Notes under the pieces: generated by a model
Seen by the model: only the letters and a program-made list of their open reading frames with translations
What the model was told of the DNA's origin: nothing
Database searches by the model: none
Part shown: positions 1 to 64,000 of the stretch, piece after piece
Layout of the letters: each line of letters begins with the position of its first letter
Numbering within the stretch: the first letter of the stretch is position 1
Program-made: the position numbers and the translations under genes
From: Nitrosopumilus sp.
Lineage (GTDB): Archaea > Thermoproteota > Nitrososphaeria > Nitrososphaerales > Nitrosopumilaceae
Reading direction: 5' to 3'
DNA: 64,000 nucleotides
Assembly: GCA_965206745.1 (NCBI GenBank)
Contig: OZ242220.1
Location: 900,434 to 964,433, forward strand

Positions 1-165
1 TCTCACGGCCTGCTTGCAACAAGTGATTTGGAGGATTCTGAAAAGAACAAAAAATACTGTTCTGTAATAGACAACTTTTCAGTCAAGATTCAAGGTGATG
101 AATTTCACATGTATGTTACAATCAACGAGATTGCAAATACGGATCCTCTAAGAATCGTCTGCTAG
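1..165 (+). CDS. 3' end of a hypothetical protein (runs off the window start)
   Basis: Frame 1 is open from base 1 to TAG at 163-165 (SHGLLATSDLEDSEKNKKYCSVIDNFSVKIQGDEFHMYVTINEIANTDPLRIVC*). Confidence 0.5.
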   Translation, partial: SHGLLATSDLEDSEKNKKYCSVIDNFSVKIQGDEFHMYVTINEIANTDPLRIVC

Positions 166-322
166 TGCGGTTTTAGTTTCATGCCTACTGGCATTCCAAT
201 CTTGGCTGAATGTTGCTGGCAAAGATGCCTCAAAAAATGACTTGACTGCAGGCAGATTATCTGCACTGTTCCAGTCCGATATCCATTAATAGTTGACCTG
301 TATAATCTAGGTTGACCTAGAT

Positions 323-904
323 ATGACAAGTCAATCTGAGCCCAACTCTGAATCATCTGAGCGTGAACGAATCGTATTTGAGTTCATACGTGATAATCCC
401 AATCTGCATCATAACGGGCTGATAAAGCTGATTGTTCCAGAATTTATGGCAAAGACTACCTTTGAGAAAACCCGTGACTCCCTATTGGAGAAGCAAGTAA
501 TCTCCGTGACTGCTCGCAGAAACATGAAGTTCTATTCTCCTGCTGAAAATTATGAGGCAAGACTCTACCATCGCATCGAGATGCATGCCAACTCCTCTTA
601 CCATGACTTGAAACTGAGAATCAAAAAATTGGGCAGCGACTATTCCCACAAGGATGCAGATGAAAAGATCTCATTGGCAACACTGATACTACAAAATTTG
701 ATTCGCACAGATGGCGGATTTACATTGCTGGATTCTGCAAAAAACCCGAAAAAGACGCTATACCGTGATGAGCACCTGACTATACAGCAGCTGATCAACT
801 ACATCTTTGAACTGGTGCGAAATGACAGGGATTTTGAGATCATCTTTCCTGCCATCATTGGCAATCTGGGAACAATGGTGCCTCAGGGCAGTTTGGATAA
901 ATAG
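323..904 (+). CDS. Hypothetical protein with N-terminal winged-helix-like region
   Basis: 193-aa ORF; N-terminus IVFEFIRDNPNLHHNGLIKLIV...KTRDSLLEKQVI has the wHTH pattern. Confidence 0.7.
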   Translation: MTSQSEPNSESSERERIVFEFIRDNPNLHHNGLIKLIVPEFMAKTTFEKTRDSLLEKQVISVTARRNMKFYSPAENYEARLYHRIEMHANSSYHDLKLRIKKLGSDYSHKDADEKISLATLILQNLIRTDGGFTLLDSAKNPKKTLYRDEHLTIQQLINYIFELVRNDRDFEIIFPAIIGNLGTMVPQGSLDK

Positions 905-930
905 GACTTTATCTAGTTATTTATTCGGGC

Positions 931-1188
931 TTGTCATATCAGATTCAAATGGGTTTGCTGTATACCAAATTTTACATGGATTTTGAGGATGATGAGTGGA
1001 GCCAAATCTCAAATGATCCCATCATCTTTCAGACCATCAAAGATGACGTGAATCTTGAGATTGAAGACTCGTCGCTCAAGTCCTACAAGCTCATGTTCAA
1101 GAAAGGTGGCAAGATTCACATGTTTAGGGTCACCGGCAAGTTTCGCCTAACGTGGGATGATGAGGACCTGCTCAACTCTATAAAATAA
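931..1188 (+). CDS. Hypothetical protein
   Basis: 85-aa ORF with normal composition, co-oriented with its neighbours; true start may be an internal ATG. Confidence 0.7.
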   Translation: MSYQIQMGLLYTKFYMDFEDDEWSQISNDPIIFQTIKDDVNLEIEDSSLKSYKLMFKKGGKIHMFRVTGKFRLTWDDEDLLNSIK

Positions 1189-1213
1189 TAATGGGAATAT
1201 CTCACAAAATGAC

Positions 1214-1444
1214 ATGTCCCTAGAGGAAGAAATCAGGATGATTCTAGATGATTTTGAATCTGTAAAATCCCAAAAGATTGTTGATACTTTGAGTCAGATC
1301 AAGCCCCATTTCAAAAATGATCTGATTTCAGAATATCTGCAGGGAAAGATCCAAAAAATCCTGGATTCTGCAGACGAGTCCGATAGAAAGATACAATGTA
1401 AAGCACTGATGCCCTATTTTGACTGGTACCTGCAAGGGCTGTAG
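1214..1444 (+). CDS. Hypothetical protein
   Basis: 76-aa ATG ORF, helical composition. Confidence 0.7.
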   Translation: MSLEEEIRMILDDFESVKSQKIVDTLSQIKPHFKNDLISEYLQGKIQKILDSADESDRKIQCKALMPYFDWYLQGL

Positions 1445-1446
1445 GT

Positions 1447-1872
1447 TTAATCTGAAAAATTATTTATTTTTGCCAGTGCCGTCTTGATGGTCTCCAGATC
1501 CCTTCTTCCCTGAATCATGTCCCCCACCAATCTGATATAGTACTCGTGTCCGATGTCTTCTGCCTTGTGAATGTCTGACTCGTAGCACGACAGAGCCCTT
1601 TCCAGAAACTCTTTTTCGTCTCTTAGTTTGGCCATATCTTTGGTGCTTTGCAGGCCGGAGTGAATCTTTTTGATTACCTCGCTGATTTTTGGGACCGTCT
1701 TTCTTGCCTGCTCATTTAAAACAGATGAAAACATCCCTGGCGAGTCTTTTATCTCTGGGCTGCCGCTGAGTGTCTTTAATCTGTTTTTGTAGTGTGTCAG
1801 TGACTTTAAAATTATCTCATAGCCTCCCTCATCTTTGAGGTATATCGCCCCTAGCCAAATTTTTCCAGCCAT
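1447..1872 (-). CDS. Hypothetical protein (thaumarchaeal type)
   Basis: 141-aa ORF, tightly convergent with the previous gene. Confidence 0.75.
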   Translation of the reverse strand: MAGKIWLGAIYLKDEGGYEIILKSLTHYKNRLKTLSGSPEIKDSPGMFSSVLNEQARKTVPKISEVIKKIHSGLQSTKDMAKLRDEKEFLERALSCYESDIHKAEDIGHEYYIRLVGDMIQGRRDLETIKTALAKINNFSD

Positions 1873-1962
1873 GTGTCATTGTGATTTGTCCGAGTTATAA
1901 TTTAGTTTTTAATTTTGCAAGCGATTTTGGTTTGATCCTCCTGTAATCTGTGGGCTCAAACG

Positions 1963-2178
1963 TCAGTTCTCTCTGATTGCCGGCTCGTTCTTGCTGATAA
2001 GGTACAGCAAAACGCCTGCAAGGCAGACCCCCATCCCGCTGATGCCTCCAAACGTGCCTACATTTTTGATGAATCGCAGTTCCTGGTTTGACTCTCCCAG
2101 TTCAATTGAATAAAACATTATCAGACCAGTTCCAAACATGATGATACCCACGATGATTATTCCGATGGACATCTTCAT
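1963..2178 (-). CDS. Small two-TM membrane protein
   Basis: Two hydrophobic segments (IGIIIVGIIMFGTGLIMFY; GISGMGVCLAGVLLYLI). Confidence 0.75.
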   Translation of the reverse strand: MKMSIGIIIVGIIMFGTGLIMFYSIELGESNQELRFIKNVGTFGGISGMGVCLAGVLLYLISKNEPAIREN

Positions 2179-2412
2179 ACCCTCTCTGATTTGTTCTGAT
2201 TAATAAACGGCAAAAATGCATTCCCGGTGAGCAGATCCTCAAAAATATCTGTTCCTGATTTATCTGCCAAGATTACAACTTGGAAGTGTTGCTAAACGGT
2301 ACGGGATCTAAAATTCAAATCCGATCTCAAAAGTATGGTTGGCAAAGATCAAACGTGTTTACTCAATTGAGCATGGCTCCAAAGGGATGGGCATGTCTTT
2401 TTTGAAAACATC

Positions 2413-3030
2413 TCACCGTATCTTTACTGTGATCTCCTCCCCGTTGCCTATCGGTGATGTGACTGTCCTTACTCGAGGGTTTGCCTTGATGTACTCTGAG
2501 AATCTTTTCATCTCGGGCCTGTATTTTTCTGGGTACAGCATGTTGTCTGTAATTATTATCCCTCCTGCAGATACCATTGGAAGGATCAGATCAAAGTACT
2601 CTTTGAGATTCTCCTTGTCTGCATCAATCAAGACAAAATCAAAAAAATCACTGTACCTATTTTGAGAGTTTAGTTCTGTTAGTATGTTCATTGCCTGTCC
2701 CTCTTTTATCACAACTCTCTCTGATAATCCAGCTCGCTGAAGGTTTTCCCTTGCCCTTTTGATTTTATTTGGATTCTGCTCTATTGTGATAATCTCACCC
2801 AAGTTCTCTGAGATTGCCTCGACACACCATATCGTTGAATATCCAGTTGATGTCCCAACCTCGAGCATGTTTTTTGCATTTTTTAGGCGCAAAATCATGT
2901 TTATCATCTTGCCTGTCTCTTTGGTGATTGCAAGCATTCTGTCCTCTGGTGCCACATCCACTTTTCTTGATTTTTCAAGAACCGATTGGTCTTCTAATTC
3001 GTTGAGGACATCCTCGATGGATTTCTTCAT
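2413..3030 (-). CDS. SAM-dependent O-methyltransferase (caffeoyl-CoA OMT-like)
   Basis: LEVGTSTGYS SAM motif, FDFVLIDADK, GGIIITDN. Confidence 0.9.
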   Translation of the reverse strand: MKKSIEDVLNELEDQSVLEKSRKVDVAPEDRMLAITKETGKMINMILRLKNAKNMLEVGTSTGYSTIWCVEAISENLGEIITIEQNPNKIKRARENLQRAGLSERVVIKEGQAMNILTELNSQNRYSDFFDFVLIDADKENLKEYFDLILPMVSAGGIIITDNMLYPEKYRPEMKRFSEYIKANPRVRTVTSPIGNGEEITVKIR

Positions 3031-3129
3031 ATGATCGGGATGAATTTGAATTGATTTAACTTTATTTTTTATTCTTTTTATTGAAACATTTGATAGCTTA
3101 TATTTAGCAAATCTTTTTTTAATACAGAA

Positions 3130-3507
3130 ATGGCAGCAAAAAAGGTCGATTTACTTGGTGTTGTTCAAAAGATCCTTGCACTAGACACAAAGATGAGGTT
3201 TGCAGCAATCATTGATCCAAAGGGCAATATTCGCGAGGCCATTATGAAGGCAGGAAAGACTAATTTAAAGAATCAAAAAGAGGAGGAGCATTTCTGCCAG
3301 CAGGTTGCCCAGAGACGCTCTATGAGAAAAGAGTTTGACAAGTCTCTTGGCAAGGTCCGATACGTTCATGTCGAAAGAGAAAAGGTATCACAGATGGTGA
3401 TTTACACTAAACGAAACATTGTATATTTTACCATGGAACCAGAAATGCCAATTGACACCAAAATACGACTAATCACCAAGATCAAGAAATTTACCCTTGA
3501 CATCTAG
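3130..3507 (+). CDS. Roadblock-like thaumarchaeal protein (DUF6659-like)
   Basis: MRFAAIID..G...R..M...FD.SLGKVRYVHVEREKV pattern. Confidence 0.7.
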   Translation: MAAKKVDLLGVVQKILALDTKMRFAAIIDPKGNIREAIMKAGKTNLKNQKEEEHFCQQVAQRRSMRKEFDKSLGKVRYVHVEREKVSQMVIYTKRNIVYFTMEPEMPIDTKIRLITKIKKFTLDI

Positions 3508-3522
3508 GCCTTTTTAGCAACT

Positions 3523-3879
3523 TTGGATATGGCCATCAAGTATTTCCGTGATTCAAAAATGTTCGAGTATGACAAGTTTTATCAAGACTGTCGGCAACAA
3601 AATCGGCCCTTCATCAAGGCAAAAATAAATCCCCTGCATGGCAACTATTTTGTCGAGTTGGATTTGATAACGTGCAACCACACATTGTCTGAGAAGGCAC
3701 AACAACAGATTGGCAAACTGCTGCAAGATGAGATGGAGTATGTCAAATCAAACCTGGATTATTCTTTTGAGGACTTTCATATTGGTGAAGAGCAGGCATG
3801 GTTTGACGGGGTGTACTCTGAGCACGTTGATGCTTTTTGCAGTTCCCTGTATGATTTGGCTGAAAAAAATCAAGATTAA
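3523..3879 (+). CDS. Hypothetical protein
   Basis: 118-aa ORF co-oriented with the upstream gene. Confidence 0.7.
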   Translation: MDMAIKYFRDSKMFEYDKFYQDCRQQNRPFIKAKINPLHGNYFVELDLITCNHTLSEKAQQQIGKLLQDEMEYVKSNLDYSFEDFHIGEEQAWFDGVYSEHVDAFCSSLYDLAEKNQD

Positions 3880-4082
3880 AACCGTATCAAATTTTTTAAA
3901 ATTTTGTCAATGACTTGAATCTCTTCTTTCCGTTCTTTTATCGCAGACTGATTCCATTCTTTTGCAAACTCTGACTCTCTGTCCATCTTTTCTAAAACTT
4001 CAATGTACTTTACAAGGTGAATTTTGTAGTCGTGAAGCAGATCCAGATGCTTGTTGTGATTCTTCTCAGTCGGTGTGGCCAT
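3876..4082 (-). CDS. Hypothetical protein
   Basis: 68-aa helical ORF coupled to the upstream minus-strand ORF. Confidence 0.65.
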   Translation of the reverse strand: MATPTEKNHNKHLDLLHDYKIHLVKYIEVLEKMDRESEFAKEWNQSAIKERKEEIQVIDKILKNLIRF

Positions 4083-4299
4083 CCCATTCCTCCTCTGCCA
4101 TATCTGGGAACATGTCCCTTATGCGCTTTTTGTCTTTTTGCATTGCCTCTATCCTCTTCTCCAGGTGGCTTTTGACTGCCGGCTCTGCCTCCTGTTCTTT
4201 CTCACCCTCGATATCTGAGATGATTTTGGATAGCGATTTATAATATGAGATGTGGTTTTTTTTCGACTCCTCTGATGTGTCCTCTTTTTTTACATCCAT
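4066..4299 (-). CDS. Hypothetical charged coiled-coil protein
   Basis: 77-aa ATG ORF. Confidence 0.7.
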   Translation of the reverse strand: MDVKKEDTSEESKKNHISYYKSLSKIISDIEGEKEQEAEPAVKSHLEKRIEAMQKDKKRIRDMFPDMAEEEWDGHTD

Positions 4300-4368
4300 C
4301 GTATCTTATGATACTGTTGAAAATAAGTACTTGATCCTTTGGTATTTGTTTACATTAATATTGAAATT

Positions 4369-4656
4369 ATGTTGTCAAAACATGTGAAAATCCTTATCGA
4401 CGAGATGGATGATGGATGGGATGAGAAACTCAAAGAATTAGGCCATGATGCATATAGTGTCAAAAAATTACGTGTAGATGGCCATAAATTGGGGACTGAT
4501 TACTCTGTGATTAATTATGCTAAAGAAAATGACATGGTCCTAGTAACTCGTGATACTGAAAACGGTCAGGCATGTGAAGAAAATGGATTGCCATACATAT
4601 TGTTAGATAATAACGAGATTTTTAAAATCGTATTGGATAAACTAAAAGATTCCTAG
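4369..4656 (+). CDS. PIN-like domain protein (DUF5615/Mut7-C-like)
   Basis: KILIDEM...D..VINYAKENDMVLVTRD acidic PIN pattern; start moved to ATG 4369 (GTG 4384 also possible). Confidence 0.75.
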   Translation: MLSKHVKILIDEMDDGWDEKLKELGHDAYSVKKLRVDGHKLGTDYSVINYAKENDMVLVTRDTENGQACEENGLPYILLDNNEIFKIVLDKLKDS

Positions 4657-5219
4657 TTCACGTTATTTGTATCCATGTGAGATATTCTCAAATTTGCCAA
4701 GACCTCGTTTAGAAAATCCTCCTCCTTTTGATGTGTAATGTTGTTCATTATTGATTCCCAGCAATCATTTATCTTTCTAATTATCTGTGAATACATCTTG
4801 TCCTTTTTGAATGCAGGATAATATGACAGCAACTTCATTATCCCGTCAGTTGATTGGACTATGTGTATCTGGTGAATAATTGATCTTAGCCTTTGATGAT
4901 ATGACCACCCCTCCTCCCTTATGATGATTTGAAAACTGCCAATCTCCTCAAAAATCATCTCTATCTCCTTGTGCAGGTTCTTTAGCTGGCTGTTTACTGA
5001 CTCGGAGAGATTGATTAGCTCATACTCGATGTGAGACCTGCTGTGGACTTTTTTGTCGATTTCCCCTGCCTCGACTAGGGAACTGATCTCCCTGTACACT
5101 ATCTTCTCATTGCCTACTTTTTCTATCACCCTCTTGGCAAGCTCTGTCCCCCTGATCTTCCCATTCTCGTTTAGTATTCTGATAATTTCGGTCTTGATTA
5201 TCTCTGAATTTTTGTCCAT
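4653..5219 (-). CDS. Winged-helix domain protein
   Basis: IIRILNENGKIRGTELAKRV...YREISSLVEAGEIDKK wHTH pattern. Confidence 0.75.
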   Translation of the reverse strand: MDKNSEIIKTEIIRILNENGKIRGTELAKRVIEKVGNEKIVYREISSLVEAGEIDKKVHSRSHIEYELINLSESVNSQLKNLHKEIEMIFEEIGSFQIIIREEGWSYHQRLRSIIHQIHIVQSTDGIMKLLSYYPAFKKDKMYSQIIRKINDCWESIMNNITHQKEEDFLNEVLANLRISHMDTNNVN

Positions 5220-5234
5220 GACTTTTCCTAGGAT

Positions 5235-5468
5235 TTACCTGCGATACCTCTCAATTACTGCCTTTTCTCCTGTCTGGCTAATCTCTGTTACTAATTTGTC
5301 CAATATGTCAATCCCATTCTTTATGGGCTCTTTATCCAAATTTTTGTGCTCTAGTTTCTGCTTTAGCACCCTCCTCTCGTTATTTACAAAATTCAGCAGT
5401 GGCACATTCTCCCCCATGTTCAGATTTACAAAAAAATCGATATATTCCTGAGTTGACTTTATTGCCAT
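5235..5468 (-). CDS. Hypothetical protein
   Basis: 77-aa ATG ORF. Confidence 0.7.
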   Translation of the reverse strand: MAIKSTQEYIDFFVNLNMGENVPLLNFVNNERRVLKQKLEHKNLDKEPIKNGIDILDKLVTEISQTGEKAVIERYRR

Positions 5469-5545
5469 GCTTTACTTCCCTTCCCCTTGTATCTGTTTGA
5501 AGCTATCGGTACTAGGTTTATTTGTGATTTTGACTGCCTCTGATC

Positions 5546-5794
5546 ATGGATAGCTGTGATAGACGTGTTCGTGCCTATAAGAACGGTAAGACCTTTGATC
5601 AGTGCAGGGATGTCGCAGAATCCATGAACCCCGATTTTAAAAAACTCATAGATGATAACGGCAAAGTCCTGTGGACTGAGATTTTGGAGAAGGTCGATCA
5701 CGATGAGATCATCTACAAGCTCACCCTGAAATTTTTAAGACGTGACGGATATGATATTGGAAACCACAAGATTCCAGAAGTCAAGAGATTCTAA
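5546..5794 (+). CDS. Hypothetical protein
   Basis: 82-aa ATG ORF, divergent from the previous gene. Confidence 0.7.
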   Translation: MDSCDRRVRAYKNGKTFDQCRDVAESMNPDFKKLIDDNGKVLWTEILEKVDHDEIIYKLTLKFLRRDGYDIGNHKIPEVKRF

Positions 5795-6612
5795 TCTGGA
5801 TCAATCTTGCAGCTTCCGTCTGCATTACGCATCCTTCTTGCCATGATGTATGGTGTGAGAAGCAGTATCGGTATTGAGATTGCAATGAAAAATGTCTGCA
5901 ACTGTGTGAGTGCAATTGACAGAGCTATCGCACTTGCAGTTCCGATAAACACTGACAGAAACGATCCTGCGCAAGTTGGGCATGCTATGAACAGTCCCGC
6001 TATGGCTCCGACTGAACTTGCCCCCCTGCCTTTCTTGGAGATTGCATATGCGTTAACGGCAATTGACGCGTTTAGCCCCACCAGATATGAGACGGTGATC
6101 TGTAGTACCAGGTTGATTGGAATTATGTTCAGTCCCACGTGCTCTGTCAGGTAGATGATTATCTGCGGCATGTATCCTGGCTCATCGCAGCACGGTGCAA
6201 CAAAGCCTGATGGGATTTCAGCTCCGTAGTGATACGAAAAAGTGACTTCTGGCTGATACACCAGTGTTCCTGAAACCAGTGAGAAAAATATCCCATATCC
6301 TGCAAATACCGCAACAAAGATCCTTCTGGATTTGGGGTTCCACGTGGTCATGGCAATTATCGAGGAGAGATCCCTTCCCTTGTTCTCTGCCTTCTCCCTG
6401 TGGTATCTATACATTCCAAGGGCGATGGCTCCAAAGGATACCAGCAGGATCACATAAAATCCATAGGCGATTCTCTGTATGGCATCAATTGCACTCGGGG
6501 TCAGCAGCTGGGGATCCTGGTATCTGCCATACATCAAAAACAGAATCCCTATGGTCACAAAACCCAGTATGATTAGCTTTTTGCCTTGGTTTGTACTCTT
6601 TTGTACCGTCAT
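5791..6612 (-). CDS. Multi-pass membrane protein with CC and CPTC motifs
   Basis: Several TM segments; PCCDEPG and ACPTCAG motifs. Confidence 0.8.
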   Translation of the reverse strand: MTVQKSTNQGKKLIILGFVTIGILFLMYGRYQDPQLLTPSAIDAIQRIAYGFYVILLVSFGAIALGMYRYHREKAENKGRDLSSIIAMTTWNPKSRRIFVAVFAGYGIFFSLVSGTLVYQPEVTFSYHYGAEIPSGFVAPCCDEPGYMPQIIIYLTEHVGLNIIPINLVLQITVSYLVGLNASIAVNAYAISKKGRGASSVGAIAGLFIACPTCAGSFLSVFIGTASAIALSIALTQLQTFFIAISIPILLLTPYIMARRMRNADGSCKIDPD

Positions 6613-6639
6613 GATTTTTCTCCGAGTTTAAATTCCATC

Positions 6640-8454
6640 TTAACTTAATTTGGGAACAAAGATGTAGATGATTGCAATTATCTCCAGTCTTCCAAAAATC
6701 ATCAAAAATCCCAAAACTATCTTTGTTGCAGGATCCGTATCAAAGTCAATCACGCCGGCTGATAATCCTCCTGTGGTAATCACGCCTGCTGCCTCAAAGA
6801 ATGCGTCTTGGAACGGGACATCCTCTATCTCTGCCAAGTGCAGTCCTGTAACTGCCGAAATTATGGGAAACAATGCCAGTATGATGAGAGTTGATATGAT
6901 TTCTTTTTTTGCCTGGCTTGAGAGTTTTGCCCTTCTCGCCTTGCTAAGCAATGCCCTGATGTCTTTGAGGTGGAGCAGTCTGAATATCTTCAAGCCACCG
7001 GCAGTTGAGAATCCGCAACCTCCGATGAACATCAGAATTATCAGGATGGTATGTGCCCCGCCGCTCAACCCTGCAAGACTCTCTACCTGCAGTCCTGCAG
7101 TAGTACTAGCTGATACGGAATAAAATGCGCTCTGCATCGGATCCAGGCCGCTGATTCCGATAAACAGAACAGTGGCGCTGCCCAGAATTGCAAAGTATGT
7201 CAAGACCTCTTTTCCAAGTTTTGGCGAGAGGAATTTCTTTCTTACAAATGCATAGTGGAATGTAAATGGCAGTGCTCCCAGAATCATTGCGCCCATAAGG
7301 ATTATGTGTTCCTGCCAGAGCAGCCCGTCAAGAATTGTCGATGTCGGCGTAAATCCTCCTGTGGCCAGCGTACTCATTGCCAATGAAAAGTTGTCTATTA
7401 TGTTACCCTCCCCAAATATGTACAGCAGAAATGCCACAATCACGATGTAAATTGCAAAGATGACAGTAATGGTCAGGAACAGCTCCTTCATGTGGAGTGT
7501 TCTGCCTGAAATAAAACCGCGCATTGATTGCAGTTTTGATTCTGGATAAAACGCGGTAATTACCAGATAGATGAAACTCATCCCCCCTACAAGCTGGGTA
7601 TAGCTTCGGAAGAATGTAAAGCTCTGAGAGAGCTTTTCTGGTTCGTCAAACAAAGAGATTCCGCCGGTGGTAAATCCTGCAGCACTAGAAAAGAATGCGT
7701 TGGCAAACACCTCCACATTGGTTTCGTCGCTTGGAAACACGTACAGATACGGGACCGTTCCAAACAGTGATAGCAAAAACAGGCTCGAAAACACCAGTAT
7801 CGAGGCTTGCTGTAGGTTGAGGCTTGATTTTTCCCCGTAAGAGTTCAGAAAGAACCCTGTAACTAGCAGAAGCACCGTGGTAAGATAAATTCCGGTGGCA
7901 GTGGTTGAATCCTCTAAGAGCGTTGCGACTATTGCCGGAACCAGGAGCAGGACTCCTGCAAACTGCAGTACAAAGCCAAGATTTCCCAAAACCGCCTTTA
8001 CCGGCGGACTGAGCAGACGCGGAGCAGTGGCTGTCGCATCTCTGATTACGTTTGCAATGACTGTCTGAAAGATCATTCCCACCACCTGGTTCTTCTTTGA
8101 TAGCACGGGAAGCTTTCTAATGTTGTTATCTCGCATCTTGTGCAATGCGTCTTGCAGCGTTGCCTTTTCGTTAATTGTGATAAGTGGGGCGCTCATGATG
8201 TCCTTTAGGGTTGTAGCTTCTGCGTAAACTGTAACGTCGCTGACCTTGCTTAGGATGTCCTCGTCTGTGACAATGCCTACAGGAAGGTTGTCCCCGTCTG
8301 TGACGATAATGTCGTCTGTCTCATAATGGCGCAGCATTCTTGCCGCCTCCCTGGTCTGCGTACCCAATCCCAGAATCAGCACATCTTTGTCCATGTATTT
8401 TGTTACTGATTTACTCAGAACATATGATACGGCACGTTCTGGATTCGTTGACAT
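6640..8454 (-). CDS. trkH: TrkH-family K+ uptake membrane protein with N-terminal CBS pair
   Basis: CBS motifs (GIVTDEDIL, IRKLPVL), then four pore loops (FTTGG, LATGG, STTAG, ITTGG); GCGFSTAGG; start moved to MSTNPE at 8454. Confidence 0.9.
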   Translation of the reverse strand: MSTNPERAVSYVLSKSVTKYMDKDVLILGLGTQTREAARMLRHYETDDIIVTDGDNLPVGIVTDEDILSKVSDVTVYAEATTLKDIMSAPLITINEKATLQDALHKMRDNNIRKLPVLSKKNQVVGMIFQTVIANVIRDATATAPRLLSPPVKAVLGNLGFVLQFAGVLLLVPAIVATLLEDSTTATGIYLTTVLLLVTGFFLNSYGEKSSLNLQQASILVFSSLFLLSLFGTVPYLYVFPSDETNVEVFANAFFSSAAGFTTGGISLFDEPEKLSQSFTFFRSYTQLVGGMSFIYLVITAFYPESKLQSMRGFISGRTLHMKELFLTITVIFAIYIVIVAFLLYIFGEGNIIDNFSLAMSTLATGGFTPTSTILDGLLWQEHIILMGAMILGALPFTFHYAFVRKKFLSPKLGKEVLTYFAILGSATVLFIGISGLDPMQSAFYSVSASTTAGLQVESLAGLSGGAHTILIILMFIGGCGFSTAGGLKIFRLLHLKDIRALLSKARRAKLSSQAKKEIISTLIILALFPIISAVTGLHLAEIEDVPFQDAFFEAAGVITTGGLSAGVIDFDTDPATKIVLGFLMIFGRLEIIAIIYIFVPKLS

Positions 8455-8605
8455 TAAGCTAACTTGGCTGGGGATTTTAAATAATTTGGGGTTATGCGTA
8501 AGTACTGATCGACTAAAAATGATTTGCGTGCCTTCTGGTCTTGAATCTGATCTGATCAAATTTGCTATCTTTATAAGCAGTGAGCGGGAAGTTATGCGTA
8601 ATATA

Positions 8606-9034
8606 ATGGAAATTGATCAAGCGCCGGAGCCTGATTATGACTCTGTAAAAATCAATTATGTTGGATTTGTTGATCCGTATGCTGTTGAGGGAATGGTCAT
8701 TCTAAAGGCTGATAACGGCAAAGAATTTCACATGAGGGCGTTTTCTGGAGAGGTCGCAAAACTTATCTCGAGTTTTGGCGAGGCCCAAGGCGATGCTGCC
8801 CCATCAATTTACAAGATGATTGAAGAGATTTGTGAGCAAAATGAGTTGGTTCTAGTCAAAGTCAAAATCTATGAGAGTGGGGATGTACTGCGTGCAAATC
8901 TGTACTTTACAGGCAAGAAGGACCTCGTATTGAGAAACTATCGCGCCTCAGATGCCATGGCGTTGGGTGCCTTTTACAATATCCCGATTCTAGTCAGAAA
9001 GAATCTTCTCAAGGAAAGCATGGAGGCTGAATAA
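8606..9034 (+). CDS. Bifunctional nuclease (DUF151) family protein
   Basis: VKVKIYESGDVLRANLYF...RASDAMALGAFYNIPILV pattern; start moved to ATG 8606. Confidence 0.8.
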   Translation: MEIDQAPEPDYDSVKINYVGFVDPYAVEGMVILKADNGKEFHMRAFSGEVAKLISSFGEAQGDAAPSIYKMIEEICEQNELVLVKVKIYESGDVLRANLYFTGKKDLVLRNYRASDAMALGAFYNIPILVRKNLLKESMEAE

Positions 9035-9042
9035 ATCTGGCC

Positions 9043-9403
9043 TTTGATGAGTCACAAATAGAAGACCGTTATTCAAAAGATTTTTTTGGAATCAGATTAA
9101 ATGATAATCCCTGGTTCAATTAAGAGCCGGTGATGACTTGATACGTGGTGAACGTATCATTTCACCGCCAATCCAGTTAAAAGATGAATTTTTGACACAC
9201 TAGGATAAATTTACAAGTTTCTCATTTGTAAAAATTTTGAATTCAAAGATCTGTATTTGCTGCTAAACGCACAGTAACTTGATACTCTGGAGAAGGCCTT
9301 TGAATCAGAGCAAGAATTCGTATTTCACGTCTATATCCACAAGATTACACAGAACCTCCAACAGTATGGTTTTTCTTCTAGTGTATCAGTGACATGTTGT
9401 GGA
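9043..9403 (+). pseudogene. Probable decayed hypothetical gene
   Basis: Protein-like segments in different frames (RAGDDLIRGERIISPPIQLKDEFLTH*; FEFKDLYLLLNAQ*LDTLEKAFESEQEFVFHVYIHKITQNLQQY) broken by stops and frameshifts. Confidence 0.35.
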
Positions 9404-9617
9404 TGAGCAAGAGCAGATAATGGATGATCTACTTAATGTTGATCTTGAGATAATTGATGTTGTTAGGCAACTGCGTCAGAAGGATTGGGATTCTGAATCC
9501 CTGAAGCAACATATTGGAGACTTGCTGAAAATTCGTGATGAAATGGTGCCACAGTTGCTGTCTTTAAAAGGAGATGAGAATTCCTGTGATTCCGGTCATG
9601 ACCATACACATCAATAA
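9399..9617 (+). CDS. Small acidic coiled-coil hypothetical protein with His-rich tail
   Basis: 72-aa GTG-start ORF ending GHDHTHQ. Confidence 0.65.
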   Translation: MDEQEQIMDDLLNVDLEIIDVVRQLRQKDWDSESLKQHIGDLLKIRDEMVPQLLSLKGDENSCDSGHDHTHQ

Positions 9618-9826
9618 TCAAAGCCTAGTTCTTTAAAAAAATTATCTGGAAACTTCTTTTTGATCTTTAGAATTTCTGCCTTGTAGTTTTGAATCTTTGA
9701 TTGAACCTCTTCTCTCTCTTTGCCTTCAAGCACACCACAGTCTTTTTCCAACCTCTTAATCTGATTTGTTAATGTCTTGTACATTATTGAAAATTCTGGA
9801 AAATTTTCTGGAAGTTCTTCACCCAT
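9611..9826 (-). CDS. Hypothetical protein
   Basis: 71-aa ATG ORF. Confidence 0.7.
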   Translation of the reverse strand: MGEELPENFPEFSIMYKTLTNQIKRLEKDCGVLEGKEREEVQSKIQNYKAEILKIKKKFPDNFFKELGFDY

Positions 9827-10098
9827 ATCTGATCAGACACACATTTTGCCAATACTTTATCGTTTCATTTTATTCATGCAACTTGCAAGTTCTTGCATGA
9901 TTTTTGATACATGACATCCTAATCCAAAATATCACTGCAAAAAATCACATCTAAACATTGTTAATTCGACAGAATAAGATCGCCTGCATTTTAGGAAAAT
10001 CTCAAAATCTTATATTCATTTTGCACTAGAGCCAGGAAACTAAATTCAGAAATGATTGCTTCGAATTGCTTTAATACTTTTAATTTGATGAATTTGCA

Positions 10099-12273
10099 GT
10101 GGCTAGAAATGCAATGTTGGCACTCTTTACAGTGCTACTCATAGGAATGATGGTTGCCCCTGCGTATGCCGAGTTGTCGCCACGGGAACAACTCAAAATC
10201 GGCATCCCGATAAACCAAATTCTATGCAATGAGGAAAAGACCCTCATACAGTCACCTACAGGCAAGCCTGCCTGCGTCTTTGATGCCACTTTGGAAAGAC
10301 TTGTTCTACGGGGATGGATCATTGTGGAATTGGTTACACCGATTGTTGATTTTCAAGGGATAATAGATGCCACAGAACCAGCACCTGAACCAACACCAGC
10401 ACCTGAACCAACACCAGCACCTGAACCAACACCAGCACCTGAACCAACACCAGCACCTGAACCAACACCAGCACCTGAACCAACACCAGCACCTGAACCA
10501 ACACCAGCACCTGAACCAACACCAGCACCTGAACCAACACCAGCACCTGAACCAACACCAGCACCTGAACCAACACCAGCACCTGAACCAACACCGGCAC
10601 CTGAACCAACACCGGCACCTGAACCAACACCGGCACCTGAACCAACACCGGCACCTGAACCAGCACCTGAACCAGCACCTGAACCAACACCCGCACCCGA
10701 GCCTGAAATAATTTATTCTGATGACGGATATACTGCAAATCTATACCATGAAAACGGAATTCTCAAATCAGAAAAACAGTATGAGAACGGACAACTAGAA
10801 ACAGAATTATTATACCATGAAAACGGAGATCTCAAATCAGAAAAACACTATGAGGACGGACAGCTAGAATCAGAAATACAGTATGATGAAGACATGAATC
10901 GCAAATCACAAAAATATTATGAGGACGGACAACTAGATGAAGGAACACACTTTGAATACCATGAAAATGGAAATAAACAATCAGAAGTGCAACTTGGTAA
11001 AAATGGAAATTTGAAATTAGAATTAAAATATTTTAAAAATGGAAATCAGCAATTAGTATACAAATATGATGAAAATGGTGTGCTGATAGAAATGTCGCAA
11101 TTTTACAAAAACGGAAATTCTAAATTAACAGAATATTATAACGACGGACAGCTAGAAGTAGAAATACGATACAATGAAAATGGATATATGAACTCTGAAT
11201 TTGATTATTATGAGGACGGACAGCTAGAAAATGAATCATACTATGAATACTATGAAAACGGAAATTTCAAATTAGGAAAAGACTATGAAGATGGGCAACT
11301 TGCAGGTGAAACACATTACTATGAAAACACCAATCTCAAATCAGATAAACAGTATCAAGATGGGCAACCTGATTCAGATATAGAATACTATGAAAACGGA
11401 AATTTCAAATCAGAAAAATACTATGAGAATGGACAACTAGTAGGAGAACGTCACCGTTACAAAAACGGAAATATGGAATTTGAATCCAAATATTATGAGA
11501 ACGGACAAACAAAAGTTGAATCTCTATACCGTGAAAACGGAAATGGTATATCAGACAAATATTATGATGAGAACGGACAGATAATAGACGAAACATATTA
11601 TGAGTATTATGAAAACGGGAATAAACAATCAAAACTTCAATATTATGGTAACGGAGAACTAAAAGCCGAATATCAGCATTATGAAAACGGAAATAAACGA
11701 TCAGAATTACACCACTATGAAAATAACATGATAAAACAAGAATTGCAATTTTATGAAAATAAAAACATGCAATCAAAAAAATCTTACTATGAGAACGGAC
11801 AACTGAAATCAGAATATCAATACCATGAAAACGGAAATCTCAAATTACACAAAATTTACTCAGAGCACGGAAAACCTGGCTATACGGAATACAATAAAAA
11901 CGGAGATCTCAAATTAAAAAAACATTATTCTTATGTGGACGGACAATACATAGTATACAGAGAAGTATCCTATGAATACCACGAAAACGGAGATCTCAAA
12001 TCAAAAAAATATTATCTCACTGGAAAACTAATATCTGAGTCATACTATGAATACCATGAAAACAGAAATCTCAAATCCCAAAAACACTATGAGAACGGCC
12101 AACTAAAATCAGAATATCAATACCATGAAAACGGAAATCCCAAATCAGAAAAATATTATTGGAACGGACAACTATCCGAAGAAGTATACTATGAATACCA
12201 CGAAAATGGAGATACCAAATCAGTAAAACGCTATAAGAACGGACAAGAAGTGCCATACATTACATTCGGTTAA
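10099..12273 (+). CDS. Secreted MORN_2/YwqK-like repeat protein with Cys-motif N-domain and Pro-rich stalk
   Basis: Signal peptide (…MVAPAYA|EL), SPREQ..C..PACV..RGW module, (PAPEPT)n linker, then ~520 aa of Y(H/Y)ENGxxKSExxYxxGQL repeats. Confidence 0.85.
10378..10707 (+). repeat. 18-bp coding minisatellite (PAPEPT)
   Basis: Unit ccagcacctgaaccaaca x12, then ccg-variant units, then a degenerate PAPE tail. Confidence 0.97.
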
Positions 12274-12603
12274 TTAGAATAAGAATGACAATGCCACAAA
12301 AACAGAGATTTTGAATCTGTAAAATAATATGATTAGAACGAGAACTTGAAAACAGACTAGAATTTGCATGCATGAATTTGACAAAAATAGGACCGGGGTT
12401 CCAAAATCACTCTGGCCTGCTCACCCGCTGTACCTGCCTGGTTAATTAAAACATGCTTCATAATTCGGCAAATTCATCATCTATCAGTTATAGCTTAGAA
12501 TGTTGATTAATCATCAGCAAACTTCCTTCTAATTGCCACGGTATATTATTATTTCATATGGACGACCATAACCTTTTTGATGTGACCTGGCACTAATTAT
12601 GGT

Positions 12604-12855
12604 ATGGTCAATTTTGAAAAGGTCTATCAAAGAGTCGCCTCCCAAATAATTCAGAGGTGTCACGGTGCAATCAAAATTACCAAGCATGGGAGAATTATTG
12701 AGGTCTATGATACAAAGCGGCATATCTGGAGCGATGGCCTGGCAGGGCTAATAATCAAGGAGGAGTGCCGAAATGCTGATCTGAAGGAATGGGAGTTTGC
12801 AAGTGTCAGGACATGTGTAATCAAAGAGTTACTTGGAAAAAACAATGATCAATAG
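12604..12855 (+). CDS. Hypothetical protein (thaumarchaeal type)
   Basis: 83-aa ATG ORF. Confidence 0.75.
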   Translation: MVNFEKVYQRVASQIIQRCHGAIKITKHGRIIEVYDTKRHIWSDGLAGLIIKEECRNADLKEWEFASVRTCVIKELLGKNNDQ

Positions 12856-13124
12856 CACACTTTTCTGATCAAGTACGGCTCTTTTAGCATGATTGTATCG
12901 TCTCTGGTTGATGACAGATCCACTGTTTTGAGGTTGTGGTTTGTAACTATTGTTAGTGCCTCGCATCTAGAACACAGTACTGTCCTTCCATTTGAACGGC
13001 CCTCCCTGATGATGTCTCTTTCCAGCCTGTCTTCTTTTTGGCATGTGGGGCACAGTCTTGGTTCACTTTCAATTGTGATTATCTCCTTGATGAAGATCGT
13101 CCTTCCCATACTGCCCATCTTCAA
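12849..13124 (-). CDS. Small zinc-ribbon protein
   Basis: CPTC...CSRC motifs. Confidence 0.7.
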   Translation of the reverse strand: MKMGSMGRTIFIKEIITIESEPRLCPTCQKEDRLERDIIREGRSNGRTVLCSRCEALTIVTNHNLKTVDLSSTRDDTIMLKEPYLIRKVCY

Positions 13125-13848
13125 TATGTCCCTAAAGAGTCATAGTGTTAATTGGTATCAGCAATCCATTTTGAATGTCAAACCGCTTTAATCATCCAAA
13201 ATTAGATCGAATGGTATTCAACATATTTCCAATCTAACCAATTAACATCATATTGCTGTGTATCTTGAAAATATATTTTTGCAAATCCGGCTCTGCAGGT
13301 CACCTGCTGCATTAGAATCCCTTCACACTGACTAGTTTTTTCACCTGATACCGTCTATCCCTATCAAGAATCGTAACCTGTCTCTGCAAGTATCTTTTAA
13401 AATTCAGCATTCTGTCTTTGTAGCATTGCCTCGTGTTATTTGATGGATGAAAATATGGTGATTATCCATAATTTACAAGATTTACCTGTATTTCTTGAAA
13501 TAATTCATGCTAAATCTTAAATAGTTATTTATCTTATACAATATGATGTCGTTAGTTCAAAAATCTGGCGATTAGATTGCGCTGCCCCGCAGAACAAAAA
13601 AGGCAATCAGGCGTTTAGACGCTTGACCACGAGAGAAACTCTCATAGTTCTGCAGTTAGGGGCTTGCGCCTTTTTATCTTCTTTAGATGAAATCTTGATT
13701 TGTAATAAAGGGGAGCATTCTACACAATCGATTTTCTGTGATTTTTGAGCAGAATTTATGCGTAATCTAGTTGGTTTCTTGCCTTTCAAAGATTCCTACA
13801 TGCTGATCAACCATTAATTCTGGAGGCAAGGACGCTTTGGAAAACCAC

Positions 13849-14955
13849 TCACGTGATGATCTCATCTAGCCTGTCTTCATCTATGGCCTGCCTAATCTCC
13901 ATGGCAATTCTCCGTCCCACCCCGAATGTCTGTCCGTACTGATACTTTGTGTACGGACTAGTAGTCGCAACAATTGGGTTTCCTGGGACCCTCAGTGAGA
14001 CGTCATACACTATCAACTCTAGGTCTTTTGTAATGACGCTCTGCAGTGAGAATGGCCCTATGATGCCTGGTGCATACTCTCTCTTTGCAGCTGCAACAAA
14101 CTTGTCTCCCATCTTCAGTACCTTCTCAAGCAGTGACTCCCTGATGCTTGCAGGCGTGTGACCCACCTCGATATTCTGCAAGTCGATATCCATCTCCATC
14201 TGCTCTCTTGCCGGAAGCGCATTATAATCATGGATGTTAGTCTGCAGCCTTCTCTCAATTCCGATAAAATCAACCTGGTTTGAGATTGGCGTGTGAAAGA
14301 AATTAAAGTTCATGTATGTGCCAATTGCCAACTCTTCGATGCTTGCCTTTTGGAGATCTTTTCTTGCAATTATCCCCTGCTTGATCTTCTCCTCGGATTT
14401 TTTCACATAGTCCTTGTACGATGAGACCGTAAAGAATGCCCTCTCAAGCGGTCTCTTTTTTTCCTGAACTTTGACGATGCATGGCTTGTTGATCCGCTTG
14501 GGGTCTTGGAATAACTTTGGATACTTTATTCTGGCCTTCTCCAGCAGATAGTACTGCCCCTTTTTGGCGGTCCTCTCCTCTGCTTGGAACAGCCTTCTGT
14601 TTCCAAAGATTGGCACCTTAAAGGAGTCCTCAATAGTCTTGTATCCGAGGTATACTGTAAGTGACCTGTGCGGAACTATGATTGTGCTTGTGTCCCGCAG
14701 CTCCTTTTGATATCTGGCAGATGCCATCTCCTTGAATTTGTTCAGAACCGTAATCTCATCTGCAATGCGCCCAAACCTCTGGTATGGTCCCTCGCGTCCC
14801 CTTTGGCAAAAGACTCTCGTCTGAAAACCCTCATCCTTTGCACCGTCCATTATCTCTAGTGCAGAGTGACTTCCAAGAACGCCAATCTTTACATCGGTGT
14901 AATTGCTGACTATCTTCTTAATCTCGGAATCTTTAATCACGGTATGCCTATACAT
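13849..14955 (-). CDS. purP: Formate--phosphoribosylaminoimidazolecarboxamide ligase
   Basis: GSHSALE, FGNR.L...EER, IGIERRLQTN, GIIGPFSLQ; ATP-grasp PurP signature. Confidence 0.93.
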   Translation of the reverse strand: MYRHTVIKDSEIKKIVSNYTDVKIGVLGSHSALEIMDGAKDEGFQTRVFCQRGREGPYQRFGRIADEITVLNKFKEMASARYQKELRDTSTIIVPHRSLTVYLGYKTIEDSFKVPIFGNRRLFQAEERTAKKGQYYLLEKARIKYPKLFQDPKRINKPCIVKVQEKKRPLERAFFTVSSYKDYVKKSEEKIKQGIIARKDLQKASIEELAIGTYMNFNFFHTPISNQVDFIGIERRLQTNIHDYNALPAREQMEMDIDLQNIEVGHTPASIRESLLEKVLKMGDKFVAAAKREYAPGIIGPFSLQSVITKDLELIVYDVSLRVPGNPIVATTSPYTKYQYGQTFGVGRRIAMEIRQAIDEDRLDEIIT

Positions 14956-15035
14956 TGGGATCTAATATAGCTAATTTTTGATTGTCAAGATCGGCTGATC
15001 AATAGACTTTTTTTAACTGGAATCTGACACGAGTC

Positions 15036-15182
15036 ATGTTTTATCACTTTGAGATTCAGATGGTTGGGGTAATCATTCTCCCTGTAATGCTTGCAGTAGG
15101 GCTACTCGTGTGGTTTAGGCGGAGAAGGGCAGATAAGGAACTCTCTGATGCCCAAAATGATGGCGATTCCCTGAACATCTAG
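15036..15182 (+). CDS. Small single-TM protein (absent from the ORF track)
   Basis: MFYHFEIQMVGVIILPVMLAVGLLVWFRRRRADKELSDAQNDGDSLNI*: TM followed by a basic stop-transfer patch. Confidence 0.55.
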   Translation: MFYHFEIQMVGVIILPVMLAVGLLVWFRRRRADKELSDAQNDGDSLNI

Positions 15183-15239
15183 TGTTCCCTTTGAATCTCC
15201 ATCTAATACATAAAATACTGTGTTCCCCAATGATAATCG

Positions 15240-15797
15240 TTGAAGCTAGTAATTGGAATTACCGGCAGTACCGGTGCAATATATGGCATCAGGCTGCTTG
15301 AGACACTAAAGAGATTAGACGTTGAGACGCACCTGATAGTCTCCAAATGGGGGGAAAAGTGCATCTCTATGGAGACTGGCCTTACCTTTGATTATGTAAA
15401 GTCGCTTGCAACAAACATCTCTGATGAAAAAAATATGGCATCAAGTGTCTCTAGTGGCACCCATAGAATCGACGGAATGATTGTGGCACCTTGCAGCATG
15501 AAGACACTGTCTGCAATCGCAAACGGCTATGATGACACACTGGTAGCCCGGGCAGCCGGAGTCACAATCAAGGAATCCCGAAAACTGATTCTAATGGTCA
15601 GGGAGACTCCCCTGTCTGCAATACATCTGGAGAACATGCTAAAACTTGCCAGACTGGGCATTGTAATTTTACCGCCCGTTACAGAATTTTATACCAAGCC
15701 TGAATCCATCGACGATATAATAAATCACGGCGTTGGGAAATGTCTGGACCAGTTTGGTCTAGAGCACGACTTATACCCTCGATGGGGTACCCTCTAA
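15240..15797 (+). CDS. ubiX: Flavin prenyltransferase UbiX
   Basis: IGITGSTGAIYG, SSGT, VAPCSMKTL, RETPL motifs. Confidence 0.95.
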   Translation: MKLVIGITGSTGAIYGIRLLETLKRLDVETHLIVSKWGEKCISMETGLTFDYVKSLATNISDEKNMASSVSSGTHRIDGMIVAPCSMKTLSAIANGYDDTLVARAAGVTIKESRKLILMVRETPLSAIHLENMLKLARLGIVILPPVTEFYTKPESIDDIINHGVGKCLDQFGLEHDLYPRWGTL

Positions 15798-15804
15798 ATT
15801 ACCA

Positions 15805-16233
15805 TTGCCTAAATTCTCCCTAGAAAAAACTGTCAACTGTGATAGGAACCGTACCTTTGAGATCTTTTCAAATTTTGAGGACTATCAAAGAGTGGTCCCC
15901 CAGCACTATCCTTCTGTCCGCATTCGCTCAATGCGCGGAGACGTGTCTGTAGTTGAGGAGCACCTGGTTTTAGGCAGTATGGAACTATTAATCATGGCAA
16001 AGCATGTTTTGCAGAAACCAATTCTCCATGAGATTTTTGTAATTGGCGGTGATGCAAAGGGAAGCCAAATCAAGCAGGAGTTTGTCGAGCTTGAGGAGGG
16101 AACAAAAATTCTAGTGGATGTTGACTTGAAATTCAGCGGCAGAATGAGAATGTCTGCAATGCTTGGAGGAAATAATTTCAAGCAGGACTATAGTAAAATT
16201 TTGGATGATTTTGCGGTACTTGCTGCAACCTAG
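15805..16233 (+). CDS. SRPBCC/polyketide cyclase-like protein
   Basis: START-fold pattern (FEIFSNFEDYQRVVP...). Confidence 0.75.
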   Translation: MPKFSLEKTVNCDRNRTFEIFSNFEDYQRVVPQHYPSVRIRSMRGDVSVVEEHLVLGSMELLIMAKHVLQKPILHEIFVIGGDAKGSQIKQEFVELEEGTKILVDVDLKFSGRMRMSAMLGGNNFKQDYSKILDDFAVLAAT

Positions 16234-16472
16234 TCTGATTTTGATTCCTTTTCCTTGAAATCCTTGAGTTCCTTGTCTGCCTCTATCTTTCCCTTTTCAA
16301 ACTCACCTTTGGCCTTGCCAAACGTCTTTGCCAGCTCTGGAATCTTTTTTGCGCCAAAAATCAGTACGCCGATAACTACCACCAATACGATGATCTCAGT
16401 ACTTCCCAACATTACAAAATATTCGTCTATTTCAGATTTAAGTGTTAGACTTTTTTCGGGCTCGACGCTCAA
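16230..16472 (-). CDS. tatA: Twin-arginine translocase TatA/E subunit
   Basis: LIFGAKKIPELAKTFGKAKGEF motif; true start probably near 16412. Confidence 0.92.
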   Translation of the reverse strand: MSVEPEKSLTLKSEIDEYFVMLGSTEIIVLVVVIGVLIFGAKKIPELAKTFGKAKGEFEKGKIEADKELKDFKEKESKSD

Positions 16473-17229
16473 TTATGAGCATGCCTGCGGCGTACAGTCC
16501 GATCATTGGACCTGCGACAAACATCATTGTCACACCGGTCCCGTCAGGGGTTATGACTGCCCCAAAGATCACTATGATCACTATGGCATATCTGATATTC
16601 TTTCTCCAAAATTCTGCATCCACCATGCCTGATGCAGACACTGCATACATTACAAGAGGAAGCTGAAATGAGAAGCCAAACGCAAGCAGGAATTGCAACA
16701 CAAATGTCACAAACTCCATCACGTTGAGAAATGTGATCAGTCCTGCGCCTTCGCCGTACTTGTAGAGAAACTCCAGCATGTACGGGATTACAAAGTTGTA
16801 GGAAAATACACAGCCTGCAACAAACAATCCTAGTGCAGGCAACGAGATGCTTCTGCTTACGTGGACTTCGTTCTCTTTTAATGCCGGCTTGATGAATCCT
16901 ACAAACTCTTTGATTATTACCGGCATTGCTACGACGACTCCGACTAGTGCTGCAACATACATCTGGGCAAAAAATGCCTGTCCCGGAGCTGTCTGAATCA
17001 GTTGAACATCCTCTGGAACTAGATTGATTCTCATCTGATTTGTAATCTGCGCTGCCATGTTGTGTGTCGGTTCTGGTATTGGGTAATACAGAGTCACCTG
17101 ACTGATTTGAAATGGCTCTGCATGAAACATTAGTAAAAATGCTGTAATCCCTACAATCACAATGACGATTCTAACTAGGCGTCTTCTTAATTCTGCTAGA
17201 TGTTCATTGATGCCATCCAATTCGGACAT
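16438..17229 (-). CDS. tatC: Twin-arginine translocase TatC
   Basis: EHLAELRRRL, FQLP, AVITPD motifs; six TM segments. Confidence 0.95.
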   Translation of the reverse strand: MSELDGINEHLAELRRRLVRIVIVIVGITAFLLMFHAEPFQISQVTLYYPIPEPTHNMAAQITNQMRINLVPEDVQLIQTAPGQAFFAQMYVAALVGVVVAMPVIIKEFVGFIKPALKENEVHVSRSISLPALGLFVAGCVFSYNFVIPYMLEFLYKYGEGAGLITFLNVMEFVTFVLQFLLAFGFSFQLPLVMYAVSASGMVDAEFWRKNIRYAIVIIVIFGAVITPDGTGVTMMFVAGPMIGLYAAGMLIIERRARKKSNT

Positions 17230-17258
17230 TCGTTCTCTTGAATTTTAAACTATAATAA

Positions 17259-17726
17259 TTATGTTGGAATCGGCAACAACTTTGCTTCTGGTAGTCCTGC
17301 ATCTTTTAACTGCTCAGCAGTGATTCCTTCAAATTCCAACGATATGGTGGCCTTGGCATTGAATCTGGCCTCCATCTCCTTTGCCAGCTTTGAGATGTCT
17401 GTGGCAGAATAGATCTCTTTGGACCCTTTTAGGAATATTCTGCCTCCCTTCTCCATCTCCTTGCCGTTGTATCTCTCTTGAAGGAATTTGGTAATTGCCG
17501 GCAGTTCCTTTCTCTCTATGTTGTTGTGAAAGTAGCAGATTCCCTTGACTGACTCATAGTCATATGCTGTCCCATTCCTGTACATGAAGACGCCGATAAA
17601 ATGGGCCTCCTCTTCTGGCTCTCTCATACACTTGATCTCCCAGTTTAACAGATTCTTTTCATCATATGAATATCCTGCCAACTCTTCTGATGATATCTTC
17701 CAGTATCTCATTCTGCCTTTTGCCAT
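17259..17726 (-). CDS. Hypothetical protein (thaumarchaeal type)
   Basis: 155-aa ATG ORF upstream of tatC. Confidence 0.8.
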   Translation of the reverse strand: MAKGRMRYWKISSEELAGYSYDEKNLLNWEIKCMREPEEEAHFIGVFMYRNGTAYDYESVKGICYFHNNIERKELPAITKFLQERYNGKEMEKGGRIFLKGSKEIYSATDISKLAKEMEARFNAKATISLEFEGITAEQLKDAGLPEAKLLPIPT

Positions 17727-18048
17727 GATATAGTATCGTTAATCATTCTGATATAAATCCCAATCTCTATGCGGACTGGTTTGCCTTGTGAAATCCCTGC
17801 ATCCTCTCAGAAACCCCCCAGTATACTAGAAGACTGACGAATATCCAAAACCCTGATTCTCAATATGTGATAAAGTATGTTGGATATGCTAAAGAGAAAG
17901 TGAACAAAGTAACCGGATCTGGGGCTGGCGATATCTTAACAACACAAGTCCTCATCTCCGGATACCTAAGTTACATTTTAAAATAACTATAAAAGCACAA
18001 AATTCTTCGGAAGATAGATTAACCTCGATCCCATTTTTTAATCTGCAG

Positions 18049-18309
18049 ATGGGAATTTTTCAAGCAAGCGTAATCATTGAAAACAAGCCCGGGATCAGTG
18101 ATCCTGAAGGTGAGACCATCCTAAATGACTTGGTCCTAAAGGGAACCCACAAAACGGTCTCAAAGATCAAGACTGCAAAGATGCTAAAGTTTACAATTGA
18201 GGCAGAGGACAAAGAAGATGCCAAGACCCGAGTGCAAGAAATCTGCGATGAGTTGAGGATTTACAATCCCATGGTAAGCATGGTCACAATAGATGCCCTT
18301 GAGGGTTAG
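18049..18309 (+). CDS. purS: FGAM synthase subunit PurS
   Basis: KPGISDPEGETI...L.IYNP motif; upstream of purQL. Confidence 0.92.
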   Translation: MGIFQASVIIENKPGISDPEGETILNDLVLKGTHKTVSKIKTAKMLKFTIEAEDKEDAKTRVQEICDELRIYNPMVSMVTIDALEG

Positions 18310-18541
18310 TTTATTTCGAATCTGTACCCTGCTCACTGCCAGTCAAATGTGTACTTTGGAAATCCCATGTATCCCTGCCACTTTGCTGAACTTTTGCCTT
18401 CTAGTCAGACATCTGACTAGGCCTCTTTTGGATTGCCTGCATGATTGTCCCTTGCCTGAGCCATGGCGATCAGGACAACCCCATCATACGAATCTGCTTT
18501 GACTAGACTCAAATTAAATATCTCTGAATCTTTGAGGAATT

Positions 18542-19222
18542 GTGAAAGTTGGAGTTGTAGTTTTTCCTGGCAGTAACTGTGATCGTGACATGTATCATGT
18601 ACTCACTGACGTGTTTAATCTTGATGCCAAATACTATTGGCATGAAAAGGGACTGCCAGAGGACATTGATGCCGTAATACTTCCGGGAGGATTCTCTTAT
18701 GGTGACAGATTAAGGGCAGGTGTAATTGCAGCCCATAGCCCTGTCATTAAAGACGTTCAAAAGATGGCCAAGAAAGGGACTCCTGTTTTAGGCGTCTGCA
18801 ACGGGTTTCAAATTCTAGTCGAGTCAGGACTGCTTCCAGGCGTACTGCTCAAAAACGAGTCTCTTAATTTTATGTGTGAATGGACCAGTCTGGTTGTGGA
18901 AAACAACAAGACCCCGTTTACAAATCAGTTCAAACTGGATCAAAGGATTCCAATCCCCATAGCCAACGGCGAGGGCAGATACTATGTTGATGATCAAACT
19001 ATGAAAGAACTAAAAAAAAGGAATCAGATCGTCTTCAGGTATGACGAGGTTGTAAACGGCTCATCAGAGAGAATTGCCGGAGTGTGCAATGAGGATGGAA
19101 ACGTTGTCGGAATGATGCCACATCCTGAAAGGGCAGTCGAGTCAGACATTAACCCTATTGATAGCAGGCCGTCCTCTCTTATCTTTGAGTCTCTGATGGT
19201 TAAAATGGGTGTTGCCAAATGA
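18542..19222 (+). CDS. purQ: FGAM synthase glutaminase subunit PurQ
   Basis: FPGSNCD, PGGFSYGD, GVCNGFQIL, MMPHPER. Confidence 0.97.
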   Translation: MKVGVVVFPGSNCDRDMYHVLTDVFNLDAKYYWHEKGLPEDIDAVILPGGFSYGDRLRAGVIAAHSPVIKDVQKMAKKGTPVLGVCNGFQILVESGLLPGVLLKNESLNFMCEWTSLVVENNKTPFTNQFKLDQRIPIPIANGEGRYYVDDQTMKELKKRNQIVFRYDEVVNGSSERIAGVCNEDGNVVGMMPHPERAVESDINPIDSRPSSLIFESLMVKMGVAK

Positions 19223-21396
19223 GTTTGGAAGAGCAGGAACTAGCTGAGCTAAAGTCCAAAATCAGCAGAGAGCCGACATTCACAGAAATGCAAATTGTGG
19301 CCGCCGAATGGTCTGAGCACTGCTCTTACAAATCCTCAAAGAGACATCTGAAACTCCTGCCAATGGATGGCCCTCTGGTGATCAACGAGAAGGGGTATGA
19401 TTCTGGAGTTCTGGACGTCGGTGACGGGTATGTGGTTACTGCACACATTGAAAGTCACAACCATCCCTCTGCAGTGGAGCCATACGGTGGTGCTGCCACC
19501 GGTGTCGGCGGGGTGATTAGGGATATCTTGTCTGCTGGAACAAGGCCCATTGCAATCTTTGACGGTCTGAGATTTGGAAATGTTGAGCAAGACTTGCATG
19601 CAAGGTGGCTATTCAAAAACGCAGTTACTGGTATTGCCGACTATGGAAACTGCTTGGGCATACCGACTGTGGGTGGGGAGGTAGAGTTTGATGAGTGCTA
19701 TGAAAACTATGCCCTAGTTGATGTTGCCGCACTTGGTTTTGGCAAAAGGGAGAAGCTGATAAAAAATCACGCAGAGACAGGCGATATTGTCGTACTAGTC
19801 GGCGGCTCCACAGGCCGGGACGGCATAGGTGGCTCCCAATTTGCCTCTGACTCTCTGGAATCTGAGGACCGCTCTGCGATTCAAATTCCCGATCCCTTCA
19901 TTGAAAAGTTAATCATAGAGGCCGTCTTGCAGGCAAGAAATGACGGCCTGATTCATGCCATGAAGGATTTGGGTGGAGGCGGTCTGTCCTGTGCAATCTC
20001 TGAGACTGCAGATGCCTTGGATGTCGGAATAGAGATGGATGTTGAAAAGGTCCACACTAGGGAGTCTGATATGCATCCTGATGAAATCATGATATCTGAA
20101 TCCCAAGAAAGAATGCTAATTGTTACCAGCAAAGAGAAACTAGAAAAACTTGAAGAAATATGCCAAAGATTCCGTATCGGCTGCTCTGCCATCGGCTCTG
20201 TGACCTCTGATAGTCAGATGCACATCACAAAGGGCAAGGAGACCGTTGCCAATCTATCCACTGATGTCGTAGCTAATGCCACGCTGCTTGATCTGCCATC
20301 TAGGGAGCCGTCCTACCTCAAAGGAATTGAGGATGAAAAGGAGTTTGCCCCCATTGCTGATTATTCAAAGACCCTGATGATCCTGCTTGCATCCCCGAAC
20401 ATTGCAAGCAAGATCTGGGTTTATGGGCAGTATGATCATGAGGTTGGAATTAGAACCGTGGTAAAGCCTGGCACTGATGCATCTGTTTTGCGATTGGATA
20501 ATGGCAAGTACCTCTCTGCCAAAATTGACGGCAATCCAAAGCAGTGCTACATCAATCCCAGGGAGGGCGCAATCGGCTGCTTTGAGGAGGCTTGCAGAAA
20601 CGTCGTGTGCACCGGAGCCACGCCCATCGGAATGCTTGATCACCTGCAATTTGGCAATCCAAAGGATCCTGAAATATTTTGGACCTTCTTGGAATCCTTA
20701 AAGGGCCTTGCTGATTTTGCCAAATATTTTCAAATTCCATGCGTTGGGGGAAAGGTCAGCATGTACAATGAGACTGCATCAGGTCCAATCAAGCCGACTC
20801 CCGTGATCGGAGTCATCGGACTAGTTGATCAAAAGCCCTCCGTGCCCCGAAAAATCTCACACGGCGACTCTCTAATCATTATTGGCGACACCAAAGACGA
20901 GATGGGCGGCTCTGAATATTTTGAATATATTCACAAATTCGTTGGTGGACGATGCCCTGTCGTAAACTTTGAGGACTCGAAAAAAAACATGACATCCGTG
21001 TTACAAATAATTGGAAACGGCTCTGTCAAATTAGTGCATGACTGCTCAAAGGGCGGGCTGGCAGTTGCAGTCTCTGAAATCTGCCTGACCAATCAGATTG
21101 GCTGCAAGGTTTCCCTAGATGGGCTTCCAGGCGAGAAACTGGACTGTGAGAGGGCCTTGTTCTCTGAGAGCCACTCTCGCTACCTGCTTGCATCTGATGA
21201 GGGGAACCTTCAAAGTATTGAGGACCTCTTGATAAAAAACGGGGTTCCCTTCAAACGAATCGGTCAGTTTGGAGGTGAAAAGATTCAGTTTGCAGATGGG
21301 GCAGAATCACTAGTCGAGCTTGATGTAGAGGACACGCGCAAGACCTGGCTCAACTCCCTTCCCAACCTGATTCTTGACGGCAAAAAGTCCATCTGA
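19219..21396 (+). CDS. purL: FGAM synthase subunit PurL
   Basis: WSEHCSYKSS, ESHNHPS, DLGGGG, SESQERM. Confidence 0.97.
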   Translation: MSLEEQELAELKSKISREPTFTEMQIVAAEWSEHCSYKSSKRHLKLLPMDGPLVINEKGYDSGVLDVGDGYVVTAHIESHNHPSAVEPYGGAATGVGGVIRDILSAGTRPIAIFDGLRFGNVEQDLHARWLFKNAVTGIADYGNCLGIPTVGGEVEFDECYENYALVDVAALGFGKREKLIKNHAETGDIVVLVGGSTGRDGIGGSQFASDSLESEDRSAIQIPDPFIEKLIIEAVLQARNDGLIHAMKDLGGGGLSCAISETADALDVGIEMDVEKVHTRESDMHPDEIMISESQERMLIVTSKEKLEKLEEICQRFRIGCSAIGSVTSDSQMHITKGKETVANLSTDVVANATLLDLPSREPSYLKGIEDEKEFAPIADYSKTLMILLASPNIASKIWVYGQYDHEVGIRTVVKPGTDASVLRLDNGKYLSAKIDGNPKQCYINPREGAIGCFEEACRNVVCTGATPIGMLDHLQFGNPKDPEIFWTFLESLKGLADFAKYFQIPCVGGKVSMYNETASGPIKPTPVIGVIGLVDQKPSVPRKISHGDSLIIIGDTKDEMGGSEYFEYIHKFVGGRCPVVNFEDSKKNMTSVLQIIGNGSVKLVHDCSKGGLAVAVSEICLTNQIGCKVSLDGLPGEKLDCERALFSESHSRYLLASDEGNLQSIEDLLIKNGVPFKRIGQFGGEKIQFADGAESLVELDVEDTRKTWLNSLPNLILDGKKSI

Positions 21397-21550
21397 TGCA
21401 AATATTTTGATCGCAGAAGCTAATCAGCATTTTTATTATTCAAGGTTGAATTATCGATCAGGGTATGGAGTCGTCATTTGATTATTCAGTCAAGTCTTGC
21501 ACTTTTTCTAGTCATTTAGCATTATACGCAGTGGCGGAGTCAGAATAGAG

Positions 21551-22993
21551 TTGCCCAAGGTAAAGGAGAACTGCGGCGTTGTTGGAATTTACAGCCTGTC
21601 TGGAACCAACGTGGTTCCAATGATATTTGATGCCCTGCGAGCATTACAGCACAGGGGGCAGGAAGCATGGGGATTTGCAGTTCCAAACAAACCTCCGTTC
21701 AAAAAGGCGGGACTGGTCTCGCACCATTCAGCTGAATTTAAGAAGATTGCCCAAGAGTACGCATCGCCGTGTGCCATTGGGCATGTCAGATACTCCACGA
21801 TGGGCACCAGCACGCTGGATAATGCGCAGCCCCTGAAGGTAAAGGATCTGTGCATTGCGCACAATGGGACAATTGCCAACGCGCAAGAACTCTCCAATCT
21901 GGTTGGAGGATGCTCCTTTACCCCCCAGAACGCAAGTGACACGCTTGTTGCAGCGCAAAGGCTTGTCTCATTAATATCTGAAAACGGTGAGATGGGCAAG
22001 GCACTATCCATTCTAAAAAACGAGATGGTTGGCTCTTACTGCTTTACGTTTATCTCCGATGATGACTCTGTCTATGCCGCACGTGATCCAAAGGGGTTCC
22101 GTCCGATGGTGCTCGGACACAAGAAATCTGATGACACGTACATCGTAACATCCGAATCAGCTGCCGTCACCGCAGTCGGTGCAACCCTTCAGAGAGACGT
22201 GGTTCCCGGCGAGTTGATCAAGATAAGCAAGAGTGGTCTTGAGACAGAATTGTTCTCAACTGACTCTTCCCGTGCGCACTGCTCTTTTGAGTTTACATAC
22301 TTTGCACACCCTTCAAGCAACATGGAGGGGCACAACATCTACGTTTCAAGAAAAAAAATAGGACAGTTTATGGCAAAAAAGTTCCCAATACCCGATGCCG
22401 ATCTGGTGATTCCTGTACCTGACTCTGCAAGGCCTGCAGCCCTGGGCTATGCCCAAGAACTCGGCGTATCATTTGATGAGGGACTGCTAAAGGACAGATA
22501 CAGCAAGAAGGGTCCGTTGCGGAGCTTCATCGAGCCGCATCAAAGCGACCGAGTCGAGATCAATCGCTGGATAATCCCAATCAGTGAGATAATCAAAGAC
22601 AAGCACGTGGTAGTAATAGATGACAGCCTGGTGCGGGGTACTAGTTCCAAGGCCATCATCAAGGCTCTTCGTCGCGCAGGTGCCAAAAAAATCAGCATGC
22701 TAATCACATACCCACAAATCAACTATCCTTGCTATGCCGGAATTGATTTTCCATCTAGGGAGGAACTTGCAACATACACTGATGGAAAAACCATGAGCAG
22801 CGATGAGATCACTGAGATGGTAAGGCAGAGTATCGGTGTTGACTTTTTAGGGTATAATGACGCTGAGAACCTGGCTGATGCAGTTGGCCTTCCAAAGGAC
22901 TCGATGTGTTTTACATGCTCCTCTGGAAACTATGAATCCCTGGGAATAAAGCCTGATTTTACCAAACGCGAGCAGGTAAAGGCTGTAAATTAG
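21551..22993 (+). CDS. purF: Amidophosphoribosyltransferase
   Basis: ENCGVVG Ntn cysteine, LQHRGQE, GHVRYST, DDSLVRGT PRPP site. Confidence 0.97.
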   Translation: MPKVKENCGVVGIYSLSGTNVVPMIFDALRALQHRGQEAWGFAVPNKPPFKKAGLVSHHSAEFKKIAQEYASPCAIGHVRYSTMGTSTLDNAQPLKVKDLCIAHNGTIANAQELSNLVGGCSFTPQNASDTLVAAQRLVSLISENGEMGKALSILKNEMVGSYCFTFISDDDSVYAARDPKGFRPMVLGHKKSDDTYIVTSESAAVTAVGATLQRDVVPGELIKISKSGLETELFSTDSSRAHCSFEFTYFAHPSSNMEGHNIYVSRKKIGQFMAKKFPIPDADLVIPVPDSARPAALGYAQELGVSFDEGLLKDRYSKKGPLRSFIEPHQSDRVEINRWIIPISEIIKDKHVVVIDDSLVRGTSSKAIIKALRRAGAKKISMLITYPQINYPCYAGIDFPSREELATYTDGKTMSSDEITEMVRQSIGVDFLGYNDAENLADAVGLPKDSMCFTCSSGNYESLGIKPDFTKREQVKAVN

Positions 22994-23044
22994 ACTCAGC
23001 TCCTTTGAGCTTTAATTAAATATGGTCTGAAATGCTGAGTGTTT

Positions 23045-23323
23045 ATGCAGGCTATGTGGAATGAGGTTGTAATTGCACAAAGTGATGATACCGTCGTGGT
23101 GGATGGCAACCATTACTTTCCATCTGATTCACTAAAGCAGCAGTACTTTAAGAAATCCCCCCTGACCAGCGTATGCGGGTGGAAGGGAAAGGCAAACTAT
23201 TACTCTGTGGATGTAAATGGCAAAGTCAACAAGGACTGTGCATGGTACTATACCGAGCCCAACGATGCTGCCCTCAAAATTAAAGGAATGGTGGCATTTT
23301 GGAATGGCATTACAATCAGCTGA
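23045..23323 (+). CDS. DUF427 family protein
   Basis: MQAMWNEVVIAQSD...GNHYFP...C.WKG.ANYY...AWYY. Confidence 0.88.
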   Translation: MQAMWNEVVIAQSDDTVVVDGNHYFPSDSLKQQYFKKSPLTSVCGWKGKANYYSVDVNGKVNKDCAWYYTEPNDAALKIKGMVAFWNGITIS

Positions 23324-23334
23324 TTTTGACACTG

Positions 23335-24189
23335 TTAAATCAAACACATGCCATGTTCATCTCGTACAGCTTGATCAGGACACTTGGTTTGAGTATTTTC
23401 TATGTTGCTAGGTTCACTGGTACCTCCGTTTGTTATGACTTGAACAGAATACGAATATTCTGTATCTGGCTCTAGACCTGTTACTGCATATGACGTATCT
23501 GTAGTTGTATCTAGTATTGTGTCCGGTATGCCGTGTGGCGTATGAAATGAAATATCATAATCTGGCAGGATTCCTCCATTAAGGTTTGGCTGTGTCCATG
23601 AAAGCATCACCGAAGTGCTGTTCTCACTTGATATTTTCAAGTCATCAATGGGTTCAGAAGGGGTAGAAAATGTATTGGAGGACAATGGAATTACAAAAAA
23701 CGATTCATGCACTTTATCCGTAATCGTATGATTGCCAATTTGTTTTGATGCAGTTAATGAAATTACATATTGACCAATTTTGGAATTATCCTGGAAATAA
23801 TATGTGTCCATAAAATATCCGTTACTGGAGGTATTTTCAGTAAAATTATGAATCAAAACATGTCCCTTTTTTATCTTGCCTGTGATTGTGGCATTGGTAA
23901 TTTTCCCGTCATTGAAATAATAGTCCCCTCGTGTATTAATTTCAGGATCAAACAGATAGCCAGAAACAACGAAATTATGCTTCCATTGCACAAAATGAGG
24001 TTTTTTAATTACGAGATCAATTTGGGGTTCCTTATCAACTGTAACTGTCTCTATGATTTTTGAGCGTTTATCTGGAGATGCGTTTCTGTTATCCCAATAC
24101 GCCTCCAAAATTGCCTTGGATTCATCACTGAGAGCATGAACGGAGATTGGCACTAGCATCAATGCAAACACCAGCAATAGTATCTTCAT
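23335..24189 (-). CDS. Secreted protein with C-terminal fibronectin type III domain
   Basis: Signal peptide; TSVMLSWTQP...YAVTGLEPDTEYSYSVQ FN3 motif; C-terminal Cys pair. Confidence 0.85.
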   Translation of the reverse strand: MKILLLVFALMLVPISVHALSDESKAILEAYWDNRNASPDKRSKIIETVTVDKEPQIDLVIKKPHFVQWKHNFVVSGYLFDPEINTRGDYYFNDGKITNATITGKIKKGHVLIHNFTENTSSNGYFMDTYYFQDNSKIGQYVISLTASKQIGNHTITDKVHESFFVIPLSSNTFSTPSEPIDDLKISSENSTSVMLSWTQPNLNGGILPDYDISFHTPHGIPDTILDTTTDTSYAVTGLEPDTEYSYSVQVITNGGTSEPSNIENTQTKCPDQAVRDEHGMCLI

Positions 24190-24379
24190 AACGATTCAAA
24201 CAAAAGAATCCATTTAACCTTTTATCAAGAAACTGAACGAGCCCAACCAAAAAACTAGGCATGCAAATATTCTAAACAATATTGATTCGTGCCTAACCAA
24301 GATAATCTCATACGAATCCAGAGTCTGTCTCCAACGACTAGACGCATCAGAATAAAATATAGTAATTCTTTTAAGAAAT

Positions 24380-25717
24380 TTGACTCCTCGAAATTCATTG
24401 AACAAGGTTATTCTGTCAATGCTGGCATTGACTTTGGTTATTACATTGGGTCTGGGATCATCTTATGCTCAAGATGATTATGTATACCATGATGAAAATG
24501 GGAATAAACAACCAAAAGTTTTCTATTATAATAATGGACAGCAGCAATCGGAATTCCACTATGATGAGGGCGGATTGCTGGAACAAGAAACACGATTTTC
24601 TGAAGATGGAAGTATACGCTCACATACCTTTTATGACCATAACGGTTATCCGAATGAACAAATATCCTATGAATATCATGAAAACGGAAATCTCAAATCA
24701 GAAAAACACCATGAAAATGATCATCTGGAAGAAGAAATACTCTACCATGAAAACGGTCAACGTAAATCAGAAAAATACTATGAAAGCGGACAACTAGATC
24801 AAGAAATATACTATGAATACTATGAAAACGATAAAATCAAATCAGAAAAATATTATAAAAACGGAGAACTAAAATCAGAATCAAGTTATCATGAAAACGG
24901 GCATCTGGAGCTATATTTGCAATATGATGAAAACAAAAATGTGCAATCAGAAGGCACCTATGATGAAAACGGACAACTAGAAGATGAGACACGCTTTGAA
25001 TATTACAAAAATGGAAGTCAGAAATCACTAAAAGAATATGACGATGGGCAATTAGAGTTGGAAACACAATTTTACAAAAATGGACATTTCAAATCTACAA
25101 AAAAATACACTAACGGACAACTAGAAACAGAATGGCAGCGACATGAAAACGGAGATTTAGAATCAAGATCAGACTATCATGAAAATGGAAATAAACAATC
25201 ATTCACAATATTCAAAAACGGACAACCGAAATCTGAGATTCGTTACGATGAAAATGGGAATTACAACTTGTACCGATTGCATCGTGCTGACGGTTCATTA
25301 AAATCTGAAAGCCATTATCATGAAAATGGAAAATTAAAATTAGAAATAATCTATTATGAGAACGAACTACCACAATCTGAATTTAGTTATTTCTACGATG
25401 GACTAATAAAATCAAAAGTCACTTATTTCGAAAACGGACAACTAAATACACTGTTGCAATATAATGATATGGGGTTTATACTGGGGTTAAAACCACTAGC
25501 GTTTAAACAACTGGAAATTAGTTATTATGAGAATGGACCACTACGATCCGTAACCCATTGGCATGAATATAACATGTTAAAATCAAGAACGTACTATGAT
25601 GAAACTGGCGTATTGAGCGCAGTAATATTATATAATCAAATGGGACACGTACAATCCAAATTCTATAATGATGAAAATGAGGAGTCAAAAAAGAATATGA
25701 CTGGAACGGACAGCTAA
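24380..25717 (+). CDS. Secreted MORN_2/YwqK-like repeat protein
   Basis: Signal peptide (…GLGSSYA|QDD), then YHENGxxKSExxY repeats; probable 2-nt insertion at 25679-25680. Confidence 0.85.
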   Translation: MTPRNSLNKVILSMLALTLVITLGLGSSYAQDDYVYHDENGNKQPKVFYYNNGQQQSEFHYDEGGLLEQETRFSEDGSIRSHTFYDHNGYPNEQISYEYHENGNLKSEKHHENDHLEEEILYHENGQRKSEKYYESGQLDQEIYYEYYENDKIKSEKYYKNGELKSESSYHENGHLELYLQYDENKNVQSEGTYDENGQLEDETRFEYYKNGSQKSLKEYDDGQLELETQFYKNGHFKSTKKYTNGQLETEWQRHENGDLESRSDYHENGNKQSFTIFKNGQPKSEIRYDENGNYNLYRLHRADGSLKSESHYHENGKLKLEIIYYENELPQSEFSYFYDGLIKSKVTYFENGQLNTLLQYNDMGFILGLKPLAFKQLEISYYENGPLRSVTHWHEYNMLKSRTYYDETGVLSAVILYNQMGHVQSKFYNDENEESKKNMTGTDS

Positions 25718-25988
25718 AATGAGATTTTAAATCCATGGCCTCTCTTTTCATTTCAAATCAATACTTGGGTTTGGCCATTTAATCACAGTTTGGCTGGTGC
25801 GCCCTTACCGGATGCAGTGTGATGTGGCCCTCCTAGACTTGGATATTTTTAGTCTTCACCAAAGTCACCATCGTAGCATTCGATGAAATCAAAGTCATAA
25901 TATTTCATAATATCATTAGATTTTATCACGACATAGGTGTTGGGTGTATGAATATCGTCTTCCTCTGATGCCTATATAGGCCGTGTAA

Positions 25989-26201
25989 TTAGTTGGCAGA
26001 TTCGCCTTGATCAACATCTCTGTTGTACTCATCGACATCTTGATTGTATCTGTCAATCTCCTGGTTCTCCTCATCGACGTCTCCTTCAAACAGTTCGGGA
26101 TGTTTCTCTTGTGCCTTTCTCATTAACTTCTTGAATGTGTCAGGATCGTCTTTCTGCAGTTCCAGCAGTATCTTACCAATGGAATCATCAAGATTGCTCA
26201 T
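25989..26201 (-). CDS. Small acidic hypothetical protein
   Basis: 70-aa ORF with an ATGA overlap to the upstream ORF. Confidence 0.55.
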   Translation of the reverse strand: MSNLDDSIGKILLELQKDDPDTFKKLMRKAQEKHPELFEGDVDEENQEIDRYNQDVDEYNRDVDQGESAN

Positions 26202-26554
26202 ATTGCATTACCTGCCATGCCGTCATTTGTACCAAAATCACTATTTGACCTGACATCATCTTCTAAAACGACAATACTGTCTGTACTTTGTGTTGTGTTA
26301 TTATCGATAAAATACCTGTATCTGTCAACTCGAATTATTTGAAGATCCCTGCCGTTGATTGTGGCATTGGATTGGCCTTGGACAATACCTGTAACGCCTA
26401 TCCCAGAATCCACAATATTTTGTAGCCCTGATGTGTACCTATCAAATTGAGTGCCTTCTAGAACAGGGGGATTGCAACGTGTAGCATGAACATCTAAGAT
26501 GGCAAATAACCCTAATGACGATACTCCAAGTGATGGCATATTTATCCTTGGCAT
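26198..26554 (-). CDS. Orphan hypothetical protein
   Basis: 118-aa ATG ORF; TATA-like tttatgca/tttaaa upstream on the minus strand. Confidence 0.5.
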   Translation of the reverse strand: MPRINMPSLGVSSLGLFAILDVHATRCNPPVLEGTQFDRYTSGLQNIVDSGIGVTGIVQGQSNATINGRDLQIIRVDRYRYFIDNNTTQSTDSIVVLEDDVRSNSDFGTNDGMAGNAI

Positions 26555-26982
26555 TCCTACGCATTTGCATAAAAGTACAAACTCATTTAAAGATAATCAT
26601 CAAATACTCTGCCACTCCCATGAATCTGCACACTTGATCAAATTGCCATCTTTAGTCAGAAAACGCAAATCATAGACATCTCCCAAGAAATCAAGAATCT
26701 GAGTTGTTCCCATTTGCAATATGACGTATTCCAGATAATCCTCATTACTTTGTAGGATGTCATAAGAGACATTGACGTGATGAATGCTGATTCTGCCTCA
26801 TCAGGATCTCCCTCAACTCGAATTTTTCTGACACATCACCCACTTGGCCTATCAAGGCCTATGGGCCAAACCTGCAAAGATTATCCCAAGAGATCTCCTT
26901 GGTTGATCCCGTATGCCTTTTTGAGAAAATTTCATCACAATAGCCCTAGGAGTTAAATTATATCAAAATCAGGCATAATTGT

Positions 26983-27807
26983 TTGAAATTTCTTACAAGT
27001 GGTAAGGTAAAGGATCTTTATGATATTGACGAATCAAGCATTCTATTCAAATTCTCAGACAGGGTTTCAGCATATGACGTAAAGTTCAATCAGGATATTC
27101 CCCAAAAGGGGGAGGTCCTCTGCAAATTTGCAGAATTTTGGTTCAACGAGTTGTCAGTGCCAAACCATTTCATCAGACGGGAGTCTGACACGGAGATTGT
27201 TGTAAAAAAGATGAAGATGCTTCCAATGGAATGCGTGGTTCGTGGCCATTTCTATGGCAGTCTGGTGAGTCGGTGGAAAGAAGACAAGGCAATTGTACCT
27301 GATGGGACTGATACCACCCTAGCTGCACGACTTCCTGAGCCGATATTTGATCCCACGACAAAATCCGAACATGATGTCCCAATTAACAAGGCAAAGGCGT
27401 TGGAGATGAGTCTGGTTACAGAAGGGCAGTACGACTGGCTAGAGGAGACCTCGATTGCCATCTACAAAAAAATGGCCAGGGTTGCAGATGGTGTCGGATT
27501 CATCCTGGCTGATTTAAAACTCGAATTTGGATTGCTTGATGAAAAAATTACTTTGGGTGATTCTATTGGTCCTGACGAATACCGACTGTGGCCCAAGGCC
27601 TCCTTTGAGGTTGGAAGAATACAAGAGGCATATGACAAGCAGATCTTGCGCGATTGGCTGTCTGCAAACGGATATCAAAAACAATTTGATGACTCGCGCA
27701 ATGCAGGGCTGGAACCTGTCGCACCGCAAATCCCAGCAGAGATCATCTCAAAGATGACAGAGCGCTATGTCACTGCATACGAGAAACTAACCGGGCATTG
27801 CCTGTAA
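26983..27807 (+). CDS. purC: SAICAR synthetase
   Basis: SGKVKDLY, FSDRVSAYD, ECVVRG, LADLKLEFG, PDEYRLW. Confidence 0.96.
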   Translation: MKFLTSGKVKDLYDIDESSILFKFSDRVSAYDVKFNQDIPQKGEVLCKFAEFWFNELSVPNHFIRRESDTEIVVKKMKMLPMECVVRGHFYGSLVSRWKEDKAIVPDGTDTTLAARLPEPIFDPTTKSEHDVPINKAKALEMSLVTEGQYDWLEETSIAIYKKMARVADGVGFILADLKLEFGLLDEKITLGDSIGPDEYRLWPKASFEVGRIQEAYDKQILRDWLSANGYQKQFDDSRNAGLEPVAPQIPAEIISKMTERYVTAYEKLTGHCL

Positions 27808-27954
27808 CACTATTCATTCATAGCTGACTAGAATCTAACTTTCGACTCGAATTTTATTTTTGGCACTCTGTAAAATATCCCCCTGACAGGCAAATTGCCG
27901 ACATGTTCTCCCAAGACGTGCCTTTTTTGATATTTTTGAAAATTTCAAGACCCC

Positions 27955-28068
27955 TACAATAATCATTACTCCGATACCATGTTTATTGTAGTGCTATTGA
28001 AAATATTAGATGCGCTACAATGTATATTGTAACGGTTACATCAAAATCATAACAGTACAATATACATT
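27955..28068. promoter_or_regulatory. Candidate operator array (TACAAT motifs) upstream of the ArsR-like gene
   Basis: TACAAT(A) at 27955, 28016 and 28056 (+) and ending 27990 and 28031 (-); perfect 13-bp inverted repeat 28019-28031 / 28056-28068. Confidence 0.5.
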
Positions 28069-28148
28069 AAAGTAAACAAAAATTTATGCGATTAGACAAA
28101 AAAATATGATACGCGGATCTTTTAGATCGGTATTCAAAGATATTTTGT

Positions 28149-28667
28149 ATGTCTACGTTACTAGAAAAGCAAATCAAAGTTAATCGTACTGTTACGACAA
28201 GCATTGGACACGCGCGTGCAATTGAAGACCCTGCACGGGCAAAGATAGTTGAAATCCTGTATCATCAGGCATTATCAGCTGATCAGATTTCAACGGCGCT
28301 CAAAAAGACCGGATACAAAAAGGCACTAACCACAGTCCGCCACCACCTGGAAATTCTAAAGGGATCCGGACTAATAGAGATTGCAAGAATCGAGGAATCA
28401 CGTGGTGCCATTACAAAGTTCTATAGCACATCTACAAAGCTGCTTGATTTTCAAACCCCTGAGGATTTTGATTCGACATACTCTCAAATCATCGACACCA
28501 CGTCTGCAAAGGTTGAAAAGATTCTCAAAGGCCTGACGCCAAAGACTACAAAATCAAAGGGCAAAAAATCCGCAGAATACTCCCAATACCTCGTAATGGA
28601 GATTATGAACAGGGCAATGACTAACGTCCTTGAAAAATCAAGTGCAAAGCAATCCAAACGAGCTTGA
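28149..28667 (+). CDS. ArsR-like winged-helix transcription regulator
   Basis: DPARAKIVEIL...TTVRHHLEILKGSGLIEI...KFY. Confidence 0.88.
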   Translation: MSTLLEKQIKVNRTVTTSIGHARAIEDPARAKIVEILYHQALSADQISTALKKTGYKKALTTVRHHLEILKGSGLIEIARIEESRGAITKFYSTSTKLLDFQTPEDFDSTYSQIIDTTSAKVEKILKGLTPKTTKSKGKKSAEYSQYLVMEIMNRAMTNVLEKSSAKQSKRA

Positions 28668-28784
28668 GATGATCAACTGCCTCTTTACCGATCAAGTCCG
28701 ATTTTACCCTAAATCCAAAAACATGCAAAAAATACCTCCAAAACGCACCCGCGCTGAGGAATATGTGCAAAAGGTGAAAGACTA

Positions 28785-29189
28785 GTGGATGAAAAATCCG
28801 TAAAACTGTTTTCGGAGAAAAACCTTGTCTTTATTGCGACTCTGATGAAGGACGGCTCACCCCAGGTCTCACCTGTCTGGGCAAACTATGCTGATGGGTT
28901 TATTTTGGTAAACACTGCAGAAGGCAGGATAAAGCACAAAAATATCTTGCGTGACCCACGTGTCGCAGTATCTGCCGTCTCAAAAGACAATCCCCTTGAT
29001 ATGACAACGATTCGCGGGACAGTCCAGGAACTGATTCCAGACTATGATTACAAGCATGCCGATGAGTTGACTTTGCAGTACATGGGACGGGAGCGCTATC
29101 CGTTCAGACGTGACGGTGAAAAAAGAGTCATACTAAAAATAAGACCGGACAAGGTTTTTGTCCTGCCTGAGTTGAAGATGAATCAGTAG
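28785..29189 (+). CDS. PPOX-class F420-dependent oxidoreductase
   Basis: IATLMKDGSPQVSPVW...GRIKHKNILRDPRVAVS. Confidence 0.9.
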   Translation: MDEKSVKLFSEKNLVFIATLMKDGSPQVSPVWANYADGFILVNTAEGRIKHKNILRDPRVAVSAVSKDNPLDMTTIRGTVQELIPDYDYKHADELTLQYMGRERYPFRRDGEKRVILKIRPDKVFVLPELKMNQ

Positions 29190-29201
29190 CAGTTTGGAAT
29201 C

Positions 29202-29223
29202 TTTCTAAATTCGAATTTAGAAA
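29202..29223. repeat. 22-bp perfect palindrome, copy 1
   Basis: TTTCTAAATTCGAATTTAGAAA. Confidence 0.95.
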
Positions 29224-29272
29224 TATAATACATTCAGTAGGGGCAGATTAGAAAAAAGATAGCATAGACAGC

Positions 29273-29623
29273 TTAACGTCGACGTTTAGCTGCCTTTCTC
29301 TTTGGAGCGGCTCTGCGTTTTGGTGCTGCCTTTCTCTTTGGAGATGCTTTTTTAGATGCAGTTCTTCTCTTTGGAGCGGCTCTGCGTTTTGGTGCTGCCT
29401 TTCTCTTTGGAGCTGCTTTTCGTTTGACTGCAGTTCTTCGTTTTGGTGCTGCTTTTCGTTTGGAACCAGATTTACCTGCGTTCTTTCTACGAGTTGCTGC
29501 TGCCTTTCTTTTACGAGCTGCTGCGGCCTTTAATGCCTCTGCTGCCTTTTTAGCTGCATTCCTCTTTCGAGTTCTTGCGGCCTTTTTAGCTGCTTCGGCT
29601 CTTTTGGCTTGAGATATTGCCAT
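29273..29623 (-). CDS. Lys/Arg/Ala-rich histone H1-like basic protein
   Basis: Repeated KRKAAPKRR units; almost no acidic residues. Confidence 0.8.
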   Translation of the reverse strand: MAISQAKRAEAAKKAARTRKRNAAKKAAEALKAAAARKRKAAATRRKNAGKSGSKRKAAPKRRTAVKRKAAPKRKAAPKRRAAPKRRTASKKASPKRKAAPKRRAAPKRKAAKRRR

Positions 29624-29726
29624 AACTTTTTTGCGAAGATCATAGATGTTATATTGTAAAAGTCATACAATACTACGCTGTATATAGAAAAATTTGACAC
29701 CTTTTTTGATTTTTACAGATCACCGA

Positions 29727-30212
29727 TCAGCAATTTATGATACAAACGGAAGCTGTATCCACAGTAGACTGATTCTTTTGCGGACGAACGAGTATCTTGT
29801 ATTGGGATTCCTCATCAAATGGAATGTCAAACTGCGTTGTTCTCTGAATCTGTTTGTCTGGTTCAAGTGCTTCTAAAAGCAGGTCTTTTGCCGAAAATTC
29901 CCCAAAGAATGCCTTGTATTTCTTTTCTTTCTCATCGACAATGTAAAACTGCCCTCCTGACATGATAGTTTCCTCATCACTGATGTTTTTTGCGGCAATA
30001 CCGATCATCACAAATGTGTTTTCAGGCTGTTTATCCTTGTTTCCGTTATGGGTCCCTTCAAATGTAATGACATACTCTACAGGTCCTACGATGACTGATT
30101 CTCCCTCATTTGCTATGATATAGTTTGTCTGATACTGGGTATACATGAATAATGCAAGCACCATTGATGCTATGATTACACCTAATACTATTACAGTTCC
30201 AATTCCGCCCAT
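29727..30212 (-). CDS. Membrane-anchored DUF4352-like protein
   Basis: N-terminal TM; FVMIGIAAKN...FYIVDEKEKKY...FDIP Ig-like pattern. Confidence 0.75.
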   Translation of the reverse strand: MGGIGTVIVLGVIIASMVLALFMYTQYQTNYIIANEGESVIVGPVEYVITFEGTHNGNKDKQPENTFVMIGIAAKNISDEETIMSGGQFYIVDEKEKKYKAFFGEFSAKDLLLEALEPDKQIQRTTQFDIPFDEESQYKILVRPQKNQSTVDTASVCIINC

Positions 30213-30527
30213 AATTTTTCATGATCATTTTAGTATATAGTTGAAACGCAGAAAAATTGGGATGATTATGACCAAAATCCCCCTCCCATATTTGATCTAA
30301 ATCTTGCAGTAGATGATTTTCAGGCAAATCTGCATATTCATCGGCAGGAACCAAACCATGATTCCCTTGGTGACTCAAACTCTAACTGCTCAAATCACTC
30401 CGTTTTTTCTAGTTTTTTGCACAACATTTGGGGGGTTGAGCTTTTAGGCACGAGTATGATAGTTTGGGGATGTTTTGCCCGGAGAGCGGGGTGAAATTAG
30501 GGTTGCCTGTTGCATCTAGGCACAAGT

Positions 30528-30606
30528 GTTAAACCCCCCGTCAAAACGCCTGATCCTGAAAATTTCACATTATGCCTAAACATGCTAATTTTCAGGGGGG
30601 TTTAAC
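30528..30606. repeat. 12-bp perfect inverted repeat with G6/C6 tract
   Basis: gttaaacccccc 30528-30539 / ggggggtttaac 30595-30606. Confidence 0.9.
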
Positions 30607-31069
30607 GCCTAGGCTTGATTTTGCAAAATTGCTCATTTTAGAACTTTGTCTGAATCTGGCATGATCTCACATGATGTTTGTAATGATGGGCGGGTATTTC
30701 TCCTCAAAGGGGAGAGAGGGGGGATGCTTGGGGGTTTTTTTGGAATCTGTTCTTGTAACTCTTGCTGTTTTAATTCATCCTGAGCTGGACAATTACTGCC
30801 AGGAAACCATGACTTGAAGAGATTATTCATACATTTGAGTTTCCTGGTTCACATGTGCCGAGAATCCCATATGTTCTTTTGATGATGCTCGTTTTACAAA
30901 CATCATTTCATGGTTACATTCATTGTCAAAAAGTCCTCTTTTTTGAATCTCGGACTTTTCATGAAATCTGCTTTTGATTTACAGGTTGTAAATTTTGTTG
31001 CCATCATGCCTGTATGATGGTACATTTTTGATGCAGGATTCTCTCCAGAACGGCAAATCCTCTATTTTT

Positions 31070-31519
31070 TTAAAATGTCTTCAGTAAAAATCTGGAAACT
31101 TTGTCATATTTTTCAGAAACGCTGTCTATTGCTTCAAACATTGTCTGCTGATTGATATTTTCCTTATCGTCCATCACCACATAGATGCCTACCTTCTGCT
31201 TTCCATCCTCTGTGATGATCTTGTTGATTACTTGTATAGAATAGCAAAAATCCCCCACTTTTTTCTCAAATCTTTCTTTCTCTTGGGTATTAAACCCCAA
31301 ATACCTTGCAATTTGATTATTTTTCATTATGACCTTGGCCCCTATGACTATAATTCCTAGCTGTTTTTTTGGCTCAAAGATGTCTATGGGAATTCCGTAC
31401 GGTCCTGCATGTTTTAGGAGAACTTGAAAATTATTTTCGGGATTTTTTACCTCTCCAAACGAAAGCCCTTCATGAATTACCCATCTCTCTACACTGTCTC
31501 TCATCTGGGATGTACTCAT
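31070..31519 (-). CDS. DUF2299-like protein
   Basis: VERWVIHEGLSF...IDIFEPKK..IIVIG pattern. Confidence 0.7.
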   Translation of the reverse strand: MSTSQMRDSVERWVIHEGLSFGEVKNPENNFQVLLKHAGPYGIPIDIFEPKKQLGIIVIGAKVIMKNNQIARYLGFNTQEKERFEKKVGDFCYSIQVINKIITEDGKQKVGIYVVMDDKENINQQTMFEAIDSVSEKYDKVSRFLLKTF

Positions 31520-31584
31520 AAAAGATCTCTCAAATTGGTTCTATATGACTCTAAATCTGAAAGATTGCCATGCTGGATTTAGAA

Positions 31585-31610
31585 TATTTCTAAATTCGAA
31601 TTTAGAAATA
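31585..31610. repeat. Palindrome copy 2 (extends to 26 bp)
   Basis: TATTTCTAAATTCGAATTTAGAAATA. Confidence 0.95.
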
Positions 31611-31646
31611 ACAATTTTCTTTATCCGAGAAGCAAGAAACTGGTTG

Positions 31647-31874
31647 CTATATGTTCACATTAAAGCCCGAATCCGAGCCTGGAGCCGCCCCTAGTATCAA
31701 AATATTGAAAATTATCCCAATTATCATAAAAATAATCCCAACATACATGCAATTTTTTGCTTTATTGGGATCGCTCTGCCGTAGGATGAAAAATGCGATT
31801 ATCCCGCCAATCATTCCAAAGAGAATTGGCAACAAAAACCATGCATTACTTTTGGGTTTTACTGGATAGTCCAT
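31647..31874 (-). CDS. Small two-TM membrane protein
   Basis: SNAWFLLPILFGMIGGIIAFF...KAKNCMYVGII. Confidence 0.75.
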   Translation of the reverse strand: MDYPVKPKSNAWFLLPILFGMIGGIIAFFILRQSDPNKAKNCMYVGIIFMIIGIIFNILILGAAPGSDSGFNVNI

Positions 31875-31885
31875 GCCACTTGTCT

Positions 31886-32134
31886 CTACTTTGCAGTTAT
31901 TACTTTTCTCTGTAACTGTGTAATCTCAATTTCCACTGTTTCTAGAGGATCATCTACCTGATTGCGTCTAATTGAGAACATTTTTGGCTTTTCAAAGTCA
32001 TCTGTGCAATCCGGGCATGCATACACTAGTACTCTGTGTTCGTTGGGCGCCTTGGGGTTTGACAGTCTTGGATAATATACCAGTCTTGCTCCGCAATCAA
32101 CACAATATCTGTTGGCCCTTCTGGTTCTAACCAA
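31886..32134 (-). CDS. Zinc-ribbon protein
   Basis: CVDC...CPDC; TTG start. Confidence 0.7.
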   Translation of the reverse strand: MVRTRRANRYCVDCGARLVYYPRLSNPKAPNEHRVLVYACPDCTDDFEKPKMFSIRRNQVDDPLETVEIEITQLQRKVITAK

Positions 32135-32225
32135 TGTAAGCCTCCTGCATTATTCTAGATATGCGATCACCTATTAGATCTATATTGTCTAATAGAGTAA
32201 ACCAATTACTAACAACCGATCAATA

Positions 32226-32247
32226 TTTCTAAATTCGAATTTAGAAA
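32226..32247. repeat. Palindrome copy 3
   Basis: TTTCTAAATTCGAATTTAGAAA. Confidence 0.95.
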
Positions 32248-32296
32248 CATATCTGATCATCATCTGTGATTCCCTTACAACTGTGAAAATAAAATA

Positions 32297-32318
32297 TTTC
32301 AAAACTCGAGTTTAGAAA
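32297..32318. repeat. Palindrome copy 4 (variant)
   Basis: TTTCAAAACTCGAGTTTAGAAA: three substitutions, two of them a compensatory pair. Confidence 0.85.
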
Positions 32319-32324
32319 GAAGAG

Positions 32325-32398
32325 CGCCTCCCACCAGACTTGAACTGGTGACCAACCGGTTAACAGCCGGTTGCTCTACCACGCTGAGCTAGGGAGGC
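32325..32398 (-). tRNA. tRNA-Asn (GTT), intronless
   Basis: GCCTCCC/GGGAGGC acceptor stem, TAGCTCAG D-arm, ACCGG-CTGTTAA-CCGGT anticodon arm, GTTCAAG T-loop. Confidence 0.97.
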
Positions 32399-32469
32399 AC
32401 ACGATTGTACCTTGGCAAAAGTGATTTAATCTTTGCGACTATGCTTAATGAACTAAAATCGGAAAATCT

Positions 32470-32757
32470 TTAGTTGAATTTTGCAAAAAACTCTTTGATC
32501 TCTTTTGCATGACTTTCAACTAGTTCGATTATCTCCAGGTGTTCGTCTGCTGTAGGTTCTCTTTTATGTACAATCTGAAATGCACTAAGTGCCGAACCTA
32601 CCATCTCGCCTACAAAAAATCCACACAAAAAATCTCCGATATTCCCACATTCCCACATCTCCCCTATTCTTGGAGATGCACCTGCAGATTTGTATAATTC
32701 CAATGTCTGCTCGATTAGTTGAGTTGTCTGCTTTGAAAATTCAGGATCAAGGGTCAT
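32470..32757 (-). CDS. Hypothetical protein (thaumarchaeal type)
   Basis: 95-aa ATG ORF downstream of rpl6. Confidence 0.8.
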   Translation of the reverse strand: MTLDPEFSKQTTQLIEQTLELYKSAGASPRIGEMWECGNIGDFLCGFFVGEMVGSALSAFQIVHKREPTADEHLEIIELVESHAKEIKEFFAKFN

Positions 32758-32772
32758 TTGTTAATCTGAATT

Positions 32773-33327
32773 TTACTCTATGCCTTTCTTCTTTTCAAAT
32801 GAGTAGATGCCGTCAAGGAACACTCTGTGGTCTTTGTTCTTTACTTTAGATCTTAACTCGATATTTGCTGCGGTCTGAGTGATATCTGTCCATACTTCCC
32901 CTGTGAGAATCACGTCTTCACCTTTTGGAACCACTTTGGTATTTCCAACTATGTTTGTAATTCTTGGTGCACGCTCTCCTTGGAAATTCTCAATCAGGAT
33001 TTTTTTACCTTCCACTTTTACTGTGATTGGAAAGTGTGAAAACACGACTTTCATTTTAATTGTATATCCTGTAACTAGGCCCTCGCAAATATTTTTAATT
33101 ATTGATCTTGCCGTATGCAATATTGCATAGTCTCTCTTCTTTTTTTCTATTGAGGTTAGGAGAATTTTGCCTTCTGTTATTTCGATTTTCACTGGGATGC
33201 TTCGAAAGCTTTTGTGAGTTTTTCCTAGCGGTCCGACAAAATGCAACATGTGCTTCTTTAGTGAGACTGTCACTCCTTGAGGGATGACTACCTCGTCTTT
33301 GAACTCTTCAACTTGCTTAGTAGACAT
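32773..33327 (-). CDS. rpl6: 50S ribosomal protein L6 (uL6)
   Basis: HFPITVKV, IENFQGER, DHRVFLDGIY. Confidence 0.96.
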   Translation of the reverse strand: MSTKQVEEFKDEVVIPQGVTVSLKKHMLHFVGPLGKTHKSFRSIPVKIEITEGKILLTSIEKKKRDYAILHTARSIIKNICEGLVTGYTIKMKVVFSHFPITVKVEGKKILIENFQGERAPRITNIVGNTKVVPKGEDVILTGEVWTDITQTAANIELRSKVKNKDHRVFLDGIYSFEKKKGIE

Positions 33328-33709
33328 AACCTATCAAAAATCCTCCTATTCCTTTCTGTAATGCTTCGTGATGTGACATTACTCCTTGGTTTGTTGTTAC
33401 CACGAGCATGCCCCTGTCATATGCAGGCAAGTACTGTTGCTCCCAATTATTGTATTCATCGGTTCTAACTTTGAATCTTGGGGAAATTGCTCCGCATTTT
33501 GTTATCTTTGCCAATAGCTTGATTTTGAATTTTCCGCCTCTTTTGTCATCAATGTGCTCAAATTCTCCTACATACCCTTCTTTTTGAAGCGTCTTTAGCA
33601 CTTCAATTCCTAGTTTTGATGTTGGAAGAATAATGCAATCTGATTTCCTTCTTGTCTCATTATTGTAGAGTGTGACAAATAGATTTGCTAAGATGTTTGT
33701 TGCTGGCAT
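33317..33709 (-). CDS. rps8: 30S ribosomal protein S8 (uS8)
   Basis: CGAISPRF, LVVTTNQGVMSH. Confidence 0.96.
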   Translation of the reverse strand: MPATNILANLFVTLYNNETRRKSDCIILPTSKLGIEVLKTLQKEGYVGEFEHIDDKRGGKFKIKLLAKITKCGAISPRFKVRTDEYNNWEQQYLPAYDRGMLVVTTNQGVMSHHEALQKGIGGFLIGYVY

Positions 33710-33716
33710 TGCTATA

Positions 33717-33896
33717 TCACTTGTTTTTCCTGAACCCTAAAGATGTTGCGACTTCTCTAAAACATCGTCTGCACAGCATTAAATCATATTTTTGAATAAC
33801 TGCCGTATAATCCCCGCATCTCTTACACCATCTGGAACCTCTTCCAAAGTCGTGCTTTTTTCTTCCGGTTGCTTCGTAGGATCTGTCTTTTGCCAT
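33717..33896 (-). CDS. rps14: 30S ribosomal protein S14 (uS14), absent from the ORF track
   Basis: MAKDRSYEATGRKKHDFGRGSRWCKRCGDYTAVIQKYDLMLCRRCFREVATSLGFRKNK*; position between L5 and S8. Confidence 0.95.
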   Translation of the reverse strand: MAKDRSYEATGRKKHDFGRGSRWCKRCGDYTAVIQKYDLMLCRRCFREVATSLGFRKNK

Positions 33897-34417
33897 TATG
33901 TTACAGTCACTCCGAATTCCTTTGTCAGATATTCCTTTGCTTCCTGACTTTTTATGATGTGTGCTTTTCCAATTCTAGCTTTGTGTTTGCTTCGAGTTCT
34001 AATTCCAAATCCTGGCCTGGTTAGTGTAATTGAGATTCCAAGGCCCAGTATTCCGATTTGAGGATCGTACTTTACACCCTGGATGTCTATGTGCTCATTA
34101 ATTCCAAATGAGAAATTCCCAAAATTGTCAAATGATTTGCCATTTACTGTGTTGCCTTTGGCATCAAGCAATCTTTTCAATAGTGCCACAGCATCATCCC
34201 CGCGAATTGTTACTGCTACGCCTATTGGTTCGCCTTTCCTGACTCCCCAGTCTCTGTATGCTGCCTTTGCATTGCGTGTAGATGGCTTTTTTCCAGAAAT
34301 TTGCTCTAGTGCTTTTATTGCAATATTGATTACATCGCCTGATTTTCCTAAACCCATGTTTAATACAATCTTCTCTAAAGAGATTTTTTTCATTGGGGAT
34401 TCTGTTACTTGAGACAT
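33896..34417 (-). CDS. rpl5: 50S ribosomal protein L5 (uL5)
   Basis: EKIVLNMG, WGVRKGEPIG, FDNFGNFSFGI. Confidence 0.96.
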   Translation of the reverse strand: MSQVTESPMKKISLEKIVLNMGLGKSGDVINIAIKALEQISGKKPSTRNAKAAYRDWGVRKGEPIGVAVTIRGDDAVALLKRLLDAKGNTVNGKSFDNFGNFSFGINEHIDIQGVKYDPQIGILGLGISITLTRPGFGIRTRSKHKARIGKAHIIKSQEAKEYLTKEFGVTVT

Positions 34418-34421
34418 GTGA

Positions 34422-35138
34422 TCACTTTAGTTGAATTATTGGCTCCTCTTTTCCAATTGGCATGATGATGTCTGCGGGAATTTCGATTTTCCTATCCCCT
34501 AATGAAAGAATTACTCTTTTTGGAAGGATGAAGGTTCCTTCCTCTACGGTTTCAATTTTTCCAATTTGACCTGCGTTACTTCCTCGCGTAACTAGTCCCT
34601 GACAACCTGCTTCTAATTTAATTACTTCAATAATCTTTTGTTCTGGAACCTGAATCAAGCATGTATCTCCAATACTCACTTTGGTATCTGAGATTACTGA
34701 ACGGCCGTCATGGAATCCAACTTGCATCTTTCCCTTGTTTAGCGTGGTTTTTGTAACGACTCTGACAAGTTTTTTAGATTTTTCTGATTCGTTAATTTTA
34801 ATCGGCTCTAGTAGTTTATCTTCAGTTGGAACCAGACGGTAAATTTCTGGAACATTTTCTAGCTCCACGACATCCATTAACCCAATTGCATGGTGGAGTG
34901 ATTTTCTTACAACCCCGTCAATCTTTACCTTTCCAGAATAAATTGTAGCCTTTGCTTCTCTTAGACTGGTTACAATACTTAGCATGTCTCTAAGAAATAC
35001 GGCAGTCGGTACTGAATCGCTCTTTTTATGTGGACCAGGCTTTACAGTAATTACGAACCTCTTGTTTTTTCTGGCAATACCCCAGAATTGTGGAGCCATT
35101 TGACGTTTGAGTTTCTTACTGCCTGCTATGCTTACCAT
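34422..35138 (-). CDS. rps4e: 30S ribosomal protein S4e
   Basis: KLKRQMAPQFW...PGPH, KIDGVVRK. Confidence 0.95.
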   Translation of the reverse strand: MVSIAGSKKLKRQMAPQFWGIARKNKRFVITVKPGPHKKSDSVPTAVFLRDMLSIVTSLREAKATIYSGKVKIDGVVRKSLHHAIGLMDVVELENVPEIYRLVPTEDKLLEPIKINESEKSKKLVRVVTKTTLNKGKMQVGFHDGRSVISDTKVSIGDTCLIQVPEQKIIEVIKLEAGCQGLVTRGSNAGQIGKIETVEEGTFILPKRVILSLGDRKIEIPADIIMPIGKEEPIIQLK

Positions 35139-35761
35139 TAATTCTCATCTTCCTCTTTTTTGGCTTTTTCTGCTCCTTTTGTTTCTTTAGGGGGCGCCTC
35201 TACAACCTCTAGCTTTGTTTCCTTGGGTTTCTCTACAACCTCTGGCTTTGTTTCCTTGGGTTTCTCTACAACCTCTGGCTTTGTTTCCTTGGGTTTCTCT
35301 ACAACCTCTGGCTTTGTTTCCTTGGGTTTCTCTACAACCTCTGGCTTTGTTTCTTTTGCTATTTTTGGCTTTGTCTCTGCATCCACTTTGGGTGTTTTTG
35401 GTTGTTTTCTAGGATCTTTGCCCTCTAGTTTTGCAATTCTCCACTTGTCTTCTGTATTGAGTGAAGTAACTACAAGATTGGATGTGTGGATGTAAACGTC
35501 AAATTTATCGCCCTTTGTTTTTTCTTTCTTTACCCCTTCAATTGCAACACTGCTTTTGGGTATGGATATTTTAGATACCTTGCCATCCACACCTTTGAAC
35601 TCTCCTCTGAGTATTTTGATACTGTCACCTTCAATCACTCTGACACTTTTTTTGCCGTATTTTTTATGAAGATCCTTGGAAAGTGTACTGCCAAGCTGCT
35701 TGCTTTTGGTTTTGTATGTTGCCTGATAAATCATCTGATTGCGCATTTTTGTTGGCTTCAT
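35138..35761 (-). CDS. rpl24: 50S ribosomal protein L24 (uL24) with repeat-expanded C-terminal tail
   Basis: [21 protein letters not shown] motif, IHTSNL. Confidence 0.95.
35198..35353 (-). repeat. 33-bp coding tandem repeat ([11 protein letters not shown]), about 4.7 units
   Basis: Units start at 35198, 35231, 35264, 35297 and 35330 on the + strand. Confidence 0.95.
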
Positions 35762-35765
35762 TCTA

Positions 35766-36188
35766 TCATACCACCATTGATGCCAAGTTAGCTACTCTTG
35801 GCCACTTTTCTGTAGCTTCTGCTGCAACTGGTCCTTTGATGTCTGTCCCCTTGGTCTCTCCTTCCGGAGTGATAAGCACTGCTGCGTTATCCTCAAAACA
35901 GACTCTTACACCGTTTAATCTTCTGACTGCATATTTCTGCCTAATGATTACCGCGCCATACACCTGCTTTCTTAACTCTGCAGGACCTTTCTTGACTACC
36001 ACATTGCAAAAGTCTCCGACAGACGCTGATGCAAGTCTGGATGATCTTGTATGGTGTCTTGGAACGTTGATTACTTCTAAAATTTTAGCCCCTGAATTAT
36101 CTGCACACACGATATTTGCACCAATTGGAATTACTTTAGTTACATACGGTCTGAATTCCTCCACTCCCTTGCCTGCTTGCTTTGCCAT
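35766..36188 (-). CDS. rpl14: 50S ribosomal protein L14 (uL14)
   Basis: [15 protein letters not shown]; start moved to MAKQAG at 36188. Confidence 0.96.
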
Positions 36189-36511
36189 TATGCTTTGACC
36201 TCCACCACAACATATGATACTGATTTGGAGATTGGCCTGCACTCTGCAGTTAATACGTGATCCCCTGTTTCAACATCCATGCAACCTGGAACATGTGCGT
36301 GAATGGTGCTTGTTCCTCTTGCATATCTCTTAAACTTGCTAAAGTAAATAGGCGCATCTTTCTGCAGTGTGATGGTCTGCTTTGCCTTGCTGCCTGTTAC
36401 CTTGCCATCAAATAATTTTCCTCTGACTGATAAACCCCCGTGGAAGGGACAATGTTTGTCTGCACATTCCCTTGTTGGTTCTTTGACTTTTAATCCGATA
36501 TTTTGAGTCAT
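36188..36511 (-). CDS. rps17: 30S ribosomal protein S17 (uS17)
   Basis: CPFHGGLSVRG, ECRPISK. Confidence 0.96.
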   Translation of the reverse strand: MTQNIGLKVKEPTRECADKHCPFHGGLSVRGKLFDGKVTGSKAKQTITLQKDAPIYFSKFKRYARGTSTIHAHVPGCMDVETGDHVLTAECRPISKSVSYVVVEVKA

Positions 36512-36774
36512 GATCTTCTCCCGATTCTCTCAAATGGTCTTTTTGAAATCCTGCTTCCTTTTACAACCACGTCTCTTCCTTGGATTGAGAATTTCCAGCT
36601 GTTGGTTGATTTTGCAATCGATTTTGCCCCATTTTCTGTGTTAATTGTGAACATTGATTTTGTTTCATTGATGATCCTTCCATTTAATCCTATTACTTGG
36701 GGGTTGGTGGATTCAATGATCTCAGTATCTAATCCTATGAGTTCGTGTGATGTGATGTTGTCTGCTGTAATCAT
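36508..36774 (-). CDS. rnp1: RNase P protein component 1 (Rpp29)
   Basis: HELIGL...GRIINETK...RPFERI; usual archaeal position between L29 and S17. Confidence 0.92.
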   Translation of the reverse strand: MITADNITSHELIGLDTEIIESTNPQVIGLNGRIINETKSMFTINTENGAKSIAKSTNSWKFSIQGRDVVVKGSRISKRPFERIGRRS

Positions 36775-36977
36775 TTCTCATTCCTCACCTCAGTCAGCCT
36801 AGTTAGCATTCTTGCAATGTCGTGTCGCATTGGCTTTAACTTTCCACTCTTTTTTCGCAACGTCCCTTTAGATGCATCAACCCTGAGTTTGGTTAGTTCA
36901 CTGCGCGTTTCTTGGATTTTGCTTTTGAGATCTTTTTCACTTAGCTGCTTAATCGTCTTCATGCTGAGTCTGGTCAT
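36771..36977 (-). CDS. rpl29: 50S ribosomal protein L29 (uL29)
   Basis: RHDIARMLT motif; gene position. Confidence 0.93.
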
Positions 36978-37762
36978 TTTAATTTGTTCTCCTCTTCCTC
37001 TAGTGTTTCAATTTTTTCTATTTTCTTTGCCTCTAGTGATATTTTCTCTGATTCTGATTCTGCCTTGTCTTGCTTGCCTTCCACCTTGACAACCTCCACT
37101 TTTGAGCCTTCGACTTCTATCTCTTCCACCTTGACGGTCGGCTTTTCAGCAGTTTTTGCCTTCTTTGTCTTTTCTTTCCTCATTTCAAACTCTGGAACGA
37201 ATTTCTCTTTTCTTGCGATTCTGATTCTAATCCCAATTAGCCCCATTGCTGTCTTTACATGCGCAATGTCTTCATCAACTATGACTTCTGCATGGTGTCC
37301 TGCTCTTGGCAGAATTCCCTGAGTGTGCTTTTCAAATGCCGAACGATCTCCTCTGAGTTTTCCTGAAATTGTAATTTGAACGCCCATTGCGCCGCCTTCC
37401 ATTATCTGTTTTAGTGTCCACATTGTTGCCCTTCTAAATGCGGTTCCCCTCTCCAAATGCGATGCCATTCTGTTACACATTACGCTTGGTGCAAGCTCTG
37501 GTTTTTCAATCTCTACGACTGAAATTTGGGGATTTTTTAATCCAAAGTCTAATGCAAGCTTGTCAGTTAATGCTCTGATTCCAGAACCTTTTCTGCCTAT
37601 TACTATTCCCGGTCTTGTTACGTGCAATGCGACTCTGGTCCCTACCGGTGTCTTTGAAATTTCTGCATGGGAGAAACCTGCGTCCTTGATTGCGTCCCTG
37701 AGATAGTCTTTGAGCAACATCATGTTGTAGTTGTCTTTGATCACATTCTTTACAGCCGACAT
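36974..37762 (-). CDS. rps3: 30S ribosomal protein S3 (uS3) with charged C-terminal tail
   Basis: [12 protein letters not shown] motif, [10 protein letters not shown]. Confidence 0.96.
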
Positions 37763-37764
37763 TT

Positions 37765-38232
37765 CTAAATCTCCCTTGCCACCAATTCTACGTGGGTCAG
37801 TACGTTGTTCTTTGGGGTTGCCCTTCCCATTGCTCTTGGAATGAATCTTTTTACTGTGACTCCTTTGTGAACAGTTGCGTTTACAATTCTCAGTCTGTCC
37901 AAATCCATTCCCTTGTATTCTGCGTTTGATTCCAAATTATCTATGACTTTGATGAACTCTTTTGCAGTTTTTTGTGGATAGCGCCCTGACATTACTCCTG
38001 GGTCTGGTTTGTGTCCCACTTGATTTTTATATCTTCTAAATGGAACTGCCCTCTTTTTGTTAATCACTGCAATTAGATAGTCTCTTGCTTTTTCAATTGA
38101 CAGTCCTTTGATTGACACGGCCACTTCGCGCGCATGCTTGTGTGAGATGTCTTTTTCTCTTAATGAAGAACGTACGTGTCTTGTTGGGTCGTAATTTTGG
38201 AAAGCGTAGTTGAATCTGCCCATGATAATCAC
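37765..38232 (-). CDS. rpl22: 50S ribosomal protein L22 (uL22)
   Basis: [15 protein letters not shown]. Confidence 0.96.
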
Positions 38233-38624
38233 TTTAATGGTACGTAAAGGCTGGATCTTGATGCGCCGACACCTGGTGCACCATGTGAAACCTTCTTGTT
38301 CGTTATTACATATTCTCCCAGATAATGCCCAATCATCTCAGTCGTTATTACAACTGGTTGGAACTCTTTTCCGGAGAATGTGTTTACTGTAACTCCTACC
38401 ATGTATGGCAGGACAATCAAATCTCTGACGTGAGTTTTGATAGGATTCTTTAATTTGCCTGCTTTTGCAGACTTTATCTCTTCAATTAATTTTCTTTTTC
38501 CGTCTGTGATTCCTCTTGTAAGTGATCGCCTCTGTCTTGAATTAAACAGCAGGAATAATTTTTCTAGTGACAGACTATCTAGCTCCTCTTTTGGAATGCC
38601 TCTGTATAAAAATTCTTTAACCAT
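38229..38624 (-). CDS. rps19: 30S ribosomal protein S19 (uS19)
   Basis: KTHVRD, MIGHYLGEY. Confidence 0.96.
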   Translation of the reverse strand: MVKEFLYRGIPKEELDSLSLEKLFLLFNSRQRRSLTRGITDGKRKLIEEIKSAKAGKLKNPIKTHVRDLIVLPYMVGVTVNTFSGKEFQPVVITTEMIGHYLGEYVITNKKVSHGAPGVGASRSSLYVPLK

Positions 38625-38668
38625 CTCTCTTCTCCTCTGTTAATGTACTTCGAGTTTTATAGTCCATA

Positions 38669-38935
38669 TTAGAGCATTCCTATCTTTGTTGCCAAATCCC
38701 TGGCTTTTTCGGTATTTTCAAATTGAACAAAAGCCTTTTTACCATAAATCGTCCTTGCCGTGTTTACTTTTTTGACATTATGATTGTAAAGGGCCTTTAC
38801 TGCCTGTGAAATTTCTGACTTATTTGCAGATATCTCCACTATGAAACAGATCTTGCTTTCATTCTCGATCATTGCAAAGGTCTTTTCTGTAATGTACGGC
38901 TTTATGATGATCTTCATTGCCTGTTCAACATTCAT
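38669..38935 (-). CDS. rpl23: 50S ribosomal protein L23 (uL23)
   Basis: PYITEK, KKVNT, KKAFV. Confidence 0.95.
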   Translation of the reverse strand: MNVEQAMKIIIKPYITEKTFAMIENESKICFIVEISANKSEISQAVKALYNHNVKKVNTARTIYGKKAFVQFENTEKARDLATKIGML

Positions 38936-39744
38936 TGTGTTTTCACCATTATTTCAAGATGTACTGATTTTATCTTTCCAATCGCCTCTATTGCTGATTT
39001 GGAATATACTGTTAGTCTGATTGGGTCTGAACCTGGGGCCAAATCCAACACGCTCAAATTTTTGACATCCCTTACCTCCACTCCTGGTACTGCGCCTGTT
39101 GCTTTTGAAAGATTTGATGAATCTGCTGTCACAAACAATACGCTTTTTCCTATCTTCTTGGTTCTACCTCTGAGTCTTGATTGTCCAGAGCGGTGCTTTC
39201 TTGCGTCTAGTCTTTGCACATCCTGTGTTAGATTCAATGCGTCTAAGACTTTGACAATCTCGCTTGTTTTGCTAACTGATTCTATGTCGTCTGAGACTAT
39301 GATTGGGAATGACTCTATACCCTTGACCTTGTGACCTCTTAACTCGACAAGTTCTTTTGATGCTGTTGCTGCAATTGCAGAGCACAGTGCTAGCTTGTTC
39401 TCTTTTTTGTTTAACTTTTTGTAAATTACCCTCTCTACGATTGGCGGATGTGCTTGTCTTCCCCCTCTGGTAGATGCTACCTCTGCCCCCTGTCCCTGTC
39501 TTCCGCCTCCGCCTCCTTGCATTCTCGCTACACGGGAGACTCCTTGACCTGTGGGGGGATCGTTTGAATCTGCAACCACATCCATGCCTGCGTTTGGTTT
39601 TCTTCCCTGTCTTTGGAATTTGTGGGACGTTAAATTGGTAACAGCTTTGTGAATCAAATCCTTCCTATATGGCGTTGAGAAGATTACGGGCAGTTCGATA
39701 TCTGCATCCTTTGTCCCGTCAATTGTGTATGATGTCGTCTTCAT
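38932..39744 (-). CDS. rpl4: 50S ribosomal protein L4 (uL4)
   Basis: GGRQAHPP, LDLAPG. Confidence 0.95.
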   Translation of the reverse strand: MKTTSYTIDGTKDADIELPVIFSTPYRKDLIHKAVTNLTSHKFQRQGRKPNAGMDVVADSNDPPTGQGVSRVARMQGGGGGRQGQGAEVASTRGGRQAHPPIVERVIYKKLNKKENKLALCSAIAATASKELVELRGHKVKGIESFPIIVSDDIESVSKTSEIVKVLDALNLTQDVQRLDARKHRSGQSRLRGRTKKIGKSVLFVTADSSNLSKATGAVPGVEVRDVKNLSVLDLAPGSDPIRLTVYSKSAIEAIGKIKSVHLEIMVKTQ

Positions 39745-40739
39745 CAGATGACTACCTCCAAAATGTTTGGCTTGATAACTTTGTCTGGCGCATTTCTGAT
39801 TTGACTCCTTAGTTTGATTAATCTCTTGTACGTTCCTGGAACTGAACCTTTTAGAATGATAAAGTCTCCTTTGACTAGTCCAAAGTGTTTGTAACCCCCA
39901 TCAGGGTTGATCTTAATCTTGTCTGATTCGGTATTGCCCATAATCATAATTCGCTTATCATATTCCACTCTTTGATGGAACCCAGTCTGTCCTGCTCTTG
40001 GAACTGTATACATGACGCTTTGTGGTGAGATTGGACCCAGTGAACCCACTTCTCTAACCGTTTTTCTTGATTTGTGCTGTTTCTTTTTGACACCCCATCT
40101 TCTCAACACTCCTTGCCATCCGTGACCTTTTGTAATTGCTGCAACATCCACAGTTGCACCCGTTTCAAAAATTTGCTCGATTTTAATCTCCTTTCCTAGT
40201 GACTCTTTGACATGTGCAAACTGTTTTTTAATATCCCCTCCACTGACCATTGCCTCAAAAATATACGGCTTCTTCATCTCTAATCCTGCCGCTCTTGGAG
40301 AAACTGCAACAATCGCATAAATCTCTTTAATTCTCTTTAATCTTGACTCTGCATTTTCAATTGAACCTGCAATATTTTTTATGTTGATCTCCTTTGCGAT
40401 ATTTTTTGGAATATCTTCTGCATACACGTCAAACTCTGCATGCTTTCCATCGTGATCTTTTGAATATCCCCTAATTCCTAGGATCAAGACTGGAGGCGTG
40501 ACTAACACTGTGCCCAAACTAACTAGCTGCTTTCCTGCATTTGGCACTTTGTCACGATCATCGATGCTGACTATCTGCACGCATCCTGCTTTGAATCCAC
40601 AGTGTGCTAAAATTTTTGGTTCGTCTGTTGCTGATAATTTTGGCCAAGCTCTGATTCTTGCCTCCATGCTTTTTGCACGTACCCTGCGTGAGTATGCAAG
40701 ACTTCCTCTGCGTGGTTGATGTCGTTTTCGAGCTCCCAT
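39744..40739 (-). CDS. rpl3: 50S ribosomal protein L3 (uL3)
   Basis: PRRGSL, TKGHGWQG..RWG, GQTGFHQR, KGSVPG. Confidence 0.97.
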   Translation of the reverse strand: MGARKRHQPRRGSLAYSRRVRAKSMEARIRAWPKLSATDEPKILAHCGFKAGCVQIVSIDDRDKVPNAGKQLVSLGTVLVTPPVLILGIRGYSKDHDGKHAEFDVYAEDIPKNIAKEINIKNIAGSIENAESRLKRIKEIYAIVAVSPRAAGLEMKKPYIFEAMVSGGDIKKQFAHVKESLGKEIKIEQIFETGATVDVAAITKGHGWQGVLRRWGVKKKQHKSRKTVREVGSLGPISPQSVMYTVPRAGQTGFHQRVEYDKRIMIMGNTESDKIKINPDGGYKHFGLVKGDFIILKGSVPGTYKRLIKLRSQIRNAPDKVIKPNILEVVI

Positions 40740-40830
40740 GACTAAAACGCATCATCGATTTCCCTCTATTAAACCATGTGTGATGTCGTTAACCATCAAA
40801 AAAATCCAGGTTAACCAACTATGCCTATTT

Positions 40831-40941
40831 TCATGGCAAAATTAATTCCGAGACAGAATTCCAAATTGTAAATCCCCCAATAATGATCCCGGCAGCTCCC
40901 AAACCGATTGCCAATAACAGGAAATTTTTTCTTTCAGGCAT
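40831..40941 (-). CDS. Small single-TM protein (absent from the ORF track)
   Basis: MPERKNFLLLAIGLGAAGIIIGGFTIWNSVSELILP*; starts 7 bp after the SPOUT gene stop. Confidence 0.5.
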   Translation of the reverse strand: MPERKNFLLLAIGLGAAGIIIGGFTIWNSVSELILP

Positions 40942-40948
40942 ATCCAGA

Positions 40949-41755
40949 TTAATTGTTGGCATTAATTATTGCTAGTGTTCCTAGCAGTGCTTCTTCTAGG
41001 CGTACGGTTTCTGTTGCTTGGTTTGGGAAAAAGTTTATCGACTTTGCATTTTGAACCTTGTTCATTCTTCCACCGATGATCTCATGAACTCCCCTTTCAG
41101 GTGACCCGAAAACCACAAGGGTGGACTCGCCTGATTTTTTATATTTTGACAATTGCTCGCTTGATACTGGCTTTCCCTTCCTTGATGTTATGATGATGTT
41201 TCCCTTCCATTCTGATAATATTGAAAACAAGTTTGCTCTTTCTTTAACAGAGTATCCCCAGTATGTTGGAACCTCGCTCTTGTCTATGTCCTTGATTGAT
41301 AGTTTTGGATAGCCTTCTTTGAATTTGACTGTGACCCTTTTTCCAATTGAAACGCTGCCATAATACTGGATTAGCTGATTAATCCCGACATCTACAAATT
41401 TCTTGCCCTTTGCACCTATTACGATGCCTTCCCTGATGTCTCCTGTGATGATTTTCTTAGAATTTACTGGCGTATTGTGACTTGGAATTTTTAATGGTTG
41501 CAAAACCCCTGCAAACTTTAAATCATTCATTTTGGAAAATAACCTTCTTCTCAAAAACTGCGGCGTCTCCAAATATTTTAGAATCATTATCATTAGTCCA
41601 AGATCCGGCTTTTTACTCCCTTCTTGGTAGACATAGATCGTATCAATTTTAAAAATCGCGCATGCTCTGGCCAGAACTGAGATCTTTCTTGTCTTGTCAA
41701 TTTTTAGCGATTCATCTGATAAAGCAGACTCGGGAATTGCAACAGATAATTTCAA
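40949..41755 (-). CDS. SPOUT-class RNA methyltransferase (DUF171/C9orf114-like)
   Basis: LARACAIFKID, YLETPQFLR, YWGY, FPNQATETVRLEEA. Confidence 0.9.
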   Translation of the reverse strand: MKLSVAIPESALSDESLKIDKTRKISVLARACAIFKIDTIYVYQEGSKKPDLGLMIMILKYLETPQFLRRRLFSKMNDLKFAGVLQPLKIPSHNTPVNSKKIITGDIREGIVIGAKGKKFVDVGINQLIQYYGSVSIGKRVTVKFKEGYPKLSIKDIDKSEVPTYWGYSVKERANLFSILSEWKGNIIITSRKGKPVSSEQLSKYKKSGESTLVVFGSPERGVHEIIGGRMNKVQNAKSINFFPNQATETVRLEEALLGTLAIINANN

Positions 41756-41786
41756 TATAATTTAATCTCACAGGTGCCTTAAATAA

Positions 41787-42524
41787 TTATTTTTGGTCGT
41801 GTGGGTATTTTGCCTTGGCATCGTTTGCATATTTTGTAATTTGTTCATCTGATATCAGCTCATACAATCCTGTTTCCTTTTTAATACATGCCATTCTGAT
41901 GTGATTTGTTCCTTCCTTATCTTCGCTTGAAAGATAAATCCCTGCAGTGGCCAACACTGCTGTGTCATCAAGTGAAAGATCTCCCTTGTATGCCTTTTCC
42001 AAAAAGTCTGTCACTTGATCAGAGCCGGAACCGATTGCTATTGCGTCATAGGAGATGTATGTGCCACTAGGATCTGTTAGATACAACTGAGGTGTGTTAT
42101 TTACAACTCCTCCGAGAATCAGTGCCACACCAAATGGTCTTACGCCGGCATACTGGGTATATTGCTGGCATTGATCGGCCAAATGTTTGGCAATAGTTTC
42201 AACTTCGACTGGTTCGTCATAAACCATCTTGTTACTTTGAGAAAAGAATCTTGCATTGTCTACCTGACTTCTTGCATCTGGAATGTATCCTGCGGCTGCC
42301 ACTCCAACATGATCATCTATTTGAAAGATCTTTTGAGCAATATCTGAAATCTGTAATTTTCTTGGTTTTTCTTCAACTGCGATAATGATGCCATCTTTGC
42401 ATTTTATGCCTACTGCAATTGTCCCCCTTCTAACAGTTTCAATGGCGTATTCTACTTGGTATAGTCTGCCGTCTGGGGAGAACACTGTGATTGCTCTATC
42501 GTAACCTTGTTGTGCAGGAAGCAT
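41787..42524 (-). CDS. psmA: Proteasome alpha subunit
   Basis: YDRAITVFSPDGRLYQVEYA, RPFGVALI, DPSG. Confidence 0.97.
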   Translation of the reverse strand: MLPAQQGYDRAITVFSPDGRLYQVEYAIETVRRGTIAVGIKCKDGIIIAVEEKPRKLQISDIAQKIFQIDDHVGVAAAGYIPDARSQVDNARFFSQSNKMVYDEPVEVETIAKHLADQCQQYTQYAGVRPFGVALILGGVVNNTPQLYLTDPSGTYISYDAIAIGSGSDQVTDFLEKAYKGDLSLDDTAVLATAGIYLSSEDKEGTNHIRMACIKKETGLYELISDEQITKYANDAKAKYPHDQK

Positions 42525-42658
42525 TTGATTGCAATGCTTTGATTATACAATTTAAACCATGCCAATAATTACGAGGAATTACCACGTTGATCGGAGCCTA
42601 TCCTGCAAAGAATATTGCAAATCAAACGTTAATTTGAAACTTGAGTTGTAATTGATTT

Positions 42659-43105
42659 ATGAAGTTTGAAATTGCATTTTCTGGGCATGAAAATATCCGC
42701 TCCAACCACAAAAAGACACTGGAGATCACCAGGGAATCTCATTTGACACCCAGAGGGGATTGCATCGTCGGTGTCAATGCAAAATCAGGCTGTGCTGACT
42801 TGCCTGATGAGCTAAAAAACAAACTTAGAAACTCTGACTCAAAAGTGACTATCTCAATTAAAGTTGGCAACGATATCTTTGTGATGGAAGGAAGAGGACA
42901 TCCTAGTCTAATTCTGAGCCATGCTGAGGATATTGTTATCAGAAAAAGCGACTTTGTTTGTCCACGAACGCTTGCAGTAAAGTGCGACAAGGCATCTGAT
43001 CTGCTACCTCGGAGCATGGTAGCCCTGTTACAAAATCCCGAAACGGTAGGCATCCTCACAATTACTGTTAAATCACCAAAAGATCCGACTGTACTCCCAA
43101 ATTAA
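42659..43105 (+). CDS. DUF371 family protein
   Basis: GHENIRSNHKKTLEIT...LTPRGDCI. Confidence 0.9.
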   Translation: MKFEIAFSGHENIRSNHKKTLEITRESHLTPRGDCIVGVNAKSGCADLPDELKNKLRNSDSKVTISIKVGNDIFVMEGRGHPSLILSHAEDIVIRKSDFVCPRTLAVKCDKASDLLPRSMVALLQNPETVGILTITVKSPKDPTVLPN

Positions 43106-43130
43106 CTAAAAAAATCTGATTTTTCATACA

Positions 43131-43485
43131 TTTGGATCTACTGTGATCCTGATAATAAAAGAGAAGATTGATGTTCCAATCACCGATAGCATGACTGATT
43201 GGTATGTCGTGTTATAACAAACCATGTTTGCAATGATGCGACATCCCTTGAGATGGCTCCGATGAAATATTAGATGAGGCCGAGGAAATTCAGACAGGTT
43301 ACAAGGATATGAAGAGAATCCTGCCGCGTACGACCAGTACGAATAGTTCTATTCGACTGTTTTTGCTTTATCTCTCCATCATGGTGTACGATACATGGGT
43401 CTCTGCAAAGATATATCCTGGTATCCTGATGACTCTACTCATGACTATATCACGTATGATGGATGTTGCAATCGGAGGTATGTAG
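43131..43485 (+). mobile_element. Decayed ISH3-like (IS4-superfamily DDE) transposase C-terminal fragment
   Basis: Reading across stops and shifts gives ...WYVV/TNH...KY*MR/IQTGYKDMKRILPRTTSTNSSIRLFLLYLSIMVYDTWV, matching the ISH3 Y.R.W.IET..RTTS...RLF...YN.W signature. Confidence 0.6.
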
Positions 43486-43736
43486 ACAGCAAAGAAAAAG
43501 TCACCTGATAATGGTCAGTCGAGGAAAGGGATGCAATCGGAATTTCCGCTGACACTGTCACAATTTTATAGGCTATCCTCCAATTTTGTTCATGGGTCGG
43601 AAAACAAACTTCTTTCTTCTTGTTCCTTTGGCCACTTTTGCTGCCATCATTATTGGATTTGGCCTTTACAATACGATCTGTAAAAACTCAAACATTCCAA
43701 TTAATTGCTAGGTAGGGAAAAACTATTTGGGATTTG

Positions 43737-45437
43737 TCATGTTCTCTCTACTGCACTGTAGGTGTCCTTGTCTGTATCCCACGTAATTCGAATTTCAGAA
43801 TCCTGCTCATATATTGATAACAGTATTTCTAAATCTTCTTTTAGTGCATTGTCTATAATTTCCAATATTCGGAATTTCTCTTTGATCGAGGTTTTCTCTA
43901 CAGCCGAATAATTTTCACGGACGTTTGTCATTTGTGTAGTAAAGCTCTCCCTGGATATCTCGCCTCTGTTGATTTTGTCTGAAAGAATTTTTTCTTCGCC
44001 ATGTTGCTTTCCTTTCATTTCAATGAATATCAAAGCATATTTCTTTTCAATATCCTCTCTTTGAAGGTCATAGTTATCATGAATTTTTTTGATTTTTAGA
44101 TCAAATCCGGATATTTTTTTTGCAATTCTGTCCTGATTCAATCGTATTTCTGTTAATTCATCTGGAATGACCTGTATTTCTTTGCGTACTGGACTTCCCA
44201 TCTCATACTTTATCCATATTTCTGCGGTGTACTCTGTTACACAAACATAGTCCTTTGCCTGATGTCTATAAATCAAAATATAATTATCCCTACACTCAGT
44301 CTCAGAATCTGATTCACTTAATTCCTCCCATGATGATGTATCGTTTGGATTAGATGCCAGATAACCTGGATTTGTCCTGTAATCCAAGTAATACTGTCGT
44401 AATTGCTCTCCAGATATACCTAAATTGAATTTTCCATCTTCATCAAATAATACCTGTTGATTATAGTATGCATCTCCCTTTAAAATATTATACAGTGCAT
44501 TAACTGACACCATTTCAACTCGGGTAATTTTTGCTGCATCGGCAAAAGCATCCCTTGCTTCTATTGGTCCTCCGCCATTTTGAAGTACTTTTTTCATTGC
44601 ACTATGACCTGCTTTAACTTTAGATGCTGTAAATTTTAGAGGATTATCATAGATGCTATTTGAAAATTGTGCAGGATCACCTTCGAGTGTTCGTTCCAAC
44701 AGTTTTTCAAATGAATGATATTCCCATTTTGCTTCCCATTTTTTCAAATCATTATCCAAATATGCTAAAATTGACTCCTTTTTTTCTTCGAGTTCTCTTT
44801 GCTTTTCTGTTGCTTTAAATTCTTTATTTTGTAATTTATCAATCCATCTCTTACTTTTTTCAATTTTATTTAAAATATCTTGAGCCACCGGATCATTTGC
44901 CAAATCTCCACCCAGTACCGTTCGTTGATTGGTTATCTGCTCATCTATTTGCTCATCTACCTGTTTTTTGACCTGTTTGTCTACTCCAAATTCTTTCTTT
45001 TGCAGTTTATCAACATCCCTCTTACTTTTTTCAATTTTATTTAAAATATCTTGAGCCACCGGATCATTTGCCAAATCTCCACCCAGTACCGTTCGTTGAT
45101 TGTCTACCTGTTTCTCTATCCCTCCAAATTTTTTCTTTTCTAGTCCATCAATCCACTTCTCAGTTTCATCAATCCACTTCTCAGTTTCACCTCTCTCATC
45201 TAAAATATCTCCACCCAGCACAGTTCGTTGATTGTCTATTGTTCCAAATTCTTTCTTTTGCAGTTTATCAACATCTCTCTTACTTTTTTCAATTTTATTT
45301 AAAATATCTTGAGCCACCGGATCATTTGCCAAATCTCCACCCAGTACCGTTCGTTGATTGTCTATTTGAGCATGGGCAATATTGATGGAGATCATCAAAG
45401 CAATAACAGTTAAAATTACAAAACCTGCGACTTTCAT
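43737..45437 (-). CDS. Secreted coiled-coil protein with duplicated N-terminal module
   Basis: Signal peptide; NQRTVLGGDLANDPVAQDILNKIEKSKR x3; internal C...CV Cys module. Confidence 0.85.
   Translation of the reverse strand: MKVAGFVILTVIALMISINIAHAQIDNQRTVLGGDLANDPVAQDILNKIEKSKRDVDKLQKKEFGTIDNQRTVLGGDILDERGETEKWIDETEKWIDGLEKKKFGGIEKQVDNQRTVLGGDLANDPVAQDILNKIEKSKRDVDKLQKKEFGVDKQVKKQVDEQIDEQITNQRTVLGGDLANDPVAQDILNKIEKSKRWIDKLQNKEFKATEKQRELEEKKESILAYLDNDLKKWEAKWEYHSFEKLLERTLEGDPAQFSNSIYDNPLKFTASKVKAGHSAMKKVLQNGGGPIEARDAFADAAKITRVEMVSVNALYNILKGDAYYNQQVLFDEDGKFNLGISGEQLRQYYLDYRTNPGYLASNPNDTSSWEELSESDSETECRDNYILIYRHQAKDYVCVTEYTAEIWIKYEMGSPVRKEIQVIPDELTEIRLNQDRIAKKISGFDLKIKKIHDNYDLQREDIEKKYALIFIEMKGKQHGEEKILSDKINRGEISRESFTTQMTNVRENYSAVEKTSIKEKFRILEIIDNALKEDLEILLSIYEQDSEIRITWDTDKDTYSAVERT
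44851..45359 (-). repeat. Three identical 80-bp intragenic direct repeats
   Basis: Copies at 44851-44930, 45022-45101 and 45280-45359. Confidence 0.93.
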
Positions 45438-45651
45438 ATTTCAAAAATTGTTTTTTTGTATTTAGCGTGTGCTGATGATTCATTAGTAAAAATAGGGATT
45501 TTATGACTAAATGGATAACTGATCGGTATCTTTTGAAATGTGTTGTAGGTGATCGATCAACTTTGATTAAAAGAATTCGGTTTGTGGTGTAATGTTTTTG
45601 TTAATTCTGCTTTAGCAAGATTCTATTAAACTATGAATTAGATCCCTTGTC

Positions 45652-45993
45652 ATGGTGAAATCCAAAATAGAATTACCAATTTCCCAAATGCCCACAGATG
45701 CTGAATTAAAGAAACTAAAGGATTACTTTAAAGACATGCCTGTGACTGAAATCCTTAGTGGACTAAAATTTGCCAAGAATAGGTGGTCTGCAAAAGATGC
45801 CGGCACTCTAAAAGTAGGAAGGAAAAGTATTATCCAAAAGGAAGTCCACTCAGTCACTACAGAACAAGCCCAATGGAGGCTGAAAAATTGGAAGATGATG
45901 ATTGCAAATTACCGTAGGCGTGGATACAGTTATCCTACTATTTCTCGAATAAAGAAAATTTTGGTTCAAAAAAGCAAAAAAAGATCAAAGTAA
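45652..45993 (+). CDS. Basic hypothetical protein
   Basis: 113-aa ATG ORF, Lys-rich. Confidence 0.75.
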   Translation: MVKSKIELPISQMPTDAELKKLKDYFKDMPVTEILSGLKFAKNRWSAKDAGTLKVGRKSIIQKEVHSVTTEQAQWRLKNWKMMIANYRRRGYSYPTISRIKKILVQKSKKRSK

Positions 45994-46028
45994 TTCTCTA
46001 AAAATTTATTCTAAAAAACAGGAATAGG

Positions 46029-47111
46029 TTATCGAGCCCAACCACGTTCTATTAGTTTTTGAACGCTGGATGCTTTAACACAAGCTGGCTCACCGGATAT
46101 TTTGAAAATTAACTCCCTTGCTGCTTTACAATGAATATTTTCAGGTTCAACCCCTTCTTGGATTTGTTTTAATGGTGATAATAGTGTCTTGTCCATTTTT
46201 TCTCCATCGACCATTACTGCATCATCTCCATCGACCATTACTGCATCATCTCCATCGACCATTACTGCATCATCTCCATCGACCATTACTGCATCATCTC
46301 CATCGACCATTACTGCATCATCTCCATCGACCATTACTGCATCATCTCCATCGACCATTACTGCATCCATACTATCTGATGTGTCATTTCCAAAAACTTC
46401 ATTCATGTGTTTTGATTCAACTCCACTGACAATTTCAAATTCTATTATTGCCTCATTTACCATCATTGCCACTTGTTCTGGGGTCTCTTTTTGATCATAT
46501 GCTTTCAAAATTTGCACATATGCATCACTGATTTTTTCTGAATCCTCAACATCTGCTTTTATCTCTTCGAAGATCTGCTGTGATCTCCAAATGAATGCTG
46601 AACCATCTTGAAATTCTGCCATCTCTACAATCAAACCTCCCTCAACTGCTTCTTTGTATTCCACTTTGGATGTTTCAAGCAAATCGTTGATTAATTGTGC
46701 TTTAAATGCTGAATCATTACTTAATTCATTTCCAACCACAATCTCTCTTGCTTGTTCAATAATTTCTTTGGCCTTGTCAATTGCTAACTGGGCCTCTTCT
46801 CTACCGACCTCTGTATTTGCCATGTTTTTTAATTCCAATAATGTTTTCTTTAGTTCTTCATTAAATTCTGGGTTGTCATCTAAATGCATACTCATTGTTT
46901 CATACAATTCTGATATTGGATGAGTTGAATGTATCAGTGCCAGTTCTGAATTGCCTTCATCCAGATTCTTCTCTAATGCCTGAAAATGCCCTAGTGTCTC
47001 CTCAAGAGCCCCTGCAAATTCTAATTTTGCATCCATTTGACTATCTGCAAAAGACAATGGTGCAGATGCCAGAATAATTGCAGATAAAATTCCTAATACT
47101 ATCGTTTTCAT
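46029..47111 (-). CDS. Secreted acidic helical protein with (DDAVMVDG)7 linker and C-terminal Cys/RGW module
   Basis: Signal peptide; HF...HSTHP..E, EY.EA..E..DG motifs; ends SPLKQ..C..PACV..RGWAR. Confidence 0.85.
   Translation of the reverse strand: MKTIVLGILSAIILASAPLSFADSQMDAKLEFAGALEETLGHFQALEKNLDEGNSELALIHSTHPISELYETMSMHLDDNPEFNEELKKTLLELKNMANTEVGREEAQLAIDKAKEIIEQAREIVVGNELSNDSAFKAQLINDLLETSKVEYKEAVEGGLIVEMAEFQDGSAFIWRSQQIFEEIKADVEDSEKISDAYVQILKAYDQKETPEQVAMMVNEAIIEFEIVSGVESKHMNEVFGNDTSDSMDAVMVDGDDAVMVDGDDAVMVDGDDAVMVDGDDAVMVDGDDAVMVDGDDAVMVDGEKMDKTLLSPLKQIQEGVEPENIHCKAARELIFKISGEPACVKASSVQKLIERGWAR
46201..46367 (-). repeat. 24-bp coding minisatellite x7
   Basis: Unit tctccatcgaccattactgcatca at 46201+24n. 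Confidence 0.97.
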
Positions 47112-47201
47112 TCAACTTGATCTGATTTATCCAGTATAAATTATTTCGCTATTATTTCTGATTCTTGTTCCATAGATGGAGAATCAGGTTTTAAGATATT
47201 C

Positions 47202-47852
47202 CTAAATGAAGATGTCTGCTTTTCTCTCAACCTTTTGTTGTTTAAGCGAGTCTGGCACGTCGGGAATGGAGGATTTTGTCTGTCCAGCAATCACACTGTG
47301 AGCTTCTTCTAGTATTGCCAGCGTGTCTGCATTTGCTTCAGGTGCAATGCTCACACTATCCCCGATGCCTACTGATGATCCAGACATTACGTCTCCTAGT
47401 ATCTCTGAGAGGTCCTGCATTGAAGCAGTTGCCTCTGGCATAAGTCCAGTCAGTGATGGGCTTAACCCTTTGATGATTGCCATGCATGGACTTAGCGTTA
47501 CCACTACATCTCCCAACTCGGAGACTGTGTCTAGTCTAAGTTTGACTTGTTCCATGGACAGCTTTGCCCCGCCAACCATGTTTTTCATCTTTCTAACCTG
47601 AGTCAACTCTCCGGCGTATGCGTGAGCATAACTAGGCTTGTTATTTCTTTGGGCATTGACTATTTTTTCAAATATAACATCGTGTTTTTTCTGTAATTTT
47701 TCATTAATCTGCTCTAATTTTGAGATTTGAAACTGTAATTTTTTTTGTGCAAAATCAATCTTGTTTTTTAATGGCTCTTCTGGCTTTACCCTGCCAATTA
47801 CTCTCTGGGATATGCTCTCCCCTGCTGTTTTATCCCAAGAATTACTGATCAT
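47202..47852 (-). CDS. cdvB: ESCRT-III (Snf7) family cell division protein, CdvB type
   Basis: AYAGEL.QVRKM...LSMEQV.LRLDTVSELGDVVVTL pattern; which paralogue is not resolved. Confidence 0.85.
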   Translation of the reverse strand: MISNSWDKTAGESISQRVIGRVKPEEPLKNKIDFAQKKLQFQISKLEQINEKLQKKHDVIFEKIVNAQRNNKPSYAHAYAGELTQVRKMKNMVGGAKLSMEQVKLRLDTVSELGDVVVTLSPCMAIIKGLSPSLTGLMPEATASMQDLSEILGDVMSGSSVGIGDSVSIAPEANADTLAILEEAHSVIAGQTKSSIPDVPDSLKQQKVERKADIFI

Positions 47853-47943
47853 ATCTTATTCCCTAAATAACGTTGATTTTTTTGTTTTAAACAGAGTTGT
47901 CACCTCAGGTCATGTCACTGGAGTTACACTATGAGCAGTTACA

Positions 47944-49056
47944 CTATCCAAAGGTAAATGTGAATATTTGAAACCCTTGTCCCTTGACATTGATTTCAAT
48001 CAAGTGGGTCGAACTAGCCTCATCGGTGATGATGTTGTATAATCCTGCCCCAGTAACTTGCAGTATGTTGCCATCTTTGATGTCTGTTCCAGAGTATTTT
48101 GATGGCAGTGGTTCACCGTCAAGAAATATCTCCAACTCTGCATCATTTTCAGTTACAATGTTGACTTCTTTGGCATTGTATAGTAGTTTGATGGTACCAG
48201 TTTCAGAAACCAATTCCATACTGTCTCCATAATTACCCCATTTTCCTACTGGGTAGAATTTGTGCAAGTCAATTTTTTCTGGTTCTTGATATTCTACGAT
48301 TTCTCCTGGCTGAAATCCCTCCTCACTTCCTAACTGATTTCTATTCTGTGCAAATGTGTAACCAAAATATAATTCAGGGGTCCTAAACGCCGAATGTTGG
48401 AACTCCTCGATATCCACAAGCGACGATGCTGATGCCATTGGCATTCCAAAGTCTGCTGATCTTTCTTCTAATAGTTTTTGAATTACTATCTCTGTTTCCT
48501 GATATCCGCCTTCGCCGATGTGGTCATACCTGATATATCCTTCGTGGTCTGCAATGTATTTTCTTGGCCAATACCTATTTTCAAAAGCTTTCCAGGTTTC
48601 CATGTCGTTATCCATGACGACTGGATAGTTAATTCCGTGTTTTTCAATTGCCATCTTTACATTTTCTGGATCTTTTTCAAACTCGAACTCTGGTGAGTGA
48701 ACTCCGAGAATCAATAATCCTTGATCAGAATATTTGTCATCCCATGCGGTTATGTATGGCAATGTCCTGATACAGTTGATGCAACTATACGTCCAAATGT
48801 CGTATAGAATCACTTTGCCCTCCATTGCCTCACTTAGTTCCTCAGGTGTGGTGTTTAGGTAATTTGCGATTCCTACAATGTTGGGTGCCTTTTTAAATCC
48901 TGATTTATCTATCTTTGAGACTGAATCATCCCCTGTAAATGTGGTTGTTGATTGCGCCCCTTGATCTAATGTCATAAATACGATTCCCAACGCTGCTATC
49001 CCTACAACAATCACCGCACCTAAAATTATACCTGTCTTGATATCTGAGTTCATCAT
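47944..49056 (-). CDS. Membrane-anchored redoxin with DipZ-like C-terminal domain
   Basis: DIWTYSCINCIRT, GVHSPEF, NRYWP, TPELY, FTFG. Confidence 0.9.
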   Translation of the reverse strand: MMNSDIKTGIILGAVIVVGIAALGIVFMTLDQGAQSTTTFTGDDSVSKIDKSGFKKAPNIVGIANYLNTTPEELSEAMEGKVILYDIWTYSCINCIRTLPYITAWDDKYSDQGLLILGVHSPEFEFEKDPENVKMAIEKHGINYPVVMDNDMETWKAFENRYWPRKYIADHEGYIRYDHIGEGGYQETEIVIQKLLEERSADFGMPMASASSLVDIEEFQHSAFRTPELYFGYTFAQNRNQLGSEEGFQPGEIVEYQEPEKIDLHKFYPVGKWGNYGDSMELVSETGTIKLLYNAKEVNIVTENDAELEIFLDGEPLPSKYSGTDIKDGNILQVTGAGLYNIITDEASSTHLIEINVKGQGFQIFTFTFG

Positions 49057-49057
49057 A

Positions 49058-49789
49058 TCACCCTAGTAGCACCAATTCGTTAAGAAGTGGGAAATTTGCA
49101 ATGTATGCAAGTTGGTTGGTAAACACCAATACTCCTAAAATAATTATGAATGCTCCTAATATTATGTTGTAATACTTTAGATGCTTTGTCATAGAACGGA
49201 TTATCCTTGTGGCCCTTGAGAAAAATACACCCATGAGGATAAATGGAATTCCTAAACCAAATGAATATGCCAGTAGCAAACTAAACGATATTGATGGTGT
49301 GGTGGCAGCTAAAGTGAGAATTGTCCCAAGTATCGGACCCACGCAAGGGGTCCATCCTGCAGCAAATGCTAAACCAAATACAAATGACATTGGATAACTT
49401 GACTTTGAATTTTTAGGAAAGAATTTTTTTTCCACATTTAATGAGCGAATCTTTGTAGACAGTAATAGAAATATTCCAAAGGCAACTATGATGACTCCCC
49501 CTATCATGTTTAGACTGTTTGTTAAATCACTTGCCGCCCCTGAGAGAACACTATTTATCAGAACCCCCAACGTGGAAAACACCACTGAGAACCCTAAAAC
49601 AAAAAATACTGTGTTTAGTACAATGTTTACTCTGTTAACGGAAAGGACTGTCCCATCTTTAGAGCCTAGATCAGTTACAGTCGTTCCTGATATGTATGCT
49701 AGAAATGCAGGGATCATTGGCAAAATGCATGGAGCAACAAATGAGCCTAATCCTGCAAGTAAAGCAACAAGAATAGTCGGATCTGCCAA
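49058..49789 (-). CDS. ccdA: Cytochrome c biogenesis/disulfide transfer protein CcdA
   Basis: SFVAPCILPMIP and GWTPCVGP motifs. Confidence 0.92.
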   Translation of the reverse strand: MADPTILVALLAGLGSFVAPCILPMIPAFLAYISGTTVTDLGSKDGTVLSVNRVNIVLNTVFFVLGFSVVFSTLGVLINSVLSGAASDLTNSLNMIGGVIIVAFGIFLLLSTKIRSLNVEKKFFPKNSKSSYPMSFVFGLAFAAGWTPCVGPILGTILTLAATTPSISFSLLLAYSFGLGIPFILMGVFFSRATRIIRSMTKHLKYYNIILGAFIIILGVLVFTNQLAYIANFPLLNELVLLG

Positions 49790-49873
49790 TGATTAAACTT
49801 GGAATTTTTCCTTTAAAGCCTTCTTCCAATTCTAACCCCATTCCTTTTTAACTGGGAAATCACCAATTACACC

Positions 49874-49978
49874 ATGAACAATCGATTTATTATTGTCGGA
49901 GTAGCTTTGGGAATCATGGTTGCGCTTGCAGTAGTTATTGGATCGCCTGCAATTGGTGGCTTTGACGCTATGCGCTAA
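49874..49978 (+). CDS. Small single-TM protein (absent from the ORF track)
   Basis: MNNRFIIVGVALGIMVALAVVIGSPAIGGFDAMR*. Confidence 0.5.
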   Translation: MNNRFIIVGVALGIMVALAVVIGSPAIGGFDAMR

Positions 49979-51107
49979 TCAGAAATTTTTTGCGTGCCTT
50001 TTCAAAGACATTTAGTGCTTTTTCTATCTCTGATTTTGACAGCCAGGCCGTGACTGAAATCCTTAATCTGGCCTGATTTTCTGGAACCGTAGGATAGCGG
50101 ATCGGCTGTGCAAATATTCCATTTTTGAACAAAAATTCCCCAAACTCCATGGCCTTTTTTTCATCCCCCACGATTACTGGGATGATTTGGGACATGGAAT
50201 TAATTTCATAGCCTAGTTGTTTTAGGCCCTTTGCAAGATGCCTTGTATTTTTTACAAGTTTTATTCTCTGTTTTTCCCTATCTGATTGAAATCTTTTCTG
50301 TGAATATTCGATCAGAAAAGATGGCAATGCCGAAGTGTATATGAATGATTTTGATCTGTTGATACACAGATCAATTACGTTGTTGTGCGATGAAACATAC
50401 CCTCCAAATGATCCAAGACCTTTGCTCAAACTGCTGATATACAGGTCAACTTTCCTTGCAACATGCAGATAATCCGGAGTTCCTTTTCCGTCTTTGCCCA
50501 TTACAAAATCCCCGTGCGCATCATCTACTATTGTGATTGCGTCTGATTTATTTGAGATTTCGGAGATTTGTTTTAGTGGTGATAAATCCCCGTCCATGCT
50601 GAAGATGCCTTCGGTGATTATGAATTTGTTTTTTCCAGGCTGTTTTATTTTTTTGCTCAAATCTTGCATGTCGTTGTGTCTGTAAACTGAAACTTTGGCA
50701 TCTGTTAGTTTGCATGATTCAATTATGCTTGCATGGTTTAACTCATCACTGAGAACCAAATCTCCTTTTTTAACAACAGCTGAAATTGCCCCAAGATTTG
50801 CCATATATCCTGTGGGGTAAATCAAACTGCCCTGATGAGATTTGTGTCTTGCCAGCGTCTCTTCTAATTTTTTATAAGATTCATCATTTCCGGAGACTAG
50901 GCGTGAACTTGATTGTAACTGTTTGGTCTGAATTTTGGTAGCTGGAATGCCCAAATAATCATTTGAACACAGATTGACAAGTTTTTTGTTATTGATTGTA
51001 ATCATTGAGCCTTTTGCCGTCCCATATCGCAGTTTTCTATAAAGGTTGTTTTGCTTTAGATCTGCTAATTCCGAATCCACGAAATTCAGTTTATGTCTTG
51101 AGGCCAA
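49968..51107 (-). CDS. bioF: 8-amino-7-oxononanoate synthase
   Basis: CSNDYLG, SDELNHASII, DDAHG, SSLSKGLG. Confidence 0.94.
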   Translation of the reverse strand: MASRHKLNFVDSELADLKQNNLYRKLRYGTAKGSMITINNKKLVNLCSNDYLGIPATKIQTKQLQSSSRLVSGNDESYKKLEETLARHKSHQGSLIYPTGYMANLGAISAVVKKGDLVLSDELNHASIIESCKLTDAKVSVYRHNDMQDLSKKIKQPGKNKFIITEGIFSMDGDLSPLKQISEISNKSDAITIVDDAHGDFVMGKDGKGTPDYLHVARKVDLYISSLSKGLGSFGGYVSSHNNVIDLCINRSKSFIYTSALPSFLIEYSQKRFQSDREKQRIKLVKNTRHLAKGLKQLGYEINSMSQIIPVIVGDEKKAMEFGEFLFKNGIFAQPIRYPTVPENQARLRISVTAWLSKSEIEKALNVFEKARKKFLISA

Positions 51108-52071
51108 TTCTCTCTATTATCTCACGATCTTTACTGGCTTCATTTCCGCCCATGGTAAGATATCCTTCTGTAATTATGCCGTTTGCCCCGCTTTGTAGCA
51201 GTTCCTCTCCCGAATCAGACAACTTTGATTCCCGTCCTCCTGAAATTTTGATCACCGCCTCTGGCAATATGAATCTGATAACAGAAAACATTCTGAGAAT
51301 TTCTGAGTTTGGAATCTCTGTTTGTAATTCCAACGGGGTTCCGGGCATCGGAACAAGGATGTTTATTGTGACTTCCTCTGGAAATAGTCTTCCTAGTTCG
51401 AGTACAAGTTCCAATCTTTGCTCCCTTGTCTCCCCCAGCCCTATGATTCCGCCGGTGCACAGCTCAAGCCCTGCATCCCTGGCAATTGCCAAAGTTTTTA
51501 GCCGGTCTTCATATGTGTGGGTGGTACATATCTCTGGGAACTTTGATCTTGCAGTTTCTAAATTGTGATTGTATCTTTTTACTTTGAGCTCTTTTAATTT
51601 TCTAGCCTGTCCTGATGTGAGAAAACCCAGACTGCATTCTATGCTGATTCCGACCTTATCGTTGACTTTGGAAATAATGCTGCAGACTTTTTCAAAGTCT
51701 TTGGATGATGGTTCTCTCCATGCAGCTACAAGGCAGTATGATTCTGCACCGTCATTTTTTGCTTTTTGCGCTTTAATGACAACATCTTCAGGCGATGGTA
51801 ACTGGTACGTCTCTATCCCCGTATCAAAAAATGCAGACTGTCCACAAAATGTGCAGTCCTCACTGCATGCATTCTTTTTGATATTGTTTAGTTGCTCAAC
51901 ATCCACTTTTTTCCCGTTAAAGTCATGCGTTATCTCATTTGCGCATCTTGCTAAATCATTTAGATGTTCTTCTGGAACATTAAACAATCCCTTGATCTCC
52001 TCAGATGAGATGCCTATTCCTGAAAATACTTTTTCTTGGCACCCTTTAATGAATTCCAGAGTATTCATCAT
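51091..52071 (-). CDS. bioB: Biotin synthase
   Basis: CSEDCTFC radical SAM motif, YNHNLET, CTGGIIGLGE; start moved to 52071. Confidence 0.95.
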   Translation of the reverse strand: MMNTLEFIKGCQEKVFSGIGISSEEIKGLFNVPEEHLNDLARCANEITHDFNGKKVDVEQLNNIKKNACSEDCTFCGQSAFFDTGIETYQLPSPEDVVIKAQKAKNDGAESYCLVAAWREPSSKDFEKVCSIISKVNDKVGISIECSLGFLTSGQARKLKELKVKRYNHNLETARSKFPEICTTHTYEDRLKTLAIARDAGLELCTGGIIGLGETREQRLELVLELGRLFPEEVTINILVPMPGTPLELQTEIPNSEILRMFSVIRFILPEAVIKISGGRESKLSDSGEELLQSGANGIITEGYLTMGGNEASKDREIIERIGLKT

Positions 52072-52140
52072 TTTGTTTGAAAATATTCCATTTATAACAA
52101 TAATGGAAAGGTTAACCTCCTCATACATGAGGGTTAACAG

Positions 52141-53463
52141 TCAGATGACCTTGGGCGTGGCATCTTCAATTGTAGTGATTGTCCTGTTAATGAGTAACTC
52201 CAACTCCTTTTCAGATATTGCCAAGGGTGGCACAATCATGACTATGTTTCCCAGCGTTCTAAGGTAAATTCCGTTCTTTTTCCCCTCCTCAAAAAATATC
52301 TTGTTTATTGATTTTTTGGGTGAAATTGGAATCTTTCTATGTTTGTCCTGAACCAGCTCAATTCCCATGAGCATTCCTTTGTGCCTTATGTCCCCGACGA
52401 TCTCCAACTTTGATATTTTGTCATAGAATTTTTCAAAAACTTTGGATGTCTTTTGGATTCTTTTGATCAGGTTGTTCTTCTCATACATCTTGAGATTCTC
52501 ATATGCAACAGATGCCGCAATCGGATTTCCTGTATACGTATGCCCGTGAAAGAGATGCCTCCACTCATTGAATTCCCCCAAGAACGAATCGTAGATTTTT
52601 TTATTTGCAAGTGTTGCTGCCATGGTTATGTATCCGCCTGTTAGCATTTTTCCGTACGCTACAATGTCTGGCTTGCTTTGCTGTTCCTCATACTGCAGCA
52701 TTGGACCCAGTCTTCCAAAACCTGTGGCTATCTCATCTAGTACCAACAAAACATTGTATTTTTTACACAGATGACTTATCTTTTTCTGAAATCCTTTCGG
52801 ATAAACTATTACGCCTCCTGCTACCTGTGCCCCGCTCTCCATTACAAAAGCCGCAATGTCATCCTTTTTTGCAAATCGCCTCTCAATTTTATCCAAGCAA
52901 TGCTTTTGATAACCTGCAAAGGTGTATCCTTTTGGTATTCTGTATCTGTTTGGTACTGGAAACTGGATTGTTGAAAACAACTGTTCTCTGAACTTGCCAA
53001 AAAATTCTGGAACATATCCGACAGACATTGCCCCAAACGTGTCCCCGTGATAGCCGTTTTCCAGAGTTGCGATCTTTGTTTTCTTTGTGTTTCTGATATT
53101 TTTCCAATACTGCAGTGCAAGCTTTAATGCAATTTCCATGGCAGAAGAACCATTATCCGAATAAAACACCCTGTGCATCCCTGGAGATATTTTTACTAGG
53201 GTCTTGGCCAATTTTTCAGCCGGCTCATTTGTTAAATTGAACATGGATGAATGTTGCAATCTCTTGCTCTGACTAGTCATGGCTCTGATTAGCTGTGGAT
53301 TTGAGTGACCCCACACATTACACCACATTGAGGCTACGGCATCAATCATTTTGTTGCCCTTTGAATCAACAAGCCATACCCCCCTTGCGTTGGCAATCTG
53401 TGTAAATTCTCCCCACTCTTTCATCTGGGTGTTTGGGTGCCACACAAAACTATGGTTTTTCAA
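52141..53463 (-). CDS. bioA: DAPA aminotransferase
   Basis: WHPNTQM, DNGSSAME, GYHGDTFGAMS, DEIATGFGR, GKMLTGG. Confidence 0.95.
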   Translation of the reverse strand: MKNHSFVWHPNTQMKEWGEFTQIANARGVWLVDSKGNKMIDAVASMWCNVWGHSNPQLIRAMTSQSKRLQHSSMFNLTNEPAEKLAKTLVKISPGMHRVFYSDNGSSAMEIALKLALQYWKNIRNTKKTKIATLENGYHGDTFGAMSVGYVPEFFGKFREQLFSTIQFPVPNRYRIPKGYTFAGYQKHCLDKIERRFAKKDDIAAFVMESGAQVAGGVIVYPKGFQKKISHLCKKYNVLLVLDEIATGFGRLGPMLQYEEQQSKPDIVAYGKMLTGGYITMAATLANKKIYDSFLGEFNEWRHLFHGHTYTGNPIAASVAYENLKMYEKNNLIKRIQKTSKVFEKFYDKISKLEIVGDIRHKGMLMGIELVQDKHRKIPISPKKSINKIFFEEGKKNGIYLRTLGNIVMIVPPLAISEKELELLINRTITTIEDATPKVI

Positions 53464-53537
53464 GTAGTGTTAGTAGTACTATTGTTCATAAAAATCGAGC
53501 GACAAGATTAATCAATGATAAATTAGGATGTTTTTCA

Positions 53538-54224
53538 TTGAACTCCTTGTTTGTAACAGGTACAGATACCGACGTTGGCAAGACATACGTCACTGCAGGC
53601 CTTGCAGTCACTTTTCGCAAAATGGGCCTAGATGTGGGGGTTATGAAGCCTTTTGCGGCAGGCACATCTCAGAAAAAAGGATTCAAGTCCAAAGATGTGG
53701 AAATCCTTTCAAATGCGGCGCAGGTAAGTGACCCTGAAGAGCTGCTAAACCCGCAATTCTTCCCAATTCCTGCCTCACCGTATACGGCATGGAAGACTTT
53801 GAAAATAAAACCAAGAGTTTCAACCATCCTCTCAAGTTTTAAAAAACTGTCAAAGCTTCATGAAATGATCCTAGTGGAAGGCATGGGGGGGATAATGACT
53901 CCCATAATGAATGACTATTACATCACTCATTTGATCAAGGACATGAAAATTCCGGCAGTAATTGTGACAAGAACTAAAGTTGGAACAGTCAATCATACCA
54001 TGATGACAGTTAAGATGTGTGAAAAATACAAAATTCCAATCAGGGGGATTATCATTAATGATTTTGACTCTGATGGGTACAAAACAAAAGAGTTGGCCCG
54101 TGATTTGAAAAATATCTTGAGAGTTCCTATTTTGGGATCAATTCCGTTTATCGAAGATTTCAGTGACTCGTCACTGTACAAAATTTTCAGGAAGAATCTG
54201 GATTTTAAATTGCTGTCAAAATGA
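53538..54224 (+). CDS. bioD: Dethiobiotin synthetase
   Basis: FVTGTDTDVGKT, MKP, VEGMGG, GTVNHT; start moved to TTG 53538. Confidence 0.95.
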   Translation: MNSLFVTGTDTDVGKTYVTAGLAVTFRKMGLDVGVMKPFAAGTSQKKGFKSKDVEILSNAAQVSDPEELLNPQFFPIPASPYTAWKTLKIKPRVSTILSSFKKLSKLHEMILVEGMGGIMTPIMNDYYITHLIKDMKIPAVIVTRTKVGTVNHTMMTVKMCEKYKIPIRGIIINDFDSDGYKTKELARDLKNILRVPILGSIPFIEDFSDSSLYKIFRKNLDFKLLSK

Positions 54225-54227
54225 GGA

Positions 54228-54794
54228 TCATACTCGCAAAATTTTAAATTTGCTTGATCCTCCAACATTGCTGAATTTTGCAATCTCAAATATTATTTTG
54301 GAAAATGAATTGTCTTCCTTACTTAGCACAAAGGATCTCTTTCCAGTTTCGACTTTCTCTGATAAAACCAACCAAATGTTCTCTTTTTGGGGCTGGATTT
54401 TCTCCAACTGCATGATCTCTTCATTTATTTTTTTAGTATCAGATGACTTTGCTATGCAAATCAACAACGTCTTTTTTGGATCTTTTTCCAGCGTTTTTGT
54501 GTCAGGAATAACAATGTCCAGCTCATTTCCATTATACACTACTTTTCTCTGACTGGTGATTAGTGCATTTGTAAGCAAATAATGCAGTAGCACAGTGGCC
54601 AATATCTCTACCACTTTTTCTTTCTCTCCCATTGACAGAATTTTCTCATAGCAATTTTCTGTTACATCTATAATAATCTGATCAAATTTCTTATCTGCAA
54701 TCAGTTTGGGAATCACTTTTGAATTTTTTATGTATTCAAACAAATGTTCCTTTATTGGATTTGATTCTTCCATATCTTTAGCAATTCTCATCAT
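54228..54794 (-). CDS. Hypothetical protein (possible PD-(D/E)xK-like fold)
   Basis: 188-aa ORF; ELDIVIP...LLICIAK pattern. Confidence 0.7.
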   Translation of the reverse strand: MMRIAKDMEESNPIKEHLFEYIKNSKVIPKLIADKKFDQIIIDVTENCYEKILSMGEKEKVVEILATVLLHYLLTNALITSQRKVVYNGNELDIVIPDTKTLEKDPKKTLLICIAKSSDTKKINEEIMQLEKIQPQKENIWLVLSEKVETGKRSFVLSKEDNSFSKIIFEIAKFSNVGGSSKFKILRV

Positions 54795-54808
54795 GGTTGA
54801 CTTTTAGG

Positions 54809-56227
54809 TTACTCGTTGAAAATATAGCGCCTTTCGCCTCTGGATTCTTTTTGAGTATCTACGTGAACCAGTACGAACTCTTTCTTTGTATGGACCATGG
54901 ATTCTTCTGGTGTCAGTTTGTTCTCATGCAGTTCTTCATACTCTCTCCATGTCAGCCTTCTGCGTGGACCGATTTCAGATTCCAAATTCATATCCTTTAC
55001 CATCTCTTTGTAAGTTGGTTGTATGACGCCGCTAAAGACCATTGCACTGCTTCCGCTCCCGTAAGAGCCAAATCCGATTCGTTTTCCGTCCAAATCGATG
55101 CCTTTCTGATACTCAAATTCCAAACTGCTTCTGAACCCCAAATACAATGATGCGGTATACAGATTGCCAATCATGCTTGATGCAATCAGCGAACTGGAGA
55201 GTTTTGACTCGTAAATTTCCTGATAAGCTTGAGTTTTTGTAAATAGTTTGGTAAATTCGTGGTCCTTTGTCATGAACTCTTCATCGCCTAACACCGACTC
55301 GATTGTTCCGCGAGGATCCTTTGGTATTGGTTCCTCAACTCCTATCTCCTGCAGGATCTTCTTCCATCTTGGAAGCTGTCTCCATTCGTGCCTGACCAAA
55401 TATGCCAAAGCCTTCTTGCCCATGTTACTGTATGGCAGGTGCATGTGGATGTAATCCATGTGATCTAAAATTGTCTCATCTGGCTCTATTTTGATCAAAC
55501 CTGATGAGATTACCTTCTTCTTGTATGCCTCAAGTGCTTTTCTGACCTGAATCATGTATAGTAAATTCGAATACTGCCCATGAACAATAGGCGTCTCTTT
55601 CCCAAAAGGTCTGTAAAAGTCATATTCGTCTTTAATTGATGTGGATGTAACTTTGGGATCAAATGCCAACAGTCTTGGCTTGTCATTGAGAAGCATGACT
55701 ACAGCTCCTGCGCCTTGTGTCATCTCACCGCTGGAACCCATATCATACTTTGCGATATCTGATACCACTACCAGTGCGTGTTTTCCTTCGGCTTCCCCTG
55801 CTCTGATCCAGTTTGTATTATCATATAATGCATATGAGCCGCTTACACATGCAAACTTTGTTTCAACCCCCCCGCAATGCTCAAAAGCCCCTTGGCCGTA
55901 CACCTGCTCTAGCATTCCAATAACGTACGAGTTCATTGCTTTTGATTCATCAAACGCGGATTCTGTCGAAACGTATAACCTTCCGATATCATCTGGCGAT
56001 AGTTTGTTTTTTTGCATTATTCGCAAACATGCATTTGCTGCAAGACATGCTGGGTCTTGATTGGCATCAACAATTGCCATTTGAGATACTCCTAGACCTT
56101 TTTGCAACTTGACTGGGTCTAGTCCTCTGTTGTCTGCAAAATCAGCTGCATCGATATACAACCTTGGAATGTAAATTGCAATATCGTCTACTCCTGCTGC
56201 CATAAGCTTGCCTCCGAGTTTATACAT
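54809..56227 (-). CDS. hmgS: Hydroxymethylglutaryl-CoA synthase
   Basis: TESAFDESK, ETKFACVSG catalytic Cys, TQGAGAV, DFYRP, HLPY, GNLYTASL, SYGSG. Confidence 0.94.
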   Translation of the reverse strand: MYKLGGKLMAAGVDDIAIYIPRLYIDAADFADNRGLDPVKLQKGLGVSQMAIVDANQDPACLAANACLRIMQKNKLSPDDIGRLYVSTESAFDESKAMNSYVIGMLEQVYGQGAFEHCGGVETKFACVSGSYALYDNTNWIRAGEAEGKHALVVVSDIAKYDMGSSGEMTQGAGAVVMLLNDKPRLLAFDPKVTSTSIKDEYDFYRPFGKETPIVHGQYSNLLYMIQVRKALEAYKKKVISSGLIKIEPDETILDHMDYIHMHLPYSNMGKKALAYLVRHEWRQLPRWKKILQEIGVEEPIPKDPRGTIESVLGDEEFMTKDHEFTKLFTKTQAYQEIYESKLSSSLIASSMIGNLYTASLYLGFRSSLEFEYQKGIDLDGKRIGFGSYGSGSSAMVFSGVIQPTYKEMVKDMNLESEIGPRRRLTWREYEELHENKLTPEESMVHTKKEFVLVHVDTQKESRGERRYIFNE

Positions 56228-56311
56228 TTAAGGATATTGGGTAAATTCTAAGTAGCTAAAGTGGGAATTTTGCCAATTTTAATAATTCATGAGTGAATTG
56301 ATCGCAATCTG

Positions 56312-57020
56312 CTATTCTTCTAATGCGCTTTGAAATGCCTGCTCAAATGTCTCAAATGACTGTGCTCCAGATAGCAGAGTTGTTCTTCCATCAGGGCCGA
56401 TCACAAAAAATGCAGGAGTTCCAGTCAATTCCAAACTTCTTGCATCCTCGTTACTGGCAAGTATTGTTTGTGAGTGTGTCTGATTTAGCATACACTCAGA
56501 CCATGCATCCATATCCAACCCTATCTCTTGAGCAAATCCTGCTAGGTTCTCTGATGATGCCCATCCGTTATTCTCCCCTGTCCAGTTTGAATACAAAATA
56601 TCGTGATATTCCCAAAACAGTCCTTGTTCATTGGCACAGTGGGCCCCATGGGATGCGTTTATGGAATCCGGACCAATGATGTTGTAATCTTTGAAGATCA
56701 TCTTGACCTTTCCTGTTTGGACATAGTCATTTATGATGTCCTCTTCAGTTGAATGAAAGAAGACATTACAAAAATGACATTGATAGTCCCCAAATTCGAC
56801 CAAAGTTATAGGCGCATCAGGACTTCCAAGTATGGGAGACCCGTTAGCTAAAAACGTATCGATGCTGATCTCTGATGGGTCTGCCTGCATGCTGGGCGTG
56901 GGCTGAATCTCAAGCTCTGTCTGATTTGAGATGCTCTCAAATCCTAAAAACGCAATGATTAGGACTATTGAGGATATTGCAGCTCCAATCGCAAGGGACG
57001 GCGCATGTATCATCAACATG
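56312..57020 (-). CDS. DsbA-family thioredoxin
   Basis: GSPDAPITLVEFGDYQCHFC, GTPAFFV; N-terminal TM from about 57020. Confidence 0.9.
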
Positions 57021-57323
57021 AGATTCTTTCTGGTTACATTTAGTCGTTTATCCTGAGATGGCCCCATGATTTTACCCGTGTGCCTTTCATTCTGGGTTAA
57101 ATCTGATTTCAAATGACAGGCTCTAAAGTAGTTTTGATGATTCAGGCCAGTCCTACTGCCGCCTTTTGACTGTGATGCATTCTCCATTGATCCTCGGATC
57201 CGGTTGTCCCTTTAGTGTCCATGACTGATAATGTCTGATTTAGGATTACAACCAAGCATATTGTGATGTTTTCCTTTCAGTCCACTTTTGATGCAAATTT
57301 GCAAGCGTCTTGTTTTTGAATTC

Positions 57324-57632
57324 CTAGTCCTTGATTTCAAAGTATTCTACAGTGTGTGAGAACTGCCTGTTGTAATCTACCTCGTTCCAGAATTTTTCTT
57401 CATCTATGTTTCGTCCCTGATCAATCCAGACGTTTAGAATTTTTTGCATAAACATCTGAGTGCTTTGATCAATTTGAGGCCTTTTGCCTGTCTCTTTCTC
57501 AATCCGATCACGCTCTTCCTTGAACTTTTTCAGTAGCCCTTTGAGCTGCTTTCCGTTCATCTGGGCCGCTTTTTCTCTTTTGGCAGATTTTAGATCCTTT
57601 TTAAAATTTGATAAAAACCCCATATGATACAA
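57324..57632 (-). CDS. Hypothetical protein
   Basis: 102-aa ORF. Confidence 0.75.
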   Translation of the reverse strand: MYHMGFLSNFKKDLKSAKREKAAQMNGKQLKGLLKKFKEERDRIEKETGKRPQIDQSTQMFMQKILNVWIDQGRNIDEEKFWNEVDYNRQFSHTVEYFEIKD

Positions 57633-57956
57633 CTAGGCTGATACTATGATTAAAGGGTTAGAAACACTATGATGAATGCAACTGAAACTATTGCTATGGA
57701 AATTTTCATAAATGGTGACATTGGTTTTGATTAATTTATTGGGATTATAATCGTATCACGGTTCATATTTTTGGCAAATTGCCCGTTTTATCCAAATTGG
57801 ATTTACAAACTTTGCAATAAAGCCTGATCTCTTTGGAAGGAAATTCTGTTCCACAATTTTTACAAGTGAAAAATTTTTCATCATCCATATTTTCTGCAGT
57901 GATCTAGTGAACTTAAGAGTATTGCTAGAACAAATATGTAACGCGCCGATTCTGAC

Positions 57957-58268
57957 TTATCTCCCAGGCCTTTTAAATCCCTGTTTTATCAGGCTGTTTG
58001 ACGCTGAGGATTTCTGAAATTTTTTCACAACGACTTGGTTTTTTTGCTTTTTGTCATTTGGGTCCTCTTCAATTTTGTAAACCCTGTCTTGTGGTTTTTT
58101 TGCCTTTTCTTTATTATTTGACGGGATGATATTTGACGGGGATATCTTTCTTTTATTGGGGTTTTTTGGTTTTTTAGTATTTGGCAAGTTCTTTGCAGTC
58201 CATTTGATATTTTTAAAATCTGCAGTAGATGACTTTTCTTTATTATGGTCTCCCAATGACTTTACCAT
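57957..58268 (-). CDS. Lys-rich low-complexity hypothetical protein
   Basis: Probable start MVKSLGD at 58268. Confidence 0.6.
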   Translation of the reverse strand: MVKSLGDHNKEKSSTADFKNIKWTAKNLPNTKKPKNPNKRKISPSNIIPSNNKEKAKKPQDRVYKIEEDPNDKKQKNQVVVKKFQKSSASNSLIKQGFKRPGR

Positions 58269-58312
58269 GAATAATTGTGATATGTAGTAGAGATAAGAGT
58301 ATTGATTTGTCC

Positions 58313-58507
58313 TTAGATTTGTTTCCTGTTTTGATTTGTTTGATTGATTATTGATTGCATACATGCATGACAAATCAGTGATTTTTCAGTCATCTTACGT
58401 ACCAGGTCGTGGTTTTGCAACTCTGAATCGTATGTTGCAGCAATGACTATCTTGTTGCTCCATACCTCAAAACCCTCTTTCTTTTTTGAACATGCAAAGC
58501 AGTTCAT
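58313..58507 (-). CDS. Small Cys-motif protein
   Basis: CFAC...CHAC. Confidence 0.65.
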   Translation of the reverse strand: MNCFACSKKKEGFEVWSNKIVIAATYDSELQNHDLVRKMTEKSLICHACMQSIINQTNQNRKQI

Positions 58508-58611
58508 GTATTTTAGAAATTTTATGTCAATTTAAGCATGTTTGCCTTCTAATGATTTTGCAATGCAAGATAATCGAGAATCTAAATAAAAGGGTCAAAC
58601 ACATCTAATTT

Positions 58612-59661
58612 ATGAAGAAGGTCTTTGTAAACGGATACGGTTCAATTGGAAGCAGAATCGCTGCATTTCTAAAAGATGATCCAGAAATCACAGTAGTTGG
58701 AATTGGAAAGTATTCCCCAGATGACAAAGTAAGCCAGGCCATATCCAAGGGGCTTGAGGTGTATGTTCCAGAATCAAAATTGAATTCTTTTTCAGATTAT
58801 AACATTTCAGGCTCGATAGAATCTGCATTAGACGAATCAGATCTTGTCATTGATGCCTCTCCGGGAGGCCATGGTTACAAAAATAAAAAGAGCCTTTACG
58901 AACCAAAAAACATTCCCGCAATTTATCAGGGTGGGGAATCAACAATTGGTTCAGAGACAGTCTCTGATCTGCTGTTTAATTCCAGAGTAAACTATGAGCA
59001 GGCTTTGGGAAAGAGCCATGTGATGCAAGGTAGTTGCAATGTGACTGGAATGGGCAGAATTTTAGAACCACTGCGCGACAGGTTTGGCCGGCAGCTGGCC
59101 CGATTTGATGTTACACTTGTTAGGCGATGGGCAGACATTGAGCAAACCGAAAAAAAACTCTCAGACACCATAGAGATGACTGAAAACCCCCACCATGGTG
59201 ATGATGTCAAGCTCTACTTTGGCAAAGACGCTCCGCTGTATGTGCGTGCAATCAAAGTTCCTACAAGACAGATGCATCTGCACATAATGGATGTCAGATT
59301 CAACGGTACGGCCCCAAAGCCATCTGAAATTCATGACGTGTTTACAAATGAATTTGGAGTTGCAACATTATGGACTGCAAAGGGAACAAAAGATGTTAGA
59401 GATTATGCTCAAAATATGGGATTTAATTTTACAGATACCAACATGATCCACATTCATGCAAATATGACGGCCTCCATTGGAGACACCGTACAAATGATGT
59501 ATTCTGATGATCAGACAGGGATTGTGATTCCTGAAAATCATGTGCTTATGCAGGCAATGCTGTTTGAAAAACCCTACAAAGACGCATTTGCCCACACTGA
59601 ATCAGTATTCCACATGTCAGAGAAGAAACTAAAGTTGCAAGAACATTTTGCCAGGAACTAG
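58612..59661 (+). CDS. gap: Archaeal (type II) glyceraldehyde-3-phosphate dehydrogenase
   Basis: VNGYGSIGSR, IYQGGE, GSCNVTG catalytic Cys, VRRWAD, HHGDDV, IVIPEN. Confidence 0.93.
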   Translation: MKKVFVNGYGSIGSRIAAFLKDDPEITVVGIGKYSPDDKVSQAISKGLEVYVPESKLNSFSDYNISGSIESALDESDLVIDASPGGHGYKNKKSLYEPKNIPAIYQGGESTIGSETVSDLLFNSRVNYEQALGKSHVMQGSCNVTGMGRILEPLRDRFGRQLARFDVTLVRRWADIEQTEKKLSDTIEMTENPHHGDDVKLYFGKDAPLYVRAIKVPTRQMHLHIMDVRFNGTAPKPSEIHDVFTNEFGVATLWTAKGTKDVRDYAQNMGFNFTDTNMIHIHANMTASIGDTVQMMYSDDQTGIVIPENHVLMQAMLFEKPYKDAFAHTESVFHMSEKKLKLQEHFARN

Positions 59662-60911
59662 CCGTGTATTTTCTCAATTCTGATTTTTTTCGGTATGTTT
59701 TTTGAAACTTTTTCTACAATAATTCTCAGTTCGTCCACTTCTACCTTGTCCCCCTCTTGCGGTATATCTTGCAGCCTTTCGTGAAGCAATCCGTTAAGTG
59801 ATGCATAGTCATCCCCCTCAGGAACCTTGGTTTTAAAAATTTCATTAATTTTATCTATCTCGATATCCCCATTTGTGATGATCGTATCCTGATCAATTCT
59901 TCTGTATCCTGCCTGCCTTGTCAGATCCGTCTCATCCTCAATCTCTCCGACTATTTCCTCCAAAAGATCCTCTAGCGTGACTAGTCCCTCCACCCCTCCA
60001 TGCTCATCAACAACGATTGCCATGTGCGTCTTTCTTCCCTTCATCTCTTTTAGCAAGGCACTGACCATCTTCTCTTGGGAAACAAAGACCGGCTCCCTTG
60101 CTATTTTTTCCAAACTGGTCATCTTGTTGTCTATCTCTAACTCTTTGAGAACATCCCTTACATGGATGAATCCTACAATGTCATCACTTGTATTTCCGTA
60201 AATCGGGATTCTTGAATGCCCACTTTTGTTAATTTGAGGCAATGCTTCAAAGAGCAACATTTTGGAATTTAATGAAAACATCTTAGTTCTCGGAGTCATT
60301 ACTGAGCGAATTACAGTATCATCGAATTTCAGGGCGCCATGCACTAGTTCCATCTCATCTTTTTCCAATGCCTTTTCCTCGAGTCCCTGATCAATGACCC
60401 CTTTGATCTCTTCTTCGGTGATAGGCGGCGGTGTGGAACTGCTTCCGGTCATCTTTACAACCCCCCTAGTGATGATCTCAAAGAATTTCACCACGGGATA
60501 AAACACATAGCTGAATGCTAGCAGTACGGGGGCATATCTTAGTGCAATTTTAGTTGAATTTGCATTGCAGTATGTTTTGGGAGTAATTTCGCCAAACACT
60601 AGAATCAAAAATGTCATAACTCCGACTGCAATCCCTAAACCGTCATTGCCAAATAACCTGATTGCCACGCTTGTTGCAAGAGCCGAACCTCCAACATTTA
60701 CCAAGTTGTTGCCAAGGTTTACACTTGACATCATCCAGCTTGGATTCATCTTTAATCTATGAAGTGCCTTTGAGCCTTTTTTGCCCTCATTGAACAACTG
60801 AACAACTTTGGATTTTCTAACTCCAACAAGTGCCACCTCCAGACCGCTGAAAAATCCAGACAGTCCAATAAGGACAGCCAAGACTGCAATCTCAAGCCAT
60901 AAATCTACCAT
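59658..60911 (-). CDS. Hemolysin/CNNM-family protein (DUF21-CBS-CorC)
   Basis: SGFFSGLE, FGEITPK, VMTPR, HSRIP, DEHGG...EDLLEEIVG. Confidence 0.93.
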   Translation of the reverse strand: MVDLWLEIAVLAVLIGLSGFFSGLEVALVGVRKSKVVQLFNEGKKGSKALHRLKMNPSWMMSSVNLGNNLVNVGGSALATSVAIRLFGNDGLGIAVGVMTFLILVFGEITPKTYCNANSTKIALRYAPVLLAFSYVFYPVVKFFEIITRGVVKMTGSSSTPPPITEEEIKGVIDQGLEEKALEKDEMELVHGALKFDDTVIRSVMTPRTKMFSLNSKMLLFEALPQINKSGHSRIPIYGNTSDDIVGFIHVRDVLKELEIDNKMTSLEKIAREPVFVSQEKMVSALLKEMKGRKTHMAIVVDEHGGVEGLVTLEDLLEEIVGEIEDETDLTRQAGYRRIDQDTIITNGDIEIDKINEIFKTKVPEGDDYASLNGLLHERLQDIPQEGDKVEVDELRIIVEKVSKNIPKKIRIEKIHG

Positions 60912-61045
60912 GATATCCTCCTAGAGAATTTTATAGAATATTTATAATAATTACTCATTTAGTTTTTTCGCACCATCTTTTGGTTATTTCTTTTTGATTA
61001 AACATGGATTTAACTCTTAACATGGAATATTGAGCCTGACTGAGG

Positions 61046-62383
61046 CTAATTCTTTGGTGGAATTGCAAATATGTTCTCCGGATTTTTGTGATAATCTACT
61101 GGAATCATCGCATCTTTTTGCCTGCCTGTGAGGATTCCGACAACCACGTCGTCTTTTTTGATTATTTCCTCGCTTACCAATTTTTTAATTCCAACCACTG
61201 ATGCGCCTGATGCCATCTCACAATCAAATCCGTTGAGGCCCACCACTGACATTCCATCAAGCATCTCAGAATCCGTCACAGTTGTTGCAACACCATCTGT
61301 AAACTCCAACGCCCGTAGACCTTTCAGAATATTTGCTGGTCTGCCAATCTGGATTGCCGTGGCCTTGGTTTTGGGTAATAGTCCTTCCTTGTCTAAATAA
61401 TCATAGTATCTGGATATCAATTCCGTATTTGGACTTCCCTTATTCCACCGCAACTCTTCATTTTCAAATTTACCGTTATACAAATCCGACAATGTACTTG
61501 CACCTTTTGAATTTATCACTGCAATTCTTGGAATTTTTTTAATCCATCCCCAAGCATACAGTTCCATTAATGCCTTACCGCAGCTTGAGATATTTCCCAA
61601 TGCTCCACCCGGATACACTATCCAATCAGGCACTTCCCAATTCAAATATTCCAAAGCTCTAAACGGAATTGTTTTTTGCCCTTCAATTCTAAATGGATTG
61701 ATAGAATTTACCGTGTATCCGTCATGATTTTGTGCATCATCTAGTGATTGTTTTAACGCATCATCAAAATTCCCATCCACCTCTATGATCTGAGCTCCGA
61801 ATTGATATGCCTGACTAAGTTTTCCAGGCGCTATCTGTCCTTTGGGAATATACACATCACAGTTAATTCCTTCATTTGCCGCAAACATTCCAGCCGAGGC
61901 AGAAGTATTTCCAGTGGATGCGCACACGATTTTTTTTGCACCCGTCATTTTTGCATGCGTAACTGCCGTTGCCATGCCGTTATCTTTGAAGGATCCACTC
62001 GGATTGTATCCTTCAGGCTGCAACCACAAGTCGTCATTTGAAACTCCGATAAAATCTGCAGCTTTTGACATATGGTATGGCTTTGACTGCCTTCCCTCTG
62101 CACCATCTAGGGATACTAGGTATTTTGAGCATTCCTTGATATCTTCTGTGTCAATTTGACAAAAGTTTAGCAACTCTCTGAATCTCCAAACTCCGCTCTC
62201 ATTGAAGATACTTCCTTCCGAATTTCTTCTCTTGTAAAAAATTTCTTTTAGTTCTGGAGATGGGTTGTTTTTGTATTTTACATCCAAAAGATGTCCTTTT
62301 TCACATTCAACATTTGTATTCTCAATGGAGTATTCTAATCCACAACTAGGATCAATACATTTGAGATAGGCATCACCCTGCAT
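61046..62383 (-). CDS. thrC: Threonine synthase
   Basis: NPSGSFKD PLP Lys, CASTGNTSAS, NSINPFRIEGQKT, PGGALGN. Confidence 0.93.
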   Translation of the reverse strand: MQGDAYLKCIDPSCGLEYSIENTNVECEKGHLLDVKYKNNPSPELKEIFYKRRNSEGSIFNESGVWRFRELLNFCQIDTEDIKECSKYLVSLDGAEGRQSKPYHMSKAADFIGVSNDDLWLQPEGYNPSGSFKDNGMATAVTHAKMTGAKKIVCASTGNTSASAGMFAANEGINCDVYIPKGQIAPGKLSQAYQFGAQIIEVDGNFDDALKQSLDDAQNHDGYTVNSINPFRIEGQKTIPFRALEYLNWEVPDWIVYPGGALGNISSCGKALMELYAWGWIKKIPRIAVINSKGASTLSDLYNGKFENEELRWNKGSPNTELISRYYDYLDKEGLLPKTKATAIQIGRPANILKGLRALEFTDGVATTVTDSEMLDGMSVVGLNGFDCEMASGASVVGIKKLVSEEIIKKDDVVVGILTGRQKDAMIPVDYHKNPENIFAIPPKN

Positions 62384-62488
62384 CGTAATTACAGATAATC
62401 GGTGATAATTTAAAGGAAATCCTGTAAAAATTATAGTGGTTTAGCTATATTTGCTAAACTTTAGATTAGACATGTCTCGCTTGTAATC

Positions 62489-62863
62489 GTGGTCACATAT
62501 AACGAACATCTAAAGAAAATTCTATCCCAAACTCTGGATTCATACCAAACTCTTAGAGAAATTCAAGACAAGCCGGGGGATCTTGATAGGATCAAAAAAG
62601 AGATGTTAAAGATCAACGGGTTCCTAAAGGTGACTACCAACAATATCGATGAGTACAAAATCACCCACTCTGATTTCAAAAAGTTAAAATCCAAATTCAT
62701 TCATTACTTGGAAAACTATTTTTTTGAAAAAGAGATTGAAACGATGGCCCCTCTGTATTCAAATGATGTCAGTAGAATAAAAAATATGAGATTAAAAATC
62801 ATTGAAGCACTAGAGGATAAAAAGATGATTGAAAGCATAGGGGAGTTGATGGATAAGATATGA
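62489..62863 (+). CDS. Hypothetical protein
   Basis: 124-aa GTG ORF. Confidence 0.75.
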   Translation: MVTYNEHLKKILSQTLDSYQTLREIQDKPGDLDRIKKEMLKINGFLKVTTNNIDEYKITHSDFKKLKSKFIHYLENYFFEKEIETMAPLYSNDVSRIKNMRLKIIEALEDKKMIESIGELMDKI

Positions 62864-63164
62864 CCGGTGACAAAAGATGCATTTTATGCGGGTGCCGAGA
62901 TCATAAAATTTTTGGATGCAATCGACATGTTGCAAAAAAATGCAGTTGTTATGATAATGATGATTAATTTTTATGAGATTAATTTCGTTTAGGGCCTGAT
63001 CTTTCATGGAAGTTTAAACAGCACTTGCACTCTTTTTGGCGACATTCTGCCTCACTATGGTGACCGCAGATGCCACATTCACAGCTATTTGACATGATAT
63101 TGTTTGTCGGATTCAGAATATAATTTATCCACCAATTTTTTATGAGTTTAAGGTCAAAACAGGA

Positions 63165-63476
63165 TTATTTTTTGGATTTGGGCTTTTTTGGAGGCCTTTC
63201 TTCCAACTCTTTTTTGATTTCATCTGCCTTACGGTCCACTGCTTTGATAATCTCTTGGATGATTCCATCTAGATCACTGTCTTGAGCTTTAGGTTCTATG
63301 GTACTTGCAATCTCTGTAATGGTGTTTGAAATCTCAGAACTAATGTCCTCAAAGCTTTCTGGATCCTCGTATGCTGCATTGTAAAGGTTTTTTAGATTAT
63401 TCACATAGCTGATTATTTGCTCAGTTAACATGATTTTGTAATCAGTGCCATTAACTGGAAATTCTTTTGAACTCAT
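63165..63476 (-). CDS. Hypothetical protein
   Basis: 103-aa ATG ORF. Confidence 0.75.
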   Translation of the reverse strand: MSSKEFPVNGTDYKIMLTEQIISYVNNLKNLYNAAYEDPESFEDISSEISNTITEIASTIEPKAQDSDLDGIIQEIIKAVDRKADEIKKELEERPPKKPKSKK

Positions 63477-63546
63477 ATTGTTTTTTCAATATCTTTTGTT
63501 TATAACGTTTTCAGCTAAACTGCTTCCATATGGGATCTACTGGCAA

Positions 63547-63993
63547 TCAAAACACTATGTAATCTAATGCGGAGGCATCGCTGATCAGTCTGGTGTGCTT
63601 TGAACCTACCACGTAACCATTTTTGATGTCTTCTACAGGAATCCATCTGTTTGTAGAAGAATAGTGTCTCTTTTCAGCCAACTCCCTTTCAATGGCCTCA
63701 ATATCAAATTCAGCTTCTTCAACCTGCTGGGTTGTAAGATGTTTGACAGTTACCATGATTTTTGTCACTTTAACCCGATCTCCAAATTTCCATTTTAGTA
63801 CCGGGTTTTCATCTGAGACTTCCAACACCTTGATCTTCATCTGCTTTTTTCCAAATGCATCATGACTGATGAGTGCTCTCTCATCTGTAAACTCTTCAAA
63901 ACTTGTTCTGGAATTTACTTCTGCATCTGAGACAGTTTCAAGTAAAGATTCAATCTTTTCAGACGGTTCAGTATTGGTGTTCTCTTCAGACAT
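63547..63993 (-). CDS. Hypothetical protein
   Basis: 148-aa ATG ORF. Confidence 0.75.
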   Translation of the reverse strand: MSEENTNTEPSEKIESLLETVSDAEVNSRTSFEEFTDERALISHDAFGKKQMKIKVLEVSDENPVLKWKFGDRVKVTKIMVTVKHLTTQQVEEAEFDIEAIERELAEKRHYSSTNRWIPVEDIKNGYVVGSKHTRLISDASALDYIVF

Positions 63994-64000
63994 GCCATTA

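Follow-up and report, generated by a model that had tools for sequence, protein, structure and literature searches.

The module with two cysteines and an RGW end that recurs in three proteins of the 64,000-nucleotide stretch of Nitrosopumilus sp. DNA analysed here (the window) is WING-49, a 49-residue two-cysteine domain. The matches in the window are far beyond chance, and all three proteins reach the 22-bit cut-off of the NCBIfam model NF058652.1: gene 2 with 71.3 bits (E=5.2e-20), gene 1 with 52.2 bits (E=4.7e-14) and gene 3 with 22.4 bits (E=9.7e-5), the last being borderline. The sequence family had therefore already been catalogued. Like the module of the window, the NCBIfam model has 49 positions, two invariant cysteines and the ends SPxKQ...G and L..RGW, and WING-49 was also matched by all of the top 149 hits of an independent module profile. 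The initial annotation had stated that no function was assigned to this module, which is right even though the family is curated, since the NCBIfam entry gives a name alone. No paper on WING-49 was found in the literature searched by family name or signature peptides.

WING-49 in three secreted proteins of the window

One module had been proposed to occur in three signal-peptide proteins of the window, and two clear copies (genes 1 and 2) and one truncated, divergent core (gene 3) were found (Table 1). The cysteine pair of the module provides the sole cysteines of each protein (C43 and C59 in gene 1, C328 and C344 in gene 2, and C382 and C399, spaced one residue further apart, in gene 3). Hydrophobic segments were detected at the N-terminus only (aa 1-27 in gene 1).

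Table 1. Location of the WING-49 proteins and of their parts in the window.
Feature	Position	Strand	Basis
Gene 1, secreted, 724 aa: signal peptide, WING-49, (PAPEPT)n linker, MORN_2 repeats	10099..12273	+	ORF, profiles
WING-49 of gene 1, aa 26-74	10174..10320	+	NF058652.1 aa 28-74, model positions 1-48 of 49
Tandem array of an in-frame 18-bp unit, coding for the (PAPEPT)n linker (aa ~93-203)	10377..10697	+	TRF
Gene 3, secreted, 566 aa, largely helical: N-terminal ~40-aa repeats, internal WING-49-like core	43737..45437	-	ORF
Truncated, divergent WING-49 core in gene 3 (aa ~379-414), with Cys, beta-hairpin, Cys and helix in this order	44196..44303	-	NF058652.1 model positions 13-46
Gene 2, secreted, 360 aa: signal peptide, helical passenger, (DDAVMVDG)x7, C-terminal WING-49	46029..47111	-	ORF, profile
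WING-49 of gene 2, aa 311-359	46035..46181	-	NF058652.1 aa 313-359
In-frame perfect 24-bp tandem array encoding (DDAVMVDG)x7	46201..46367	-	TRF: 7.0 copies, 100% matches

The module of gene 1, which scores 54.2 bits with our own 109-sequence profile, begins two residues past the predicted signal-peptide cleavage site (AYA/E), carries the helix motif SPREQLKIG and ends with RLVLRGW. Its passenger matches MORN_2 (PF07661) with 72.4 bits (Pfam gathering threshold 29.6) over eight stretches. A MORN_2 paralogue of this protein is located at 24380-25717 (59.1 bits). In gene 2 the module, with the helix motif SPLKQIQEG and the end KLIERGW, stops one residue short of the stop codon and follows a conserved, helical passenger rich in His and Glu, for which 120 homologues are listed. 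Genes for a thioredoxin-like protein and for a DsbD_TM protein adjoin gene 2 and are syntenic in a relative.

Tandem-repeat linkers had been noticed beside the two clear modules, and TRF detected both, with 17.5 copies of an 18-bp period (95% matches) in gene 1 and the perfect array of gene 2. In a syntenic close relative (L081) the gene 2 array differs in copy number, with 10.0 copies (100% matches) of the unit EDAAMVDG.

The copy in gene 3 had been described as internal and more divergent, in agreement with its borderline NCBIfam score. This protein has a signal peptide and orthologues across Nitrosopumilus; its core lacks both the SPxKQ helix and the RGW end (EIWIKYEMG is present there instead) and reached only 7.1 bits with our own 109-sequence profile. 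Comparison of the gene 3 orthologue profile with the module profile gave an hhalign probability of 70% (P=3.9e-5) over 33 columns that include both cysteines. Two strands (386-391 and 396-401) and one helix (402-410) were predicted for the core by AlphaFold2, with pLDDT values of 64-70.

Fold, distribution and position of the module

WING-49 is confidently predicted to fold autonomously into a helix, a beta-hairpin and a second helix (AlphaFold2 of the gene 2 module: pLDDT 92.1; helix 3-8, strands 22-27 and 32-36, helix 37-45). The two cysteines, C17 and C34 of the module, are 17 positions apart, bracket the first strand, with C34 in the second, and are 100% invariant in 233 paralogous modules; they could form one disulfide. 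Besides the core, several polar positions are conserved among these paralogues (Q5 99%, K26 94%, K36 85%, K42 83% and R46 85%). The modules have a mean net charge of +1.7 and are positive in 76% of the cases, whereas their host proteins average -1.85 per 50 aa, so that WING-49 is a basic island within acidic proteins. Foldseek returned no PDB match for the predicted fold; the best hits, which were not significant, were disulfide hairpins of the EGF-like and follistatin-N type (Fstl1, follistatin, BM-40 and HER2), with 22-27 residues of the Cys-hairpin superimposed at 0.6-1.7 A. Neither the profile nor the fold matched SLH, LysM, dockerin, CWB or GW domains.

A profile search recovered 4,724 protein clusters (50% identity) at E<=1e-3 and 1,693 at E<=1e-10. 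In genomic DNA, 80 loci obtained with a peptide-pattern scan were confirmed by tblastn, and the 119 new loci obtained with a codon-neutral DNA pattern scan were all confirmed by our own module profile. Almost all loci are labelled Nitrosopumilaceae, and the few exceptions show a Nitrosopumilaceae-like GC content (34-42%). Essentially all WING-49 copies found so far are confined to this family, and the initial statement that such modules are common in Nitrosopumilus proteins proved correct. The module had also been taken to be portable, which is borne out by the wide variety of its passengers (beta-propellers, cupredoxins, a serpin, Kazal and LamG domains and hydrolases).

Two further features that the initial annotation had attached to the module, a terminal position and adjacent repeat linkers, fail as general rules. 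Among 204 complete ORFs, the module has a region of 70 aa or longer on each side in 94 (46%), is the last element in 52 and the first in 46, and low-complexity or repeat sequences flank it in only four (2%). The proposal that a variable-number repeat stalk tunes the projection of the passenger was not supported as a general rule either. In the orthologues of gene 2 the module and the passenger are each 68% identical, whereas the linker is 19% identical and can be as short as 1 aa or as long as 94 aa, so that conservation of any one stalk length is not seen. On the reading preferred here, the linkers of the window are ordinary unconstrained tethers, expanded as in-frame minisatellites, and no tuned part of a system.

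WING-49 might be an inert structural module, a compact, protease-resistant, disulfide-locked connector or cap that keeps the domains of exported proteins apart or stabilises them and has no specific binding partner. We consider this reading possible but doubtful. The frequent location between two domains, without special linkers, is consistent with it, as are the self-contained predicted fold, which is unlike any known binding domain, and its local likeness, though weak, to EGF- and follistatin-type hairpins, which are often spacers. However, there is nothing to connect at the extreme C-terminus (52 of 204) or directly after the signal peptide (46 of 204), and proteins consisting of a signal peptide, an acidic linker and the module only, with no passenger, were found (e.g. 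P0124, P0134 and P0142). Nor does a spacer role account for charged and polar positions that are 83-99% conserved across paralogues with unrelated passengers, or predict the strong exclusion of anchored proteins and the exchange with PEFG-CTERM reported below.

Exclusion of membrane anchors and exchange with PEFG-CTERM

Signal peptides and transmembrane (TM) segments were called with our own hydropathy heuristics, not with a trained predictor. By this measure 198 of the 204 complete genomic ORFs (97%) have a signal-peptide-like start, in keeping with the extracytoplasmic location initially suggested. None of the 204 contains a PEFG motif, and no hydrophobic segment was present after aa 40 in any of 149 metagenomic representatives. 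A C-terminal TM or PEFG anchor was detected in one of 160 WING-49 proteins, compared with 46 of 198 other signal-peptide ORFs from the same loci, which represents an approximately 40-fold depletion (odds ratio 0.02, Fisher p=3e-12) and supports the earlier remark that no obvious C-terminal TM anchor is present. In the window, no PEFG-type C-terminus (P-E-F-G, TM helix and basic tail) is present in any frame, and the three proteins gave no TIGR04296 hit in NCBIfam.

The passenger of gene 2 links the two kinds of C-terminus. Its 120 listed homologues end in WING-49 in 87 cases and in PEFG-CTERM in 33; none has both and none has neither. For examples of each kind, the assignment to TIGR04296 or WING-49 was verified. 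The paralogues P0006 and P0027 are among the proteins that carry PEFG-CTERM (TIGR04296), and the same alternation was observed in a second passenger family. PEFG-CTERM is considered to be a sorting signal that anchors proteins in the membrane (PMC6593220). WING-49 seems to take the place of a membrane anchor. Alternatively, the exclusion of anchored proteins could simply mark WING-49 proteins as soluble, rather than as anchored by WING-49.

PEFG-CTERM, the thaumarchaeal member of the PEP-CTERM/PGF-CTERM class, resembles WING-49 in that it occurs on signal-peptide proteins of the same organisms and in the same C-terminal place on homologous passengers, the two being mutually exclusive. It differs in being a linear motif followed by a TM helix and a basic tail, presumably with sortase-like processing, whereas WING-49 is a soluble folded domain without TM segment that also occurs N-terminally and internally.

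The exchange at the same C-terminal position would also fit WING-49 as a recognition tag which, like short C-terminal sorting domains, is read by machinery of its own for sorting, processing or modification (e.g. a protease, a transpeptidase, glycosylation or a Dsb-type system). The invariant P-x-x-Q-x3-G start and the thiol-disulfide genes syntenically placed beside gene 2 point in the same direction. We nevertheless regard such a tag as improbable: WING-49 is a folded 49-aa domain and not a linear motif with TM helix and basic tail, close to half of the proteins have it in an internal position, and no enzyme gene was seen to be conserved in its neighbourhood, since general synteny explains the Dsb-like genes beside gene 2.

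A possible docking role and its parallels

The reading that we tentatively prefer is that WING-49 serves as a portable module by which envelope proteins without an anchor are docked or retained. The module would be appended N-terminally, between domains or C-terminally to Sec-exported proteins that lack an anchor, and would fold after export, when its two cysteines may pair. A conserved, mostly basic surface (K4, Q5, K26, K36, K42, R46 and G47-W48 in module numbering) would then bind a common anionic partner of the envelope, which might be the underside of the acidic S-layer, the surface of the membrane or some other protein of the envelope. Passengers that are otherwise free would in this way be retained in the pseudoperiplasm, which would make WING-49 a non-catalytic, non-covalent alternative to the membrane-anchoring PEFG-CTERM signal. 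Negative charge lines the S-layer of N. maritimus, which encloses a pseudoperiplasm (PMC11153153). The initial annotation had given S-layer binding as its example of anchoring; no S-layer protein gene is present in the window.

An anchor-like role is supported by the exchange with PEFG-CTERM on homologous passengers and by the net basic charge of the module within acidic proteins. The invariance of the cysteine pair, its being the only one in the window proteins, and the thioredoxin-like and DsbD_TM genes beside gene 2 were also counted in favour of docking. Against it we counted the 46% of internal modules, which also fit a plain connector domain, and the gene 1 module, in which K26 and K36 are missing and the net charge is just +1. 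The lack of any WING-49 copy on IMG/VR viral contigs was likewise counted against it, as it gives no sign that viruses have borrowed the module for binding to the host surface.

Two other kinds of binding were considered. WING-49 domains might bind each other, homotypically or heterotypically, and so cross-link many secreted proteins, which would form oligomers or a network in the pseudoperiplasm. Two to three modules, or one at either terminus, are indeed present in some proteins (P0121, P0122, P0125 and P0131), those without a passenger could serve as bridges, and the surface is conserved among paralogues. But 202 of the 204 complete genomic ORFs have a single copy, and most modules are net positive, which disfavours simple like-with-like pairing; we judge self-association unlikely. 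A role in binding small ligands (glycans, metals or lipid head groups), by which the module would serve the chemistry of the passenger rather than its location, is very improbable. Despite the conserved basic and aromatic residues (K26, K36, K42, R46 and W48) and metalloprotein-like passengers such as the cupredoxins and the His/Glu-rich one of gene 2, a substrate common to such diverse passengers is hardly conceivable, the module offers two cysteines only and no conserved cluster of His, Asp or Glu for a metal, and it does not resemble known carbohydrate-binding modules.

The docking proposal can be extended, more speculatively and with rather little likelihood, to WING-49 as the docking half of a Nitrosopumilaceae-specific envelope-organising system, in which dozens of anchor-less pseudoperiplasmic proteins per cell would be held on one common receptor. 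This receptor could be the inner face or the C-terminal Ig domains of the S-layer protein, a SlaB-like stalk or a PEFG-anchored scaffold. The cargo would include cupredoxins and beta-propeller enzymes, candidates for the steps in ammonia oxidation by archaea that await an enzyme.

Key reactions of ammonia-oxidising archaea (AOA) take place between their membrane and their S-layer, and WING-49, with thousands of clusters, is among the commonest domains on the exported proteins of AOA, while being restricted to one lineage and undescribed in the literature searched. The exclusion of anchored proteins, together with the exchange with PEFG-CTERM, turns a family known by name only into a testable hypothesis, namely that AOA have two alternative ways of retaining envelope proteins. 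If this is true, WING-49 would provide a handle for finding the envelope receptor and for locating enzymes that are candidates for nitrification, and could be used for surface display in AOA; if it is false and WING-49 merely connects domains, what remains is the annotation of an ordinary domain.

Parallels to the proposed docking module are the bacterial dockerin, SLH and LysM domains, the likeness being one of working logic only. These are small non-catalytic modules that occur at varying places in a large number of unrelated secreted proteins, in some cases preceded by a linker that is acidic or rich in Pro and Thr, and hold these proteins non-covalently at the envelope. With a single common receptor, the arrangement would resemble the cohesin-dockerin assembly, but built on an unrelated fold.

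The WING-49 module in the three window proteins

The module shared by genes 1, 2 and 3 has no matching family in Pfam and corresponds to NCBIfam NF058652.1 ('WING-49'), a 49-position domain model whose curated cut-off of 22 bits was reached by all three proteins (gene 1, 52.2 bits; gene 2, 71.3 bits; gene 3, 22.4 bits). Chance similarity among the modules was excluded by the E-values, and it is close to certain that the window proteins carry WING-49, an exported module of Nitrosopumilaceae. The copy of gene 3 is marginal and scored 7.1 bits under a 109-sequence module profile. Alignment of the gene 3 orthologue profile with the module profile gave an hhalign probability of 70% (P=3.9e-5) across 33 columns, both cysteines among them, AlphaFold2 placed a beta-hairpin and then a helix exactly at the module site (pLDDT 64-70), and the other proteins P0125 and P0131 contain tandem shortened copies, recognised by the NCBIfam model, that cover the same model positions (14-48) as that of gene 3. 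Therefore, gene 3 carries a diverged WING-49 core, missing both the SPxKQ helix at the N-terminus and the RGW at the end. The initial annotation had placed the module in all three proteins; this holds fully for genes 1 and 2, and for gene 3 in the form of the diverged core.

The layout of these genes is summarised in the table below. All three ORFs were found as the signal-peptide proteins described initially, and no hydrophobic segment was detected past the signal peptide in any of them. The two module cysteines are the sole cysteines of each entire protein. In gene 2 the passenger is followed by the DDAVMVDG array and then by the module, the stop codon lying one residue past the module end. 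Most gene 3 orthologues are about 420-430 aa long and cover only ~70% of the window protein, so its N-terminal repeat region appears to have been expanded in the window copy. A weak match of gene 3 to DUF7071 stayed under the cut-off.

Positions in the window of the module-carrying genes, their repeat arrays and the other genes discussed
Feature	Position	Strand	Description
Gene 1	10099-12273	+	724 aa; signal peptide ending in AYA, next residue E; module at aa 26-74
Gene 1 Pro/Glu/Thr linker array	10377-10697	+	18-bp unit, 17.5 copies, 95% matches
Second MORN_2 repeat protein	24380-25717	+	445 aa; signal peptide; Pfam MORN_2, 59.1 bits
Ala/Lys/Arg-rich ORF	29273-29623	-	116 aa, extremely basic; KRKAAPKRR-type repeats at 29289-29531 (18/36/69-bp periodicity)
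Ribosomal protein L24 (Ribosomal_L26 family)	35138-35761	-	C-terminal extension with tandem repeat at 35198-35353 (in-frame 33-bp unit, 4.7 copies, 99% matches)
Gene 3	43737-45437	-	566 aa; signal peptide; internal Cys-hairpin-Cys-helix at aa ~379-414
Gene 3 N-terminal repeats	about 44770-45370	-	about four copies of a ~40-aa unit, NQRTVLGGDLANDPVAQDILNKIEKSKR..DKLQKKEFG
Basic ORF between genes 3 and 2	45652-45993	+	113 aa
Gene 2	46029-47111	-	360 aa; signal peptide and conserved helical passenger
Gene 2 DDAVMVDG array	46201-46367	-	24-bp unit, seven perfect copies, 100% matches
Gene 2 passenger	46392-47045	-	invariant His/Glu and EFQDGSAFxWRSQQ motif
Thioredoxin-like/Redoxin and DsbD_TM genes	47944-49056 and 49058-49789	-	

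A word-index homology search that used only the 50-aa module as query returned no candidates, no 8-mer-level relatives of gene 3 or of the gene 1 N-terminus were present among the GTDB species representatives, and an exact look-up of the gene 1 product from two possible starts found no record. Scanning for promoters and terminators around gene 2 gave chance-level results only. Literature searches ('WING-49', signature peptides, 'Nitrosopumilus exoproteome') found no paper in the library searched. WING-49 is catalogued as a sequence family yet functionally blank, and the three proteins of the window join this uncharacterised domain family as new members.

AlphaFold2 modelled the module from the 109-sequence alignment with a pLDDT of 92.1, predicting a helix (residues 3-8), two strands (22-27 and 32-36), a second helix (37-45) and then G-W. 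Nothing comparable was found in the PDB (top sequence-profile match, E=5.4), and membership of the EGF or follistatin families was rejected because the matches were not significant. A logo of 233 modules revealed complete conservation of P2, C17, C34 and W48, followed by Q5, G9 and L43 (99%), L23 and G47 (97%), K26 and A33 (94%), V35 (92%), P32 (91%), K36 and R46 (85%) and K42 (83%). The mean net charge of the modules was +1.7, positive in 76% of them, and that of the host proteins was -1.85 per 50 residues. Among gene 2 orthologues, identity was 68% for the module, 68% for the passenger and 19% for the linker. That charged positions are strongly conserved even between paralogues whose passengers are unrelated is suggestive of an interaction surface common to the modules. 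Self-association, in which modules would bind one another, is improbable in our estimate; a recognition tag for a processing machine is somewhat less probable still, and binding of a small ligand is very improbable.

Architecture, linkers and distribution of the family

Translation of 199 GTDB loci (1.3 Mb) yielded 204 complete, non-identical module-carrying ORFs. A signal-peptide-like start was present in 198 of them (97%), the PEFG motif in none and a hydrophobic C-terminal tail in one; 202 contained a single module copy. The metagenomic representatives gave the same architecture, skewed to C-terminal copies because the query profile had been built from such copies, and none of 149 had a hydrophobic segment past aa 40. 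Partner domains were very varied, comprising beta-propellers, cupredoxin/plastocyanin, serpin, Kazal, LamG, MG2, dienelactone hydrolase, PQQ-type dehydrogenase and Hcp, with one each of ADH_N, LacI and CdvA. The sole ADH_N partner (protein P0214) joins a GC-rich bacterial-type N-terminus to an AT-rich Nitrosopumilus-type C-terminus and looks like a chimeric metagenome assembly. A mostly cytoplasmic family, which the initial annotation had held would speak against its proposal, was rejected, given the exported starts and the probable chimera. The module is portable, exported and anchor-less, as had been proposed.

Terminal position, also put forward initially, is not a general rule. The module was flanked on both sides by regions of at least 70 aa in 94 of the 204 ORFs (46%), came first after the signal peptide in 46 (23%) and stood at the extreme C-terminus in 52 (25%); the remainder were 5 mini-proteins and 7 ORFs outside every position class. 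This frequent internal position keeps alive a role as a plain structural connector, which we regard as possible though rather unlikely. Several 'passenger-less' proteins of 97-150 aa (P0124, P0130, P0134, P0136, P0142, P0145 and that of locus L084) have just three parts: the signal peptide, a linker that is acidic, rich in Glu/Asp/Thr and often repetitive, and WING-49 at the C-terminus.

The repeat arrays noted beside the module in genes 1 and 2 are real and fast-evolving. The relative L081 (88% protein identity; syntenic locus) has ten perfect EDAAMVDG copies versus seven of DDAVMVDG in the window, and each of the two arrays has been homogenised in its own lineage. Across the family, a general association of the module with repeat or acidic linkers was rejected: the D/E/P/T/S content of the 25 residues on either side equalled that of the remaining protein, and low-complexity or repeat flanks occurred in only 4 of 204 proteins, above the background (0.3% of 30-residue windows) yet rare. 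Linker length varied from 1 to 94 residues across gene 2 orthologues, which argues against the proposed stalk whose length would tune passenger projection. WING-49 linkers look like unconstrained, slippage-prone tethers. In-frame minisatellites also occur in unrelated window genes, namely the ribosomal protein L24 tail, whose array is unrelated to WING-49, and the 116-aa Ala/Lys/Arg-rich ORF, which has no Pfam match and could encode a nucleic-acid-binding protein.

Searching 1.84 billion cluster representatives with a 12-module profile yielded 4,724 proteins with E<=1e-3, of which 1,693 reached E<=1e-10, and the WING-49 model also matched all 149 proteins newly listed from this search. A peptide-pattern scan of GTDB species genomes gave 223 confirmed loci; 78 of the 80 listed belonged to Nitrosopumilaceae or unclassified Thaumarchaeota (Nitrosopumilus, Nitrosarchaeum, Nitrosotenuis and Nitrosotalea). 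The codon-degenerate, taxon-neutral DNA pattern P-A-C-V-K-x5-K-L-x3-G-W matched at least 120 stretches; among the matches listed, all 119 new ones were confirmed by the module profile, and almost all titles listed were Nitrosopumilaceae. Such modules are common in Nitrosopumilus relatives, as stated initially. Four records (GC 34-42%) were labelled Phycisphaerales, 'bacterium', Gammaproteobacteria and Nitrososphaeraceae, the 'Gammaproteobacteria' contig encoding an evident orthologue of the gene 2 family; bin contamination or mislabelled records are the simplest explanation. Typical Nitrosopumilaceae WING-49 proteins were seen on contigs BMAH01000059.1 (locus L130; Gammaproteobacteria), JAJDDC010000087.1 (L039/L119; Phycisphaerales) and CBDFMG010000005.1 (L057/L086; 'bacterium'), which are likely to be contaminated bins or mislabelled MAGs. 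No WING-49 copy was found among IMG/VR viral contigs.

Passengers and neighbouring genes

Downstream of its linker, gene 1 is made up of MORN_2 repeats over a long stretch (Pfam, 72.4 bits). The second MORN_2 protein of the window, paralogous to this passenger, lacks WING-49, the PAPEPT linker and any cysteine; therefore, one genome has this passenger type both joined to the module and lacking it. Invariant residues of the gene 2 passenger (alignment A6) are H42, H61, H64, E68, H76, E146, E151, E154, E163 and E166, and it may be a metal-binding helical protein. Precomputed PF09375 (Pfam) matches exist on some of its homologues, and a sequence profile search found no PDB relative.

Gene 2 is directly adjoined by genes for a thioredoxin-like/Redoxin protein, whose N-terminus has a TM segment, and for a membrane protein of the DsbD_TM (CcdA-like) type, a synteny kept in L081 (99-800 and 7323-9168) with a DsbA-family gene nearby. 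These neighbours fit extracytoplasmic thiol-disulfide chemistry, and a tie specific to WING-49 is only putative. The 113-aa basic ORF has no Pfam match and is conserved in L081, where a gene of 113 aa is called in the matching place (11191-11532).

Membrane anchors and the possible function of the module

Among the 120 gene 2 passenger homologues listed, 87 end in WING-49 and 33 in PEFG-CTERM (VVPEFG, TM helix and basic tail), none having both endings and none neither. On examples, NCBIfam models confirmed TIGR04296 for the PEFG-ending homologues and WING-49 for the remainder. Both endings are found on passengers of one domain, of two, or of one-plus-extra (proteins P0002, P0153 and P0247; loci L037 and L130). 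Another passenger, unrelated to that of gene 2 (a beta-domain with the ending '...IEIIGT'), likewise alternates between the two endings, so that two passenger families were found with both. In the same loci, counting signal-peptide ORFs only, a C-terminal TM/PEFG anchor was called by in-house hydropathy heuristics, also used for the signal peptides, in 1 of 160 with WING-49 versus 46 of 198 lacking it (odds ratio 0.02, Fisher p=3e-12). That WING-49 is itself a PEFG-CTERM variant was rejected, as it has neither the motif nor a TM segment. Two WING-49-ending homologues, P0016 (NCBI) and P0031 (UniRef), are named 'PEFG-CTERM sorting domain-containing protein'; when checked, both contained WING-49 and no TIGR04296 PEFG-CTERM, and their names were probably carried over from PEFG-ending paralogues.

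In N. maritimus the S-layer has a negatively charged lining (PMC11153153). WING-49 is excluded from anchored proteins, exchanges places with PEFG-CTERM and has a conserved basic face in an envelope of this kind; these three results lead us to favour, tentatively and at somewhat less than even odds, non-covalent docking or retention at the envelope as its most likely function. PEFG-CTERM is considered a sorting signal of the PEP-CTERM/PGF-CTERM type that anchors proteins to the membrane (PMC6593220); taken with this, the exchange of endings and the depletion of anchors indicate, at the level of sequence, that WING-49 behaves as an alternative to PEFG-CTERM, and docking would then take the place of PEFG-CTERM anchoring.

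Follow-up and report, generated by a model that had tools for sequence, protein, structure and literature searches.

The region at positions 10099-12273 of a 64,000-nucleotide stretch of Nitrosopumilus DNA (this whole stretch is called the window below) raises the question of what a large, exported repeat protein does for an ammonia-oxidising archaeon (AOA), and how its gene came to stand and grow at this locus. An earlier reading of the same DNA (the first-pass annotation) had proposed an exported scaffold of MORN_2 repeats, and the proposal is upheld by both the export signal and the match to the Pfam family MORN_2.

Gene, Product and Export Signal

ORF 10099-12273 lies on the forward strand, starts with GTG and encodes 724 amino acids, with coordinates exactly as first annotated. 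Its first 24 residues (10099-10170, forward strand) form a Sec-type signal peptide with predicted cleavage between AYA and E. The assignment was made by rule from charge, Kyte-Doolittle hydrophobicity and cleavage motif: the N-terminus contains Arg3, a hydrophobic core with a Kyte-Doolittle value of 2.6 and an A-x-A motif. The same N-terminus is kept in the paralogues P0001-P0011 and in the homologue P0233, and the signal peptide named in the first-pass annotation holds by this rule. The mature chain comprises 700 aa (81 kDa, pI 4.7) with a net charge of about -61. It contains no hydrophobic anchor or transmembrane segment, and neither a C-terminal transmembrane segment nor a sorting signal is recognisable in the protein.

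A TATA-like box, TTTAATAC, is located at 10070-10077 of the forward strand, 30 to 23 nt 5' of the GTG, and is the probable promoter of a leaderless mRNA. A paralogue detected in sequencing run X1 (loose end at 10100) has other upstream sequence, yet it carries TTTAATAC at an equal distance. Bacterial promoter and terminator scans and Rfam returned nothing relevant at the locus. The gene is intact and identical in run X1 at a depth of about 457x, and coverage in run X12, whose label as RNA is a guess, is confined to the ORF.

The first-pass annotation described the product as a signal peptide followed by repeats. Both parts are present, but the intervening residues 25-205 (~180 aa) had been overlooked. 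The protein is a three-part molecule composed of a head, a stalk and a ribbon, and not merely a signal peptide plus repeats.

Domain Architecture

The head (aa 28-74; 10180-10320, forward strand) is a WING-49 module with two invariant cysteines and a helix, beta-hairpin, helix arrangement in the AF2 model (pLDDT 87.5). NCBIfam NF058652 matches it with 52.2 bits against a cutoff of 22 (E 4.7e-14), covering model positions 1-48 of 49. No structural neighbour of the module was found in the PDB at E<1, and a literature search on 'WING-49' returned no publication. The module is widespread: an exhaustive HMMER search located it in 3,761 representative protein clusters. Both cysteines are invariant across 99 WING-49 proteins, and the residues C, C and the C-terminal motif R-G-W, which vary little or not at all in alignments A1 and A3, are all present in the protein studied here. 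The invariant cysteine pair is consistent with an extracytoplasmic disulfide.

The partner domains of WING-49 are all of extracellular types (serpin, Kazal, MG2, PKD, laminin-G, BNR, plastocyanin, RHS), and 104 of the 139 Met-start representatives have hydrophobic N-termini. MORN_2 accompanies the module in only 2 of 99 sampled members, and Pro-rich linkers next to it are no general feature. Other WING-49 proteins of Nitrosopumilaceae, such as secreted serpins and a sialidase-family protein, share the two-Cys module of about 50 aa above the curated cutoff; they are exported and bear interchangeable extracellular passengers, whereas the long PEPTPA stalk found here is unusual beside the module. 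The window holds a second WING-49 module (46032-46205, reverse strand) at the C-terminus of ORF 46029-47111, recognised with our own HMM (E 1.4e-25 after iteration) and included in alignment A1.

The stalk is an acidic Pro/Thr linker, (PEPTPA)~18, of 117 aa (10363-10713, forward strand), within which an 18-bp tandem array extends over 10377-10697 (17.5 copies, 95% matches). A 6-nt indel variant of the linker occurs in runs X1 and X2. Linker length varies among homologues and strains, down to a single PTPEPE unit in P0233.

The remainder of the chain, aa 206-724 (519 aa), consists of 43 half-units of 11-12 aa each, alternating between 'xYHENGxLKSE' and 'KxYE(N/D)GQLExEx' and rich in Y (14.6%), E (14.0%), N (10.6%), K (10.0%) and G (9.0%). 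Pfam, the unit parse and AF2 together delimit this array at 10714-12270 of the forward strand, with about 21.5 MORN_2 repeats and about 42 beta-strands, in line with the tandem, hairpin-forming units of about 22-23 aa that characterise the family. The ~520 aa of MORN_2 repeats seen in the first-pass annotation are confirmed by PF07661: its score of 72.4 bits lies above the gathering cutoff (29.6), and 8 stretches are significant separately. AF2 predicts about 42 antiparallel strands (pLDDT 86.8), and the array would form one continuous antiparallel beta-meander, the support extending to local architecture only.

Profile searches matched the array to the SET7/9 MORN domain (3e-8), the single-layer sheets of OspA (3e-7) and the Rhs chain 7q97 (3e-5). 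The Foldseek matches were to beta-hairpin ribbons of Rhs, teneurin and OspA, with low TM-scores of 0.1-0.27, the best (TMq 0.27) being an engineered OspA. In the model, the array resembles the SET7/9 MORN domain and the OspA sheets as a continuous antiparallel beta-hairpin ribbon; however, SET7/9 is intracellular, OspA is a lipoprotein, both are far shorter and no global superposition is possible. No close homologue was found among 5.8 billion proteins (best match 28% identity), and JGI metagenomes gave one weak match to the protein.

Genomic Locus and Accessory Status

The gene occupies a lineage-specific 2.6-kb insert (9857-12445) together with its own 5' and 3' flanks. Homology to ten relatives stops at about 9856 and restarts at about 12446, and in the genomes L014 and L041 both boundaries lie about 40 bp apart, which makes a clean empty site. 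No MORN match was present at this locus in any of 80 Nitrosopumilaceae species representatives (0/80), where the spacer is otherwise conserved. The accessory status suggested in the first-pass annotation is in agreement with these empty sites, and conserved single-copy orthologues in the relatives are missing. Contigs of run X3 span both insert boundaries, and the same locus is occupied in a strain about 4% diverged. Comparison of the sequences establishes that the gene is a cassette confined to this lineage, which has entered an otherwise conserved spacer.

No trace of an IS or integrase mechanism is apparent, because neither terminal inverted repeats, nor a target-site duplication, nor an adjacent tRNA was found at the insert. 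A palindrome at the insert boundary, TCTGATCAGA, was dismissed as not significant (1 match, reached by 17/100 shuffles). Small conserved ORFs, together with purP, BFN and TrkH, make up the neighbourhood of the gene. No toxin or defence gene stands beside it and PADLOC gave no hits, as the first-pass annotation had stated for toxin genes.

Paralogues and Homologues

A second lineage-specific insert is situated between purF and purC and holds two genes. One, at 24380-25717 of the forward strand, is the paralogue indicated in the first-pass annotation, and it is real: it encodes a signal peptide and a MORN_2 array (59.1 bits), with no WING-49 and no linker, and its units are older and more diverged. 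The other, at 23335-24189 of the reverse strand and divergent from the paralogue, encodes a secreted fn3-domain protein.

Further relatives of the gene were compared. In the paralogue family P0001-P0011 (L082), the cassette of promoter, signal peptide and WING-49 is shared with 72-75% amino acid identity and, for the L082 paralogues, 82.6% DNA identity; a Pro-rich linker comes next, and MORN_2 units make up the C-terminus. DNA homology to the L082 paralogue begins 41 bp 5' of the start codon. The family differs in having some 350 aa of unannotated sequence as a middle domain and only about 6-8 MORN units, while the 10099-12273 protein has 43 half-units and no middle domain. The homologue in L083 (P0233 and downstream ORFs) has the same architecture, including the junction sequence …PEPEIIY.D.GY…, and its homology runs past the ORF into both non-coding flanks, by 66 bp on the 5' side and 110 bp on the 3' side. 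L083 also carries an o72-like flank fragment. This homologue differs in genomic locus, in the number of PTPEPE units (one against about 18) and in a MORN array of about 950 aa, with a repeat identity of about 50% at the amino acid level. Its assembly contains frameshifts, and these reading-frame breaks fit homopolymer errors of long-read assembly. In run X1, the depth of about 8x over WING-49 and about 13x over the linker indicates several paralogues with common head and linker in one genome.

Evolution of the Repeats

The 60-bp block at 11786-11845 recurs at 12086-12145 (both on the forward strand), 300 bp apart and with 3 mismatches, exactly as first noted. Of 114,960 in-frame 60-nt pairs, which differ by 38.8 mismatches on average, this one is the closest, but it tops a continuum, the runner-up pairs having 6, 8, 8, 8, 8 and 9 mismatches. 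Beyond the block identity collapses: a span of 73 nt already has 8 mismatches, and one of 120 nt has 39. The earlier interpretation as a recent intragenic duplication over-read one 60-bp pair. Because the similarity does not extend across the 300-bp offset, short-tract homogenisation or unit amplification fits the block better than a recent 300-bp duplication. The 18-bp array of the linker is a far stronger sign of recent expansion. For 68% of 33-nt windows the nearest neighbour is inside the same gene, and growth of the MORN array by in-situ unit amplification can be demonstrated from the relationships of its units. Gene conversion with the 24380 paralogue, considered in the first-pass annotation, was discarded, since even the most similar 60-nt pair drawn from the two genes differs at 11 positions, whereas the best pairs within the gene differ at 3-9.

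The DNA of the repeats is indeed A-rich, as observed previously, with 46.3% A compared with 27.2% in the window. About 70% of the excess is traceable to amino acid composition, and the remainder is a third-position A-over-G bias common to the 24380 paralogue. Since it is largely driven by amino acid composition and otherwise shared with the paralogue, the base bias is not evidence of foreign DNA. A foreign origin from base composition was ruled out, the A-over-G bias being found at third positions only and in both MORN genes. Amplification of a founder unit best explains this bias.

Comparison with Known Systems

The closest parallel is offered by actively invading Fusobacterium: 87% of its exported MORN2 proteins have signal peptides, and the proteins, which expanded by local duplication, are predicted adhesins (McGuire et al. 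2014, PMC4222103). Like them, the 10099-12273 protein combines a signal peptide with a long MORN_2 array and belongs to a variable, duplicated gene family; strain-variable families, local duplication and a predicted role in adhesion or binding are common to both. In contrast, the Fusobacterium proteins are bacterial (diderm), number dozens per genome and have neither a WING-49 head nor a Pro/Thr stalk, and the identity to them is generic, about 25-30%. Their adhesin role is itself only predicted.

Sponge-associated Thaumarchaeota encode eukaryotic-like repeat proteins of the TPR, HYR, Ig-like and fn3 types (Moeller et al. 2019, PMC6790972). These, too, are accessory, secreted repeat proteins of ammonia-oxidising archaea, and one of their types, fn3, is represented by the gene beside the 24380 paralogue, but MORN_2 is absent from the types reported. 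HYR/fn3 giants adjoin paralogues related to the 10099-12273 gene in related genomes, which is only a hint of host or sponge association. The matches to 'MORN' in the literature on Nitrosopumilus were mostly author names.

Proposed Function

We interpret the 10099-12273 protein as an exported binding protein with a head, a stalk and a ribbon, adhesin-like in design, and put the probability of this reading at about 0.55. The partners of WING-49, the invariant cysteines, the signal peptide and the AF2 strands count for it. The protein would be exported by the Sec route and cleaved after AYA, and the WING-49 module would fold with a disulfide. WING-49 may then hold the protein to the cell envelope or to a partner through non-covalent contacts, or it may simply cap the protein; retention at the surface would depend entirely on this putative role. 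The Pro/Thr stalk could serve as an extended spacer, probably O-glycosylated. Strands of a beta-sheet are spaced by 0.48 nm, and the 42 predicted strands would give a Tyr/Glu/Lys/Asn-rich ribbon about 20 nm long. Such a ribbon might present an extended multivalent surface of repeated elements to ligands that are themselves polymeric or repetitive, for example a host or particle matrix, the surface of another cell or a glycan. Changes in repeat number and linker units would tune reach and avidity between strains.

The same features may be read differently. A mature chain free of membrane and sorting anchors, strongly acidic and encoded by an accessory gene that differs between strains would also suit a soluble decoy or scavenger, released to the medium to bind viruses, toxins, cationic peptides or metal ions and so keep them off the cell. 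We consider this unlikely: a stalk and a terminal module are typical of displayed, not diffusible, proteins, a released 81-kDa protein would be costly and quickly diluted for a small open-water cell, and no defence-system matches were obtained. Just as unlikely, in our estimation, is a structural component of the matrix or envelope acting in self-aggregation or biofilm through MORN-MORN association, with no foreign ligand. Eukaryotic MORN arrays of solved structure are extended homodimers, which makes self-association conceivable by analogy, and several paralogues with common head and linker in one genome would be in keeping with it; however, the gene is lacking in most relatives, and these still build normal envelopes. 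Still less probable is a runaway expansion of repeats that left a protein without function or in decay. The extreme repetitiveness, the strain variation and the broken frames of the L083 homologue could be taken in this sense, but the 2.2-kb ORF has stayed intact despite many chances of slippage, the gene is identical at high depth in run X1 and occupies the same locus in the strain about 4% diverged, and its unit pattern is regular.

Two further readings relate the array to polymorphic toxins. In Bacillus subtilis, YwqK confers immunity to the LXG toxin YwqJ; it is a small cytoplasmic protein whose gene adjoins that of the toxin. The first-pass annotation drew on this analogy, and many database matches are named 'YwqK family antitoxin'. 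What the proteins share is repeat chemistry and function by binding, whereas the 10099-12273 protein is exported, comprises 724 aa with head and stalk, and has no LXG, Rhs or other toxin gene adjacent, its neighbours being small and kept in relatives that lack the insert. A YwqK-type immunity function against a polymorphic toxin is effectively refuted already. An Rhs/YD-type shell or polymorphic toxin carrier is scarcely credible either: the Foldseek E-values to Rhs, teneurin and Tc-toxin shells (1e-17 to 1e-11) and the profile match to 7q97 are offset by TM-scores of 0.08-0.16 and rmsd above 40 A, which speak against a closed shell. The array of about 520 aa is too short for a shell, the RHS_repeat Pfam family is not matched, and the chain ends in a MORN unit, lacking both a C-terminal toxin domain and the Rhs core motif.

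Within the reading as an exported binding protein, a more specific and speculative version can be formulated, which we hold only tentatively. WING-49 might be a Nitrosopumilaceae-specific docking module comparable to SLH or dockerin, which attaches interchangeable secreted passengers such as serpins, Kazal inhibitors, plastocyanins and MORN ribbons to the S-layer or to a receptor that they share. The gene would then belong to a higher-GC AOA lineage, possibly one associated with animals, and encode an adhesin that binds hosts or particles. It would have arisen when the shared cassette of promoter, signal peptide and WING-49 was joined to an amplified array of MORN repeats, and would later have moved between loci as a cassette. 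If true, a tethering role of WING-49 would explain the display of many archaeal exoproteins. The gene draws attention to this module, which occurs in thousands of protein clusters with diverse extracellular passengers.

AOA are among the most abundant microbes of the sea, and little is known of how they attach to particles, hosts and each other. The gene provides a concrete case, in these archaea, of a repeat protein that is accessory, evolves fast and is either secreted or placed at the surface, and its locus shows how such genes spread, as promoter-containing cassettes placed into spacers of the conserved purine-biosynthesis region and growing via amplification of repeat and linker units.

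Genomic Context

The MORN_2 repeat gene (10099-12273, + strand) lies in a purine-biosynthesis region containing purP, purQ, purL, purF and purC. Its accessory character was assessed by a purP-anchored scan with one genome per species, which gave 80 Nitrosopumilaceae loci (PurP 85–93% identical, DNA 77–80%). The lineage carrying the gene has an unusually high GC-content, 40.4% here versus 29–35% in most of these loci. The gene order purP-o91-o83-o71-o72-BFN-TrkH, in which the numbered genes are small ORFs named by their length in amino acids, is kept in about 50 of the 80 loci, and the scan found no MORN match in any of the 80. DNA homology to the relatives ends at about position 9856 and restarts at about 12446, points that are about 40 bp apart in two related loci, L014 and L041. 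Hence, 9857-12445 is a 2.6-kb lineage-specific insert in which the gene lies together with its flanks. Searches there for an IS element, terminal repeats or a tRNA were negative. The first-pass annotation had taken the gene to be accessory, and the scan agrees: the relatives display empty sites and MORN-free loci, not conserved single-copy orthologues.

The four small ORFs flanking the insert (72, 71, 83 and 91 aa; 9399-9826 and 12604-13124), kept in about 50 relatives, did not match any family significantly; CxxC…CxxC zinc-ribbon-like motifs are present in the one of 91 aa. The purP-to-TrkH neighbourhood is a hotspot of lineage-specific genes, many coding for signal-peptide proteins (e.g., L023:11958-12350, L025:11681-12073, L045:11129-12037, L058:11144-12070, L038:16438-17430, L047:11853-16565 and L049:12071-14644). 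The products include a 130-aa signal-peptide ORF in the identical o83-o71 gap, 'WWADG'-motif proteins of 302–330 aa and ORFs of 857 and 1,570 aa.

A second lineage-specific insert (22994-26982) occupies the purF-purC spacer, which is 4.0 kb long here versus 0.4–1.1 kb in 19 relatives. It contains two divergently transcribed genes, one for a secreted fn3 protein (23335-24189, − strand) and the other for the MORN_2 paralogue noticed earlier (24380-25717, + strand; MORN_2 score 59 bits, with a signal peptide). Neither gene has a homologue in this spacer in the 19 relatives.

Protein Architecture

The ORF encodes 724 aa. It had been described in the first-pass annotation as a signal peptide followed by MORN_2 repeats; both elements are real, but the 180 residues between them, with two additional parts, had been overlooked. 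The N-terminus has the rule-based features of a Sec signal peptide: 24 aa with a basic n-region, a hydrophobic core (Kyte-Doolittle 2.6) and A-x-A preceding the predicted cut before E. Residues 28-74 form a WING-49 domain (NCBIfam NF058652, 52 bits versus a cutoff of 22), and residues about 89-205 a (PEPTPA)~18 tract encoded by an 18-bp tandem array (10377-10697; 17.5 copies, 95–100% identical). The mature chain (700 aa, 81 kDa, pI 4.7, net charge about −61) has no hydrophobic segment able to anchor the protein. With WING-49 and the PEPTPA tract between signal peptide and repeats, the product is a three-part protein of head, stalk and ribbon, acidic, anchor-less and, judging by its signal peptide, predicted to be exported.

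Residues 206-724 (519 aa) consist of 43 highly regular half-units of 11–12 aa, 'xYHENGxLKSE' alternating with 'KxYE(N/D)GQLExEx', and match MORN_2 (PF07661) at 72.4 bits versus a cutoff of 29.6. An AlphaFold2 model of the repeats, built from a 37-sequence alignment, has a mean pLDDT of 86.8 and shows about 42 strands of 6–8 residues with short turns between them and, at one point, a break of low confidence. At the standard beta-strand spacing of 0.48 nm, the modelled ribbon would span about 20 nm, and a stalk in extended form would reach about as far or farther.

A PDB sequence search with the single protein gave no match. The repeat profile matched the SET7/9 N-terminal MORN domain (3e-8), engineered OspA single-layer sheets (3e-7) and an Rhs protein (3e-5). 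In Foldseek, Rhs, teneurin and Tc-toxin shells and OspA matched strongly over local stretches, but with TM-scores of just 0.08–0.27, so the beta-hairpin ribbon principle is common to them and the global fold is not. An Rhs-type shell is thereby ruled out.

Evolution of the Repeats

The 60-bp blocks at 11786 and 12086 differ by exactly three mismatches, as reported earlier, and form the top pair of 114,960 in-frame 60-nt pairs (runners-up 6, 8, 8, 8, 8 and 9 mismatches). They had been taken as a sign of recent intragenic duplication. A recent 300-bp segment duplication would give 300 bp of similarity, whereas here similarity is gone within about 70 nt (39 mismatches across 120 nt); short-tract homogenisation, or consensus-like units descended from a common founder, appears to fit better. 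The suspected gene conversion with the 24380 paralogue was not borne out for recent times, the closest inter-gene match having 11 mismatches in 60. The nearest neighbour lies within the same gene for 68% of 33-nt windows versus 22% in the paralogue, which indicates that the array is the younger of the two and was amplified in place.

The A-richness of the repeat DNA was likewise seen again (46% A versus 27% for the window). Amino-acid composition combined with the codon usage of 16 of the window's housekeeping genes would predict 40.5% A, less than the observed 46.2%. The excess consists of third-position A over G (GAA 84% versus 47% in housekeeping genes, AAA 98% versus 60%, GGA 77% versus 42%), and T/C-ending codons of the repeats show no shift. 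The bias extends to the 24380 paralogue and is absent from the N-terminal module. GC3 is 0.27 in both arrays (10363-12270 region and 24380-25717) and 0.07 in the linker versus 0.43 in housekeeping genes, with AT skew up to +0.48. Rather than to foreign DNA, the bias is attributed to the codon choice of a founder unit, which would have been copied many times.

Homologues, Strains and Mobility

Searched against 5.8 billion proteins, the MORN region alone gave a top match of just 28% identity, and JGI metagenomes yielded one weak match. Proteins of one family (P0001-P0011), with several copies of this type per genome, share the signal peptide, WING-49 and Pro-rich linker, followed by a middle domain (about 350 aa, unannotated) and only a short MORN tail. 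The 5′ ends of the paralogues in a related locus (L082) are 82.6% identical to the window gene in DNA, with the match beginning 41 bp before the start codon. Two such paralogues lie in tandem at L082:3789-14109, and behind them comes an HYR/fn3 protein exceeding 1,799 aa. The linkers of the two paralogues are built of other units (APLDTA, APPNTT, APPDTA), indicating that the stalk sequence evolves freely. The P0001 middle domain (aa ~100-420, 'KLPDPDAVWFPM…DGWTNN') is weakly similar (E 2e-4) to the C-terminal domain (aa ~390-664) of P0124, another MORN_2 protein with a precomputed match to PF27244. The ~350-aa domain may be a recurrent partner of MORN_2.

One true architectural homologue was found at another related locus (L083:8001-11221). 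It shares the junction sequence but has a single PTPEPE unit, and its MORN repeats extend over about 950 aa. Frameshifts split the assembled copy over three reading frames (region 7817-11323), probably owing to long-read homopolymer errors. Its homology to the window includes, besides the ORF, 66 bp upstream and 110 bp downstream, and 111 bp of the o72 gene of the window are found directly upstream of it. These flanks suggest that the gene moved between loci as a promoter-containing cassette, carrying a scrap of its old flank. A TATA-like box (TTTAATAC, + strand) occupies the stretch 30 to 23 nt before the GTG start, which would fit a leaderless mRNA; one paralogue has the box at the identical distance despite a different upstream sequence.

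At about 457x depth, the locus in sequencing run X1 is identical to the window. Within 10168-10609, WING-49 shows about 8x and the PEPTPA linker about 13x the single-copy assembly word depth of this run, which points to many paralogues in the genome sharing head and stalk at at least 85% DNA identity. A linker indel of 6 nt occurs in runs X1 and X2. In run X3, from a strain about 4% diverged, contigs span both insert boundaries, placing the gene at the same locus, there with diverged repeats and a different 3′ end. Run X12 (small, putative RNA) has contigs 1–7% diverged over the MORN ORF only (10747-12221), with zero depth on both flanks, a weak hint that an orthologue may be transcribed in a related strain. 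Sequence comparison thus marks the gene as a lineage-specific, mobile and fast-evolving cassette.

The WING-49 Module

A profile of five WING-49 copies matched 3,761 representative clusters at E ≤ 1e-3. Among the best 150, 44 carry the module at the N-terminus, 49 internally and 27 at the C-terminus, and in 30 it stands alone; a hydrophobic N-terminus was present in 104 of the 139 Met-starting proteins. Both cysteines are invariant in the alignment. Partner domains in 99 scanned members (serpin, Kazal, MG2, PKD, laminin-G, BNR, beta-propellers, plastocyanin, RHS and MORN_2) are all extracellular types, and about three quarters of these members have no Pfam domain. The sole named member is a Nitrosopumilus sialidase-family protein. 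The AlphaFold2 model (pLDDT 87.5) comprises a helix, a beta-hairpin and a helix and has no PDB neighbour at E < 1; a literature search for the module found no paper. The window encodes a second copy (46032-46205, − strand) at the C-terminus of a 360-aa ORF (46029-47111) without a Pfam domain, so that WING-49 is used at either protein end within one genome.

Functional Interpretation

The first-pass annotation proposed an exported binding scaffold and pointed to the MORN_2 repeats of the YwqK antitoxin. The exported, accessory repeat protein stands, and the absence of an adjacent toxin gene was confirmed; a YwqK-type antitoxin is ruled out by the export, the large size and that same lack of a toxin neighbour. 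Among described proteins, the exported MORN2 family of invasive Fusobacterium comes closest; its members likewise have signal peptides, expanded by local duplication and have an adhesion role that is only predicted (PMC4222103). The window gene encodes a protein of this known kind, set apart by its archaeal WING-49 head and its Pro/Thr stalk. The fn3 protein of the second insert and the HYR/fn3 protein of L082 accompany genes related to the MORN gene, and fn3 and HYR proteins are types reported in sponge-associated archaea (PMC6790972), which may hint at a host association.

We propose a multivalent binding or adhesin-like protein, in which the ribbon would provide the binding part and WING-49 would possibly tether it at the cell surface. 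The lead of greatest value comes from WING-49, an uncharacterised module, rather than from the MORN repeats.

Follow-up and report, generated by a model that had tools for sequence, protein, structure and literature searches.

Palindromic sites and genes at the tRNA-Asn locus

The window, by which we mean the whole 64-kb stretch of DNA analysed here, contains three exact matches to the 22-mer TTTCTAAATTCGAATTTAGAAA, at positions 29202, 31587 and 32226, and a variant, TTTCAAAACTCGAGTTTAGAAA, at 32297 that differs from it at three positions. An earlier note on this DNA had described the same three exact copies and one three-mismatch copy, and both a mismatch scan and 100 shuffles of the window sequence, which gave no match to the palindrome, bear it out. 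All four copies, of which three to four are good, are packed within 3.1 kb. The note's further statement that the window holds no other copy stands for sites with up to five mismatches, none of which was found elsewhere in the 64 kb, but not for a degenerate copy with six mismatches that lies upstream of a gene we call c15. The copies and the genes around them are as follows.

28785-29189, plus strand: PNPOx-like gene
29202-29223 (28-bp form 29199-29226), no strand: palindrome copy 1, exact, between the convergent PNPOx-like and H1-like genes
29273-29623, minus strand: H1-like basic protein, 116 aa, rich in Lys, Ala and Arg; only a few relatives have it
29727-30212, minus strand: TM161, membrane-anchored DUF4352 protein, part of the module that copies 1 and 2 enclose
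31070-31519, minus strand: p149, DUF2299 protein, in the same module as TM161
31587-31608, no strand: palindrome copy 2, exact, within a 26-bp perfect palindrome (31585-31610)
31647-31874, minus strand: TM75, 75-aa membrane protein, weakly matching DUF5518
31886-32134, minus strand: Zn82, 82-aa zinc-ribbon protein, 80-96% identity across genera, no Pfam family
32226-32247, no strand: palindrome copy 3, exact, 91 nt upstream of Zn82
32297-32318, no strand: palindrome copy 4, variant (centre CTCGAG and T5>A), 5 nt past the tRNA-Asn 3' end
32324-32398, minus strand: tRNA-Asn, the final gene of the ribosomal-protein operon block (from 32773: L6, S8 and further genes)
45597-45618, no strand: degenerate fifth copy, six mismatches, 33 nt upstream of c15
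45652-45993, plus strand: c15, 113 aa, found throughout ammonia-oxidising archaea, with the invariant C-terminal motif GYSYPTISRIKK
47202-47852, minus strand: Snf7/ESCRT-III (CdvB-type) gene, beside which Nitrosotalea and Nitrosotenuis have a copy

The tRNA gene was correctly named in the note and has a GTT anticodon. Zn82 and TM75 together form the module between copies 2 and 3. Each copy does follow the 3' end of a gene, as had been observed for minus-strand genes, but copy 1 also follows the plus-strand PNPOx-like gene, lying 12 nt past its stop codon and 49 nt past the H1-like gene, and copies 2 and 3 are upstream of genes as well; copy 2 is separated by 67 nt from the start of the 149-aa DUF2299 gene and by 38 nt from the TM75 stop codon, which it follows.

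Although the 22-mer is a perfect palindrome, as first described, it is the core of a longer, 28-bp perfect palindrome, AT-R-TTTCTAAATTCGAATTTAGAAA-Y-AT, to which conservation of the flanks extends (across copies, T at -1 in 97% and A at -2 in 84%). The 28-bp site comprises two 13-bp arms around a central CG. Among at least 400 sites, the central TCGA is almost never altered; the variable positions are 5, 9, 14 and 18.

Conservation among ammonia-oxidising archaea

The exact 22-mer was found in at least 120 stretches, every one of which belongs to ammonia-oxidising Nitrososphaerota, from Nitrosopumilus to Nitrososphaera. The copies are always intergenic, number 2-5 per genome and occupy a single chromosomal neighbourhood; on all 20 contigs longer than 300 kb, the reported copies are confined to a single 8-kb block or to a pair of neighbouring ones. 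They are independent of transcription geometry, as the genes around them may be convergent, tandem or divergent.

Single copies can be followed between genomes. The orthologue of copy 1, downstream of PNPOx, is present at no fewer than 37 Nitrosopumilaceae loci and that of copy 2 at about 41, while the most widely kept pairing of gene and site, a palindrome upstream of Zn82, occurs at 57. A site of the copy 3 type stays with Zn82 where the tRNA gene is elsewhere (L067, L101, L117), and dozens of Nitrosopumilaceae genomes have a copy 4-8 nt past tRNA-Asn. Nitrosotalea and Nitrosotenuis carry the exact palindrome between the Snf7/ESCRT-III gene and a thioredoxin-like gene, the same interval being free of copies in this window, and in Nitrososphaeraceae the c15 orthologue is preceded at 25-39 nt by a good copy, and bioB by a copy at about 52 nt. 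Which gene a site accompanies varies from family to family, and a gene may persist where its single copy has been lost. Two further genes recur beside the sites: an ArsR-type HTH gene (HTH172) adjoins copies in Nitrosopumilaceae, and c15, for which a family search gave no family, is within the palindrome neighbourhood in every clade. Speculatively, c15 is a candidate binder of the palindrome.

Half-site changes specific to a lineage are common to different copies within one genome, and both the variant sites and the hairpin energies indicate that conservation acts on the sequence rather than on pairing or structure. Changes in copy 4 had been called compensatory, but symmetric pairs of changes are not in excess among 89 distinct variant sites (36 versus 30.4 expected, P = 0.11). 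Given its letter-for-letter conservation across the phylum and in circular elements (described below), the palindrome is almost certainly a place where a DNA-binding protein docks, the likeliest candidate being a recombinase. Together with the half-site changes and the conservation of sequence over structure, this conservation supports the note's proposal of a dimeric protein site, and we read the palindrome as being recognised, sequence-specifically, by a conserved dimeric protein of these archaea, for which it could serve as bait in a pull-down.

Ammonia-oxidising archaea are among Earth's most abundant microbes, and to our knowledge almost nothing is known of the cis-acting elements of their chromosomes. 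A 28-bp sequence that is identical from marine Nitrosopumilus to soil Nitrososphaera ranks among the most constrained non-coding elements that can be found there. None of the papers in the literature collection searched contains the palindrome sequence.

A serine recombinase gene beside the site in Nitrososphaeraceae

In Nitrososphaeraceae, a conserved small serine recombinase gene, encoding a Resolvase domain (1.6e-33) and an HTH_7 domain, lies 0.3-0.7 kb from a palindrome copy. A search seeded with the recombinase protein, from which 80 loci were kept, placed a palindrome 0.3-0.7 kb upstream of the gene in most of them, and a second palindrome usually follows about 2.2 kb further on. No accessory half-sites were found near the recombinase gene, and comparison of its recognition helix with the site variants gave no clean covariation. 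No recombinase gene was found in the 64 kb, in agreement with the note's remark that the window holds no integrase, and none was found at any Nitrosopumilaceae, Nitrosotalea or Nitrosotenuis locus. Given its absence from these loci, the phylum-wide site would need a binder other than a recombinase encoded beside it.

Rearrangements bounded by the palindrome

The presence, order and orientation of modules differ between genomes, with breakpoints at palindromes. A segment of about 2.2 kb holding bioB and bioF between two copies occurs in both orientations, being inverted in L007/L133, L121, L127, L132 and L137 relative to other loci. This inversion is precise, since the distance from the palindrome to the bioB start codon is 52 nt in L036 and 51 nt in L007 and that from the bioF stop codon is 5 nt in both, and it looks like a single evolutionary event. 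The module of TM75 and Zn82, with a palindrome at each end, lies in another genomic context in L009 and is inverted in L076 relative to L093, and the p149/TM161 module between copies 1 and 2 is absent from L008 and L037.

Even though three identical copies are packed into 3 kb, dozens of genomes agree in gene order and orientation, which argues that recombination between neighbouring copies is rare or suppressed. The sequencing data contained no recombinant joints, and the excised circles the note had thought to look for were not seen; odd contigs in these data were traced to a second organism. The note's idea of a recombination site delimiting cassettes is thus upheld in part. Gene content between copies does vary among genomes, the changes break at palindromes, and both the recombinase linkage in Nitrososphaeraceae and the occurrence of the site in small circles agree with it, but the arrangement is stable within clades, the window and Nitrosopumilaceae loci lack the recombinase, and neither integrated nor excised forms were seen.

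A single copy in small virus-like circles

Forty-eight circular virus-like elements of ~4.2 kb (IMG/VR) carry one palindrome copy each, and no recognisable Rep or integrase was found in these 48. In most, two divergent start codons flank the palindrome symmetrically, each at a distance of 30-32 nt, with TATA-like flanks abutting it, and in one the copy sits where two convergent genes meet. The palindrome is missing from about 60% of the family; in these members the same control region contains another, related palindrome that adjoins the c4 start codon. Searches for an integrated form of the elements found none. The palindrome provides a marker that ties this large family of uncharacterised 4.2-kb ocean-metagenome circles to thaumarchaeal hosts.

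A possible recombination or resolution site

We tentatively favour, while placing it well below an even chance, the reading that the palindrome is a site-specific recombination or resolution site. Two protein subunits, one on each 13-bp arm, would carry out strand exchange at the centre (TCGA, with its central CG), and in Nitrososphaeraceae the enzyme would be the small serine recombinase encoded beside a copy. Its normal role may be to resolve chromosome multimers, which would make the palindrome a functional counterpart of dif or res without XerA, while rare inversions, deletions and transpositions of modules between neighbouring copies would be by-products. The 4.2-kb circles would carry one copy in order to use the host enzyme, as ColE1 cer uses XerCD. 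Thaumarchaea have been reported to be without xerA (PMC2958812), and the hallmark of archaeal dif is TAA-N6-8-TTA (PMC11840125); the palindrome holds TAA-N8-TTA, within the 6-8 range of archaeal dif searches (PMC11840125).

The site shares several features with those of small serine recombinases (hix of Hin, gix of Gin and res site I of Tn3/gamma-delta), which are 26-28 bp palindromes with arms of 12-13 bp and a 2-bp centre. As in these systems, a Resolvase and HTH_7 gene adjoins the site (in Nitrososphaeraceae) and a segment occurs in both orientations, and, like res, the site can occupy a divergent promoter region. Unlike hix, gix and res, it is perfectly palindromic with a symmetric CG centre and so has no polarity, accessory subsites or an enhancer were not found for it, it is conserved phylum-wide on the chromosome even in lineages without a linked recombinase, and its inversion is rare and is not a switch. 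The likeness to Xer/dif lies in the length of 28 bp, readable as 11+6+11 with the TAA...TTA hallmark, in the very wide conservation and in the position between convergent genes. Small circles without their own recombinase carry one copy, as in the ColE1 cer and IMEX systems that exploit Xer, and gene modules are bracketed by copies as in the pdif modules of Acinetobacter. In contrast to dif, there are several copies per chromosome rather than one, the TAA-TTA spacing is 8 rather than 6 and the phylum is reported to be XerA-less, and no integrated elements were seen.

A bolder form of this reading, which we regard as unlikely, is that the palindrome is the site, so far missing in ammonia-oxidising archaea, for chromosome resolution or segregation. 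A domesticated serine recombinase would serve it or, where a lineage has none, a different enzyme, for example the eukaryote-type topoisomerase IB of the phylum. The Rep-less, integrase-less 4.2-kb circles of marine Nitrosopumilaceae would then parasitise the host system through their single copy. Should the palindrome be a recombination or resolution site, chromosome dimer resolution becomes directly testable in an XerA-less phylum, and a serine recombinase would here be put to use on the chromosome and passed on by vertical inheritance.

Alternative readings

The palindrome could instead be an operator or roadblock of a host transcription factor, a reading we rate only a little lower. A tight dimer would repress transcription over BRE/TATA and stop read-through after genes, with c15, HTH172 and Zn82 as candidates encoded nearby, and the circles would borrow the site to couple two divergent operons to a host regulator. 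Such sharing between host and virus is seen for LexA boxes in phages and plasmids and for the aCcr1 box of Sulfolobales and their viruses, where a host palindrome is reused in the control region of a small element. The position in most elements, between or over core promoters and centred between divergent start codons, is consistent with this, as are the replacement by another palindrome at the c4 start codon, the placement of Nitrososphaeraceae copies upstream of c15 and bioB, the ArsR-type gene adjoining Nitrosopumilaceae copies and the constant company of c15 with its invariant motif. Unlike LexA or aCcr1 operators, however, copies also occur where there is no promoter (copy 1, in at least 37 genomes, has none on either side, and copy 4 faces the tRNA 3' end), they mark one locus rather than a regulon, and all 22-28 positions are conserved including the centre, far above what is usual for operators. 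An operator also sits poorly with pairings that vary by family and copies that disappear while the gene stays, and it would make the linkage to a serine recombinase coincidental. Transcripts bear on the roadblock in both directions, as a low-depth RNA contig stops at 29224, just 1 nt beyond copy 1, whereas another runs through copy 3 into copy 4, indicating that these two do not block transcription tightly. Coverage in the RNA contigs of three runs is highest over the H1-like gene.

A centromere-like or architectural site, comparable to a parS cluster or to a place where SMC loads or forms a boundary, is in our judgement improbable; the copies would seed the assembly of a partition or condensin complex, and the circles would hitch-hike for segregation. 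A short perfect palindrome conserved at the scale of a phylum, in 2-5 clustered intergenic copies and in any gene orientation, is the pattern of bacterial parS, each circular element has one copy, and archaeal dif regions coincide with SMC boundaries (PMC11840125). However, no gene for ParA/ParB, SegAB or SMC turned up in the window or loci, the site is missing from most of the element family, and the recombinase linkage and precise inversion, which are foreign to parS, would be left unexplained.

Less probable still is a replicator, an origin-recognition-box-like site for the host initiator. On the chromosome it would denote the origin, and through it circles without a recognisable Rep could replicate. 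Several chromosomal copies do flank an 850-bp non-coding stretch with G-string repeats. Against this, archaeal origin-recognition boxes are asymmetric and monomer-bound, there is no orc1/cdc6 gene within the 64 kb, skew tracks gene strand across the window with no switch at the palindrome locus, and the element family can dispense with the site.

That the palindrome acts in RNA, as a transcription terminator or 3'-end stabiliser, is very improbable. The earlier note had considered a terminator; every window copy follows a gene 3' end, the RNA contig end at 29224 is close to copy 1, and a related palindrome lies 70-90 nt past the 23S rRNA gene in a Nitrosopelagicus genome. An intrinsic terminator would have a stable, G+C-rich hairpin and a U-tract, whereas the hairpins here are weak and AU-rich in their stems (-5.3 to -7.8 kcal/mol, and -2.7 kcal/mol for copy 4) and a U-tract is absent at all copies. 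The conservation of sequence over pairing, the RNA contig spanning copy 3 and the copies between divergent start codons, where no transcript ends, also speak against it.

A mobile repeat (REP, MITE or integron-attC-like) spread by its own transposase or integrase is scarcely credible, even though the palindrome is a repeated intergenic sequence near a tRNA gene and L038 has a transposase gene together with two copies. The copies are few, clustered and syntenic across genera, occupying a single neighbourhood both in the window and on 20 long contigs, rather than dispersed as in REP/BIME or MITE families, so that the note's REP-like reading falls away, and no RAYT or integron integrase was seen. 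An integron cassette array would have an integron integrase, an attI site and attC sites that vary in sequence around cassettes without promoters, whereas here there is no tyrosine integrase, the sites are identical and the modules are conserved core genes. Varied gene geometry, combined with a weak hairpin without a U-tract, argues against both an intrinsic terminator and a REP or MITE, and the occurrence of the same sequence across orders points to function rather than recent spread.

Palindrome copies beside tRNA-Asn in the window

A scan of the window returned three exact copies of the palindrome, TTTCTAAATTCGAATTTAGAAA, and one variant copy, TTTCAAAACTCGAGTTTAGAAA, in agreement with the four copies described in the earlier note. 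The same palindrome was matched in none of 100 dinucleotide-preserving shuffles of the window. Within the 64 kb there is no further site with five or fewer mismatches, and a site with six mismatches lies at 45597. The window is archaeal, and tRNA-Asn is its sole match in an Rfam search.

Palindrome copies and neighboring features in the window
29202, copy 1 (exact): between convergent genes, with the PNPOx-like gene (plus strand) ending 12 nt away and the H1-like gene (minus strand) 49 nt away
31587, copy 2 (exact): 38 nt past the gene for a 75-aa membrane protein (TM75) and 67 nt ahead of the DUF2299 gene (p149)
32226, copy 3 (exact): 91 nt ahead of the gene for an 82-aa zinc-ribbon protein (Zn82)
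32297, copy 4 (variant): 5 nt past the tRNA
32324-32398, minus strand: tRNA-Asn(GTT)
from 32773, minus strand: ribosomal-protein operon (L6, S8, S14, L5 onward)

In the window every copy does follow a 3' end, as observed earlier, but this is only half the picture, as copies 2 and 3 also precede genes. A c15/Snf7/trx/bioFBA block lies 13-21 kb away, past the ribosomal operon, and contains only a degenerate site, ahead of c15. The window's remaining large ORFs encode metabolic, transport or ribosomal proteins or are of no known type.

Conservation of the palindrome across ammonia-oxidizing archaea

When one genome per species was scanned (596 Gb), the exact 22-mer was found in at least 120 stretches; all listed matches, among which the window's own genome is absent, are ammonia-oxidizing Nitrososphaerota. 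They span Nitrosopumilus, Nitrosarchaeum, Nitrosopelagicus, Cenarchaeum, Nitrosotenuis, Nitrosotalea, Nitrososphaera, Nitrosopolaris and other Nitrososphaeraceae, and each of the 20 contigs that exceed 300 kb has its listed copies within one 8-kb block or two adjacent blocks. Copies in these relatives stand between convergent, tandem and divergent gene pairs.

Conservation extends beyond the 22-mer, with T at position -1 in 97% of copies, A at -2 in 84% and a purine at position 0. Because these flanks are conserved symmetrically, the functional unit is a 28-bp palindrome, AT-R-TTTCTAAATTCGAATTTAGAAA-Y-AT. Variant copies keep the central TCGA and the outer TTTC/GAAA almost unchanged and vary at positions 5, 9, 14 and 18. 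Lineage-specific changes such as TTGC...GCAA recur from copy to copy within the same genomes, as expected if a single protein reads all copies. The palindrome is very probably recognized by a conserved dimeric DNA-binding protein that acts on DNA, and the dimeric protein site put forward in the earlier note gains support from the recurrent variants and from the base-for-base conservation throughout the phylum. We found neither the palindrome sequence nor any description of a thaumarchaeal dif site, serine-recombinase system or palindrome of this kind in the literature searched.

One Nitrosopumilus chromosome (OZ240211.1; L038:4999-7547) departs from the usual gene context, with 295 bp of non-coding DNA separating two exact 28-bp palindromes, adjoined by ORFs for a 139-aa ArsR-like HTH protein, a 108-aa membrane protein and a 383-aa transposase-like protein.

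Gene order breaks at palindrome copies

Typical gene orders around the palindrome (pal, palindrome; arrowheads, gene direction)
Nitrosopumilaceae: purC> HTH> PNPOx> pal (H1<) TM161< p149< pal TM75< Zn82< pal (pal) tRNA-Asn< (p95<) L6< S8<
Nitrosotalea, Nitrosotenuis: bioB> bioF> trx-like> pal Snf7> c15< pal c32< Zn82< pal pal tRNA-Asn< L6<
Nitrososphaeraceae: serRec< pal bioB> bioF> pal c15> Snf7<

Differences in gene order between genomes break at palindrome copies. Two relatives (L008 and L037) lack the module between copies 1 and 2, a third (L009) carries [pal-TM75-Zn82-pal] in a foreign context with homology covering only 4034-4727, and in L076, compared with L093, the Zn82 segment lies inverted between two exact copies. 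In L036 relative to L007, bioB-bioF is inverted with nearly unchanged distances from palindrome to segment end (52 and 51 nt at one end, 5 and 5 nt at the other), which places the crossover inside the palindromes. Such rearrangements are rare, the bioBF inversion being limited to one group of close relatives. The comparison of gene content between copies proposed in the earlier note points both ways, with breakpoints at copies in L008, L037, L009 and L076 and the standard order kept in dozens of genomes.

Recombinant joints, among them the circles joined at the palindrome that the note proposed to look for, did not appear: contigs from a 457x culture run and from related runs showed none, in a search that covered contigs (the one raw-read run yielded no coverage) and in which the Nitrososphaera metagenome runs had a depth of only 2-9x. 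Palindrome contigs with foreign flanks were rejected as joints, as they represent the orthologous site of a second ammonia-oxidizing archaeon, which is present along with the window's organism in its culture runs (X1 and X2, window 31480-31720). The relative depth of this archaeon is ~8% in X1 and ~50% in X2, and at its copy-1 site it matches contig CALCPD010000037.1 (L097). Contig ends are only 2-3x enriched near palindromes, a weak signal.

In Nitrosarchaeum sp. LAS73 (L067:1200-6500), a 5.3-kb insertion separates the palindrome upstream of Zn82 from tRNA-Asn; it contains a 361-aa ORF that is Cas1-like by eye (casposon-like) and an adjoining 171-aa ORF. Insertions of 2.8 kb (L117) and 1.7 kb (L101) occupy the same spot, so that the tRNA-Asn 3' flank looks like an insertion hotspot.

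The palindrome is shared with small circular elements

In IMG/VR, 14 contigs contain the exact 22-mer and 50 a slightly degenerate pattern. Of these, 48 measure 4.1-4.75 kb, and 47 overlap at their ends and are therefore circular. A 28-kb viral match (L234) was set aside as a chance match, being a T7-like phage in which the degenerate motif falls within an ORF. The palindrome is common to the host chromosome and these small circular elements, which suggests Nitrosopumilaceae as their hosts.

The elements, which are virus-like, form one large family with 70-88% nucleotide identity and about ten small ORFan genes, which have no Pfam or PHROG matches and include no recognizable Rep, capsid or integrase. 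Encoded are two membrane proteins, two zinc-ribbon proteins, Gly/Ser/Thr-rich proteins, a very basic 70-aa protein and an RHH-like 72-aa protein. Each element has one palindrome, usually between two divergent membrane-protein genes whose start codons both lie 30-32 nt from the palindrome ends; in L221 the genes flanking a palindrome of this type converge. Having no protein homology to the chromosomal modules, the elements were rejected as their source.

Searching metagenomes at the protein level brought up 232 relatives, TARA scaffolds included. No integrated copies were found in the genome contigs, and the best 80 of the 232 metagenome matches are all short free contigs. Only 19 of the 50 metagenome element contigs of at least 4 kb carry this palindrome; in about 29 of the 50 its place, in the c5-c4 region, is taken by another palindrome, ATTCTCTATTCT(W)AGAATRGAGAAT, abutting a membrane-protein start codon, and a few elements have both. 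The half-sites of the replacement are like those of the first at 8 of 11 positions, with a spacing 3 bp greater. Its single occurrence in the genome collection is in a Nitrosopelagicus single-cell genome (L330:5185-5207), 70-90 nt past the 3' end of the 23S rRNA.

A linked serine recombinase and candidate functions

Eleven Nitrososphaeraceae loci, reached via the palindrome, encode beside it a ~197-aa protein that matches Resolvase (1.6e-33) and HTH_7. A search from this protein gave 159 relatives. The best 80 loci are all Nitrososphaeraceae, and in most of them the palindrome lies 0.3-0.7 kb upstream of the recombinase gene, usually with a second palindrome ~2.2 kb further on. The gene is vertically conserved (70-100% identity, stable synteny). 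Homologues are absent from the window and from all loci examined outside Nitrososphaeraceae, and in a protein search bearing on an unlinked Nitrosopumilales orthologue the matches listed were all close Nitrososphaera-type relatives. No accessory half-sites were found close to the gene, and the recognition helix shows no clean covariation with site variants.

We rank site-specific recombination or resolution first among the processes that the palindrome may serve, as a tentative assignment, because a serine recombinase is linked to it, its 13-2-13 architecture has an invariant center, the inversion is precise, a tRNA adjoins it, integrase-less circles carry a single copy and XerA is reported to be absent from Thaumarchaea (PMC2958812). 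The main weaknesses of a recombination site are that Nitrosopumilales have no known enzyme for it, that gene order is stable despite identical neighboring copies, and that another palindrome replaces the first in most related elements. A possible but doubtful alternative comes next, in which a transcription factor would use the palindrome as an operator or roadblock, and a centromere-like or architectural site comes after it as an improbable one. The palindrome resembles res/hix, dif/cer, parS and shared operators, and has all the defining features of none of them.

As RNA, the copies fold into hairpins of -2.7 to -7.8 kcal/mol without a U-tract, with one base pair lost in copy 4. An intrinsic terminator was rejected because the hairpins are weak and lack a U-tract and because copies also occur where no transcript ends. 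The compensatory base changes suggested previously did not hold up either, as symmetric changes are not in excess across variant sites. RNA contigs offer thin evidence, one ending 1 nt past copy 1 and another running over copy 3 into copy 4. The REP-like element of the earlier note, along with a MITE or integron, is contradicted by copies that are few, clustered, syntenic and identical; an RNA element, a mobile repeat and a replicator are all unlikely.

Neighboring genes and intergenic stretches

The 113-aa protein c15 (window 45652-45993) has 2674 homologues but no assigned family, always adjoins a Snf7/CdvB-type gene in the window and in the loci, and ends in a C-terminal motif, W-R-L-x-N-W-K-x-M-I-x-x-Y-R-x-x-GYSYPTISRIKK, that is invariant from Nitrosopumilus to Nitrososphaera. 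It was rejected as an HTH protein, with no Pfam or PDB match; hhalign gave no significant similarity to the recombinase HTH, and its AlphaFold model (pLDDT 52.8) was unusable.

The H1-like protein (window 29273-29623, minus strand) has 116 aa, is Lys/Ala/Arg-rich and internally repetitive, and occurs in few relatives, every time directly after palindrome copy 1. In three RNA runs, contigs of its gene have a word depth of 79-174, compared with 2-7 for adjoining genes. AT-skewed low-GC stretches at 10099-12273 and 24380-25717 encode two large proteins with MORN repeats (724 and 445 aa).

Between p149 and the gene for the DUF4352 membrane-anchored protein TM161 lies an 850-bp stretch (30213-31069) with no convincing ORF and no RNA coverage, containing GGGGGGTT(T/G)A(A/G)C three times beside TAGGC, in both orientations. 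It has the highest SNP and indel density of the region in a related strain, and its counterpart in relatives ranges from 0.6 to 2.9 kb in length.
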